In this document: in pieces, positions 1-64,000 of the stretch | How positions within the stretch are numbered: position 1 is the first letter of the stretch | Layout of the letters: each line of letters begins with the position of its first letter | Assembly (NCBI GenBank): GCA_035221665.1 | Contig: CM069150.1 | Coordinates: 36,146,001 to 36,210,000 of the forward strand | Source of the DNA: Okamejei kenojei | Lineage: Eukaryota | DNA length: 64,000 nt | Reading direction: 5' to 3' | The notes under the pieces: generated by a model | Seen by the model: only the letters and a program-made list of their open reading frames with translations | The model's database searches: none | Told to the model about the DNA's origin: nothing | Translations under genes and position numbers: made by a program

Positions 1-424
1 TTATGAAATCTGGGGCCTGCACACAGAAGATCACCACGCTCCAGTGCCATCTTGCAGGCAGTATCAAAGTCTGCTTTTGTGAAGAAAAATGTACGAGCTT
101 CAAAATAGCCTACTGAGTAAATGCACTTCCCGAACAACCATCTTGACACAATGCCCAGGAGAAATTAACTCACTTCTGCCTGTGTGCTTATATAGCCCTC
201 AGAATTTGGGCCTTTATAGTTGTCTTCAGTCGCAAAGGGCTGTGGAGATGGACATTTGTCAGTGTAAATTAAGAACTTCCCACCTCCCTCCTTGCTAAAA
301 CTTGCCTATGTGAGAAAACTCTATGAAGAAATATGTGTCCTATGATACCACATCAGGGACAATTTTCCACTGCTGTCACATTGCAAGTGGTCAGTTGGGC
401 CTGGAACCATAGATGGTGTTAGTC

Positions 425-1327
425 ATAATAATAATAATAATATGTTTTATTGTCATTACACATGTGCAATGAGATTTGGTTTGCAACTTCCATCCGATGT
501 CATAACTTAACGACTAATAAAATTTAGGTTTAGATACCTCGAGAACATGGTTTGCGAAAAGAACATTAGAACAGTAAAACAGTCAAAACAGATTAAAGTG
601 CAGATGTGTCTGTGCGACGTGACCATCCGAGGGAGACAGTCCATGGGGGTGGGGGGCACTCAGCAGGGCCGGTTCAGAGCCGCTATAGCTCTGGGAATGA
701 AGCTGTTCCTGAGTCTGGAGGTGCGGGTGTAGAAGGCCCTAGTAGCATCTGCCAGAAGGGAGTAGTTCGAACAGTCCATTACAAGGGTGAGAGGAGTCTT
801 TATGGATGCTGACGGCCTTCCTGGGGCACCGTGTGTGGTAGATACCCTCCAAGGCTGGTAGCAGTGTCCCAATGATATTTTGCGCTATGTGGACGAAGCG
901 CTGAAGACCTCTCCTCTCCGCCTCCGTGCAGCTGAGATACCACACAGAGATGCCATACGTTAGGATGCTCTCTGTCATGCAGCGGTAGAAGGTCGTCAGC
1001 AGCTGTTGGGGCAGACCAGTCCGTTTCAATGTTCTTAGGAAGAACAGTCGTTGCTGTGCCTTTTTGACCAGCACAGCGGTGTTGGTGGACCATGTGAGGT
1101 CCTCTGAGATGTGAGTGCCCAGTAACTTAAAGCTGGACACTCTCTCCACACTGTCCCCGTAGATGGAGATTGGGGCGTATTCCCCATTCTGCGACCTCCT
1201 GAAGTCAATAATCAGCTCCTTGGTCTTGGAGGTGTTTAGTGACAAGTTGTTCTGTGAGCACCAGTCCGCCAGGTTCTGCACCTCCGCTCTGTAGTTTGTT
1301 TCGTCACCGTTGGTGATCAGCCCGATC
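425..1327 (-). mobile_element. Rex1/Babar-clade LINE, 5'-truncated 3' fragment (RT C-terminus plus 3' UTR and (ATT)n tail)
   Basis: ORF 739..1341 reads WCSQNNLSLNTSKTKELIIDFRR...FKLLGTHISEDLTW...KKAQQRLFFLR...LLPSGR, typical of the Rex1 RT C-terminus. It continues after a frameshift as RTSRLRNSFIP. GACAATAAA signal and (ATT)n tail at 425-455. Confidence 0.9.
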
Positions 1328-1845
1328 ATGCATCCCAACAAGACATTGTGCCTTTAAGGGATGAGAGAAATATGCAAATATCAAGACCTTTCATATTCTT
1401 CCATTTTTTCACTCCAGCTCATAGTGATGCTAATTCTGCAGTTCCTCCCATTCAAAAGCCTTTGTATATATAATCTGGGAGAATCAATCAATTTTAGATT
1501 TGGAATGGTATTAATCCATTCAGTTTTGCAGCATGTTATACCATGAAGTAAGGGGATTTAGAAGATTTTTTAAGTCTACTGGTCCACATAAGAGGTGATA
1601 ATTGCGGCACTTCACACAACATCCTTTGAGCAGAGTGTTTTTTCATTAGCAGGTAACATGGAAAGCTGTCAAAACAAGATTCTCTCCATTTGCCCAAAGG
1701 ATAAAATAGTTGAGAACACAGGGAAACATTTGGCAGTGAATAAATCTCATTAATGGTGTAATTATCTCTTGTCTCTTGTTATGCTCTTTTTAAGAATTGA
1801 AAGGAATTCATCGTCTTACAACAATGTCCAGATGATGACACGGAC

Positions 1846-1921
1846 GATAGACATAAAAAGCTGGAGTAACTCAGCGGGGCGGGCAGTGTCCCTGGGGAGA
1901 AGGAATGGGTGACGTTTCGGA
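1846..1921 (-). mobile_element. Penelope-derived short terminal-repeat (pLTR) copy
   Basis: Reverse complement of the recurrent ...GAAACGTCACCCATTCCTTCTC...CCGCTGAGTTACTCCAGC unit. Confidence 0.7.
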
Positions 1922-2923
1922 GTGAGACTACAGAGACTATCATTCGAATAAAGTATATTTTGAAATTAAAAAAAAAAAAATTTAAAAAAAAAAAAAAGAG
2001 ACTACAGAGAACGCAAACGCACTGTCGCTCAGGCAGTATTGATAGACGTGACAAGGGATCTTTGATGAACTTCTCTTTCCACAGGTGCTGCTGAGTCCAG
2101 TATTTTGATTTGGATATCTCACATTTATGTTTTTTTTGATCTCCACACACACTAGCATTCATTTTGAGGGGACTATTGAATTGAATTGAATTCAATTGAC
2201 AAGTCACAGAGAAATTCTTTGTTTGCATACCCAAGGTCCACCTTAGTTCTCCCCCCACTCCTCCCTCACAGCAGCCCCCCCAAGCTGCATCCTCATTTGT
2301 TCTTACTACAATATAAAAGCAAGGATGTAATACTGAGGCTTCATCAGGTGCGGGTGAGGGCACGTGTGTCCAGATGGTCTCTTGATGTTCAGATTATGGG
2401 GAGAATGGGGTTGAGAGGGAATAATAGATCAGCCATGATCGAATGGCGGAACAGACTTGATGGGTCGATTGGCCTAACTTTGCTCCTATATCCTATGGTC
2501 TTATGTCGTAGATTGCTTTACTGTGGGAATGGCATCACAGAGAAGAGAGGAGATGAGGAGACTTGTTTGGACAAGTGATTGTGGAGGGGTGTGTGGTCCA
2601 GTTAGATTATTACAGACATTGGCGGGACAGATGATGGAGTCTTGCACTAGTTGAATGAGATGCAGGGAACATACAAATTCCCTGGCTCTGCCTGGGCTCC
2701 GGGAAGGGGTGGGGGTGAGGCCTGAAGCCCTCTACTTGGATAAACCTGTTCTTTATTTACAAAATAGCAATGGATGCATAAGCCCTTCTGGAAACCAGAA
2801 ATATCAGCTGATCTAATCAACCAAAAAGGGACCACAAACACGGTTTCAGATAGATTACTGATTTAGGATAAGTACAGTTGGCTTGCCAATCACTCTGAAT
2901 GCAGTGATGGGTAAAGTAGATAG

Positions 2924-3166
2924 GAGTCCGTGAAACCAGAGATCACCGCACGCTTATACTATCCTACACACTAGACACATTTTACAGATGACAGAAGCCA
3001 AATTAACTTACAAACCTGTACGTCTTTAGTATGGGTGGAAACTGGAGCACCCGGAGAAAAATTATGTGGTCACAGAGAGAACATACAAACTCCATACAGA
3101 CAGCACCTGTGGTCAGGATTGAACCCGGGTCTCTGGCGCTGTGCAACATCTCTACCACTGCACCAA
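2924..3166 (-). mobile_element. HE1-like V-SINE (degenerate)
   Basis: Same head (B-box GGTTCAATCC on the minus strand) and body as the other HE1 copies in the window. Confidence 0.75.
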
Positions 3167-3241
3167 TAGGAACGTGTTCCTGTTTTAAAAACTCAACCTT
3201 CAGGAGTAATATTTGAACGGGGGAACAATTATTGGATTTTT

Positions 3242-3350
3242 ACTTCATTACAACTTGGAGACCAAGGGTTTCAAAGGTTTCAAAGGTCTTTTATCGTAAA
3301 GTGTATCAATTAGGGTATGGTGATATTCGCATTAACATACAGCCATACTA
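3242..3350 (-). repeat. 109-bp exact inverted copy of 7789-7897
   Basis: Base-by-base reverse-complement identity. Confidence 0.95.
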
Positions 3351-3371
3351 CATATTACTACTTTTTCAAAA

Positions 3372-3466
3372 AGTCTGAAGAAGGGTCTCGACCCGGAACG
3401 TCACTCATTCCTTCTATCCAGAGATGCTGCCTGTTCTGCTGAGTTAATCCAGCTTTTTGGGTCTAT
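3372..3466 (+). mobile_element. Penelope-derived pLTR mini-insertion with hammerhead-like motif and imperfect TSD
   Basis: CTGAAGAAGGGTCTCGACCCGGAACGTC starts at 3375. Flanks TTACTACTTTTTCAA (3355-3369) and TTACTATTTTTTCAA (3467-3481) differ at one position. Confidence 0.8.
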
Positions 3467-3695
3467 TTACTATTTTTTCAATGCCTTCTTTCATAATTGA
3501 AAATAGAGAGATGAAATAAAAACAATCTAAATTAAAGCACAGCAAATGTTACAGTAAAAGCTTTGCTATTTTTACAACCAAATGTGCAGGAGAGGGCAGC
3601 AAATGGTCTGTATAATCCTGTGGCATTGCTTGGTTACATCATCCCTGCATTATTATCCTCACCTTTTGCCTCTCGCTCACCCATCACCCGTTCAC

Positions 3696-3728
<33 letters not shown>

Positions 3729-3743
3729 ACCCCCCCCCCCCCC
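3696..3743. repeat. poly-C tract (G-quadruplex potential on minus strand)
   Basis: Near-pure C run. Confidence 0.9.
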
Positions 3744-4555
3744 CATTTCAAAGGCCAACACCATTGAATGAATCTCACTCCAAATGAATGAAACTGTATA
3801 GTGTCCTGTCTGAGGCGAAAACCATCAATGTCACCAGATTGTCAACGTGACCACACACCACAGCTGCATTTAATCTCCTCGACCAGTGAAGATCATTGAA
3901 TAGCAATTTACTGTGGGACAAGCGACTGAACCAGTGGCAAGTCACATTTACATCCACTCGAAAGCAACTGCCTCAGCCACAAACTAAGAATCAAATCAGG
4001 TTTGTGCGACTTGGCATCTAAAATTTCCCATCCACTCCTTTGGGGGGAATGTTTATGATTGAAATATAGTGAGGGAATTGTTCCTGCATTTCTGTTGTTG
4101 ATCAAATTAAATGCAGCTTTTCAACTGTGGTCCTTTGACTGAGTTAAATATAATCAGGCAGTGTTGTACCTGAGGAACGGTCTCGACTCGAAACGTCACC
4201 TATTACTTTTCTCCATAACTGCCTGACCTGCTGAGTTACTCCATCTTTTTGCGTCTATCTTCAGTGTAATTTAAAACTGAGATATTTGTGTTTATAAGGA
4301 TAGGAGTATGATAATAATAACCCATTATTATCTTTAATATGTCAATATGCCTCAATTTTCAACTGGTAACTTGCTGACAAATCATTGTCAGACCTTATTA
4401 ATCAAAAGTATTGATCATTTGAAGTGCTTGACCACAATCGATTGTTACACAGTGTTAGACTCATATATCTTAGTATTAACACTTAATTATTAAATTGAGT
4501 AACTGAAGTATAATAAAGCATTGTGTGGAACAAAACAGTTTGGTTTTAAACTTGT

Positions 4556-4860
4556 TGATTTAATTGAACTGCATACTTTAATGTCACGTGCCAAGTCACA
4601 GTAAAATTCTTTGCTTGCGTACCCAAGGGTATGCAAATACTGGCCCATAAAGGGCGCTGGCAAAGTAACAAATCCTCCCCCCCCCCCCCCCCACGCCAGT
4701 TCCCCCATTGTTCTTCGCCCTCCCTCACGGCGGTTCACCGCGCCGGGTCCTCCATTGTTCATCCCCCCCACGGCGCCCCCCCTCGCTGGATCTTCCATTG
4801 TTCATCCCCCCCTCCCCCCCTCACGGCGGTCCCACCACGCCGGGCCCCCTTTATTCCGTC
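4556..4860 (-). mobile_element. Non-autonomous element with Rex1-like 3' tail and internal CCATTGTTC... tandem units
   Basis: Tail shared with 2175-2236 (CAAGTCACAG..AAATTCTTTG.TTGC.TACCCAAGG); repeated CCATTGTTCATCCCCCC units. Confidence 0.5.
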
Positions 4861-5391
4861 AGTAGGTTACTGAATCAGGGTGGATAAGCCTGGTGAAAGC
4901 CTATAAAAATGCCTTGCGTTCACTGCTCTCAAGTGACTTCTGTAATACTCTGTGCTTCATTACTTTTGGAGTGGGGCTTCAGAGAACACCCAGAGTAAAA
5001 CATCCTGACTGTAAAACTGGTTTCAACAAGCTGAGTAATTAACAAAACATGTGGCTGACCCATTTACCAGCTGGTCAAAACATAACAAATCCTGGAAATC
5101 AATGATTACTATTCAATGCATTATATAAATATCGTTATCTGCCCTGCCATTTTTATTGTTGACTTTAGAGCTGCTCTGAGGGTCATATTAAATGAGTTAA
5201 CGGATAATTCACACCATTGAGCAATTACACATTGTTTGAAAAAGTTGAACAGTTGTGACTGGCAATAATTGAAAATACTGAGAAAAAACACGGAAAGGAC
5301 TGCTTGCTCTTAATATATATTCTTAAATTAAATAAACAAAATGTTGTTCTGCAGAATGGTCTCGACCTGAAACATCACCTATTCCTGTTAC

Positions 5392-5657
5392 CATTTAGTT
5401 TATTGTCACGTGTACCGAGGTACAGGGAAAAGCTTTTGCTGCGTGCTATCCAGTCGGCAGAAAGGCAATACATGATTGCAAGCGAGCCATTTACAGTGTA
5501 TATATAGATAAGGGAGTAATATTTAGTCTGAAGCAGGGTCTCGACCCGTAACATCACCTATTCCTTCGCTCCATAGATGCTGCCTCACCCGCTGAGTTTC
5601 TCCAACATTTTTATCTCCCTTTAATATTTAGTGCAAGGTAAAGCCAGCAAAGTCCGA
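5392..5657 (-). mobile_element. Rex1-family 3' end interrupted by a pLTR insertion (5528-5621)
   Basis: Matches the 42424-42590 copy. The insertion is flanked by the 11-bp TSD TAATATTTAGT (5517-5527 / 5622-5632). Confidence 0.75.
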
Positions 5658-6784
5658 TGCTGCCTGACCCGCTGAGTGACTCCAGTTTTTTGTGTCTACC
5701 TTCGATTTAAACCAGCATCTGCAGTTCCCTGCCGAAACAAAATGTGTAAAATTTTCTTTGACCGGTAAGTTCATGAAAAGCTGAAAGTTGATACAATGGA
5801 GATAGACTGTTGCTTGGCTGTGGACAATGTGCAATGGAGAATTGCTTTTCTCATCTGTATTTGAACTATCTTGAATTTCAAAAGAGGGACATTAACAGAT
5901 GCATTTTTTTCTACTTATCTTGTGGGACTCGCAGTCCATTGTTTGTTGATGCAAGCAGTTGTCATAGTCGTGTAATAACAAAACCCAGCCATTTACTCTG
6001 TTTACCTCCAGAGGAACTGATGAGCAATCTAGGTAAAATTACAGCCATGTGTGGAATTCAGTGAGTAGCCAGGGGAGGCGGCATAAGAGTTTTTACAGAC
6101 ACTAACAATTGCACCACAAAATCTTCTCTTTAATTTTCATCAGTCACCTTTATACATTACAATACAATACGATTGAACTTTATTTATCCCAGGCGGGAAA
6201 TTAATTTGCCAGCAGTCATTAAAACACAAAATACATGAAACATTAAATTAAAGTGACGGGTGGAAAGGCTTTGGGGATGTGCAAAGATTATGGGGGTGGG
6301 GGTGGGGGAAGGGAAGTCATTCTCAGTCTACCCCATGACCGAAGACTGGAACTGACTCCCTACCTCCCCCCCCCCCCCACACTTATTGCATCTGTCTTAC
6401 CAAATTATTATCAAGCACATTTTCTGTATTTGCATAATATGAATATATTAATATTAAAATTTCCGAATTATCTTCCTAATGTTATATTTGTCAGAATTAA
6501 TTAATCAATTACAAGTAGTTAAACACAGCTAACACAATAACACTTCAATACCCTGCAACTAACTTGCTGATCTCTTTCAAGCTTATTATTACAAGACAAT
6601 CTTACTCACTGCAAATTGAATTTGCAATATGTATCAACAATCTGTATTTATGTAGCACCTTTAGCAGAGTGAAAAACCCAAAGGCATTTTGCAAAGAGTA
6701 TTAACAAATAAACCAAATCATATCTTGAAATGGTTGATCCTGTCATGTTGTTGTGCTTCACTGGGCAGCACGAGACCGTCTCCT

Positions 6785-7082
6785 AGAAACGTAAATAGGT
6801 GCAGGAGAAGGCCCTTCGAGCCAGCACCGCCCTTCAACATGATCATGGCTGATCATCCAAAATCACGACTCCGTTCCTGCTTTCTCCCCATATCCCTTGA
6901 TTCCGTTAGCCCTAAGAGCTATATGTAACTCTCTCTTGAAAACATCCAGTGAATTGGCCTCCACTGCCTTCTGTGGTATAGTATTCCACAGATTCACAAC
7001 TCTCTGGGTGAAAAGGTTTTTCTTCATATCAGTCTTAAAAGGCCTACCCTTTATTCTTAAACTGTGACCCCTGGTTCTGGAA
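6785..7082 (-). mobile_element. CR1/HER1 LINE 3' end
   Basis: ORF 6863..7123 reads SRTRGHSLRIKGRPFKTD...FTQRVVNLWN...FKRELH (CR1 ORF2 C-terminus), followed by a typical 3' UTR. Confidence 0.9.
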
Positions 7083-7093
7083 CACTGTGACCG

Positions 7094-7870
7094 GGTGGCG
7101 CCAGCAATGGCTGCCTCGCCCACAGTCTCTGTCCCTTCCTTCTCTGTTGTTTATTTAGTGCATGTTAAATGTATGTTTTTAGTGTTCTCTAGCTTGTTTT
7201 ATGTGGGGGGTGGTGAGGGGGTTGGGGAAACCTTTTTTAAAATCTCTTACCTCGACGGAAACACCATTTTTTTCCTTATCGTATCTCCGTCTGCACTGCG
7301 GCCTAACATCGAGGAGCTGGAGGCCTTTGCTGGAGACCGACTTCGGGAGCTCCCACCGCGGGAGCCTGCAGGACTTACCATCGCGGAGCTCGCGATCCCT
7401 TTGCCGGAGATCGACTTCTGAGCTCCAACCGCGGGAGCCTGCGGACTTTAACATCATGGAGCTTGCGGTCTCTGGTTAGAGCTCCAACCGCAGGAGCTTT
7501 GACCACCCTGATGCGGGAGCTTAGATCGCCCCAACGCGGGAGCTTAGATCGCCCCAACACGGGAGCTTAGATCGCCCCGACGCGGGAGCTTAGATCACCC
7601 CGACACGGGAGCTTTGATTTCCCTGATGCGGGGGCTTCGACCGCTGGCTGCGGGAGCTTCAATTGCGGGAGAAAAATGAGGGAAGAAGATTAGACTTTAT
7701 TAGCTTCTATCACAGTGAGGAATGTGGAATCCGCTGTGGTGGATGTTTATGTTAACTTTTATGTAGTTGTGTGTCTTGTTGCCTTTTTTAGTATGGCTGT
7801 ATGTTAATGCGAATATCACCATACCCTAATTGATACACTTTACGATAAAAGACCTTTGAAACCTTTGAAA
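7094..7870 (+). mobile_element. Non-autonomous GC-rich element with 23-bp minisatellite and Rex1-like tail
   Basis: Tandem GCGGGAGCTTAGATCGCCCCAAC units at about 7512-7650; CATCACAGTGAGGA-type motif shared with 21845-22320 and 32277-32487; (CCTTTGAAA)n tail. Confidence 0.6.
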
Positions 7871-8452
7871 CCCTTGGTCTCCAAGTTGTAATGAAGTGAT
7901 GACATTGGGAACATTTATTTGTTACTCTGTGGAGCATGGCATAGTACTGAAGAAGCCTCAACCCACAACGTCACCCATTGCTCTCCACAAATGCTGCCTG
8001 TCCTGCTGAATTACTCCAGCATTTTGTGTCAACAGTAATTTACATTGGAAATAGCCATGTTGAAAGCATTATAATTTAAAGATCTTGCAGTATTAATGAA
8101 AAACATTATGTTAGCGTCGTATCTTCTCATTGATGCAGTACCTATCAAATTAACCTTAATTAATACCTAATAAATGAAACCAGTGTGCTACGATTAAAAT
8201 GTCTCAAAACAAATATGTCATTCTATGTTCAGCAAATGCTGTTGTTTATAAGGATGTAAGTTAATATATTACTGTTCCCATGGGACTAGTTCCTATTGTT
8301 GATGCTGCAAGCCATATTCTGATCACACTCGCCTAAGTCTATCAACATACTGATGCCCTGAATGCACAGGAATTAGCACATGTGATAGACATAAGGAAGA
8401 ATTCTATAGTGTTGCTTGCATATTGTAAAAGAAAGACTTGGATTTATTAGTA

Positions 8453-9588
8453 CTAGACTAAGTGGGACCCGTTGGGTCCCAGCATCACACGGGAGAGCTG
8501 GTCCCCCAACGCAATATTCCACCTCTCCACCAATTCCAGTATTGGTGGCCAGTGGAGGGGGAGGGGGGGGGGGGGGGGGGGCTTTCTGTAGTGCTAGTAT
8601 GGGTGTTGTGGGCTGAAGGGACTGGTTTCCAGAGGGCTAGTATGGACATTGTGGACCAAATGGATTATTGGGCTGGCAGCTCAGTCACTCAAGCGTGTTG
8701 TGCTGGCAGCTCACTCATTCACGGCGGGTGGACTGGCAGTTGACTCATGGCTATTCCTTGAAATTCCACTTCAGGCAGGGTGCAAGGCCACCAAATTCAA
8801 GTGCAGTTTCATACCATTTCAAGCAAGGTGCAAGGCCACTAAAGACAGCGAATCGTGACCTCTCCCTCCTCAATTTTCCAGAGACTGAGCCACGCCCACA
8901 CTTCTGGGTTTTATAGTCCCTCCCTCTAACACCAGAAGGGGCGAGGCCTTCATGGCATGATTGACAGAAGAGGGAATCGCAACATTTTTTAAAAACTAAT
9001 ACTCTTTTATTTTTCAACGATGGGAAAAATCCTCAGCACCTATGAGCGGAGGGGGACTCTGAGTAAGGCAACTTAAATTAGGCAAGGCAACTTAAATTAG
9101 GCAAGGCAACTTAAATTAGGCAAAGCAACTTTAATTAGGCAAGGCAACTTTAATTAGGCAAGGCAACTTTAATTAGGCAACACAGCTTTAGCATTTCCAA
9201 ACCAAAGGCAACACAGCTTTAGCATTTCCAAACTATATTTTCAAACCACATTAAGGTCACTGACAGGTCAGTAAAACCATTCACAGTTTAGTAGACGTGT
9301 TCAGTGTTATTCACGGCTCAGACTGAGAGATGTGACCCTCTCGCTCCCCCATCTTGCACTCAGTCCCTCCGGAAGGGGCGTGGCCTTCAGGAGAGAGAAT
9401 CTCAACATTTTTTAAACACTAATAAGTCTTTTATTTTTCATCAATGGGAAAAATCCTCTTGTCTGCGCGGCAGAGGGGGACTCTCTCAAAGATGCCCTAA
9501 AATCACAGCTGTAAGTGGCAGTGTTTTTTCTAAAATCAATATACAGAACAACAGGAAGTGGTCAAGATCAGACTTTTAGTAATATAGA
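8453..9588 (-). mobile_element. Non-autonomous Helitron
   Basis: On the minus strand it starts A|TCTATATTACTAAAAG (9588) and ends CTAG|T (8453). A perfect hairpin GGGACCC-AAC-GGGTCCC (8464-8480) lies 11 nt from the 3' end. No TSD. Internal ~20-bp tandem repeats (9066-9180) and an internal duplication (8935-9035 vs 9372-9457). Confidence 0.85.
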
Positions 9589-9590
9589 TA

Positions 9591-11214
9591 CTAGACCAGG
9601 TGCAGACCCGTTGGGCCTGTCCTCCTTAGGCAATAGTCCACCACTGACCCATAGCCACCAACTGCACAGGCTGACGGGTTGCCGTTGTGACGGCAGATAT
9701 CCCCGTTGAGACACGAGTGACGACAACCCTCCCCCAACTGCGCAAGTGGGAGCGCGACTGCGACGTTTTTAAAGTTCAAAATGACAATAACCTGTAAAAT
9801 ATCAACCCCTCCCTCCCCTACTCCCTCTTCCCCCTCCCTTCCTCCATTACCTCGCCATCCCCATCTCTGCCCCTATCCTCCTCCATTCCCGTTCATCCCC
9901 AGCACTCCCCCTCCACCCTCCCTCTTCTTTCCCTTCCTCCTCCCCTCCCAAACTCTCTCCCTCACCTCTCCCTCCCTCTCCTTTGCCCTACCCTCAGTCA
10001 CTCCCTCCCTCCCTCCATAACCCCTCTCCCCTCCCCTACCCCCATCCTCTCCCTCTCCCATTCCTCACCTCCCCCCAATCCCACCCCCACTCTCCCTCCT
10101 CAACTCCCCCACTGCCCTCCTTTCTCTCTATTCCCTGTTCCCTACCTCTCCCGCTCCCCCCCCTCATTTCTCTCTTTCTCCCCTTCTCTCCCCCACCTCC
10201 ATCCTCACCTCCCCTACTTTCCCCTCCCTCTCCCTCCTTACCCCCTCTTCTCCCTCAATCCCCCAGCCTCCCTCCTCACCTCCCCAGGATTTTGATGTAA
10301 TCCACCTCCGGCCCCGTTTGTTCCTCCACTTCGGCGATGAAGCTGTAGTTGAGGCTGCGGCCTAGTCCTTGCCCCGGGTCCCGTTCCTCTCAATCCCCGC
10401 CGGCCTGGAGCAGCAGTCTCCTGACCCCGCACTGGCTCGAACCCCAGTCGAGGGCCCGGAGACGCGCTCCGGCTCCAGTCCGTGTCTGTGTCGGCTCCCC
10501 AGTGCCCAAAGCCCGGGCCCGACTACAGCCCTGGGGCTCGGCCCACGCCAGGCCTCTTCACCTTCCCTCTTCTTTCCCCTCTCCTCCTCCCCTCCCCCAT
10601 TGCCTCCCTCTTTTTTCCCCTACCCTCAGTCCACACTCCCTCCCTCCATAACCCCTATCCCTCCCTACCCCCTCTATTGTTTTGGGACCCAAAGGAGTGT
10701 TCACCCACTCCTCACCCCCCCCCCCCCCCCCTATCCCCACCCCCACCCCTCCCCCCATCCCACAATTAAAATTGTGATTTTTTTTAAATGGAATCCTCAC
10801 AAAACCTAAACAAAAGGAAAACGGAAGAATTTGATTAAAATTGATTTTTTAATGTAAATGAGATTCGAAATCCCATTGTGACGTTAGTTCGAAAAAACCT
10901 AAACACAATGAAAATGGAAGAATTTTATTAAAACTGAATTTTTTATGTAAATGAGATTTGGAATCCCATTGTGACGTCACAGGGCAAGTGGTAAAGTGGT
11001 TTGAAAAGTGTTTTTTGTAAAGTTTAAAATGTCAATAATTTGTAAGATATAACATAAATCTGAAAGAAACTTGTTTCATTTATGACCCAGGACAATGGTG
11101 AGTAAGGTGGGCCTAAACATTGTAGCGCTATCATGTATCATTTTGGCGCGGTTCTGGGATATCACGTCCACACACGCATGCTTCAAAACAAACAAAATGA
11201 GAGTAATTTAAAGA
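9591..11214 (-). mobile_element. Second non-autonomous Helitron, head-to-tail with the first
   Basis: 3' end CTAG|T at 9591 with hairpin CAGGCCC-AAC-GGGTCTG (9603-9619); degenerate 5' end A|TCTTTAAATTACTCTC at 11214; CT-rich tracts; ~85-bp tandem duplication at 10801-10977. Confidence 0.75.
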
Positions 11215-11227
11215 TATTTTAATCTGA

Positions 11228-11620
11228 ATAGCTTTACAACCTATGAAGTGTGCTTTTAAGTGCGGTCACAGTTTTAGTGTAGAAAGCACAGTTGCTAGCT
11301 TTGCACAGAAAGGTCTTACAAAGAGCAATGTGCTAATGTCTAAATAATCTGGGGTTTTTTAAGTGAAATGGAAATACAAGGAACTGCAGATGCTGGAATC
11401 CTGAGCAAAACACAAAGTGTTCCAGCGCTCACTCATGGTTCAATCTTGTTGAGGAAGTGGTACTTGTCTGAGGGATAACTTTCCTTCTCTTCCTCAAAAT
11501 ATTACCAATGGATCTTTTGCTCCACCTGAGTAGCAGATAGAAGGTCATGTTAAAGACAGCTGTTCTGCCCAGCAAAAGCACTCCTTCCAAGCTGCCATTG
11601 GAGTCAGTCTGGATCTTGTT
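11228..11620 (-). mobile_element. Ancient DeuSINE (SacSINE1/AmnSINE1-like), degenerate
   Basis: Resembles the recalled Deu-domain consensus (...CAGCAATGTGATAATGACCAGATAATCTG...GGATCTTTTACGTCCACCTGAG...GTCAGCCTAGAT). Its tail remnant GAAAGACTTGGATTTAT lies at 8431-8447. A small pLTR-like insert sits at ~11371-11425. Confidence 0.6.
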
Positions 11621-12276
11621 CCTTTTGTGGGTAATGCTGCCTTGAACTGTAGCAAATATAGAGCGGGTGGGTGAGGAAAAAAATAGGTTTGATGATTGCT
11701 ACTAAGCTAATGTTACCTAGCCCCCTGTGACTTTAATGGTTTACAATTAAACAAAAAACTCTCAGTTCACCTCAGTAATAAAACAGAAAATGTTTCCATT
11801 CTCAGTCCGTCAGGCAGCATCTGTACAGAGAGAAGCAGAGTTAAACGTTACAGGTTAGTGACCTTTCATCACTCCTTTACCATCCACTGCCTTTTACCTG
11901 GCCAATATCTCCCTGTCCATGTTGAAACAAAGAACTACAAATGCTGGTTTATACCAAGTGCTGGAGTAATTCAGCCGATCAGGCAGCATCTCTGGGGGAA
12001 AAAAGGATAGGTATTGTTTCGGGACACAAAGGATTCTGAGTTACTCCAGCACTTTGTGTCTTTTTCCCAGTCCATCTTCTCTCCACTCTTCCTCATGGCG
12101 TTGGTTCCTTGATGTATGGGGAAAATTAATTAAACACACCAGTAAAATACTGTGGTATATTCAGTGTGTTTTTTTTCGTATGGCTATATGGTAATTCGCA
12201 CATCACCATATCTTAATTGGTACATGTGACAATAAAAGACAGTTGAAACCTTTGAAAGAAGGTTCCAGCATCTTTC

Positions 12277-12561
12277 GTTTAGTTTAATTTAGAGATACAG
12301 TGTGGAAACAGGCCCTTTGGCCCACCGAGTCCACACCAACCAGCGATCCCCGCACATTAACACTATCCCACACACGCTAGGGACAATTTACACTTATACC
12401 ATGCCAATTAACCTACAAACCTGTACGTCTTTGGAGTGTGGGAGGAAACCCACGCAGTCACAGGGAGATCGTACAGACAGCGCCCATAGTCTGGATCGAA
12501 CCTGGGTCCGGCGCTGCAAGCTCAGTAAGGCAGCAACTTTACCGCTGCGCCACCGTGCCGC
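12277..12561 (-). mobile_element. HE1-like V-SINE
   Basis: tRNA-derived head (TGGCGCAGCGG A-box, GGTTCGATCC B-box) and (CTAAA)n tail. Confidence 0.85.
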
Positions 12562-13670
12562 CAGTGGTCCTTTATATCTCCCAAACTCTACTTTTACTCT
12601 TCAAAATACCACCTCAGGTCCACCCAACACGAGAGTTGGTGAGTGTGAAATGGCTGCCATTAAAGGCCTCATTACTCCTCTCATGTGACCTTCATGGGCT
12701 CGTTTGTGAAGATTAGCTCCTTGGGAGGGTGCTAATGAGTGGCCTACGCTCCTACAGCAAGAGGTCAAAACCTTCACAGAGAGTGGGGAAAGATCTGACA
12801 GTGAAGTTGGCCAGATGAACAATGGTGGGCTGACAGACTTGATGGATCAATCAAGTTTCTGTCGTGGAAAACTTTGTCCAAAATTCTGAAGTAAACTGAC
12901 AGCTTTTTAATTTTTAAATGTTACCTCCTTGCTCTTGAGTATGTTTTTGCAACAATTCAGTTTTAAACTCTGCTTTAGATGCTACTTTAGCACATTTTAT
13001 TTCATAATTAAGAAAGCTGACTAGTGCAGAATGACCAGTGTGGATTTAAAATATTTCCATATTTTTTATGGGATGAATAATTATTTCTGTATTGCTGCTA
13101 TTAAGCAAATAGCAATGTAAAAAAATATTAAAATAAATGATTTAAAAAAAAATTGAATTAAAGTAATCTGCAAATGAATCTAGATTAATTGGAAATTAGA
13201 ATGGAAAAAAAAAACAATAAATGAAGCCAGAAGAAATCATCTTTAATGATATTCATTCAAAGTGAGTTTGTGACATTTTAAGATCGGAGCATGGGGGTAT
13301 TTAATGTAACGGAAAAACAGCATGGGGATAGCAATACTTAACTTATAGTTGAAGACAATTCAGGCAGAACAACCACATGTCCCTGCCTCTTCGTTGAATG
13401 ATCTTTACACCCAGTCAACTGTTGAAACACAGAACTGCAGATAGACATAAAGTGTTGAGTATCTCAGTGGGTCAGGCAACATCTCTGAAGTAAAAGGATG
13501 GATATTGGGTTGGCTGGAGTATCCCGCTGAGTTACTCCAGCACTTTGTGTCTATCTTCAATATAAATCCTTCCTACACAAAACTTCAGATGCTGGTTTAT
13601 ACTAAAGGTAGACACAATGTGCTAGAGTAACTCAGCAAGTCAAGAGTGTTTTATTGTCATATGTCCCAGA

Positions 13671-13940
13671 NNNNNNNNNNNNNNNNNNNNNNNNNNNNNN
13701 NNNNNNNNNNNNNNNNNNNNNNNNNNNNNNNNNNNNNNNNNNNNNNNNNNNNNNNNNNNNNNNNNNNNNNNNNNNNNNNNNNNNNNNNNNNNNNNNNNNN
13801 NNNNNNNNNNNNNNNNNNNNNNNNNNNNNNNNNNNNNNNNNNNNNNNNNNNNNNNNNNNNNNNNNNNNNNNNNNNNNNNNNNNNNNNNNNNNNNNNNNNN
13901 NNNNNNNNNNNNNNNNNNNNNNNNNNNNNNNNNNNNNNNN
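13671..13940. other. Assembly gap (270 N)
   Basis: Run of N. Confidence 1.
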
Positions 13941-14030
13941 GCAAAAGGATAGGTAATGTTTCAGGTTGGGACCCTTCTTCAAACTCAATGTAGAGGGGTG
14001 GGGCGAGTGGGAAGGAGTTGGAGGCAAGAA

Positions 14031-17000
14031 TTTTTTTTTTTTTTACTTTAGGTTTTATTGATTTTATGTATACACAAATAAAACACAAATATAACAACAA
14101 AACATATAAAATGACAATGAAACATACAACAGTGTAGCAGTGGGTTCAGTTTACAATTAATGATGCAGTATACAGAACTATTTTCATATTAAAACATTTT
14201 CCAATAACTTACATTATTGTCTATAAAATTATACAGTGTTAATGTCTTTATTTCTATACCTAATCCATTTTTCCCATTTTCTTTTACATTCGTCTTCTTT
14301 CACTCTTAGAGAATATGTCATTTTCTCCATGACAAATATTTCCTGTACTATGTCTAACCATTGTCTAAGTCTGGGTGTGTCCGCTGCAAGCCAGTTTCTT
14401 GTAATGGCCTTTCTGCCAGCTGTGAGTAGGATTTTAACCAAGTAATGGTCTTCCTTCAGCACCACTGTATTTATGTTACCCAGGTATAAAAATGGAACAC
14501 TTCTTGCAGACTATATATCCTAATACCTCCGTTAATTCTGAATTCAGTCTGTCCCAAAATGGTTCTATTTTTGGGCAACTCCAGAAGATATGTGCATGGT
14601 TTCCGTCTGTTTGGCCACATTGCCTCCAGCATGTTTGCTGCCTTAGAATTTGCTTGCTTTTTATGTTAGGCGTAATAAAGAAACAAATCAAATTTTTCCA
14701 ATTAAATTCTCTCCAATGTTGTGAATTGGTGGATGTCTGTAGTGTTACACACATATGATGCCATTCTTCTTCTGAGATTGTAATGTTCAATTCCTTTTCC
14801 CACTTAAATTTTACATAAAATGTAGTTTTAGCTTGACATTCCATTAAACTATGATAAAGTTTAGAAATAATCCTTAATGTTTTTTGATGATACGCACTAT
14901 CACTTCTATCACTGGATTATTTTCTTCTAGTGCCTCCCTTTTTACCTTTTTATTGTAATAATCTCTTAGTTGGAGGTATCTAAACAAGTCTTGGTTCCGA
15001 AGTGCAAATCTATCTATCAAATCTTGAAAACTTCTTTGGTCTCCATTTTCAATAACAGTACAAAATGCAGTCATTCCTTTCTTTATCCACTCTTTAAATG
15101 TTGAGTCACACATCCCTGGTTTAAATTCATTATCCAAAGCTATCCATCTTAAAACTTTTTGGCGTTTATTCAGTTTAAGTTGTCTGGTAAGCGTGAACCA
15201 GGTTTTTAAAGTAAAAATAGTTATTGGATCGATTATGCTCCTGATATGTCCAGGAAGCGCTTTTTCTCCCAAAAGTGTTTGGATGTGGAAGTCAGGGATA
15301 TCTGTCTCAATCTCTTTCCACCTAGCTATATAGCTGTCCTCACACCAATTAATTAGTGGTCGAAGTTGGGCTGCATAGAAATATATCCTAAAATTTGGAA
15401 GTGCCATTCCACCTTTGTCCTTTGGCAACTGTAGTGTAGTGTATTGAATTCTGGCCTTCTTTCCTCCCCAAATAAATCTAGATATTAATTTATCCCATTC
15501 CGTGAATTGTTTTAATGGTACCTCTATTGGCAGAGATTGAAACAAGTACAATAGCCTTGACAAAATATTCATTTTCACCACATTTATCTTACTACTAAAA
15601 TCCATTGGGTAGGTGGACCATCTTTCTATATCCTTTCTTATGTTTTGGTTGATGTGATTATAATTGGCCCCATACAACAGTGATATATTTTTTGTTATAT
15701 GTAACCCTAGGTATTTGATTGATTTTGAATCCCATTTAATATTATAATTTTGTTCGATTTCTTCTGGAGGAGGGACAATTAAATAGGAGGATTTGAGTTT
15801 TTGAAATATTCACTTTATATCCTGCATAAAAATTCAATTTATCTATGATCCCCATCATCCTTGGAAAGGAGGTGTTTACTTCTGTGAGATACATGGAATC
15901 GGTATGGGTAGAGCTACAAAACACTAAGGGGCAGAAAACGCTGGTGGGTGTTGTGTACAGGCCACCTAACAGTAGCAGAGAAGTTGGGGATGGTATCAAA
16001 CAGGAAATTAGAAATGCGTGCGACAAAGGCAAAACAGTTATAATGGGTGACTTCAATCTACATATAGATTGGGTTAATCAAATTGGCAGGGGTGCTGAGG
16101 AAGAGGATTTTTTGGAATGTATGCGGGATAGTTATCTAAATCAACATGTAGAGGAACCAACGAGAGAGCGGGCTATTTTAGACTGGGTTTTGAGTAATGA
16201 GGAAGGGGTAATTAGCCGTCTTGTTGTACGTGCCCCCTTGGGCAAGAGTGACCATAATATGGTTGAGTTCTTCATTAGGATGGAGAGTGACATTGTTAAT
16301 TCAGAAACAATGGTTCTGAACTTAAAGAAAGGTAACTTTGAGGGTATGAGACGTGAATTGGCCAAGATTGACTGGCAATTAATTCTAAAAGGGTTGACGG
16401 TGGATATACAATGGAAGACATTTAAAGACTCAATGGATGAACTACAAAAATTGTTCATCCCAGTTTGGCAAAAGAATAAATCGGGGAAGGTAGTGCATCC
16501 GTGGATAACAAGGGAAATCAGGGATAGTATCAAAGCAAAGGATGATGCGTACAAAGTAGCCAGAAAAAGCAGCATACCAGAGGACTGGGAAAAAATTCAG
16601 AGACCAGCAGAGGAGGACAAAGGGCTTAATTAGGAAAGGAAAAATAGATTATGAAAGAAAACTGGCAGGGAACATAAAAACTGACTGCAAAAGTTTTTAT
16701 AGATATGTGGAAGAGAATGAGGTTAGTAGTAGGTCCCTTGCAGTCAGAAACAGGTGAGTTATCATGGGGAACAAGGATATGGCGGACCAATTGAATAACT
16801 ACTTTGGTTCCGTCTTCACTAAGGAAGACATAAATAATCTGCCTGAAATAGCAGGGGACTGTGGGTCAAAGGAGGAATTGAGTGAAATCCAGGTCAGTCG
16901 GGAAGTGGTGTGGGTAAATTGAATAGAATAAAGCCGATAAATCCCAGGGCCAGATAGGCTGCATCCAGAGTACTTAAGGAAGTAGCTCAGGAAATAGTGG

Positions 17001-19498
17001 ATGCATTAGTGATAATCTTTCAAAACTCTTTAGATTCTGGAGTAGTTCCTGAGGATGGGAGCAACCCCCCTCTTTTTAAGAAGGGAGGGAGAGAGAAAAA
17101 CGGGGAATTACAGACCAGTTAGTCTAACATCGGTAGTGGGGAAACTGCTAGAGTCAGTTATTAAAGATGGGATAGCAGCACATTTGGAAAGTGTGAAATC
17201 ATTGGACAAAGTCAGCATGGATTTACAAAAGGTAAATCATGTCTGACGAATCTTGTGGAATTTTTCGAGGATGTAACTAGTAGCCTGGATAAGGGAGAAC
17301 CAGTGAATGTGGTATATCTGGACTTCCAGAAGGCTTTCGACAAGGTCCCACATAAGAGATTAGTATACAAACTTAAAGCATACGGTATTAGGTTCAGTAT
17401 TGATGTGGATAGAGAAACTGGCTGGCAAACAGGAAGCAAAGAGTTAAACGGGTCCTTTTCACAATGGCAGCAGTAACTAGTGGGTACCGCAGGGCACAGT
17501 GCTGGGACCCCAGCTATTTACAATATATATTAATGATCTGGATGAGGAATTGAAGGCAATATCTCCAAGTTTGCGGGATGACTGGGGGGCAGTTTTCGCT
17601 GTGAGGAGGATGCTAGAGACTGCAAGGTGACTTGGATAGGCTGGGTGAGTGGACAAATGCCACTTTGTGGCAAAAACAGGAAAGCAGACTATTAGGTGGC
17701 CGATTAGGAAAAGGGGAGATGCAGCGAGACCTGGTCATGGTACACCCAGTAGGCATGCCGGTGCAGCAGGCAGGTGAATGAAAAGCTTTCTTTCATAGCA
17801 AAAGGATTTGAACAGGAGCAGGGAGGTTCTAAGTTGTACAGGTCTTGGTGAGACCACACCTGGAGTATTGCGTACAGTTTTGGTCTCCCCAAATCTGAGG
17901 AAGGACATTATTGCCATAGAGGGAGTGCAGAGAAGGTTGATTCCTTGGATGTCAGGACTGTCTTATGAAGAAAGACTGGATAGACTTGGTTTATACCTCT
18001 GGAATTTAGGAGATTGAGAGGGGATCTTATAGAAACTTACAAAATTCTTAAGGGGTTGGACAGGCTAGATGCAGAAGATTGTTCCCGATGTTGGGGAAGT
18101 CCAGGACAAGGGGTCACGGCTTAAGGATAAGGGGAAATCCTTTAAGACCGAGATGAGAAAACTTTTTTCACACAGAGAGTGGTGAGTCTCTGGAACTCTC
18201 TGCCACTCCTCTGAGGTATTAGGCCAGTTGAGGGGGATATCTACTGATCATATTGAATGGCGGTGCAGGCTCGAAGGGCTGAATGGCCTACTCCTGCACC
18301 TAATTTCTATGTTTCTACATCATTACATCATCTGCGAAAAGGCCAATTTTATGTTCTCTGTCTCTTATAGTTACTCCCTCAGTTGATGGTTCAATATATA
18401 TATAGGGCTAAGACAACATCCCTGTCTCGTTCCTCTTCCTAACACAAATCTCTCAGTTAAGGGCCCATTCACTTAACTCCATAGTAATAACTTGAATTGA
18501 CTCTTCGGTAAAGCCAAATCTTTCTAGTGTTTGATATAAGAATTCCCAATTAACCCTATCAAAAGCCTTTTCCGCATCTCTAGACTTATCAGGACAGCAG
18601 GCGTTTCCTTTTGAATCTTGTGTATTATATGTATGTAGGGTTCTTCTAATGCTGTGTGTTGTTCTGCCTATTATTAGAAAACCATCTGGCATGAACAATT
18701 TTCAAATCGTTTGCATGAACTTTTTCAAATCGTTTGGAGATAATTGAAGAATATAATTTATAGTCCACATTTAGAATTGATATCGGTCTGTTGTTGGTAC
18801 AATTTTCCTTGTCTTTGTTCTCTTTGGGGATTAATGTTACAATTGCCTCTTTCCATGACGGGGATGTCTTGCCTTCTTTGATAATCCAGTTAAAGGTTCT
18901 CAGAAGAAGTGGGTTCAGCTCATTCCGAAATATTTTATACCATTCTATAAGGAAACCGTCGCTGCCTGGGGCCTTGTTTGATTTCATCCTACTAATTGTC
19001 TTCTCTATCTCCTTCTGTACTTCTGTTCTAAATCCTTCAGGTCTGTTATCAACATTATATGTTTTCATTCTGGCCTTTTTAATATGTGATGCCCTCGCTA
19101 TTAACCTACCTCATATTACAGCCTTCAATGAGTCCCATAGTATGGATGGGTCCACCTCCCCATTGTCATTCTCCTCTAGATAAGTTTTGATTTCCAATTT
19201 AATATCATTAACAGTTGTTTTAGCATTGAGTATTCCAACATTTAATCGCCACACTGTGTTTTTCCTTCTACTGTCCATTTGAATTGTTAAGTATATGGCA
19301 TTATGGTCTGATACATCTGCCACAACAATTCTGCAATCCGTTACCCTATAACAGTCTTCTTTCTGCATTAAGAAATAGTCTATTCTGGAGTAAACTGAGT
19401 GCGGTATTGAGTAATGTGCATAGTCTCTTTCTAGAGGGTGAAAATTCCGCCAGACAGTTTTGTTAACTGGTTCTTATTCTTCTTTTTACTTTTCGTAT
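14031..19498 (-). mobile_element. L1-clade LINE ORF2 pseudogene (5'-truncated, internally deleted), split by a CR1 insertion
   Basis: Endonuclease motifs (HSVYSRIDYF, SDHNAI, WRLN) at 19111-19440; RT motifs [36 protein letters not shown]; downstream KYLG and LPKDKGGMALPNF (ORF 14874..15677); C-terminal CWRQCG...HIFWSC; poly(A) tail at 14031-14043. Confidence 0.92.
15895..18315 (+). mobile_element. CR1/HER1 LINE, 5'-truncated, inserted into the L1 with 5-bp duplication TACAT
   Basis: EN motifs VYRPP, IMGDFN, SDHN (ORF 15845..16633); RT motifs NYRPVSLTSVVGK and YLDFQKAFDKVPH; TTTCTATG tail; TACAT at 15890-15894 and 18316-18320. Confidence 0.93.
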
Positions 19499-19530
19499 AT
19501 TAATGTCGAATATTTACTTGTCAATATTCT

Positions 19531-19955
19531 TGTGTTCAGTTCTGGGCACCATGTTATAGGAAAGATATTGTCAAGCTTGAAAGGGGTCAAAGAAGATTTA
19601 CGAAGATGTTGCCAGAACTAGAGGGTGTGAGCTATAGGGAGAGGTTGAGTAGACTAGGTCTCTATTCCTTGTAGGGCAGGAGGATGAGGGGTGATCTTAT
19701 AGAGGTGTATAAAATCATGAGAGGAATAGATCGGGTAGATGCACAGAGTCTCTGGCCCAGAGTAGGTGAATCGAGGACCAGAGGACATAGGTTTAAGGTG
19801 AAGGGGAATAGATTTAATAGGTGGTGGGTGTATGGAACAAGCTGCCAGAAGAGGTAGTTGAGGCTGGGACTATTCCAACATTTAAGAAACAGTCAGACAG
19901 GTACATGGATAGAATAGGTTTGGAGGGATATGGACAAAGCGGAGGCAGGTGGGCC
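19531..19955 (+). mobile_element. CR1 LINE 3' fragment (second subfamily)
   Basis: Encodes CVQFWAP...RGDLIEVYKIMRGIDRVD; same subfamily as 32940-33786. Confidence 0.85.
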
Positions 19956-20025
19956 AATTCTAGGCTAGGGAAGGGGTAAATTTAACAGGGGTACAATGTG
20001 GAGACCTGAGGAACTGGTTAAATGA

Positions 20026-20312
20026 CAGGGGGGGGGGGGGGGGGGAGGGAGGAAGGTAACATGGTGGTGGGGGGGGGGGGGACTAGGGGAGTGTAGGTGA
20101 AAGTTACGAGGTCAATCTCCATATCACTTGTAATGGTTGTAAGCTAACCGAGTGAAATATGAGGTGCTGTTCCTCCAATATGCATGTGGCCTCACTGTGA
20201 CAGTGGATGAGGCCCAGGACAGAAAGGTCTCGACCCGAAACGTCACCCATTCCTTCTTTCCAGCGATGCTGCATGTCCAGGTGAGTTATTCCAGCATTTT
20301 GTGTCTAACTTC
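20026..20312 (-). mobile_element. Penelope-like fragment (GIY-YIG C-terminus, minus) fused to an inverted pLTR (plus)
   Basis: 20100-20229 is the reverse complement of the EN-end sequence seen at 56020-56152 (DLSVLGL...EEQHLIF). Orientation switches at the GGTC microhomology (20226-20229). Confidence 0.8.
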
Positions 20313-20736
20313 AAGGTAAATATTGGAATAGGAATCTCTTTCGTTATATCCCATGCCCACTCTGACACATAATCTCCATAAATTTCCAGAAGATGGGCAG
20401 AAAATGTTACCGGTCCTTCAAACCTGCCCCACACTTATTAAATCCAAAGCATCTGGCCGGTATTTGTTACCCCAAAGGCCCTAATCTCACTTCATTCTGC
20501 AGCCAAACAATTTCTTGAATCTCCTGGGAGAAGCATAAATCGCAATCAATAAGAGGGAAAAAAATCTGGGAAATTCTTCCTTCAGGCAATTAAAACAGCA
20601 TTTTCAATTTAAGGATGAAAAGAATATATTGACTTAGCAAGAACACCTGCTCTCTGCTTCTTTCACAGACCTCTCTGTTTAAGTAGCAATGGGCTACAAT
20701 TACTGTCAGCATTGCTGGAGGAAAGAACAGACAGGT

Positions 20737-21248
20737 CCCTTTCTCCTGACTCTCAGTCTGAAGAAGGGTCTTGACCCAAAACGTCACCTATTCCATTTCT
20801 CCAGAGATGTTGTCTGACCCTTTGAGTTACTCCGTAGCATTTCGTGTCTATCTTCAGTTTAAACCAGCATCTGCAGTTACATCCTACACAGTTTGTCTGC
20901 TCCACTGCAAAATCTCCTCAAGGTATGCCTACTTTGAAGAAGTTCTCCTCGTCTGACGAGGGTTCTGCAACATTCTGTCTTGCTGCTCCCCCCCCCCCCC
21001 CCCCCCCCCCATCCCCCCCCCTGTGATTTCTTCTGTTCTCCGACTCCAAGCATTCATTTGTTCAATATCTCTCTATATCACCGGCTATACTCTTGTATCC
21101 ATTTCCCCTGAATCTTAGTCTGAAGAAGGGTCTTGACCTGAAACGCCACCTTACCTTTTTTTCCGGAGATACTGACTGACACTGAGTTCCTCCAGCGCTT
21201 TGTGTCTATCTTCGGTTTTAACCAGTGTCTGCATTTCCTTCCTACACA
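20737..21248 (+). mobile_element. Penelope-derived element with two direct pLTRs (hammerhead-like motifs at 20758 and 21120)
   Basis: Two direct copies of the pLTR. The intervening segment is shared with 29258-29314 and 29460-29500. Confidence 0.75.
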
Positions 21249-21453
21249 GATTCCTGCTTTCATTGCTGCCTGTCTTTCCATGATGTTTGAGTATTAAATA
21301 AAGACACAATCACATTCACCTCCAATGGCTTCTACAGTGAAGTAGTTTACTGCCACAGCTGGCTTGAAGGGCCGAATGGCCTACTCCTGCATCTATTGTC
21401 TTTTGTCTATTATCAAAGCTCCCAAGATAATAGACAATAGGTGCAGGAGTAGA

Positions 21454-21835
21454 CTTACAAAATTCTTAAGGGGTTGGACAGGCTAGATGCAGGAAGATTG
21501 TTCCCGATGTTGGGGAAGTCCAGGACAAGGGGTAACAGTTTAAGGATAAGGGGGAAGTCTTTTAGGACCGAGATGAGAAAATCGTTTTTCACACAGAGAG
21601 TGGTGAATCTGTGGAATTCTCTGCCACAGAAGGTAGTTGAGGCCAGTTCGTTGGCCATATTTAAGAGGGAGTTGGATGTGGCCCTTGTGGCTGAAGGGAT
21701 CAGGGGGTATGGAGAGAAGGCAGGTACAGGATACTGAGTTGGATGATCAGCCATGATCATATTGAATGGCGGTGCAGGCTCGAAGGGCCGAATGGCCTAC
21801 TCCTGCACCTAATTTCGATGTTTCTATGTTTCTAT
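21454..21835 (+). mobile_element. CR1/HER1 LINE 3' end
   Basis: ORF 21474..21737 reads RLDAGRLFPMLGKSRTRG...FFTQRVVNLWNSLP; TTTCTATG tail. Confidence 0.92.
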
Positions 21836-21844
21836 AATGATGAG

Positions 21845-22320
21845 GCTTCGGAGGCTCCGGCTGCAGGCCCTGTGGACGGTAACATCGGGACATCGCAGGT
21901 CCCTGATGGGAGACCGCTTTTCGGAGTTCCCGCAGCGGAACTTCTCACGCTCGAATCGAGGGGTTTAAATCGACCCAGAGCAGGGCCTTCATCGCCGGGC
22001 ACAGCTTAAACGGCCGCTGGACTTACCATCGCCCACCGGGGGCTCTAACATCAAAATCGTCGATCATCTCGATGCAGCAGTTTGACTGCTTGACTGCAGG
22101 AGAAGAAGACTAAAGAACAGAGAACAGGGAAGAGATAAGACTTTTGCCTTCCATCACAGTGAGGAGGTGTTTGGAGATTCACTGTGATGGATGTTTGTGT
22201 GGAATTGTGTTAAATGTGTGTTGTTTTTTTGTTGCTATTCTGACTGCAGGAAGAAATTTCGTTTGAACCTTGTATGTTTAAATGACAATAAATGGCATTC
22301 TATTCTTCTATTCATCTATT
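21845..22320 (+). mobile_element. Non-autonomous element with Rex1-like tail and 13-bp stem-loop
   Basis: GACAATAAA plus (ATTCT)n-like tail; hairpin 22150-22191; related to 7094-7870. Confidence 0.55.
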
Positions 22321-22496
22321 CTATGCGTGTAAGTGCAGATACTGCAAAACAATTGAAAAATGTAACTAGAACTATAGCATGGAGTTGTCATTTTCAGGAA
22401 AGGAAAGGAGTCAACCAGGTGGGGTAAAGTTTAATTGAACAATTTCACTCAGCGGAACAGGGAACATCTCAGGATAGAAGGAACGGGTGAGGTGTC

Positions 22497-24414
22497 CAGT
22501 GACGTGCGGTGAGGTCAATGGCTGGCGAGGCACTGGCTAGTATCAGAGCCAGATTTACACACAGATGAACCCGATAGAGGTAGCTTAAATTCACCATTCA
22601 ATTGGCAGGTTGCACAATGACGATTGGTTAGGCGAACGTATGTTTCATATTTCATATCAGCATTCTTTACAACACACACATACAGGTAATTTATGTATTC
22701 AATTCACGTTTTATAGACAAATGCAGTTCCATCGTCCAGTAGGTGGGTGCGCTTGGTCGACTTGTTGAAAAACGTCGCAAGTCCCTCAACTGTTTTAAAA
22801 AACGTTTTACACTCAGGCATATATTTTGCTGAGTGCGAGGGCATCAGGTTCAATTTGTGTGCATAACAATTTAAACGTGGCTTCAGGTACCTTTTCTTTA
22901 ATCTTGGCCTGCACCCCATTAAGATCTGATGCCATCACAGAGGCTCCGTCGTAGGTCTGAGCTACCAGCTTTTCAACGCAATTGTATTTCCCCAACACTC
23001 CCAAAACATAATCAGCAATAGCCGGTGCTCGCCTGTCATCACTCACATCATCAAATCCCAAGAACGCCTCCCTCACCTCACGTCACCTCCCCTTTAGCCA
23101 CATAACGCAAAACGACAGAGACCTGGGCTTTGTCTTGCCTACTTCGGCTGCAACAAATGGGGCTGCATTAATCTCCTCTTTGATATCATTTCTAATTACA
23201 TCACCGACTGCTTCGATTAAATCGTTCTGATAAGCCAGAAAACACAGTGGATGTCTCCAAATGTCTAGCTAACTTTTCATCTTTTTCAGCAAAAGCATGT
23301 CATAGCTCCACATAGTTGGGACGATTAGAAGAGCTTGCACTCTCATCATTACCACGAAATGCTAATTCCTGTTTGGCTTGGAAGCAGGTCGCATTAATAA
23401 GGTCTTTTAAAATCTCACGGGTTTCCTTTAAGGTTTTCATTGTTGATGCTGATATTTAATCTCCGCTGTTCATTCAAAGCCAGATCTATCCTTGAAGTTC
23501 CAAAGGTTTTTAAAGCAATTTGGCTTTGAATGTGAGTTGTCGATTTTTTTCATGTTTGTTGAGGCTCCTTGGTAGATTTTTCAAGTCACAAAATCGCGCA
23601 TTAGTCCAAACGTTGTCGGTAGTGGAGAACAGAAGGCAGGGAAAGCAGTAAAGGCGATTCTTCGTAGCACAGCCGCACAGACAGTCTTTTCGTTGGTACC
23701 ACTCCATTTGAAACAACGGTGTTATTTTCTGTCCCTTCGTTTGAAGTAGGTCCTTAAGCTCAGGCATTGGTCTTCCAGTGTTTATCACTCCCTGTTTGAA
23801 TTGAAAGTCCAATTTTGAGAAATTTTTAAGGTTAGATAATGTTTTCCATTTTTGCAGCCGCTGTAAATATTTTGCTAGAGCTAGCTAACGTGGAGGGAGA
23901 GCGAGTGTCAATTACCAGGGCTGAGCCTACTATAATTGACACCCGCTCTCCCTCCACTGGGCTCAAGACATGCCCCTTCAGGGAGGCAGATGTAATAGCT
24001 GCCTCCCCTGGTGCTTTTTCATTGCAGTTTTATGACGAGACCAGCAAACCTAAATATCTTTATTTGTGAAATAAGTTACCTGGACTATGGAAGGCGAGGA
24101 CATGTAATGAAGGGGTCCACAAACATTACATTGGTGACATACAGAGGCACACGCTTATTGCCCACACTCCATCCAGTTTCTGAGGGGTTGCGCAATCAGA
24201 GGGGAGGCTCAGCTTGTCGCTGCCTCCGCAAATTTGGCGATTTTGACTGTAAAAAATTATTGAAATCATACAGATATGACATTTATAACACAGATCAGTG
24301 GAAAAATCTTTGTATTTATTTTATTTTATTATTATTTTTCTTTACTTTTCGTAACAGCTATTTTCATTGGAGTATGACAGGTGAGGCTCTGCCTCCCTTG
24401 ACAGCCAGTCCCTG
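22497..24414 (-). mobile_element. hAT DNA transposon (ZMYM1/DUF4371-type transposase), internally deleted
   Basis: Perfect 8-bp TSD GAGGTGTC (22489-22496 / 24415-24422); imperfect CAG...CTG TIRs; transposase remnants YCFPCLLF (TTF-type Zn finger), LAFRGNDES, QTYDGASVM and CYAHKLNL; C-terminal part missing. Confidence 0.9.
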
Positions 24415-24426
24415 GAGGTGTCGGGT

Positions 24427-24615
24427 AGTTTAGTTTAGAGATACAGCGTGAGAACAGGCCATTTGCCACACCAAGCCCATGCCAACCAGTAATCCCCATA
24501 CATGAGCACTATCCTACGAGTTAAGGACAATTTATAATTTTTACCAATCAACCTACAAACCTGCACGTCTTTTGAAGGTGGTGGGAAGTGGAGCACATTG
24601 AGAAAACCCACACAT
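24427..24615 (-). mobile_element. HE1-like SINE 3' part
   Basis: (CTAAA)n tail and V-domain match. Confidence 0.75.
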
Positions 24616-24706
24616 GCTGCTCCTAAACAGAAAGCTCTAATTAGAACTATAGCAAGGAGTTGGTGTTGTAAATCAGATTACATTCTTATCTTTCATCAAG
24701 GTATCT

Positions 24707-24900
24707 GTGTAGGAAAGAGCGGCAAATGCTGGTTTAAATCGAAGGTAGACACAAAATGCTGGAGTAACTCTGGAATGACTGGCAGCATCTCTGGAGAGAA
24801 GGAATGGGTGATGTTTCGGGTCGAGACCCTTCTGTCACCCATTCCTTCTCTCCAGAGATGCTGCCTGTTCCGCTGAGTTACTCCAGCATTTTGTGTCTAT
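24707..24900. mobile_element. Inverted pair of Penelope-derived pLTRs
   Basis: Minus copy 24707-24833 abuts plus copy 24834-24900; imperfect flanking duplication CATCAAGGTATCTGT / CATCAGGTTATCTGT. Confidence 0.8.
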
Positions 24901-25420
24901 CATCAGGTTATCTGTTGCCTCAAGTCACTCAAAGAGCATCACCTGTGATGTTGCATTAACTGAACTTCTGAGCAAAACGTTAAGTTAACAGCAATTGGTA
25001 ATATGATAATTGGTATATATTTTGAATCGAACAGAAATAACGAAATGCATTTCAAGAACTTGGGGAACTATAGTGCATGTAAAAGACATTGTATAAATAT
25101 AGCTCTTACCACCTCTGATGAAATCTTTTATATAAGACCATAACATCAGCATGTGTGTGTAGTGTCCAAACATCACAGAAGATTATCTCTTGTTTCCCTT
25201 TCCCCCAACTCTGTCTGGAGAAGGTCCTCGACCCAAAATGTCACCTATTCCTTTTCTCCAGAGATGCTGCATGACCCGCTCAGTTACTCCAGCTTTTTTT
25301 GTCTATCTTGGTTTAAACTAGCATCCGCAGTTCCTTCTTACACAGAAGATTATGGATTCTCCATCTCTGTAATAATTAATAAGAAAACTGCTTCTTGGTA
25401 AGAGACATCATAACTTTTTC

Positions 25421-25657
25421 TGTGCAGGAAGGAACTGCAGATGCTGGTTTCGACCGAAGATGGACACAAAAAGCTGAAATAACTCAGCGGGACAGGCAGC
25501 ATCTCTGGAGAGAAGGAATGGGAGATGTTTCGAGTTGAAACCCTTCTTCAGACTGAAGTCTGAAGCAAGGTCTCGACCCGAAACGTCACCCATTCCTTCT
25601 CTCCAGAGATGCTGCCTGTCCTGCTGAGTTACTCCTGCTTTTTGAGTCTATCTTCGG
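25421..25657. mobile_element. Inverted pair of Penelope-derived pLTRs
   Basis: ...CCCTTCTTCAGACT-GA-AGTCTGAAGCAAGGTCTCGACCCGAAACGTC...: two copies joined head-to-head at the hammerhead end. Confidence 0.85.
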
Positions 25658-25768
25658 TCACTCTTTTATGTTCCATTCCTCCGGAACTGCATTATTTATC
25701 AATTTTCATATTAATATTGCTAATATCATAATGTTACTTATGTTATAGAACTAGTAATCAAAGCCTAT

Positions 25769-25982
25769 ATGTAGTTTGTACGTTCTCCCTGTGGCTGCGT
25801 GGGTTTTCTCCAGGATCTCCGGTTTCCTACCACACTCAAAGACTTACAGGTTTGTAGCCTAATTGGCTTGGTAAAATTGCAAATTGTCCTTAGTGTGCGT
25901 AAGACAGCGTTAATATGCGGGGATCGCTGGTCGGTGCAGGCTCGATGGGCCGAAGGGCCTGCTTCCACTAAGCTAATCTAAA
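25769..25982 (+). mobile_element. HE1-like SINE (5'-truncated)
   Basis: V-domain and tail match. Confidence 0.8.
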
Positions 25983-26945
25983 CACAGCTGCGGATTTCTC
26001 AATGTATTTCACAACCACTGAAACCACCTTGGCTTCCTTGAGCCAAATCAACCTCATTTCTTTCTTCGAACATATAGTTTTTCCAATGTTGGTATCTCTA
26101 AATCATCAACCCAATCAATTTATTATCCTGATGCAGGAGATTTGCTTTAACAGTCTTCACTCTCTGACACAAATGTCAATTGCAGTTAACCACTATGGAT
26201 TAAGAAGGTCACAGAGGCAGTAAAGACCATGTACGCAAGAATCCATATTCTGGCTTGGATTTGTTAACACAATGAATTGATGGCAATGCAGTAGAAATGG
26301 ATACATATAAACAAGTTTAATTTCTTGATTAAAAAGGCAAGATTCTACAATAAAGATTCTATGATAAAATGGCCACTTAAAGTATAATTTATTATCAATG
26401 ATAGGAGCAAATTTTAAACCTGACGCTAGTAATGATACATCCCTAACCCTCCCATCTTTAATTCTGTCAATTTTCCTTTCTGTGGTTATATAAATGCAGC
26501 TCATGAAGTACTTGGGTCCAAATATCTAAATTAGACTTGTTGGTCTTTTGTGTACCCAGTTTATTTCTCCTTCATGACTTTCTCCTTATTTTGCTGTAAC
26601 GTTTATTTCCAAATTCTCTTTTCTTTGGTCTGTTCTCTCCAAAGCATGCCATTTTTTCAGTTCTCCTTGCTCCAGGAATCTAGCACCATCAGTATATTTT
26701 AGCCTTTCGCATTTGTAATACAACTGTCCATCGCATCTTGCCTGCAGCTTTCTTCAACGACCAGACTCCCGCCTGAATCCATCAGCAACGCCAAATGTCT
26801 GAGAATAAGAATTATATTAACAACGCCAAATGTCTGAGTGTTTGTGGCAAGCATTTTGTTCACTTCTTCTTTCCACAATTTTCCATTTTTTTTAAAATGT
26901 GTGATGTCAACTGTAAATTGTATATCCACAATTTTTGATGCTGCG

Positions 26946-27184
26946 TTCATGTTCATAAGTTCTAGGTGAAGAATTAGTCCATTCGCCCCATCAAGTCTAC
27001 TCTGCCATTCAATCATGGTTGATCTGTCTTTTGCTTTGAACCTCATTCTCCTGCCTTCTCCACATAATCCATGACACTCTTACTAACCAAGAATTTGTCA
27101 ATCTGTGACTTAAAAATATCGATTGACTAGGCGTCCACAGCGTCTGTGACAATGAATTCCACAGATTCACCACTCTCTGACTAA
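26946..27184 (-). mobile_element. CR1 LINE 3' end
   Basis: ORF 27009..27206 contains FSQRVVNLWNSL, followed by a 3' UTR. Confidence 0.85.
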
Positions 27185-27247
27185 AGTCAGTAAAGTTTAA
27201 ACTCATTTTACCCAGACCTTGCTATGGAGCAACTAATATAAATCCAA

Positions 27248-27413
27248 GGAATGGATGATGTTTTGGGTCGAGATTTGTTTCTTGTCTGAAGGAGCGCCTC
27301 GACCCGAAACGTCACCCTTTCCTTCTCTCCAGAGATGCTGCCTGTCTTTCTGCGTTACTCCAGCATTTTGTGTCTACCTTTGGTTTAAACCAGCATATGC
27401 AGTTCCTTCCTAC
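27248..27413 (+). mobile_element. pLTR mini-insertion with short inverted 5' piece
   Basis: 10-bp TSD ATAAATCCAA (27238-27247 / 27414-27423). Confidence 0.8.
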
Positions 27414-28360
27414 ATAAATCCAATTTGAGTTTAGTTAACCAGGCTAATGCTCTTTGTGAAAGGGAATACATCTCCGCAATGTAACCATTAAATCTGTGAA
27501 GACAGCAGGGTGTAGTTATGTTGTCCCTGTATTGATCTGGCTTGTAACAACCACAAAGCATAGAGGCCCTAATACACCATTAGTGCATTAGGGCAAGTAG
27601 AAAGGCCATGGATCTGATTTAGCACCTTTCATGCTTTCTACAGAAGGTCTAAACAGGAAGATAGGGTACAATCAGATGTTTAGTCCCGGGGTAGCTTCAT
27701 TCCATGCTTTAATCCAACCTGCTGTACTATCATGCCATACAAGATAGTAAGGGAATCAAGAGTAATAAGGTTAGTATAAGGACGTGGTGGTCAGGTGGCC
27801 TATTCTTGTAGACTTACCTTGGAACTTACCAATATGATCGTATAGCGTTGCATTTAGATAAGTGTCCGTAGGTCCAGGGGAGTATGAGTCAAAGGCAGTA
27901 AACATACTTCAGTGGATTGGAGTTGAATAAATTTTAAAAACCTGGTTAAATGTAGAATGGCAAGCTCAAAAATAAGCATGGAGATGCATCGCAAATGAAA
28001 GTCTGAGGAAGGGTCCCGACCCGAGGCATCACCCATTCCGTCCTTCCAGGGATGTTGCCTGTCCCGCTGAGTTATTCCAGCATTTTGTGTCTACCGTCAC
28101 AAATGAAATGCACGTTGTCAGTGAGTATTTGTAAAAGGAGAGGACAGCTTGCTAACTGGAAATAGAAAGCCGAAAGATAACATCAGGCTCTTTATGGCTT
28201 GAAAAGTGAGGAAAAGAAACGGCAGAGACTCCAGTTACTGAAGCTAATAAATTGACTGAGATGGTTACTCATTCTGAGGCAGTCAGATTTTGCTATGGGA
28301 AATATTATTACTTCATGAAATGTGGCTTTTTACACTAAAATGCAATATCAAATAGTTATT

Positions 28361-28487
28361 GTGTTAACGAAGAAACTGCAGATGCTGGAGAATCCTGAAG
28401 AAGGGTCTCGACCCGAAATGTCGCCTATCTCCTTCGCTCCTTAGATGCTGCTGCACCCGCTGAGTTTCTCCAGCATTTTGTGTAACC
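28361..28487 (+). mobile_element. pLTR mini-insertion with intact hammerhead core and 14-bp TSD
   Basis: CTGAAGAAGGGTCTCGACCCGAAATGTC at ~28395; TSD ATCAAATAGTTATT (28347-28360 / 28488-28501). Confidence 0.85.
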
Positions 28488-28913
28488 ATCAAATAGTTAT
28501 TACTCAGCATGAAAGATTTTTGTTTTCTCTTCCCACATATGCAGCCTGACCTACAGAGTATTTCTAGCCTTTTCTGCTTTATTTTAAATTTCCAGCAATG
28601 GCAAGGTTCAAGTGCGTTTTATTGTCATTTGTCCCGAAATGGAACAATGAAATTCTTACTTGCAGCAGCACAATAGATATGTAAACATGGAACTCTGTAA
28701 ATCCCATAATAAACAACAACATAAATTCAGCAAATATAAAAAAACAAACATACAAAAATTTGATTAATTTTCATGATCGATCTTGTTGGGCATAAATTGA
28801 GGCATGAAACAGCCATTGATTTCTGTGACAGGCCTAGTACTCAAAGTCAGGCCTAGCCCTCTCCTCATCCAATGCCCACTAAAGGCTGCGGGAAGAGGGC
28901 ACTTGGGGCCGGT

Positions 28914-29080
28914 TCTCTGGATGCTTTCAAGTGAGAGCTAGATAGGGCTCTTAAAGATAGCGGAGTCAGGGGATATGGGGAGAAGGCAGGAACGGGGTAC
29001 TGATTGGGGATGATCAGCCATGATCACATTGGCTCAAAGGGCCGAATGGCCTACTCCTGCACCTATTGTCTATTGTCTAT
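28914..29080 (+). mobile_element. CR1 LINE 3' end
   Basis: GGCCGAATGGCCTACTCCTGCACC(TATTGTC)n tail. Confidence 0.85.
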
Positions 29081-29107
29081 AAAGACCTTCCGGAATGACT
29101 TTCTTTA

Positions 29108-29607
29108 TGTGTAGGAAGGAACTGCAGGTGCTGGATTACACCAAAGATAGACACAAAATGCTGGAGTAACTAAGTGGGCCAGGCAGCATGTCTGAAGAGA
29201 AGGAATAGGTGATGTTCTAGGTCAAGACCCTTCTTCAGATCTTCTTCAGTTCCTTCCTACACAATTTGTCCTCTCCACTGTGAAATCTCCTCAAGGTCTG
29301 CCAATGAAGAAGTTTAAAGAGGTTATGGGGAGAAGGCTGGAGAATAGGGTTAGGATGGAGAGATAGATCGGCCATGATTTAATGGCGTAGGCTTGATGGG
29401 CCGTATGGCCTAATTCTGCTCCTATTCCTCATGACCTTATAACACCCTCTCTCGCTGCACCCCTTCTGTGATCCCTCATGCTCTCCAGCTCTACAACCAC
29501 GTTTTAACCCAGTCTGAATAAGGGTCTCGACCCGAAACGTCACCTACTCCTTTTCTCCAGAGATGCTGCCTGACCCTCTGAGATACTCCAGCACTTTGTG
29601 TCTATAC
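29108..29607. mobile_element. Penelope-derived composite (inverted pLTR, internal segment, direct pLTR) with nested CR1 tail at 29316-29440
   Basis: Internal segment homologous to 20888-21050; hammerhead-like motif at ~29514. Confidence 0.7.
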
Positions 29608-31937
29608 ATTCCTGCTTATTTCAGAACCCCCTCAGGTAAAGTCAATCAACTTTGTGCCACAGCAAAATATCGACCGTTTCCACTGTGACTGTGAATTGAA
29701 GCAGAAATGTTCTTGTTTCAATTTTCTCCTTTCATTGTGGTGTCACCAAGTGAGCCATCAGAGACCAATTTATGTGTTGCAATGTCCCTCGAAGCTGCTT
29801 CCACTGTATCTTCACTGTGAGGGCAGCAGAAATGAGATTGCCAATGAAGATACTGCAGGGTGAAAGAGGTGCTACAGAGAAATGTCTGGACGGGATGTGT
29901 AAAATCGTGTTAAATGTAATGTTATTTTTCTCTATTATTTTTTTTAAACCATGCAGCTGATTTTCAATTGCTGGAGTAACTCTGCTGTTTAGGCAGCATC
30001 CCTGGAGAGAAGGAATGGCTGACATTTCTTCAGACTCTCAGTCTCGACTCAAAATGTCACCCATTCCCTTTCTCCGGAGATGCTGCCTGTCCCGCTGAGT
30101 TACCCCAGCATTCTGTGTCTATCTTCGTCGTAAACCAGCATCTGCAGTTCCTTCCTACGCAGCCGATTTAAAGGATATTCAAATATTAAATTCTTCCATC
30201 AGCCAGCAACAGTATTATTTTGTTTACGTTTCCCTACCACTTTAAAATGCTTTTGAAATATTATTTTCCTATGCCTTTTTTATTTCAGAGCAGGGCAGAG
30301 TTCTTGATAAAAGTAATTTAATGACTACAGCATGAATTGCCCAGCTGGGTTGAAGAGCTTTATTAGCTACATTTCAGTGCATGATCAAAGCTGCATCTAA
30401 TAGACCTCCACTATAAGCCAGCTGAGTGGTGTACAGATTTGTCCTGACTTGTGGTTAATGTAGCACTGCTCAGAAACAGCCATGGGCCAGTGCTTTATTT
30501 GCAGTTTGGTTTCCCTTCCTAAGTAATCTCTGTGATGTGAAGTGACCTTGGGTCACTTGGGTCACAGGCTTTACTGCCAATTTAAGGCTCCCTGTGTTAG
30601 ACTTTACTGTGCATGGATTTATTCTGGTTTCTGCTGAAAAAAACCGACATGATTTATTAATTGAGGATTTTTTTCCTAAAAGTAATTTTACAGGAATAAC
30701 ATCATGTTTTTTTAAAAAGCATGTTACGGAGTAGTATAGGGTTGTACATCGACAATGGTTAGCATTGCTATTATATCACAAGGCATTTTTCGTTTCAGCA
30801 GGCATGCTTTATGTTGTTTAATTCTCCGTTCTTGTCCGCAACTTTGCTGCACGCTTTAACAGTGACATTGGCATGGTCAGTTAGTCTAATGAGTAGATCT
30901 GAGCCAAAGAAAGAAATGGCGCAGGAGGTTATTGGCTCCATTCCCCAATCTGCTCAGTTCCCGATGTGAGATATATCGAACATGAAGGAAGATTTGTGTA
31001 AACAAAAGTAAATAAGACTCGGGCACATTGATCCTACTGCTCTGAATGTATAAGTGCTTGTTGAATCAAAGAGTAATGTATGAGCAGGCAACATGCATTT
31101 AACAGAAATTCCCTTGAAACTGGATCAGCAATTCAGGTCATGGCAAAACACTTAGCTCTTTTTCTCACTCATTAAAATTTAGTGACCCTTACTTCTGAGG
31201 CAACAGTCCTTATGCAGCTCCACCAGCAGGCATCCAGCATAGGCTCAGATGTTGCCCACTGTTTGGAGCTCTTCCATTACTTTGTTATTTGTTCCTATTT
31301 CAGTTGGCAACAGGAGGTTGTGAAAAGTGTTAAATGGAATAAAAAAGGGGGAAACGCAGCTCAGATTGCTAATTCATCCTCGATGTTAAACTATCCCACT
31401 GCATGCCTTGTATAGGAAGGAACTGCAGATGCTGGTTTACACCAAAGAACGACACAGAATGCTGGAGTAACTCAATGGGACGGGCAGCACCTCTGGATAG
31501 AAGGAATGGGTGGCGTTGAAGGCTGCCTGAACTGCTGAGTTACTCCAGCATTTTATGTCTATCTCCAATGCTTACCTTCTTGTATGACTCAGGGACTGTA
31601 GGAGATGAGCTTTGCAGTTGATACTAAAATCGGCTGTGTGGTTGACCAGAAGGAGGAACATCTTTGATTTCAGAAGGATATAGGTCAGATCAGTGGGCAG
31701 AAAAGTGGCAAGAGGAGTTTAAACCAGATAAGAGCCAGGTAATGAATTTGAGAATTGCAACAAGGGGATATATAATAAATGACAAGATATTAAGAAATAT
31801 GGAGAAACAAAATGACCTTGAAATGTACAGTAGATATACAGATGATTAAAGGTAGCAGGGCAGAGAGAGATGGGATAGTTAAAAGGGCACATGGATAGGT
31901 TCCCTCATTAATAGTTTTGTAGAATATAAGAGCAGGC

Positions 31938-32220
31938 ATGGGTGATACAGTGGTGCAGCGGTAGAATTGGCTGCCTTATAGCGCCAGAGACCTGAGTTCG
32001 ATCCTGACTGTGGGCGCTGTCTGTATGGAGTTTGTGACCATGTGGGTTTTCTCCGGGTGCTCCAGTTTCCTCCTACCCTCCAAAGACATTCACGTTCGTT
32101 GGCTTCGGTAAAATTGTAAAATTGGCCCCAGTGTGTAGGATAGTGTTAGTGTACGGGGTGATCACTGGTGGGCGCGGACTTGGTGGGCCGGAGGGCCTGT
32201 TTCCGCGCTGTATCTCTAAA
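31938..32220 (+). mobile_element. HE1-like V-SINE inserted in an old CR1 remnant (~31600-32720)
   Basis: A/B-box head and V-domain; the flanking CR1 remnant shows FAVDTKIG (degenerate FADDTK). Confidence 0.75.
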
Positions 32221-33786
32221 GTTCTTTTCACTGCAGCAGAGATGTGATTGTATTGGAGCGGGTGTAGCAGAGATTTATAATCATAATCATAATAATAGTA
32301 ATTTATTAGCCAAGTATGTTTTGCAACATACGAGGAATTTGATTTGCTATACAATCATAGCAATAAATAGCAACAAGACACACCAATTTTTAACATGAAC
32401 ATTAACTACAGTGACTCCCCTACATTCCTCACTGTGATGGAAGGCAAAAAAAGTTAAATCTTCTTCCCTTCTTTCTCCCGTGGTCGGATGTTGCCAGGAT
32501 ATTTTAGGAATAAACTATGGTTACTTTCTTCAGAAAAGAGAGGCACAGGGAACCTAACTGAGATAAATATAGGATTCTAAGTAAATAGGAATGACTAATT
32601 TCCCTCAAATGTGGTCAAAAACCAATGTGAATAATTGATAAAAGGATAAGAGAGATGAGAATTTTGTTCACACATGAGATGCCTGGAGGGATGCTGATGG
32701 CAGAAGTCTTCAATACATTTATAAAGTATTGAATGTTTACTTAAGGTTTGACCGCCTGTGCTTTGGTTAAATGCTGGATAGGTCACACAATTTAAAAATT
32801 GTCACTAGACAGGGTGGCACAGTGGTGCAGCGGTAGAGTTGCTGCCTTGCAGCACCAGAGACCCGGGTTCGATCCTGACTACGGGTGCTGTCCGTTTGTA
32901 CGTTCTCCCTGTGACCTTGTGGGGTTTTTTTGAGAGAGAAACTGCATGGAAACAGGCCCTGCGGCCCAACTTGGGCCCACACCGGCCAATATGTCCCAGC
33001 TAGGCTAGGCCCACCTGCCCGTGTTTGGTCCATATCCCTCCAAACCTGTCCTATCCATTATCCAACTGTTTCTTAAATGTTTATGAGGATAGTCCCTGCC
33101 ACAACTACCACCTCTGGCAGCTTGTTCCATACGCCCACAACCCTTGGTGTGAAAAAGCTACCCCTCGATTCCTTTTATATCTTTTCTCTTCACCATAACC
33201 TATGTTCTCTGGTCCTCGATTCACCTACTCTGGGCAATAGACTCTGTGCATCTACCCAATCTATTTCTCTCATGATTTTATACACCTCAATAAGATCACC
33301 CTTCATCCTCCCGTGCTTCAAGGAATAGAGTCCCAGCCCATTCAACCTCCCCCTGTAGCTCAGACCATCTAGTCCTGGCAACATCTTTGTAAATCTGCAC
33401 TGTACCCTTTCCAGCTTAACAACATATTTCTATAACATGGTGCCCAGAACTGAACACAGCACTCTAAATGCGTCCTCACCAACATCTTATACAACTGCTA
33501 CATGACCTCCCAACGTCTACACTCAATATTCTGACTGTTGAAGGCCAATCTGCCAAACACCTTGTTGTGACTTCTCCGACAAGGAACCATGCACCTGCAC
33601 CCCTAGATCCACCTGCTCTACAACACTCCCCGGAGCCCTACCATTCACTGTGTAGATCCTGCCCATGTTAGACTTCCCAAAAGGCAACATCTCACATTTC
33701 TCCGCATTAAATTCCATCAATCGTTCCTCATCCCACCTGGCCAATCGATCAACATCCTGCATCAATCTTTCACAACCATCTTCACT

Positions 33787-36474
33787 TAGCAATGCTACAA
33801 AATGTTGAGATTTATAAAATCAAATCTGCAATTTATCCCATCAGATAAAGCATAAAAATAAGTTTAATTTGACACCTAATTCACTTTCATGTCTTCAGGA
33901 TTAAAAAAGTTATGGCCATTTTCATACTCAGAAATTAGCATCTTGTTCCCTTTTGCTTTTCCATTGACTTAACACAAAAGTTGTGATCGAGGACAGTCAA
34001 AAGCCTATAACTTTCTTAAAAATTAAGAGAACTGAAATAAATTTTCAGTTATTATAGATTGAAGCATTCTGAAACAAATATGAAACAATCTTACTTGGAT
34101 GACCTGAAATTAAAGCATATAATTAGTTAGTTACCCAATTGTAGCTAATTACAAAATTCAATTACTAGATCTAAACATCTATCCATTTCTTAAGAAAATA
34201 TTAACATTTTTTTTAAAGCCTAAAACCCCTGTCTCACGGTGCGAGTTGGCCCACGAGTGACCCCAAGTTTTCACTCGTGGTGATCACGTAACAGGAACGT
34301 AGCGGCAACGTCGGAACTCGCGCGATCAACTTGTCCACTCGTGGCGCAAACAAAAATGTTTGATTTTTTTCCACCAGTCAAATTCACTGTTCAAGATAAA
34401 AATTGAAACATTTTAACTCGTTGTAATAACATAGGGCCCGTGCGTTGACCTTAGTGTCTCGTGAGTCTAACGTGTTAACCCCTGGGCACTCTTAAATCGG
34501 CAGCTGGACAGAGTAAAAAAAAGGTGAGTAAAAAAAAGATGATTTCAAAAAAAGAACATGACGATTTTTCAACACGTCATCTTGCCAGAACGGGCCACAT
34601 CTCCACTGATTCTAAAATTGGGATTTCTCCGGGCATGGAGCTACTGCATTGTGGCCGGGGAGGGAAGCAGCTCGCGTGGCTACGAGCGGCCTCCATCACC
34701 GGACAGCGGAACCGACTGCCATCTCAGCGGCTTCTGCCGGCCCGCCCACCTCTGGCAGTGCTCTCCGTCTGAACAGTGAGGGGACCAGCTCAAGAGCAAC
34801 GATCATAGAGCGGAGTGGGTCAGCGGGTGATGGATAACATCACAGCGGGCGGTGGAGCTTAGTCCTATGTCAGCGCGATCAAGGGATCAATCGAGGTTAC
34901 TCGCACTGACATATGGAGTAAGCTCCACCGCCCGCTGTCCTGTTATCCATCGCCCGCTGACCCATTCTTGTACTGGATGACCCTCTCCCCAGAGCCCCTG
35001 CCCATCCCGCTGAGTCACCACAGACAGGGAGTTGAACGTAGGCACAGGGGGGTCCACCTTCAACTTCAGAGCCAAACAAAAAACACAGAGTGCTGGAGGA
35101 ACTCAGCGGGCAAGGCAGCACCCGAGGAGCGAACATATCACTTATCAGGAGCCGCCACGGGCCAGGACTCTTCCCCCCAACAGAAAGGAAGCGCAGATGC
35201 AGCCATCGCTGTAGCATCTCTGTCCCTATCTTCCAATTCCCACTTTGAAATAAAATAAAATTGACAAAAATTTTGCAACTGCGATGTACTGTATCTTTAA
35301 AAAAAACTACATCAACCAGGTGTGAAAATTACACCGAATCGATGATTGAAAATGCGTGGGAATCGACGAATCGCGATCCTGCTGCGAAATGTTTAAGTCG
35401 AAAACTGTATTTTATTTCAAAATGGGAATTTGAAGATAGGAACAGAGATGCTACACAGAGATTTTAAGCTCTTGGGTGAAGTCGCACAGTGGGGTAGGGC
35501 TTTAGGCAGCATCTATGGAGCGAAGGAAACGCTGCATATTTCCTTCGCTCCACAGATGCGGCCTAAAGCCCTGCCCCACTGTGCGACTTCACCCAAGAGC
35601 TTAACATCTCTGTGTTGCATCTCTGTTCCTATCTACAAATGTAAATGTAACTAAAAATGGAAATTGGCCCTCGTGTGTAGGATGGTGCTAGTGTCGCTGG
35701 TCGGCGCGGACGTGGTGGGCCGAAGGGCCCGTTAGAAACACTGTGTCACTTTTCAGGAGAAGTTGTCAGCTCAAGAGTACGTCAGGAGACGTTGTCAGCT
35801 CGGGAGACGAACTTGGTTAACTCTGGAGACGAACTTGGAACATCGCAGTAAACGGCAAAATAGGTGTCATAAGTGTCCAAATAACATTCACACAATAATT
35901 CACAATATTTTTAAATTTTATTATCATGAATTTATAGGCCAAATTGAAGGAATTTAGTGTTTAATGCCCGTAAATTAATGGCCATTTAAATCAACTTGCG
36001 AGTGGGATTTTATGGAACGCGATGGATTGGAACGTTGCGGTTTGCGGTGAATTTAAACCCCATATCGGCAGGAAAAATACTGCCAGTTCGTATGGGGCCT
36101 AAATCACAGTTTCGCAACATGAAAGTTTGATTAAGGTCATCCTAACAAGCAAGTTTATATGTAAAAATAAACAGCTTTTCTTTACCTGTCCCCTACGTAA
36201 AATCCGTCCCCGTTGTCGGCGTTCACGGCATTAGAAGCTAATTTTTATTTTACTCCAGCGCTGAAATTGTTGGGCGATTAAAATTAAAAAATTCACATAC
36301 CGGCAGTCGGAACGAATCTTTAGCAAAAGCTCGCACTCCGAGAAAATATAACTCCGGAAGGCATTGGAAAACCGCATTTTAACCCCGCCCCCCCCCCCCC
36401 AAGGCACCAAAGTCGCGCACACGGCCAGTGACAGAACTGCAGCACCGCTGAAGGTAAGTTTTGTAACATACCTA
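33787..36474. mobile_element. Non-autonomous TIR DNA transposon (TAG...CTA ends, hAT-like) with 7-bp TSD
   Basis: Imperfect 16-bp TIRs TAGCAATGCTACAAAA / TTTTGTAACATACCTA; CTTCACT duplicated at 33780-33786 and 36475-36481. Confidence 0.75.
34224..35869. mobile_element. Nested palindrome-rich insertion, probably PIF/Harbinger-derived
   Basis: TAA on both sides (34221-34223 / 35870-35872). The left end AACCCCTGTCTCAC resembles the Harbinger end at 39525; a right TIR is not clearly recognisable. Contains long hairpins. Confidence 0.5.
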
Positions 36475-37144
36475 CTTCACTATCTGCAAAACGACCCACT
36501 TTTGTATCATCTGCAAACTTGCTAATCTTGCCCCGTATGTTCTCATCCAAATCATCCAAACAGTAATGGGCCCAGCACCGAAGCCGTGAGGCACACCACT
36601 AGTCACAAGCCTCCAGTCCGAGAAGCAACCTTCCACAATCACCCTCTGCTTGCTTCCATGAAGCCAATTTTCTATCCATTCGGCTCTCTCTCCTAGATCC
36701 CACGCGATATAACCTTCCAGAGCAGCCTACATTGCGGAAACGTCGAATACCTTGCTGAAGTCCACAAATACAGCATCTACAGCCTTGCCCTCATCGACCT
36801 TTTTGGTCACGTTTTCTCCAGGTGCTTTGGTTTCCAACCTCACTCCAAAGAGATACAGGTTTGTAGGTTAATTGACTTGGTAAAATTGTAAATTGACCCT
36901 TGCATGTATAGAAAGCATACTCAGTGCGTCGAAGAGCTTGTTTCTGTGCTGTATCTCTAAACTAAACTAAACTAAACTGATGCATTGATTACACCCTTGT
37001 CATAAATGCTGAAATGTCTGTGTTTCCAGGACTCTTACACTTACTCTGTTGCATAATCCAGTGCCACTTGCAGATAATGTGGGACTAGGTGGATGTTATG
37101 AGGGTTTCGGATGTAAACATACTCAAAATTCTGGATCTAAATTT

Positions 37145-38122
37145 ACAGCTATTTACAATATATATTAATGATTTGAACGAGGGAATTGAATGCAACATCT
37201 CCAAGTTTGCGGATGACACGAAGCTGGGGGCGCAGTGTTAGCTGTGAGGAGGATGCTAGGAGGCTGCAAGGTGACTTGGATAGGTTGGGTGAGTGGGCAA
37301 ATGAATGGCAGATGCAGTATCATGTGGAAAAATGTGAGGTTATACACTTTGGTGGCAAGAACAGGAAAGTAGACTATTATCTGAATGGTGGCCGATTAGG
37401 AAAAGGGGAGATGCAACGAGACCTGGGTGTCATGGTACACCAGTCATTGAAAGTAGGCATGCAGGTGCAGCAGGCAGTGAAGAAAGAGAATGGTATGTTA
37501 GCATTCATAGCAAAAGGATTCGAGTATAGGAGCAGGGAGGTTCTACTGCAGTTGTACAGGGCCTTGGTGAGACCACACCTGGAGTATTGCGTACAGTTTT
37601 GGTCTCCTAATCTGAGGAAAGACATTCTTGCCAGAGAAGGTTCGCCAGACTGATTCCTGGGATGGCAGGACTTTCATATGTAGAAAGACTGGATAGACTT
37701 GGCTTGTACTCCCTAGAATTTAGAAGATTGAGGGGGGATCTTATAGAAACTTACAAAATTCTTAAGGGTTTGGACAGGCTAGATGCAAGAAGATTGTTCC
37801 CGATGTTGGGGAAGTCCAGAACAAGGGGTCACAGTTTAAGGATAAGGGGGAAGTATTTTAGGACTGAGATGAGATTTTTTTTTTTTCACACAGAGAGTGG
37901 TGAATCTGGGGAATTCTCTGCCACAGAAATGTTGAGGCCAGTTCATTGGCTATATTTAAGAGGGAGTTAGATGTGGCCCTTGTGCTAAAGGGATCAGGGG
38001 GTATGGAGAGAAGGCAGGTACAGGATACTGAGTTGGATGATCAGCCATGATCATATTGAATGGCGGTGCAGGCTCGAAGGGCCGAATGGCCTACTCCTGC
38101 ACCTATTTTCTATGTTTCTATG
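37145..38122 (+). mobile_element. CR1/HER1 LINE 3' fragment
   Basis: ISKFADDTK, RRLQGDLDRLGEWA, RPHLEYCVQFWSP, RRLRGDLIETYKI; TTTCTATG tail. Confidence 0.93.
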
Positions 38123-38754
38123 TAAATTGGGACAAGTTGGAGGTTCCAATCACTGCAGATTTGTGCGTCCTTTTCGAACAACACAGGCATAATGTGACTG
38201 AATGGCCTCCAGCAAATCAGAAGGGTCAGGAATGGAAGGTAAGTAAAACACAAAGTGCTGGAGTACCTCAGCGGGTCAGGCAGCATCTCTTGAAGTCATG
38301 GACAAGGTGACATTGCGGGTTGGGATCTTTGTTCAGATTCAACAGTTTCTGCAGTTCTTGTGTCTCAGGGCTTTGGTGGGATGTGGACATTCTATATTGT
38401 TAGTGTAGCAGAGACATAAAGAGTTGTGGTAGCCCAAAGTATTTGAGAAGAGGCCCTAATCCATGGTGTAATCTGGTGATACATGCAGATAATATGGGTC
38501 TGTTAATGGTGGAACCTTTTGCATAGATTGCAGTTTCAGCCATAAAAGAGGTATGGGACTAAAGTAGGGTACGGTGGATGCTGAATCACTGAAGATGTGT
38601 GCCGCAGAAGCAGCTTAGGGGAAACAATAGCGTATAGGTTGAAATCCCGACTTCTGTCCAAGATCCATAAGCATGAAGTTAACGTCATAGGAAGTTTAAC
38701 ACAATGATGAAAGTATTAGGGAATGGTAGTGGCAAAAAAGGCATATTTGATGGA

Positions 38755-39070
38755 GGTGATATAGTGGTGCAGCTGGAGCATTGCTGCCTTACAGCACTAG
38801 AGACCCGAGTTCGATCTGATTGTCCGTACGGAGTTTGTACGTTCTTCCCGTGACCTGCGTGGGTTTTCTTCGAGATCTTCAGTTTCCTCCCACACTCCAA
38901 AGAAGTACAGGTTTGTAAGTTAATTGGCTTGGTATCATTGTAAATTGTCCCTAGTGTGTGTAGGATAATGTTAGTGTGCGGGGATCGCTGGTCGGTGCGG
39001 ACTCGGAGGGCTGAAGAGTCTGTATCTGCGATGTATCTCTATACTAAACTAAACTAAACCAAAGTAAACT
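38755..39070 (+). mobile_element. HE1-like V-SINE
   Basis: Head, V-domain and (CTAAA)n tail. Confidence 0.85.
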
Positions 39071-39524
39071 TAAAGAGAAAGAAAGAATAGGAGGTAAAGA
39101 ATTTCATTATTTTAGGAGACAGGGGCAGAAACCATAATGACAAATGATGAGTGAAAGGAAGGGGGTATACAGCAAAGATCTTCTGCTCTAAGACCTTTGG
39201 TGTACAGTAAGCTAGAGTCTGGAGACCGCAGAGGTTGTGAGATGCATAGATTGAGTGATTAAGAGAATGTGGTCAAAACATATAAATGCACGAAGGAGAA
39301 GTAGAGTTGTTGGGGGATTAGATGGCAAATTTGTTCAACAAATTCAGGAGCAATTGTTGGCCAATATATGAGGCACAGTACACGTTGGTTATGGCTGAGG
39401 TGAACTTTATACAGAATGTAGTTGAATGAATGGTCGAATTTACAGGAAGTCAATCAGGAAGTATCAAAGGTAGAATTATAAGTTTTGAACATTGAATTCC
39501 CTAATTTTAAGGAACTTTATCTTA

Positions 39525-40413
39525 AGGGCCTGTCCCACTTCGCGATTTATTTTGGCGACTGCAGAGCGTCAGTGACTGACGCCCCTAAAACCGCCAAGTT
39601 GCACGACATACATTTTTTTTAAAGAAGGAACTGCAGATACTGGAGAATCGAGGGTACACAAAAAGCTGAAGAAACTCAGCGGGTGCAGCAGCATCTAAGG
39701 AGCGAAGGAGATAGGCGACGTTTCGGGTCGAGATCCTTCTTCAGACTTACACGCTGACGTATGCTGTCAGGGTCAGGGTTGGGGTTGGGGTTAGGGACCA
39801 CAGATGGGCTGTAAAATATTCTTCCTTCAATGCATAGATTTTAAACACTAATATATTAGAATTAATACAATAAAATCAATTGTGCAAATGAAAAGATGTC
39901 TGAGTCGTTCAGTTTTATTTATAGATGTATTGGTCCGCTTCCAGATCAAATCTCCGTCTCTACAACTTTTCACAGGGATGGATTCAGTGAGAGTAGACTG
40001 AACTCCCCTCTCCACTCCTCCCTACTCCCGCCCCCATCCCTCCTTCTCCACTCGCCTCCTACCTTTCTCTTCCTCCCTTCTTCCCCCTTCTTCCTTCGCC
40101 CCTCTTCCTCCCTTCTGCCCGCTCCACTCTTCTCCCCCTTCTCCACTCCCCCCTAACCCTAACCCTAACGGGGCATCACCCACAAGGATAGCATGCGTCA
40201 GTGTGTGACAGGGCGCGCGACATGATGAGACACCTAAATGTCGCGCCTGGATTTTGAACATTCCAAAATCCTGGGGCGACAGGGAGACACCGCGCGTCAC
40301 CTACACGTCACCGCGCGTCACTATATGTGTCACCACGCGTCACGCCCCGACCACGAAGCGACAACCTCTTTCCAGGCTGTCGCCGAAAATGTCGCCAAAG
40401 TGGGTCAGGCCCT
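39525..40413. mobile_element. PIF/Harbinger-type MITE with nested pLTR (39621-39747)
   Basis: 16-bp TIRs AGGGCCTGTCCCACTT / AAGTGGGTCAGGCCCT (1 mismatch); TTA TSD at 39522-39524 / 40414-40416. Confidence 0.85.
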
Positions 40414-40863
40414 TTACACTCCCCTCCCCTCTCCCCTCCCTCCTTGGCCCCTTCCTCCACCCTATTTCCACTATTTTACCTGTTCCACAGTTCTCCATAT
40501 ATTTCACCTCCTCCCCGCCCCCCACCCATCACCCCCTACTTTCAGTTTGAAAAAGGGACCCAACCCGAAACATCACCCATCCTTTTCCTCCAGAGATACT
40601 GGCTGACCCGCTGAGTTACTCCGGCATTTTGTGTCTACCTTTGGTATAAATCAGCATCTGCAGTGCTTGTTGCTACAAGATGTGTTTCTGAAATTATTCA
40701 CCCCATTGGAAAGATAGGTCATCCAATGTTAGAATCCTCTCCCAGGACAACACTCCAGCAATGAGGCCCCAAACACATTTGATTAGTTCTATTCACAGAA
40801 AATGTTGCATCACATGCCTGACACCAGACTCCTTCAATATGTTCTCAATTTTGAGTTCTGTCT

Positions 40864-41176
40864 TTAGTTTAGTTTAGGTTAGTTTGGAGATACAGCGCAG
40901 AAACAGACCCTTCGGCCCACCGAGTCCACACCAACCAGCGATCCCCGCACATTAACACAACCCTATGCACACTAGGGACAACTTAAAAAAAAAACATTTA
41001 TACCAAGCCAATTAACCTACAAACCTGTACGTCTTTTGCAGTGTAGGAGGAAACCGAAGATCGCGGAGTAAACCCATGCAGGTCACATGAAAAACGTACA
41101 AATTCCGTGCAGACAAGCACCCGTAGTCAGGATGGAACCGGACTCTCTGGCACTGTAAGGCAGCAACTCTACCGCT
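40864..41176 (-). mobile_element. HE1-like V-SINE
   Basis: Near full-length match to the other copies. Confidence 0.85.
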
Positions 41177-42048
41177 AGGCCTCCGCTCCGTCGTCATGGG
41201 AAAAGATTACCTGCTAGATGGATGTGAAAATTCAATGACATTCTCAAAGCATTTTGAAAAATGCATCATCCGCACTGACTCCTCGCTCCATGCAAGTCCT
41301 GGCCTTTGACCGGTTAAAGTGGAGATGGATTATTTTGGATGGTGTTGTGAACCTCAAGTCTGTTGCAAACCCACAAAACTCCACCATGAACATCAGAAGG
41401 AGCGCACCACCCAGCCATCCATTCAGACACTCTTGTTCTAAAGAAAGACACAAAGTACAGGAGTAGCTCAGCGGGTCAGGCAGCATCTCTGGAGAAAAAG
41501 GATGGGTGGCGTTTGGGATTGGGAGTTTTCTTCTCCCCCACACACCAGCAGGCCGCAGCCATCGCTCCAGCCGAGTTCCAGGCTCAGCTCCTGTCCCAGA
41601 GCCTCCATGTTGCTGGCTCCAACACCATGTGGCCTGACTCTCCTGGGTCCTACTGCTCCCTCCCAGCTAACAGGCAACCTCGATAAAAGCTATGTGTTGG
41701 AGGGAACTGCAAATGCTGGTTTGCACCGAAGGCAGACACAAAATGCTGGAGTAACTCAGTGGGACAGGCAGCATCTCTGAATAGAAGGAATGGGTGACCT
41801 TTCGGGCCCAATCTTTGGTGTAAGCCAGTATCTGCAGTTCTTTGTTCCCAGTCTCGTTCCATCTGTGAACGAATCCCACATTGGTCGGTCACCTCACAAT
41901 CCACAAGACCTGAGCTCATCCAAGAAACCGAGACTTTTCAATAAGAGAACTCACAATTAAACCCAAAGTCTCGAGAAAGTATTGAAAACAGTGTTTGAAT
42001 CTTAACTGGATGATTTAAACACATTATGTTCCTGTATCTAAAGTTTTT

Positions 42049-42359
42049 TTAGCTTAGCTTAGAGATACAGCACGGAAACAGACCCTTCGGCCCACTGGGT
42101 CCGCACCGACCAGCGATCCCCGCACATTAACACAATCCTAGACACACACTCGGGACAATTTACTCTTATACCAAGTCAATTTATCTACAAACCTGTAAGT
42201 GTGGGAGGAAACTGAAAATCTCGGAGAAAACCCATGCAGGTCACAGGGAGAATGTATAAACTCCATACAGGCAGCACCCGTAGTCGGGATCGAACCCGGT
42301 TCTCCGGTGGTGCAAGCACTGCAAGGCAACAACTCTGCGGCAGCGCCACTGTGCTGCCC
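42049..42359 (-). mobile_element. HE1-like V-SINE
   Basis: B-box GGTTCGATCC, V-domain and tail. Confidence 0.85.
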
Positions 42360-42423
42360 TGACAGCTCTGAATCAAAAACTGTCCAAAGGGTTAAATAGA
42401 ACACATTTGCTGGTACATTACAG

Positions 42424-42690
42424 TACAGTTTATTGTCACGTGTGCCATGGTGCAGTGAAAAGCTTTTGTTGCGCGCTGACCAGTCAGCAGAAAGACAATA
42501 CGTGATTACAATCGCCATTTACAGTGTATAGATACATGATAAGGGAATAACATTTAGTGCAAGGTTAAGCCAGCAAAGTCCGATCAAGGATAGTCTGCGG
42601 GCCTCCAGCGAGGTAGATAGCAGTGCAGCACTGCTCTCTGGTTGTGATAGGATGATTCAATTGCCTGATAACTGATAACAGGTAAATTGG
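42424..42690 (-). mobile_element. Rex1-family 3' UTR fragment
   Basis: Reverse complement matches the 3' UTR downstream of the Rex1 ORF remnant at 50600-50965. Confidence 0.75.
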
Positions 42691-42815
42691 TGAGTAACCT
42701 TTTACGTGACTCTGGTTCTGTTATTGTCCTACTTTTTAGGTGTAAACAGGAAATAATAAGAAACAGAATCACAAAACAGCAAAGGTAACAGTGCAACATT
42801 TGGAAAGATATTAAG

Positions 42816-43155
42816 GGCAGCATGCTGGTGCAGCAGTAAAGCTGCTGCCTTACAGCGACAGTGCCCCAGGTCCCGGGTTTGATCCTGACTACGAGTGCTC
42901 GAATGAACGGAGTTTGTACGTTTCCCCCGTGACTTGCATGGGTTTTCTCTGAGATCTTTGGTTTCCTCCCACACTCCGAAGACATACAGGTTTGTAAGTT
43001 AATTGGTTTGGTATAAAAAAAAGTAAAATTGTCCCGTGTGTGTGTAGATAGTGTTAATGTGCGGGGATCACTAGTCAGTGCTGGCTCGGTGGGCCAAAGG
43101 GTCTGTTTCTGCATTGTATCTCTAAACTAAACGAAACTAAACTTAACTAAACTAA
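42816..43155 (+). mobile_element. HE1-like V-SINE
   Basis: Full length. Flanking AAAGGTAACAGTGCAA (42781) and AAAGTAACAGTGCAA (43154) look like a duplication. Confidence 0.85.
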
Positions 43156-43779
43156 AGTAACAGTGCAAAATATGGGAAGATATGGTAAACTCAAAAGCTA
43201 TCCTCATTACTTTTTTTCTTATCATTGGCAAATGTAATGTACAGAATAACATGTGTGTCGGGGTTGTCAGGGTATTTCATGTGTCAGAAGTTATGGGGAG
43301 TAGGCAGGTGAATGGGATTAGGAGGGAGAGCCATTGAAAGGCGGAGTAGACCTGACGGGCCAAATGGTCTAAGTTTGCTCCAATCACTTATGACTTTATA
43401 ACAGTAAAACAATAAGATCCTATTGATCCTGTTGGTGAACAGACTTCCGACTTTATTTTAGACTTTAGAGGTTTTGGTTACGGTAGAGTTTTTTTACAGT
43501 AAAGCAACAATGCAGAGAAACAGTAGACTTGAACATATGAATGTAAATCAAAGCCAGATTCTAAGGGTTGGAGACACATCGAACTTTAGATACTACAATC
43601 TTGAGCATAATGTGCTGAGGGAATCAATAGGTCAAATAGGATCTGGAGAGGGAAAATCTTTGTCCAGCTAATTGGTCCAGGAATAAAGCGGAGATTAGCT
43701 TCCTTTCCCTTCTAGTTCGAACTTTAAAATTTTAACCAGAGATAGAAACTACATTAAGGATATTTAAATGTTTAACCAT

Positions 43780-44100
43780 GGCATGGTGGCGCAGTGGCAG
43801 AGATGATGCCTCACAATGCTTGCAGCGCCAGAGACCCGGGTTCGATTCCGTCTAAGGGTGCTGTCTGTACGGAGTTTGTTCATTCTCCCCGTGACCACGT
43901 GGGTTTTCTCCGAGATCTTCAGTTTCCTCCCACACTCCAAAGATGTACAGGTATGCGGGTAAATTGGCTTGGTAAATGTAAAAAAATGTCCCTAGTGTGT
44001 GCAGGAGAGTGTTAATGTGCGTGGGTCGCTGGTCAGCACAGACTCGATGGGCCGAAGGGCCTGTTTCCGCACTGTATCTCTAAACTAAACTAAACTAAAC
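43780..44100 (+). mobile_element. HE1-like V-SINE with intact Pol III boxes
   Basis: A-box TGGCGCAGTGG at 43787-43797; B-box GGTTCGATTCC at 43839-43849; (CTAAA)n tail. Confidence 0.9.
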
Positions 44101-45675
44101 ATGGCCTACCCATTTCACGTAACTTGTAAGTAGAAAGAAAGTATTTGTTACAAAAACATATTTGTTACAACAAAAAATCTGATCAAAATGTAATGTCCTT
44201 GGAAACATTTTTCTCATAATGTAAAATTATCTCCACTTGGTATATCAATAAAAATACTAATGAGTGAATGCACCCTTTTGATAAACAGAGAAGGCTTTAA
44301 AGTACAATAGTAAGAATTGAATGTATATTTAATCTGCTTAAATGGCATCTTTTCACTTACCATAAAGCAGTTTAAAATCGTAATAAAGCATCCACTGTGG
44401 AGAGACAACAACTTTGTCATTTTATTGATTGTTTTGAAATAAATCTTTTTTAAACTGCTTCTTGGAATTGTGGAACAGTGTAACAACCTCATTATTTTTC
44501 TGTCTGGTGGGAACTTGCACTTTTTATTTTCATATCAAATAATGACATAGAAATGTTTTCTAAGATCAGTGGAATCTAAAATGCCCCAGTCTTCTGATGG
44601 AGGAGTAACTGGTCCCTGAGAACTGTAGCATTTTCTTTGTGTGGCCTTAATGGTTTTATTTATGGTGGATGCAGGAAGAATTCTTTGAAAGCCCAAATCA
44701 CTTGGACAAAGGAAGAAAATCAAATAACTCGGGAACTGAAAGCCTCCTTGCAGCAGTGGCTCCTTAGCGATTAATCACCCAAGCAACCATAAAAAGGAGA
44801 AAAAAAACTTCAATAACACTACTTGTAAACCTTTTTCAATGCTGAGAACGAGACATTACATTTACCACACAGTAACTCATGGAGTGCTGCAAACAAATGG
44901 CATAATACTGTACATCATCTCCCTAATTGTGAGACCTCTGCTGACATCATTTTTTAAAACTTATTTTGATATCTATTTTATGTAGATTATGAACCCATGT
45001 CATCTAATTAAGGTGTAGAACAACCAACTCGCATTTCAATATTCACCCCAGAATGTTTTGAACATTTTTGGAATATTTGTAAGGTCATTGAAACCATTAA
45101 GTACCCTGTGAAACTATTCTGATGGGCCCAGAGCACAGTCCGTTAACTGAATGCCAGCTGGAAGCCACAATGCAGCTTTAAACCAGAAGTGCTAAGATTT
45201 TTAAAAGGTGAAAATCAAGCGAAGGATTTATTCAAATTAATTTTTAAAGTTCAAAAGCACCTTTTCAGGAAACATTTATTTTCATTTTGTTGAGGCTCCA
45301 TTTCATTACTCAAATTATTCTGACAGTACTTGGGACTGGCCATGTTCATTTTTTAAGCCCTGAAAGCAAAATGCTGCAGATGATAGGATTCTGAAATAAA
45401 AATAGGAACGGTTGCTTGGGTCAGGCAGCATCTGAGAAGAGAGAGACACAGAGCTAATGTTTAGGCGATGATACATCAGTGAGCTAAAAGCAGTGATTTG
45501 TGAGCAATTTGTGAGGGAATGATGCAGTAAGAAAGGAAGTATTGCTGGAGGAACTCAGTGGGTCAGACAGCATCTGTGGAGGGAAATGGGCAGTTGGCCC
45601 TTCATCTAGACTCCAGACTTCATTCAGTTTAGATATTTGGCCTGAGTACAATCTACAACCAAAGATGACCCAAGA

Positions 45676-46037
45676 CGAATAGTGAAAGGCTTGGATAGAG
45701 TGGATGTAGACAGGATGCTTCCACTAGTGGGAGAGTCTAGAACCAGAGGTCATTGCCTCAGAATTAAAGGATGTTCTTTAGGACGAAGATGAGGAGGAAT
45801 TTCCTTAGTCAGAGGGTGATGATTCGGTGGAATTCTTTGCCACAAAAGGCTGTGGAGGCCAAGTCAATTAATATTTTTAAGGCAGAGATAGATTCTTGGT
45901 TAGTACGGGTGTCAGGGGTTATGGGGCGAAGGCAAGAGAATGCGGTTAAGAGGGAAAGATAGATCAGCCATGGTTAAATGACGGAGTAGACTTGATGGGC
46001 CGAATGGCCTAATTCTGCTCCTATCACATGACCTTAT
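45676..46037 (+). mobile_element. CR1 LINE 3' end
   Basis: GESRTRGH..., FLSQRV...WNSLPQKAVEA, followed by a 3' UTR. Confidence 0.85.
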
Positions 46038-46288
46038 ATTATTTTTTTTATATTTTAAGTAATCCTCCCAACTTGTGTATTCTCTCCCTCCTATCTCTCC
46101 TTCCTATCCTCCCCCAGACCTCACATTTTATGTCTCCTTTCACGGACCACCTCTCCAACTCCTACCTCTATCCCTCATTTTCACTCCTCTCCCATCTGTT
46201 TGCATGTCAGGCATGAACAGGAATCAAAAATGTGCTTCAGTTCAAGAACTATTGAATTGGACTACTAAAACAACTCTTTTTTGGATAT

Positions 46289-46551
46289 AGTTTAGTTTAG
46301 CGATGCAGTGTGGAAACAGGCCCTTTGGCCTACCGAGTCCATGCCAACCAGCAATCCTCAATACAATCGTCCTATCCTACACACCAGGGACAATTTTATA
46401 GTTTATGACTTTGGAATGTGGGAAGAAACCAGAAACCCTAGAAAAAGCCCATTGGGAGAACACAGAAACTCCGTACAGACAGGACCTGTGGTCAGGATTG
46501 AACCTGGGTCTCTGGCTGCTGTAAGGCAGCAACTCTACCGCTGTGCCACTG
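46289..46551 (-). mobile_element. HE1-like V-SINE
   Basis: Head and tail match. Confidence 0.8.
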
Positions 46552-48015
46552 TCCAGCACTAAATAATGTATTTATGTACATAATAAATGTTCTCATTTGT
46601 TTGTTTAATGACCAACAATGAAAAAAAGAATATGCCAGTGATAATCAACTTGCCTGAGGAAGGATGGAGAGATTGTTCAGGGTGAAAGTAGCTGTAAAAA
46701 TAGATTCGCTGGATTTGAAGAGGTAACATGAATGTTTTAACATAGGGAAAAAAAACCTCTGATAAACCTGTATGAAACCCAACAAAAATCTATTGAGTAT
46801 TATAATATTAAATGGACCCAGAATTTTAGCTGCCCGTTAACTCTTGAGTTTCAATGGCATTTGCAATTAAATTGGATAGCTATTGTCCCATCTTTCCTAT
46901 CTGGATCCTTTTAGTGCTTTTATAAACTAGGTGATTTATCGGAAACATCTAATGTAAGTAGGTTTATGATAGAAATTATTTTATATGTGAACTTCAAACA
47001 ACTTCACAATGTCAAGCACAGTTAATATTAGGTTAAAAGTTCCACCAATGTTCTGTTGGTATTAGGTTTCCAGACTAAACACGCAAGTGTATTTTGCGAC
47101 CGGTGCTAATATAGCAAATGTAAGTTCAGTGTAATAATTTATCATGTTATATTGTCTCAAGCTCTTTCAGCTGGGCAGAATGAAGATGCATTCTCAGCTG
47201 TTAAAGATGCATCTACATAGACAGGAGAAATAGATATGGGATTTTTACATGTGATTTCCTACAGTCATATCGCCTAGTAATGCTTGTGGAGAAACGTACA
47301 GCAGTAATAGTTGAGTGGAGAGATTTTCAAATACCTTTTGCAATTGTTGAATTATATGTCATGAATCAAAGCTTGGTGGAGAGGAAGAGTAAGAAAAAAT
47401 CTAAATGGTGACAATAAACAAAAGACAAAAAAATCTCAAGCAGGCCATTTGTCGAGTTGAAAATCCTAATGACCAGAAGCAACGACTTTTATAATGTGAT
47501 TTAGTTCATAAAATCTATCTCCATCGGATGTTTTAACTGTAACCCAGATTTCTGATGTATTAATTTTTAATATTTCCTCAGGTTTTGCACTATTGTGTGA
47601 GAGTAGCCACAGGGTGATGGACAATGGGAGCTTATTGTTGGAATTTGCTTTCATGCAATTTTTGTTCACTTCCAAGAAAAGAGCGGGAACAAATATTTAA
47701 TCTCAGAATCTTAATAAATCTGTTAATGATGCACAGAGTCTTGTGCATATATATAAACAGATGTGTTAAGAAATTATATTAAATTTGATATAAGCCTTTT
47801 AACACATCTGTGCTTATTTATTCCATCTCATAAAAGCAGATATGTTCACTCTGTTTATTAAGTTAAAATATCTGACCTTTGTATAGATCAGTTCAGGTGA
47901 ATTATGTCCACAGGTCTTTTGCAGCAGATATTATGCAAGGTTGATGCTGGTTGATCTGTCATTTTCACACCTCACCCTTCCATATATCTACACTCCCTCT
48001 CCCCTGACTCTCAGT

Positions 48016-48043
48016 CTGAAGAAGGGTCTCGACCCGAAACGTC
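48016..48043 (+). ncRNA. Minimal type I hammerhead-ribozyme motif in a Penelope pLTR (consensus-like copy; host repeat ~47955-48110)
   Basis: CUGAAGA (48016-22), helix II GGGUC/GACCC, GAAA (48036-39), short helix III, GUC triplet with predicted cleavage after 48043. Helix I is only ~2 bp, so activity is unproven. Confidence 0.6.
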
Positions 48044-48263
48044 ACCCATTCATTCTCTCCAGAGATGCTGCCCATCCTGCTGAGTTACTCCAGCATTTTG
48101 TGTCTATCCTCGATATTATTCCAGTAATTTGATGGTCCTATTGTCAATGTTATAGTCATTGAGAGAATAGTTACAGTTATAGTTATAGGTATAATTAATG
48201 TGGTAGTTATAGAGAGAAATCCAGTGCAATTTCAACTCGAACATTTTGGATTGAAGATAAGAT

Positions 48264-48507
48264 ACATAGAAACATAGAAACATAGAAAATAGGTGCAGGA
48301 GTAGGCCATTCGGCCCTTCGAGCCTGCACCGCCATTCAATAAGATCATGGCTGATCATCGAACTCAGTATCCCGTACCTGCCTTCTCTCCATACCCCCTG
48401 ATCCCCTTAGCAACAAGGGCCACATCCAACTCACTCTTAAATATAGCCAATGGACTGGCCTCAACTACCTTCTGTGGCAGAGAATTCCAGAGATTCACCA
48501 CTCTCTG
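48264..48507 (-). mobile_element. CR1/HER1 LINE 3' end
   Basis: ORF 48364..48588 contains QRVVNLWNSLPQKVVEA...GYGEKAGTGY; (CATAGAAA)n tail. Confidence 0.9.
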
Positions 48508-49525
48508 GTCCCTACTTGTACTAGATCTGCCAGAATGAAAGTTTGATGGCAGGAGGCATGAATAAATGCCGAAGAAAGTAGAAGGCAAGATTTGGAGCTA
48601 ATGCATAGAAGTCACAATCAAATCGAAATAATGGAAGGTAGGAAAATTGGAAGCAGAATGCAATACTCTACTTATACTGCTGTCCTCCTATGCAAAATAT
48701 TCAATTTCTACTGAAATTCCCAAAACTGGAAAAGGGTGTTTCAATATTAGAAAGCCACCTAGTTTTATTTCATCTTGGTAATAATCAAGGGGATATGCTT
48801 TTTTTCTACCAAAGTGCTTAAAATTGTTAAGTACATTACCAAACATCTGTAGATATTTTACAAGATAAGTAAGTAAATGGCGATCATTGAGGCTTTTTTA
48901 ATTCACATTATACTGTATGCGCTTAACTGACCTGTGCAATGCTTCAGTGATTTCTACCATGGACTGGCTCCAACTGCTCATCCAAGCATCCTCTTGGGCC
49001 AGCAATAACTGTGACTAGCTTCAATTAGGTTTGCAAAGATAACTAATTTCAAAGATTCTTCTGGTGCCGACTTTTTCCTGATGTATTTGGTTATCACAAG
49101 ATTGTAAGTCAGCACAAAACGAAACAAGATAACAGGAACATTGAACATTTTTTTGTTGTTGCATACATCAAAATATTACATAGCATATATTTCCCTCAAA
49201 TTATTACAACATGACGTAGAAATATCTGAGAATTTGAGCAACTTATAGTAAATAAGCCAACAAATCTTATGTTGATGTAGTGACAGAGAGCCGCAGTCTG
49301 GTTTATTATTTTCTTGCTTTATTTTTGGTGGCATGTTGGTAATCTTTGTCTGAAACTGCTGTTTTTTGACAGTGATTTGTAGTTCCTTGTAGCTACAATG
49401 ATACAAGCCATTTTAATGTGTTTTCTTCTACAGTTCACTTTATCTGCAGAAGGTCAGATTCCCCTTGAACTAGAGGCAATGAAAGAGGAAGCTGGTGACC
49501 AGTTTCCAAGCACTTTTTTGTGCTT

Positions 49526-49737
49526 GTGTAGGAAGGAACTGGCGATGCTGGTTTAAACCGAAGATAGACGCAAATAGCTGGAGTAACGCAGCGGGACAGA
49601 TGGACAGAAGGAGTGGTTGACGTTTCGGGTCGAGACCCTTGTGTGATGAAGGGTCTCGACCCGGAACGTCACCCATTCCTTCTCTCCAGAGATGCTGCCT
49701 GTCCCGCTGAGTTACTCCAGCTTTTTGTGTCTAACTT
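49526..49737. mobile_element. Inverted pLTR pair
   Basis: Flanking duplication TTTGTGCTTG; head-to-head copies meet at GACCCT-TGTGTGATGA-AGGGTC. Confidence 0.8.
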
Positions 49738-50599
49738 CTTTGTGCTTGCTGGGAAGAAAGCCATACACAAATAATAGATGGCAACGGCTATTGAGAAATA
49801 TCTCTTTACAGCATTGCCAACAAGGGTCTTGTTCAAAGTCTCAAAATCCTTGCTGTCAGTGTCCATTTTGACATACAGGTTGATCGCAGGACATGCATCT
49901 GTTGTGAGAAAATGTCACAGACAATAGACAACCTTCTAAGCACAGTTTGTTAACTTTTATCTGAGTGGCTAAAACAACTTCTGCAGCATCCTGGCTGTCC
50001 ACAAAGGGAGTTTCTCCTAGCCTAGAGCTTCCTTGAGGAAATAGAAGAAATGAGATGAGTTGAGCCTCACAGGCGAGAGACCTGGACTTAATCCTGTCCT
50101 CGGGTGCTATCTGTGTGGCGTTTCATCTTGGTGTTCCAGTTCCCTCCCACATCCCACAGACATGAGGGTTCCTAGGTTAATTAGCTTCTGTAAATTGCCC
50201 CTAGTGTGTAGGATGTGGATCAGAAGATGGGATAACATAGAACTAGAGTGAATGGGTGATCGATGGTTGGCACGGACTCAATGGGCTAAAAGAGACATGC
50301 TGTATCTCTAAACTGAACAAATTCGTATGAGGCGAGGCTGTGTCTTATCATCCAGAGCTTTAGCATATTTTTCTCATAGAAACGTTTTGCAATGATGAGT
50401 TTGGATTACTGATTGATTCAATGATGAGCTTTTTCAAAAGCAGGTGATTTCAGAGCAACCATTCAAGCATCTCTTCAAAACTATGGTGGCGTTGCTCATC
50501 TGAGAAAAGGGCATTTCTAAAACTCTGGGGCAGAGGATACAGGTACTGGAGAACAGGGGCAGGATGGCCATCTTGAAAATCTTGAAAATATACGTTCAT

Positions 50600-50965
50600 A
50601 CGGCCTCGGCAAGGCCACCAGTATAATCAAGGACCAGTCCAACCCTGGTCACTCCTTCTGCCCTCCCAACAGGCAAGAGGTACAGGAGATTGAAAATGCG
50701 CACCTCCAGATTCAAGGACAGTTTCTTGCCAGCTGTTATCAGGCAACTGAACCGTCCAGTCAGCAACTATCCTGACCTCCCATCTAGATCATTGGAGACC
50801 TTTTATTGGACTTTACTGAACTTTCTCTTGCACTAAACGTTGTCCTGCATCTGTACACTGTGGACTGCTTGATTTTAAGTATGAATAGTCTTTCCGCTGA
50901 CTGGAAAGCTCACAATAAAACACTTTTCACTGTACCTTGGTACACGTGACAATAATAAGCTAAAC
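50600..50965 (+). mobile_element. Rex1/Babar LINE 3' fragment
   Basis: KATSIIKDQSNPGHS...GKRYR...TSRFKDSF (frameshifted); GACAATAA tail. Confidence 0.8.
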
Positions 50966-51271
50966 AGAAATGCTTTTGTGGTTTTCCATATGCAACAATG
51001 GATTGCAGAGTGCAGGGTATTACAAATAACTGCAGACTGAGAGAAGTGATACACGCAGCAAATGTCCATCAGGTTACGTGGGTAACCCGTGTTGGTGCAG
51101 TCCATGCCCTGATTTAAAGTTACTATTTGGCTGTGAGAGATGCCAACTTTTAGTTCAACCATAAATATTGAGACTTTACCCATTGTTTGTCACCGCGGCA
51201 AGAGAATTTCTCCCTGAAGATTCTAGGAAGATAAGCTCATATTTTTTCCGTCTTCCACCTCCCTCTTGCAG

Positions 51272-51312
51272 TGTGCGCTCCCCTGTGGCCCTGTGCTCGT
51301 TCTTCCAGTCAC
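51272..51312 (+). other. Candidate 41-nt exon (gene unknown)
   Basis: Strong polypyrimidine tract plus CAG acceptor (51242-51271) and a GTAAGA donor at 51313, in non-repeat, CpG-retaining sequence. No homology recognised. Confidence 0.3.
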
Positions 51313-51554
51313 GTAAGAGGATTGTGTCCATGCTTGAAGCAATTATATTTGTTGAAGCATTGAGAAGAGCTAAAATCCCATCTGCATCTACGACTCGCCT
51401 CCCCACAACGTTTCCTAGCATAGAAACAATAATAACAGCACGGTGGAAGCAGCTCAGAACAATCAATCAGCAATGGACATATAGGTAGTTCATGAATGTT
51501 AGAAATAGCACAGGTATTTGGGGGCTCATATTCATACTATTGAGTACAATAAGC

Positions 51555-51872
51555 ATGGTGGCGTAGCATTAGAGCTACTGCCTAACAGCGCCGGAGACCC
51601 GGTTCGATGCTGACTATGGGTGCTTGTCTGTGCAGAGTTGGTATTTCTCCCTGTGACCTGCATCACAGTTTTATCTTGGGTTTTATCCAAGATCTTCAGT
51701 TTCCTCCCACACTCCAAAGACGTACAGGTTTGCAGGTTAATTGACTATGTATAAATGTAATATTGTCCCTCGCATGTGTAGGATAGTGTTAATGAGCGGG
51801 GAACGCTGGTCGGTGCGGACTCAGCGGGCCGAGGGGCCTGTTTCCATGTTGTATCTTTAAACTAAACTAAAC
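51555..51872 (+). mobile_element. HE1-like V-SINE
   Basis: Head, V-domain and tail. Confidence 0.85.
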
Positions 51873-52889
51873 AAAAAAATATAACCAGGACTAGGTCAAC
51901 TGGCCCTTTGTTTAGACCTGCCTCACCATTCAATATGATCATAGCTGATCTCCCGCAAGCCTCAAAGAGCAGTTTGCCACGTTGCTCAGGCCTGCCCCAC
52001 CATTCAATGGGATTCATGTAGGCCTCGAGTCCTCGATCTGTGCCATTTCCCCAAGATCCTCAATTCTCGATCTTTCAAATATTTATCTGTCTCCATCTAA
52101 AAAAATATCTATTGATCCAGCACGCAACACTCTTGGGTATAGAGGATTGCAGAGACTCACTTCTCTCTGAGGGAAGTAATCTCTGATACCTCAATTTTAA
52201 ATGATCGGCCCTTACGTCTGTTGCCCTCACCCCTTGTTCATGATTCTCCCATAAGTTGGCCATCCTGTAAACAAATGAATAAAAGACAATTATTAGTGTT
52301 TAACAATGTATTTGCAATTGAAAAGAAAAACATTGTAAAGTTCTTTGCTTGCACAAGTTTGCATGATGTGCATTAAATGTATCATTTGATTCACATCATC
52401 AGAAAGTATAATGAATGTGGCAATCTGATGTGGTGTCTGAAGAGGGATTTCGACCTGTAACGTTGGCTGTGTAGGAAGGAACTGTAGATGCTGGTTTACA
52501 TCGAAGAAAGACACAAAATGATGAAGTAACACAGTGGGACAGGCAGCGATGTTTCGGGTCTGAAGAAGGGTCTTGACCTGAAATGTCACCTATTCCTTCC
52601 GTCCAGAGATGCTGCCTGTCCAGCTGAGTTATTCCAGCATTTTGTGTCTATCTTCGCTGTAAAATTGTCTGTCAGTTTGAGGCAATGTCCAGACCCGAAA
52701 CATCATCTGCCCATTCCCTTCACAGATGCTACCTGACCCACTGTGTTGCTGCAGCACTTTGCTGTTTGCTCATGATTCCACCATCAGCAGTTTCTTGTGT
52801 CTCCATTTTATAATCTGAAGAAGGGTCTCAACCCAAAACGTCATCCATTCCTTCACTCCAGAGATGTCCCGCTGAGTTACTCCAGCTTT

Positions 52890-52938
<49 letters not shown>
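52890..52938. repeat. (AAGT)n microsatellite tail of a retroelement 3' end nested in a pLTR
   Basis: About 12 AAGT units followed by TTTATTG. The host pLTR (52813-53130) is flanked by a TGTCTCCATTTT duplication. Confidence 0.8.
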
Positions 52939-52939
<1 letters not shown>

Positions 52940-54477
52940 TGTTTATTGGCCAAGTATTCACATACAAGGAATTTGCCTTGGTGCTCTGCCCACAAGTAAC
53001 TACATGACATGCAATGACAGTTACGAATGACTCAGAAAACACTAAACATTAATAATAATAAAACATTAATGATAAAACACTTTTTGTGTCTATCTTCAGT
53101 TTAAACCAGCATCCGCAGTTCCTTCCTCCATGTCTCCATTTTATTGTTCCATTGCGGAGTCTGAAGAAGGGATGTCTGTCCATTCTCCGCTAAGTGCGGA
53201 GGTAACTCAGCGGGTCAGGCAGTATTCTGCAGAAAAAGGATGGGTCACTTTTTGGTTTGGAACCATTCCGTCAGACCTCCAAAGATACTGCATAACTCAC
53301 TGAGTTCCTCCAACACTTTATTTTACTCAAGATTTAAATATCTGCAGCTTCCCGCCTGTCCCCAAGGGATAATTTTATATGTTAGTTGCTAATGTTGCAT
53401 TAGGACTGATGAATCAATGATATTTAATAAGGCGATTTGTGAAAAAAGGCAAATGCAGCAAACATCTAACAGATCAGGCAGCATCTGTTGAGAGAGAGAA
53501 GCAGATGCTTTAGTATTTTGTTCACCATTCATTATTTCAATAAAGCGACCACCCAAAAAAAATAAAACAAGTGCACTCTCCACAAATGCTACTTGACTTC
53601 ATGAACCTTTTCAATATTTTCGGCTTTTAATTCAAAGGTCTGACATTTGCCAATTTTTGCTTTATATTAAACTACCAGGTCTATTATTTTAATCTCTTGC
53701 TACTCGTGGACATAATGAAAAGAAACATACTTTTGTACAAAGAAGCAAATTAAAGAACTGCCAAGCAGATTACAAAGTATCCACAGGAGAAACCAAACAT
53801 TACATTTTGTAATAGGAAAATTCAAAGAATCGGCCCTGTGTTTTGAGAAACACAGATCTTTAAAGACTCATGATTATAATGTCTAGTAAAGTATTGTCAT
53901 TCCAGCTGCTATTAAGACTATTCAGTTTATTTCCTAAAGTCTGTATCCAAGTCCTTTGACTGTACATCTGGTATGCAGCCACAGGATATTCAATAGTGTG
54001 GTATTAAATAAAAACCTCTAATTTAATGGTTAGTGACCTCATCGCCCCATTCACTTTTTGTTATTTTTCTGGCTCTATGGTCATATTTATCAAACTTATT
54101 TTGTCAGCTGTTATATCTGGAGTAAGCCAAACAATTACACCATTTATTTCGATATGTTTAACTGGAAAATAAGCAAAGGCCAGTCAAATTCAATGTTTTT
54201 CCCACACATTTGAAAAATAATTCTTCAAATGCATCCTTAATGTCACGCCAACAAAAGACAGAGCCAAATGTGGATTTTTTTTATTCTCCCCCCCCCCCCC
54301 CCACCCCCCTTATTCTCTAAAAATGTTTAAGTATAATTGATTAAAAGGCACAAAGTGCCGGAGGAACTCTGCAGGTCAGGCAGGTTATCTGGAGGACATG
54401 GTTGGGCGACGTTTTAGCTCAGGACCATTCTTTGGATGGGCATGTACGAGATTGATCCCAGGAATTTACACGAACGA

Positions 54478-54949
54478 ACCCCAAGAATGACTGGGTTAAC
54501 ATATGATGAGTGTTTGATGGCACTGGGCCTATGCTTGCTGGAGTTTAGAAGGATGAGGGGAGACCTCATAGAAAATTACCGAATAGTTAAAGGCCTGGAT
54601 AGAGTGAATGGGGAGAGGATGTTTCCACTAATGGGAGAGTCTAGAACCAGAGGCTGTAGCCTCAGAATAGAAGTATGTACCTTTAGAAAGGAGATGAGGA
54701 GGAATGTCTTCAGTCAGAGGGTGGAGAATCTGTGGAATTAATTGCCACAGGTGGCCGTGGAGTGCAAGTCAATGGATATTTTTAAGGCACAGATTGACAG
54801 GTTCTTGATTCGTCAGGGTGTCAGGGGTTATGGGGAGAAGGCAGGAGAATGGGATTAAGAGGGAAAGATAGATCAGCCAGGATTGAATGGCGGAGTAGTC
54901 TTGATGGGCAAATTGGTCTAATTCTGCTCCTTGAACATGAACTTATGAA
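54478..54949 (+). mobile_element. CR1 LINE 3' end
   Basis: ORF 54436..54741 contains LEFRRMRGDLIE...FSQRVENLWN. Confidence 0.88.
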
Positions 54950-55342
54950 CAAAAGTCATTGTCAGTGTTGCATCGAGGTAGCCATCCTCCTCATTTGTGA
55001 TGTCAGAGATCTTGCTTCCATCCTATGGTAGGAAGTGAAGATACTTGTTGATGTTTGAGTTATATTTAGTGCCACTCTCAATCCTCATGTGGGTAACCAT
55101 CAATGTACTCTTGCAAGTAGAAGCTGTTTTTTAATGGCATGTAACACCCATGTCTCTCAATCACCATTTACCAAGTGAACAGACATGCCTGCAAATCAAA
55201 GGATCCACAAACTTAACTAAATGGGCAGAAGAAGATATGTTGGCTGACACCTCCAAAACAGCAAAGTTAATAGAAAAACAATGGCATTAGGAGAGAAATA
55301 AGGAGGTTAAAAAGTGGCAGTAGATATCTTTGGCCGATAATA

Positions 55343-55945
55343 TTAAGGAAACTTCAAGGAGATTTTATGTACATTAAGGGAAAGAAGGTAATTAGAGAGA
55401 GAATGGGCTCCTTCAGAAACCAAAGAGGTCATCTCTGTGTGGAGCCACAAGAGGTGGCCAAGGTCCTCCATGAGTATTTCTCCTCTGTTTTTACCGGAAA
55501 GAAAGAGCTGAAGACTGGGGAACATGGGACAGTAAATGGAGAGGTCTTGAGGACAGCCCGTATTACGGACAAGAAGGTGCTGGATGCCCTCTTACCAATT
55601 GGGTAGAATTATTAGAAGAAGTAATCAAAAAGGTTGATGAGGATAAAGACATAAACATTGTCTATATGGCCGTAAGCACGGCATTTGATGAGGTTCTGCA
55701 TGGTAGGCCTCTCTGGAATGTTAGATTGCATTCTCTAGCCGACTGGATAGAGAAATGGTTTCATGGAAGGAAACAACAGGTGATTGAGGAAGGCTGTTTT
55801 TCAGACTGGAGGCCCCGTGACAAGTGGTGTGCTTCAGTACTGTGCTCATTGCTGTTTGTGGCCAACGATTTGGATGAGAGTGTAGAAGACATGATTAGTA
55901 AATTTGCAGATGACAGTAAAGTCGATAATACTATAGATAGCCAAT
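55343..55945 (+). mobile_element. Degenerate CR1 RT fragment
   Basis: LHEYFSSVFT, AFDEVLHG, ISKFADDSKV. Confidence 0.8.
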
Positions 55946-55973
55946 AGATAGCCAATCTATCAGAGATAGAGTG

Positions 55974-56510
55974 ATCTCTCAGTTGCCAAACATTTTAACT
56001 CCCTTTCCCATTCCCATGCTGACCTTTCTGGCCTGGGCCTCCTCCACTGTCAGAGTGAGGCCAAATGCAAATAGGAGGAACAGCACCTCACATTTCGCTT
56101 GGGCATCTTGCAGCCCAGTGGTATGAACATTGATTTCTCTAACTTCAAGTAACCCTCGCATTCCCTGTCTCTCCGTCCCTCCCCCACCCTTGTCACCGTA
56201 CTAGTTTCACTGTCGTCCTGCTGAGTTTCACTGTTGTCTAGGTCGTTATCACGAAGAATAGAGCCAACAATGGACTATTGTGGGCTGCACTTTTTCTTGA
56301 TCATTGTTACTTTTTACATATCTTTCATTCATATATCTCTCCATATCACGGTCTATATCTCTCGGTCCCCTTTCCCCTGACTCTGAGGCTGATCAAGGGT
56401 CTCGACCCGAAACGTCACCCATTCCTTTACTCCAGAGATGCTGCCTGACTCTCTGAGTTACTCCAGCATTTTGTGTCTATCTTTAGGATGAACCAACATC
56501 TGCAGTTCCT
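55974..56510 (+). mobile_element. Penelope-like element 3' end (EN C-terminus, 3' UTR, pLTR)
   Basis: VAKHFNS...DLSGLGL...EEQHLTFRLG...PSGMNIDFSNFK* ends at 56152; hammerhead-like motif at ~56389. Confidence 0.85.
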
Positions 56511-57606
56511 TTTATAGGAAGGTTTATAGGATGCTGGTTTATACCGAAGATAGACACATAATGACGGAGTATCTCAGTGGGACAGGCAGCATGGGTGACA
56601 TTTTGGGTTGAGACCCATCTTCAGACTGAGAGGGATTCTTCAATCTGCAGTTCCTTCCTACAGATAAAGTCTATACCTCAATGTTTCATTGGTTTCAAAG
56701 CTATTTTTACACAACACAAGGTTACGAAAGGCATTGAATAATTCTATAGGAATTATTTGAGTTCAATGCCATGTATGGAGACTAGTTGGTTATTTTCCAT
56801 TGTCTTTACTCATATGTTCAGAAGTGCAGTCACTTGCTATGTACAAGGCATGCTTTGAATGCATATTGGCAGTAGTATCTTCCTCCTTCCTATCTCCATT
56901 CTGACTTGAGTAGATGCATTTTGTGGATTCAAACAACAAGCAACTGTGAGATCAATCTGAGAAAATATGCTAATCGCAAAGTAAATGTATTTATGAGAAA
57001 ATAAATAAGCCACAAATGTTTGAAAGATAATTGAAATGCTATCTTGCATCATTTTATCAGCACAACGATTTCATAAACAGGAAATCATTGTCATGTTAAA
57101 TATATTAACTCCTTTGATAATGTCAGAAGAGGACATTATTTTTTTTCAAATTCAGCCTGTCTTATGCATATTTTGTGTGGTTAAAAGATGTGTTAGCCGA
57201 TTACAATGGCTGCTCTGCCTGTGCCTTGCACTCAAATTACCAATCTTGTCATACAAAGGGCAGGTGTACACAAACACACATCATTGCAGTTAATATGCAC
57301 AGTGTTTGTTTTCAGTCTCCATTCTTAATGACAGATTTTCTTCATCTCCCTCTCCATCAAGTGACAAAGGTTAGCACCAGAAATTGGAGTGTAATGCTAT
57401 CTGTGTGTGAGAGGCAAAGTGTTGGCACTTCTTGGCCTATCTGCACCTGCCCTCTTTGACATGTTCTCTCGCATAAATATAACAGCTTACAAACTATTAG
57501 GAACCCAATTATTAAAATCTGAAGATATTCCTGAGCCAAAACATCACGTATACACATCAAATCAGTCTCAAGAAGGGACATAGAAGAGTATAGCCAGAAA
57601 CCCGCA

Positions 57607-57866
57607 TTTGATCCTGACTACGGGTGCTGTCTGTGTGGAGTTTGTATGTTCTCCCCGTGACCCGCGTGGGTTTTCATCAAGATCTTCGGTTTCCTTCCAC
57701 ACGCCAAAGACAATCAAGTTTTTTATGTTAATTGGCTTGATAACAGAAAATGTAAATTGTCCCTGGTGGAGGATAGTGTTAATCTGTGGGGTTCACTGGT
57801 CGGTGCAGACTCAGTGGGCTGAAGAGCCTGATTCCACGCTGGATCTCTAAACTAAACTAAACTGAA
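57607..57866 (+). mobile_element. HE1-like SINE
   Basis: V-domain and tail. Confidence 0.8.
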
Positions 57867-58930
57867 CTATTGCGCAAGAATAAGCCCTTCAGCCCGTAAT
57901 GTCTGTGCCAAAGCCTATCCCCACTGCCTGCAGGTGATCTACACCCCTCCATTCCACGCATATCCAATCCCATCAAAACATCCATGTCCTTCAGAGATGC
58001 AGCCTGATCCGCTGAGTTATTCCAGCATTATTACTGCATTCATTACAGTACCTCCTGCAGTCTGAAGCACAAGCAGTGACATTAAAAGCGCCGCTACAGA
58101 TAATGTTCGTCACTGAATATAAAGTTGCATTTTCCAGGATTTCATATGTCAAGATAAAAAGGAGCTCCAAACAAAATTGCTCTTATCGTGAATTCCTCTT
58201 GTTCATTGTTAGTCAGGCAGGAAGTGTCCAATACAGTCAAAACCATCCCTGTGGAAATCTGATGTAAGCAAATTCCTGACAGTTGAAGTAAACCTTTCTC
58301 CAGCTTTAGCTTTGTATCTAAAAAGGCAGTCAACCGCTGGGACCTTCTTATGAGCTTCTGTTTAAAGCAACTTTTGTGCCGACCCGTAACCATTGTATAT
58401 AATTCACCCCCACTTCTCTCTCCACTTCCTGCTCTCTTTCACTCTGTCATTTATAGTGGGAAGTGGCAATAATGTAAATGCGGCTCCTGTAAGATTATCA
58501 TTCATCTACTTCACACGGTGATTTCCCCTGCAATGGGAGTTTGCTCTCTCTCTCTAGAGCTGCAGCACATATTGCATCAAAAGTACAGTAAAATGCAGCA
58601 TCCAAAAGAGGAAAGGTTAAATATTAACATTTTAAAACTCGATGCCAACAAAGTCAGCAAACTTGCAACTCATTTCTCAGGAATTTGTCGCTACAGTATT
58701 TTACAGGATTTGATCGATGAATATAAAGCCATTTAGCCTCGGAAGGTTAAGTGATGTGAGTTCATTAGTGAACTGGACACAAAAAAATCTAGACAAACTG
58801 CAAATGCAAGAATCTTGAGCAAAACACACAAAGTCATGGAATGACTCAATGGGTCGGGCACCACCTCTGGAGGGAATGGAGAGGCGATATTTCGGCTCAG
58901 GACCCCTCCTCAGCCTGAGGTTCAGTGTGG

Positions 58931-59245
58931 CAGAGGGTCACCTGCACCTCCTCCAACCTCATCTATTGTATCCGCTGCCCTAGATGACAGCTGCTCTACA
59001 TCGGTGAGACCAAGCGTAGGCTTGGCGATCGCTTCTCCCAACACCTCCGCTCGGTTCGCAATAACCAACCTGATCTCCCGGTGGCTCAGCACTTCAACTC
59101 CCCCTCCCATTCCAAATCCAACCTTTCTGTCCTGGGCCTCCTCCAGAGTGAGGACCACCGTAAATTGGAGGAGCAACACCTCATATTTTGCTTGGGCAAT
59201 TTACACCCCAGTGGTATGAACATTGACTTCTCTAATTTCAGGTAG
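58931..59245 (+). pseudogene. GIY-YIG endonuclease domain remnant of a Penelope-like retroelement (one in-frame stop)
   Basis: Manual translation: QRVTCTSSNLIYCIRCPR*QLLYIGETKRRLGDRFSQHLRSV...PVAQHFN...RKLEEQHLIFCLG...GMNIDFSNFR*. Followed by a 3' UTR and pLTR (59332-59428). Not in the ORF track because it lacks a start codon. Confidence 0.9.
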
Positions 59246-60564
59246 TCCCTACTTTCTCCTCCCCTCTGAGCTCTCCCTCAGCCCACTGGCTCCACCTCTT
59301 CCTTTCTTCTTCCCGCCCCCCCACCCTCACATCAGTCTGAAGAAGGGTTTCGACACAAAACGCTGCCTATTTCCTTCGCTCCATAGATGCTGCCTCACCC
59401 GCTGAGTTTATCCAGCATTTTTGTCTACTCCCGATCTGAAATGTGTCTTTCCATTCCCTCCTCGTATGCTGCCTGCCCCGCTGAGTGTACTCCAGCACTT
59501 TGTATTTTGCTACACAAACTATGCTCAGTGGTCTGGTCTCGGCCTGATAAGCAGATAAAAGACTGAGGGCTGCCGAGAACAAAGGGGGATCCAGCGGCAG
59601 GTGGTACCTGCTGCTTCTTACATTAAATCTGAGCCCATATTTCAGTTTGGGCTCGACCCGAAACGTCACCCATTCCATCTCTCCAGAGATGCTGCCTGTC
59701 CCGCTGAGTTTCTCCAGCTTTTTGTGTCTATCTTCAGAATATATGTTCAGAAGGGTTAATGAGTCTAATAGACTGTGCAATGTAAAAAAATATGCAGCGT
59801 TAATGACAGGTCTCATGATCTACTTTACTGATATTAGTTCAGGTCTCTTGCACTGTCTAATTCAATAAATTCTGCAAGCAAGTCTCCCTATGATCTCATT
59901 ATTACTGACTTAAATGATCTTAAAACAACCTCTGCAAACAGTAGGTGGTTAAAGTTAATGTTAATTCTTTACAACCGTCTGAAATTTGTATTGTGAATTT
60001 CTGGCATCAACATTATGATTTCTCATTGAAGCATTTAACTACCAGCCAACAGACAATGTTTGCGTTTAATTGCTGCCTTCCGTAAGGCGGGCCTTTGCTG
60101 TAAGGAAAGAGTCTAGAGCAGAGGCCTGGTTGTAAAATGTTGGATTAGATACTTTCACTGCAAGTTGTTGATGGTGTAGTTTCTGAACATGGAATTAATA
60201 AAGGTCCAATTATTTTAATTCTGACACAACAAGTTATTAGTGTCTGTAAACATGTGTTAATTGGGTAGAACATTGCTTGCCAACGGTGGCTTTGTTTAAA
60301 GATCTGCAGAACAAAAGGCCTGAACCCCCAACAGCTTAAACAAATTCAATATTTACCACCTCAGCTGAATCTCTCTCATACTTTTACACAAATGAAACAA
60401 TCAGTTAATTAATAGTTAATTTACAACAAATGCTTTACAAACCTCTCCTGTTAATTCCACAGTCTTGTGATTGTATTGTATTGTATTTATGGATCAGTGT
60501 TTTGTGAGGCATCCATTCTGATTTCAGCAAAAGAATAGTCACATACAGTACACCATGGACTAGT

Positions 60565-60890
60565 AGATAGACACAAAATGCTGGAGTCACTCAGCGGGAC
60601 AGGCAGCATCTCTGGAGAGATGGAATGGGTGGCGTTTCAGTTCAAGACCCTTCTTCAGACTGAGAGTCAGGAGAGAGGGAAACTAGTGATATGGAAGGGT
60701 AAACTGTGAACATTTACTCTTCCATATCTCTACGTCTCCCTCTCCCCTGAGTCTCAGTCTGAAGAAGGGTCTCGACCCAAAACATCATCTATTCCTTCTC
60801 TCCAGAGTTGCAGCCCGTCCCGCTGAGTTACTCCAACATTTTGTGTCCATCTTCAGTGTAAACCAGCATCTGCTGTTCCTTCCTACACAT
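60565..60890. mobile_element. Palindromic pLTR pair inserted as one unit
   Basis: Perfect 11-bp TSD CATGGACTAGT (60554-60564 / 60891-60901); arms are mutually inverted. Confidence 0.9.
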
Positions 60891-61809
60891 CATGGACTAG
60901 TGTTCAGGCCTTCTTCCCTGTCAGACCTTCCAAGAGTCAAGAGTGTTTTATTGCCATATAAGTCCCAGACAGAACAATGAAATTCTTACTTGTAGCATCA
61001 CAACAGAATATAGTATAGTACCTTGTAAACAATATAATAAATTAAAGAAAAAGTTCAGTATGTATATATACTGTATTGTAGGATAGTGTTAGTGGAGGGG
61101 CATCGCCGGTCAGCCAGGTGTCAGTGGGCCGAAGGGCCTGTTTCCACACTGTATCCCTAAGAGATGTAATTAAAACTAAGAACTAAAACTAGATGGCCAG
61201 TGACAAATAACTCTTCCTCTGATTAATCTTATGCTGAGGGCAAGGCTGATAAGAACACCACTAACTGCATGAGGAGATTTCTGGACATGAATTTAACATT
61301 CCATGTGCAGATAATCCATTGCAGCATTTAAAGACAATAATTCATATGATTGCAAAGATGTTTTGTCTATCTTATTAGCATGGTTTCAAAACACTGGATA
61401 TCTCCAAAGGCATTTCTGAATTTTTATTAAGTAATGTATAGAGTGTTCATTTCCAATCTATGAAATTCAGATGGAAAGCCAGCAGGCTCATCTGCAAGGG
61501 AACTTATTGAAATATTACAAAATTGTTGTTACAGGCCTTTTGAGATCATGATTTTTATGTCCACATTGGAAGAAAACACATACACAATAGATTATGTAAG
61601 CAACATGCCATGTCAGGAAATGTCTTACTGTGACCGATGGTCCCGAACCAAATCGCCACCTCTCCATGTTCTCCAGCAATGCTTTCTGAAGAGGGGATTC
61701 CACCCAAAACATCACCCATTAATTTTCTCCAGAGATGTTGCCTGACCCGTTGAGTTACTCCAGCGTTTTGTGTTTTATTTTGTGTAAAATTGTTCAAGGG
61801 AAGCGCAGC

Positions 61810-62121
61810 TGGGGCAACAAAGTGTGGCAGCAGGCAGAGTTGCTGCCTCATGGCACCAGAGACCCATGTTCGATGCTGACCTCAGGCACCATCTGTGTGT
61901 GGAGTTTGCACGATCCCCCTGTGAACGTGTGGGTTTTCTCCGAGTTTCCTCCCACATACCAAACACATGCAGGTTTATAGGTTAATTGTTCTCTGTAAAT
62001 TGCCTCCAGTGTGCAGGGAGTGTATGAGAAGATGGGATAACATGGAATGAGTATGAATGGGTGATCCATTGGACTGAGTGGCCCAAAGGGCCTGTTTCCA
62101 TGCTGTATCTCTCAAACTAAA
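61810..62121 (+). mobile_element. HE1-like V-SINE (older subfamily)
   Basis: Head and tail match; body similar to 50060-50315. Confidence 0.75.
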
Positions 62122-62403
62122 CGAAAAACAAAATAATTCCAGCATCTGTAGTTCCTTGTATCCATATTAAATTAACGGATTTGTCATATATTAGAATACA
62201 TTATGAACTCACCTTCTGAATTAATAAATCTGAAGAGAAGCCACTTGGGATCAAATGTTTAATTGTAAAGACAATGATGAATTACAGCTCTGACAGCAGG
62301 AATTAATTCCAAACCTTTTGTCAGATACAAGCAACATTCTCATACTAATTCATGTTACAGATCAATGCTGCTGTTAACCCAGTTATTTAATTTGGAGTTT
62401 CTT

Positions 62404-62687
62404 GTGGAAACAGGGCCGTTCGGCCTATCGAGTCCGTGGCAACCAGCGATTCCCGCACACTTGCACTGTCCTACACACAAGAGGGGCTATTTACAATTTT
62501 ATTAAAGCCAATTAACCTACAAACCTGTACGTCTTCGGAGTGTGGGAGGCAACCGGGACGCCCGGAGAAAACCCATGCAGGTCCGGGGAGAACGTACAAA
62601 CTCCATACAGATAGGAACAGTAGTCAAGATCGAACCCGGGTCTCTGGCGCTGTTAGGGTGCAACTGAACTCTACCACTGCGCCACCA
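62404..62687 (-). mobile_element. HE1-like V-SINE
   Basis: A/B boxes and V-domain. Confidence 0.85.
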
Positions 62688-62747
62688 ATATTTCCCAATA
62701 AAGATCATCCTAAAGGTGCCTCAAAGAAGGGCATTCATTTATATGTG

Positions 62748-62877
62748 TTAAAGAAGGAACTGCAGATGCTGGAAAATCGAGGGTACACAAAATGCTGGAG
62801 AAACTTAGCGGGTGCAGCAGCATCTATGGAGCGAAGGAGATAGGCAACGTTTTGGGCTGAAACCCTTCTTCAGACCC
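62748..62877 (-). mobile_element. pLTR mini-insertion
   Basis: 10-bp TSD TTTATATGTG (62738-62747 / 62878-62887); hammerhead-like motif on the minus strand. Confidence 0.8.
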
Positions 62878-63269
62878 TTTATATGTGCTGTGCCTACTTG
62901 TACAATCCACACTTTAGCAGTGGAAATATTCTCTCCATATTAAAAATATCAGCATAAAACTTGTGGAAGTCTCAGCACTTTTGATAAAGAAAACCCAAAG
63001 CTGTTGTCCCTTACTCACTAAATCAATCAGCTTCCATGAGCGAAAGAGGTCTTTTGTTTTTGTAATGCTGTTTCATTCAGCATTAGAACAAGTGTCAACA
63101 AAAGACAGACTTCCTTCCCGTTTCTACTGTTGGACCACTGTAATGTGGCTTCAGGTCGTGTGGGTACAACCCATCCATCTTCTTTCAATCTCCTGGACAC
63201 TACTCAGAGCTTCTCAATGATTCAATAATTAATGATACTTTATTGTATTAAACACAACTTCAAACAAAC

Positions 63270-63466
63270 TATGCACTATAACAACCTATTGCACTTTATC
63301 TGTTTACTGATGTGTGTATATATATATTCTATGGTATATGGACACACTGATCTGATCGGTATTTATGACTACAATATCCTGTTGTGCTGCGGCAATGCAA
63401 GCATTTCATTGTCCTATCTGGGACACATGACAACAAACTCTCTTGACTTGACTTGACTTGACTTGT
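63270..63466 (+). mobile_element. Rex1-type 3' tail with (CTTGA)n
   Basis: TTTCATTG...TCTGGGACACATGACAA...(CTTGA)n; inverted relatives at 13636-13670, 28604-28690 and 60931-61030. Confidence 0.6.
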
Positions 63467-63486
63467 TATGTGTACCTAGGTACAAT

Positions 63487-63776
63487 GTTTAGTTTAGTTT
63501 TGTTTACAGATACAGTGTGGAAACAGGTTCTTCGACCCACCGAGTCTGCGCCGACCAGTGATCCCCGCACACTAACACTACCTTACACACTCTAGGGAAA
63601 TGTACAATGTTACTGAGCCAATGAACCTACAAACCTGTATGTCTTTGGAGTGTGGGAGGAAACCGAAACATCTGGAGCATGTACAAACTGACTACAGGCA
63701 GCGCCCGTAGTCAGGTTTGAACCCGGGTCTCTGGCGCTGTAAGGCAGCAACTCTACCGCTGCGCCACCGTGCCACC
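63487..63776 (-). mobile_element. HE1-like V-SINE
   Basis: A-box TGGCGCAGCGG, V-domain and (CTAAA)n tail. Confidence 0.85.
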
Positions 63777-64000
63777 ATGTCGCCCGCCAGTGAAATGCTT
63801 TGTTTTGCATACAACCCAGTAAAACCACGCAGCAGACCTCGCCTGGACAGTACACAAGAGCTGCCACGTTTCTGGCACTGACAAATTTACCAAAAGTTCA
63901 CCGGGGAAATATAGGTCTATTAAAAATACTGAGCTATTTTTGTAGCTGGGAGTGGGGATAGGTTTAATAGGAACCTGAGAGGTAACCTTTTCACACAAAG

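Follow-up and report, generated by a model that had tools for sequence, protein, structure and literature searches.

Dozens of short repeats in a 64,000-nucleotide stretch of the Okamejei kenojei genome (GCA_035221665.1, contig CM069150.1, forward-strand positions 36,146,001 to 36,210,000; hereafter the window, numbered from its first letter) carry a hammerhead ribozyme motif, and many of them begin just in front of it. The question is whether these pieces, derived from the pseudo-LTRs (pLTRs) of Penelope-like elements (PLEs), form a mobile family of their own or are products of a complete element, and what sets their shared 5′ end.

A dense repeat family with a minimal hammerhead motif

A profile built from 16 window copies recovered 67 pieces (6,051 bp, 9.5% of the window) between positions 1833 and 62878, on both strands and from several subfamilies of Neptune-type PLEs, and none in the reversed window; 63 pieces were recovered when the search was run jointly with more sequence. 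Each piece consists of the motif and ∼65 bp, with or without a tail of ∼35 bp. Profile search of 111 random 10-kb stretches returned 441 pieces, from which we extrapolate to ∼1 million pieces genome-wide, with the short pieces (stubs) making up ∼4% of the sampled DNA. Density in the window is ∼2.5 times the average. An exact search for the 28-base motif gave 48,215 occurrences in the genome (G000) and not one in the reversed control. A 54-bp tandem derivative of the family also exists.

All 16 motif positions of the original prediction (14 on the plus and 2 on the minus strand) carry the motif, although two were placed one base off (the C of CUGA lies at 60759, listed as 60758, and at 39744, listed as 39745). 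The four listed TSDs are exact (5517/5622, 11 bp; 27238/27414, 10 bp; 28347/28488, 14 bp; 62738/62878, 10 bp). Many of the listed copies do start at the motif, but four extend upstream of it: the copy at 59337 by at least 400 bp into GIY-YIG coding DNA, that at 56389 by ∼376 bp into an ORF end, that at 48016 (no tail; 47962..48111, plus strand) by 53 bp and that at 60759 by 43 bp.

The motif is intact at 48016..48043 (plus strand), where the sequence reads as CUGAAGA, an extra A, helix II (GGGU/ACCC) with a CUCG loop, GAAA and palindromic ACGU, with predicted cleavage after GUC (48043) and a helix I of just 2 bp. The first reading of it as a hammerhead of the minimal type I class, in which helix III is the palindrome ACGU, stands, but its helix II with a 2-nt TC loop does not: such a loop cannot form in RNA, so helix II must be read as 4 bp with a 4-nt loop. 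The core (CUGAnGA...GAAA...UH), the extra base after A9, the G10.1-C11.1 pair and palindromic positions 15.2-16.2 are all present. Helix I is confined to U2.1-R1.1 and G2.2-C1.2, with A against C at the next position, short of the ∼4-5 bp usual for minimal type I hammerheads of PLEs. Such hammerheads were described from metazoan pLTRs by Cervera and de la Pena (2014, PMC4209133) and share with the skate motif the CUGAnGA core, the extra base before G10.1, the G10.1-C11.1 pair, palindromic 15.2-16.2 without loop 3 and the location in the pLTR. Most are likewise single dispersed copies, tied in that paper to truncated PLEs, with some opposite-strand pairs. Neither the presence of hammerhead motifs in Penelope pLTRs nor their spread through truncated copies is new. 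The skate differs in having a helix II of 4 bp and a helix I of 2 bp, compared with 7-8 and 4-5 bp in Schistosoma families, and a copy number ∼100 times the largest vertebrate counts given there (4,000 and 9,000, obtained by a different method). In the sections considered, that paper gives no 5′-end analysis.

Over 31 columns the majority sequences of five subfamilies are the same, and many columns beyond these are variable. Most individual copies have decayed, as foreseen, and CpG sites are the most affected (G12 is retained in 77%, 11.1 in 76% and 16.2 in 66%, versus 91-96% at non-CpG core positions); of 165 copies, 66 keep the core and 37 keep the core, helix II and the 15.2-16.2 pair. Comparison with Rfam, proposed as a check, gave no hammerhead match at E ≤ 1; weak matches to miRNA families and C4 fell mostly on fold-back pairs, all under gathering scores. 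Hammerhead-like folds lie far from the predicted minimum in the monomer (−4 versus −9.5 to −10.1 kcal/mol) and in the dimer (−12.7 versus −26.6 to −28.3 kcal/mol), and a consensus fold of 15 copies showed almost no covariation. Selection probably acts on the hammerhead in source elements, and in stubs it decays as a passenger.

An autonomous element as the source of the repeats

Intact frames of 1,197 codons lie between pLTRs at two loci outside the window (L071 and L073). The L073 ORF (1185 aa) combines a reverse transcriptase (RT) with YIDD and a GIY-YIG-type C-terminal end, the single-ORF organization of EN+ PLEs; its Pfam matches (RVT_1, E = 5 × 10−6; GIY-YIG, E = 0.004) are both below the curated cut-offs, and it has 985 relatives at E ≤ 0.001. 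The L073 pLTRs (898 bp, 99.8% identical) are arranged as pseudo-LTRs, with the tail running into the ORF start and the hammerhead ∼160 bases before the start codon, and upstream pLTRs of varying length occur at 23 of 30 ORF-start loci. Between RT and EN, CNRKKCNTC corresponds to a Zn-finger-like CX2-5CxxC linker, a motif common to Neptune and Nematis (PMC8557442), and the element probably belongs to the Neptune clade, a placement made from motifs and not from a tree. Of 24 sets of assembled contigs, mostly presumed RNA, the four that were aligned cover the pLTR and ORF start, in a form from which transcription start, strand and level cannot be read.

Window pieces match the pLTR of these intact pLTR-ORF-pLTR elements, which confirms their Penelope origin, and the pLTR sequence continues upstream into EN and RT as a truncation ladder; all 25 loci found with the 3′ UTR of the older subfamily show ORF homology. 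Two window copies on the plus strand keep 3′ ORF DNA. One (55970..56515, motif at 56389) holds the last ∼59 ORF codons, 3′ UTR and pLTR; the other (58826..59428, motif at 59337) holds the GIY-YIG domain (58925-59239; 82% identical to the intact ORF, with one stop), 3′ UTR and pLTR, plus an inverted arm (58826-58937). Two further copies keep leader/ORF-start DNA exclusive to the autonomous RNA: one begins at −20, takes in the tail and continues through leader sequence to the ORF start, at ∼+190 (20736..20953, plus strand), and one is a complex insertion (29109..29605) of a tailed minus arm, leader/ORF-start DNA (29231-29314 and 29446-29515, with an unrelated insert between) and a motif copy from about −5/−7, which probably arose when synthesis jumped templates, from the 5′ edge to the ORF start.

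Stubs and long copies appear to form one lineage. In the youngest subfamily, to which this comparison was confined, 64 stubs and 73 long copies share the consensus and main 3′ variants, and no recurrent stub-only change was found in 48 bases; two variants lean toward stubs (T/AA, 14/64 versus 7/73; C/AA, 3 versus 0). No tandem array of the pLTR unit appeared among 27 TRF rows of the window, where pieces are dispersed monomers or head-to-head pairs. Animal non-LTR retrozymes (10.64898/2026.07.22.740005; PMC7229834) are similarly short, non-coding, pLTR-derived and equipped with a type I hammerhead; unlike the skate copies, they form tandem arrays in which every unit has a hammerhead, and the skate stubs show no lineage of their own. 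The original prediction had the pLTR alone behaving as a SINE-like or retrozyme-like family, mobilized in trans by a GIY-YIG Penelope partner. Intact ORFs supply the partner, but because intact copies exist, two window copies carry endonuclease DNA and no stub-only lineage was seen in the youngest subfamily, neither the separate family nor its mobilization in trans is supported. Judged from sequence, the repeats are 3′ ends of autonomous Neptune-type PLEs, to which short pLTR transcripts may contribute in trans.

Ends of the insertions

For end counts the C of CUGA was set as position 0, and 33 of 504 profile matches without a BLAST alignment and copies short of +70 were left out. As predicted, 5′ ends accumulate at the motif. 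Among random copies that reach it, 141 of 193 stop at −9..0, as do 22 of 31 at risk in the window and 48 of 100 exact-motif copies, which then lose 0/52 in the next 10 bases. Loss in the neighboring 10-base bins is 6-13%, and over +1..+9 it is 20%. Stopping at this place was seen in each subfamily group (16/22, 26/41, 10/18) and in the youngest subfamily, for which a full-length reference is available (25/51, then 0/26 in each of the next two 10-base bins). Individual ends smear over about −7..0 instead of one base, and TSDs adjoin them in 30/110, compared with 3/325 when shuffled. At the other side, 3′ ends cluster at ∼+93 and ∼+128. Examples in the window are a plus-strand stub from AGT (−3), without a tail and with a 15-bp TSD with one mismatch (3372..3468); another from −3 inside the TSD at 5517/5622 (5517..5632, plus); a tailed stub that starts at −2 and carries a short inverted remnant (27238..27423, plus); and, in the young subfamily, a stub starting at 0 and bearing a short inverted remnant of the tail (28347..28501, plus) and tailed minus-strand stubs from −3 (39617..39747) and −2 (62738..62887).

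No pile-up was found at the cleavage site (+28), with 26/303 copies ending in +20..+29 and 20/323 in +30..+39. Full-length copies, recognized by an ORF start, do not stop at −9..0 of their upstream pLTR (0/23); one of 24 stops at +2 (P = 9 × 10−6 versus stubs of the same subfamily). Stubs have a fixed 5′ end and TSDs of their own, and that end may be a transcription start. An extra G at the 5′ end, counted as a test for a cap, gave no clear sign of one: it occurred in 34 of the first 100 matches (P = 0.07) and 55/100 of a second set, where, at 30 loci looked at closely, the excess was due in part to microhomology and point changes. Although a leader model would favor tails in stubs, they were not clearly commoner there than in long copies (8/14 versus 6/24, P = 0.08; 10/24 versus 16/46, P = 0.61; 39/96 versus 11/40). 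A polypyrimidine-like tract ending in CAG upstream suggested a spliced leader. This cannot account for the pile-up, since TSDs adjoin the motif with no common exon between. A literature search returned no entry on a fixed 5′ stop before a PLE hammerhead or on the skate family.

Head-to-head pairs, absent from the original prediction, number 11 in the window, and 80 were counted against 4 tail-to-tail pairs in all. Exactly one arm is tailed in 53/63 pairs (P = 8 × 10−9), and a single TSD surrounds the whole pair in 27/63, versus 1/184. Each such pair is one event that leaves a tailed arm and an untailed one, showing the inverted 5′ copy and one-sided 30-40 bp tail of EN+ PLEs. In the window they include 24707..24900 (tailed arm +4 to +129, untailed arm +24 to +91), 25426..25656 (arms from −4 and −3, one tailed and one untailed), 49526..49741 (+6 to +129 and −2 to +98, within one 13-bp TSD with one mismatch) and 60565..60888 (both arms past the motif, at −51 and −43, within one 15-bp TSD with one mismatch). 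Among 42 pairs with both arms reaching 0, in a set that mixes random and motif-selected loci and contains a few pairs joining different subfamilies, both arms stop in 27, both pass in 9 and the fates are mixed in 6 (P ≤ 8 × 10−5). The fates of the arms are therefore correlated, which counts against a chance fall-off striking each arm independently.

Origin of the stubs

We think it probable that the stubs are dead-end by-products of autonomous Neptune-type PLE reverse transcription that starts within the element's own uncut leader RNA. The RT-endonuclease would start reverse transcription inside the leader and run off the RNA 5′ end just before the hammerhead motif, leaving a stub. A parallel is the Poseidon element PAc from the green anole (Frangieh et al. 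2024, PMC11167929), in which RT starts at two internal sites bounding the tail, both strands are cut and extended, RNA 3′ of the start sites is needed and the RNA used is uncut. In both elements the tail lies between two fixed 3′ ends, ∼90-130 bases past the hammerhead; by analogy, the two skate 3′ ends would be two internal start sites, with a protein dimer priming one from each side of the cut. PAc differs in its clade and in a hammerhead that overlaps the start codon, and no fixed 5′ stop is described for it in the sections considered. The shared fate of paired arms and the lack of a stop in full-length copies suggest two classes of template: RNA beginning at CAGU before the motif, probably the transcription start, would yield stubs, and a leader preceded by the rest of the unit, whether by read-through of a tandem, by template jumping or in a circle made by the hammerhead, would yield long copies. 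Penelope of D. virilis, whose transcripts start 46 bases before a 75-base intron ending at helix I (PMC2377424, PMC4209133) and not at the motif, counts against this explanation.

It is less likely that the stop, still in cis, is a property of the ribonucleoprotein, with RT falling off or RNA being trimmed at the edge of a protein-bound hammerhead/tail domain within the first ∼100-130 bases of synthesis. The gradual climb in loss across the motif before the cliff, the smear of 5′ ends and the restriction of the stop to the first pass would all fit, as would the minimum-energy fold of the L073 leader, which pairs −7..+9 with the tail end in a domain that approximates the stub boundaries, and the need of the PAc hammerhead for protein to cleave (PMC11167929). 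That fold, however, is no stabler than shuffles (z = −0.22) and differs from the consensus fold, and the correlation of paired arms is not what chance fall-off should give.

Rather more doubtful is that solo pLTR stubs are transcribed from an internal promoter of their own and copied in trans, in the manner of SINEs or retrozymes. A fixed 5′ end, TSDs and ∼1 million pieces are what such a family would show, and YCAGTC at the stub 5′ end is initiator-like. The lack of a young stub-only lineage and the dispersal of copies weigh against it, and more than half of the stubs are without the tail that nearly every pair needs. A single odd fold-back junction shared by two loci 56 kb apart with different flanks would suit copying of stubs, but it was found twice only in 2.76 Gb, where the unmodified form occurs 34 times. 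The D. virilis promoter is internal (PMC2377424), rotifer pLTRs mobilize other DNA in trans (PMC3846280) and one preprint makes the case that tandem retrozymes derive from PLEs and are non-autonomous (10.64898/2026.07.22.740005); by analogy with PAc, however, the protein binding site would lie 3′ of the start sites and be lost in stubs.

That 5′ truncation is simply random, and the pile-up produced by alignment or by missing upstream references, is very improbable: sequences upstream of CAGT do vary between subfamilies, and each upstream reference is one copy, partly decayed, but the adjoining TSDs and the persistence of the stop in the youngest subfamily largely refute it. Self-cleavage as the maker of the 5′ ends of copied RNA has least to commend it, despite a motif invariant across five subfamily majorities, and is refuted as the main source because it would set ends at +28, where few lie, and remove the core.

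A bolder and tentative version holds that stubs are strong-stop cDNAs of a capped linear-mRNA leader and that all long copies come from hammerhead-cleaved, ligated unit-length circular RNA; we regard it as unlikely. If true, the hammerhead would convert an mRNA capable of stubs only into a circle giving full-length and more-than-unit copies, which would explain both pseudo-LTR regeneration and why PLEs keep the ribozyme.

The skate family departs from the Neptune EN+ PLEs of Craig et al. (2021, PMC8557442) in that most insertions are 90-140 bp long with a fixed stop. Because stubs resemble SINEs or MITEs and occupy so much of the sampled DNA, they matter for annotation. The contribution of this family is a natural record of insertion ends on a very large scale. 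Pseudo-LTR regeneration and the role of the hammerhead are open questions for PLEs (PMC2377424; PMC8557442), and the first-pass stop and the correlated fates of paired arms, in a genome that also has young intact ORFs, make both directly testable.

Extent of the family and its parent element

A profile HMM built from 16 window copies recovered 67 pieces, which together occupy 6,051 bp, and had no hits when the window was reversed. All motif positions of the original prediction carried the motif (two were one base off), and its four target-site duplications (TSDs) were exact at 11, 10, 14 and 10 bp. Comparison with Rfam hammerhead models, also proposed there, gave no hammerhead match in the window. 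The genome (2.76 Gb) holds 48,215 exact copies of the 28-base motif (reversed control: 0), and 441 pieces were found across 111 random 10-kb stretches, from which we extrapolate a genome-wide total of roughly 1.1 million; family pieces made up 4.3% of the DNA in the first 71 of these stretches, and piece density in the window was ∼2.5 times the genome average. Two copies of a separate short repeat on the minus strand (∼38820-38910 and ∼43860-43950) matched a loose hammerhead pattern, were unrelated to the pseudo-LTR (pLTR) family, and are probably a SINE. LINE-type RT/endonuclease frame fragments, of several clades by eye, were also seen at 739-1353, 14476-16633, 18646-19473, 37177-37653 and 55474-55947, as was a minus-strand frame at 23510-23884 whose cysteine-rich motif is reminiscent of the zinc finger at the N terminus of hAT-type transposases.

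Many genomic copies formed a 5′-truncation ladder, sharing 269, 317, 408, 690, 1000 or >1460 bases upstream of the motif, and translation of the long upstream sequences gave a YIDD-containing RT, the linker CNRKKCNTC and an endonuclease of GIY-YIG type. Of eight loci retrieved in search of long frames, two (L071 and L073) have an uninterrupted 1197-codon frame flanked by two pLTRs. The L073 pLTRs (898 bp) are 99.8% identical, and the upstream one runs via the tail to the start codon, ∼160 bases past the motif. Pfam matches of the ORF to RVT_1 and GIY-YIG were both under curated cut-offs, and its closest named relative was an uncharacterised shark protein (69% identity). The L073 ORF (3314-6868) has a proline-rich low-complexity stretch of ∼280 residues between the N-terminal domain and RT, bringing it to 1185 aa, while most relatives among those listed have 750-950 aa. 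RT/GIY-YIG ORFs are likewise joined to the older subfamily, the predominant one in the window, with ORF homology at 25/25 loci fetched by its 3′ UTR. Within the window, the copy with its motif at 59337 retains the GIY-YIG domain (58925-59239), that at 56389 retains the ORF end, and both the copy at 20758 and a complex insertion at 29109-29605 contain leader and ORF-start DNA. In its described features the Okamejei element matches Neptune-type endonuclease-bearing Penelope-like elements (PLEs; PMC8557442): both have the linker motif, form partial tandems and inverted 5′ copies, and carry a tail on one side.

Ends of copies and head-to-head pairs

Position 0 of a copy is the C of CUGA, which is C3 of the hammerhead; predicted cleavage then lies between +27 and +28. 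The 3′ ends were concentrated at +89 to +98 (85/233) and +125 to +131 (74/233); a similar two-site pattern in the green anole Poseidon PLE (PAc) is produced by RT start at two internal sites (PMC11167929). Loss of 5′ ends was scored per 10-base bin among 376 random copies reaching +70. Between +49 and +10 each bin lost 6 to 13%, rising to 48/241 in +1 to +9; the three bins beyond −9 lost 6/52, 5/46 and 4/41. The predicted accumulation of 5′ ends at the motif was confirmed, 141/193 random copies and 22/31 window copies ending in −9 to 0, and the ends are not random. This pile-up was present in every subfamily group, whether or not the copy had an inverted partner. A set made up of the first 100 copies with the exact motif on one contig, which is unable to show ends downstream of 0, had 48 ends in −9 to 0 and 0/52 in −19 to −10. 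A TSD adjoined the −9 to 0 end in 30/110 stubs (short pLTR pieces ending just 5′ of the motif) versus 3/325 shuffled pairings.

Head-to-head pairs outnumbered tail-to-tail pairs by 80 to 4 in the random sample and window together (11 head-to-head in the window). Exactly one tail was found in 53/63 complete pairs, and a single TSD enclosed the pair in 27/63 versus 1/184 controls. Head-to-head pairs are single events. By analogy with PAc, which extends both strands and is a predicted dimer (PMC11167929), the two RT start sites are probably both employed in such an event, each at a different side of the cut.

Origin of the stubs

The best-supported mechanism is one of leader start and run-off. 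The protein would bind the leader of its own RNA and cut the target on both strands, and RT would begin at +93 and/or +128 and run off the RNA 5′ end at about −7 to 0. This putative RNA start coincides with a conserved CAGU, which resembles an initiator. Tails were not significantly enriched in stubs. In D. virilis Penelope, the start lies further upstream (PMC2377424). Long copies, which pass upstream of the motif, would require template RNA that carries the remainder of the unit ahead of the leader; that arrangement could arise by tandem read-through, by jumping to the 3′ pLTR or, as PMC4209133 proposes, in a hammerhead-made circle.

The main rival to run-off is that RT falls off at the edge of a protein-bound RNA domain. 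Both arms reached 0 in 42 pairs (a mix of random and selected loci), of which 27 had both arms stopping in −9 to 0, 9 had both passing and 6 were mixed, and this shared fate suggests that the stop is decided by the template rather than by chance. Among 30 copies bearing the ORF start (L073 and L071 included), 6 ended before +9, one at +2 and none in −9 to 0, while 23 extended 61 to >1300 bases into the previous unit; therefore, the motif is no general block to RT. There was no 5′-end pile-up at the predicted cleavage site (26/303 in +20 to +29), and the stub templates were therefore uncut RNA.

The original view of the pLTR alone as a SINE-like or retrozyme-like family was not supported in the youngest subfamily, the one compared in this way. 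Its 64 stubs and 73 long copies had only scattered changes in a 48-base core, and the main 3′ variants were common to both classes, with two variants leaning to stubs. By analogy with PAc, the binding site of the protein would be located past the RT start sites, in the 3′ direction, and be missing from stubs. Two fold-back insertions 56 kb apart on one contig (L295 and L296, at ∼834.6 and ∼890.1 kb) have different flanks and the same odd junction, a variant occurring twice genome-wide (unmodified form: 34), possibly through rare local re-mobilisation or gene conversion. At three other loci on that contig (L267, L279 and L284), one identical fold-back stub sits within a different dispersed repeat whose ends are inverted; this host is probably a DNA transposon of non-autonomous type, so that the stub spreads as a passenger. 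A 54-bp minisatellite derived from the pLTR part 3′ of the cleavage site, without the hammerhead, lies within the first 2.2 Mb of the contig (L272, L294, L303 and L314); it had 779 genome-wide matches, the first 100 listed all being on the plus strand near the contig start.

The hammerhead motif and earlier work on the element class

Majority sequences of all five subfamily groups were identical over 31 columns (−3 to +27, three CpG sites included), while many columns 3′ of the cleavage site vary between them, which points to selection on the hammerhead motif in source elements. Inserted copies decay quickest at CpG; the core was intact in 66/165 copies, and the core, helix II and the 15.2-16.2 pair together in 37/165. 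Helix I is only 2 bp, and the predicted hammerhead fold lies well above minimum energy in both monomer and dimer. Cervera and de la Pena described minimal hammerheads of the same anatomy, the majority of them single elements with a probable relation to truncated PLEs (PMC4209133). The PAc motif cleaves only in the presence of protein and is dispensable for insertion in vitro (PMC11167929).

The element class was already known, as were its hammerhead motif, its tail and the occurrence of pLTRs alone or as inverted copies; paper searches turned up no account of a fixed 5′ stop ahead of the hammerhead. The family is real and very abundant, and it carries a useful mechanistic signature.
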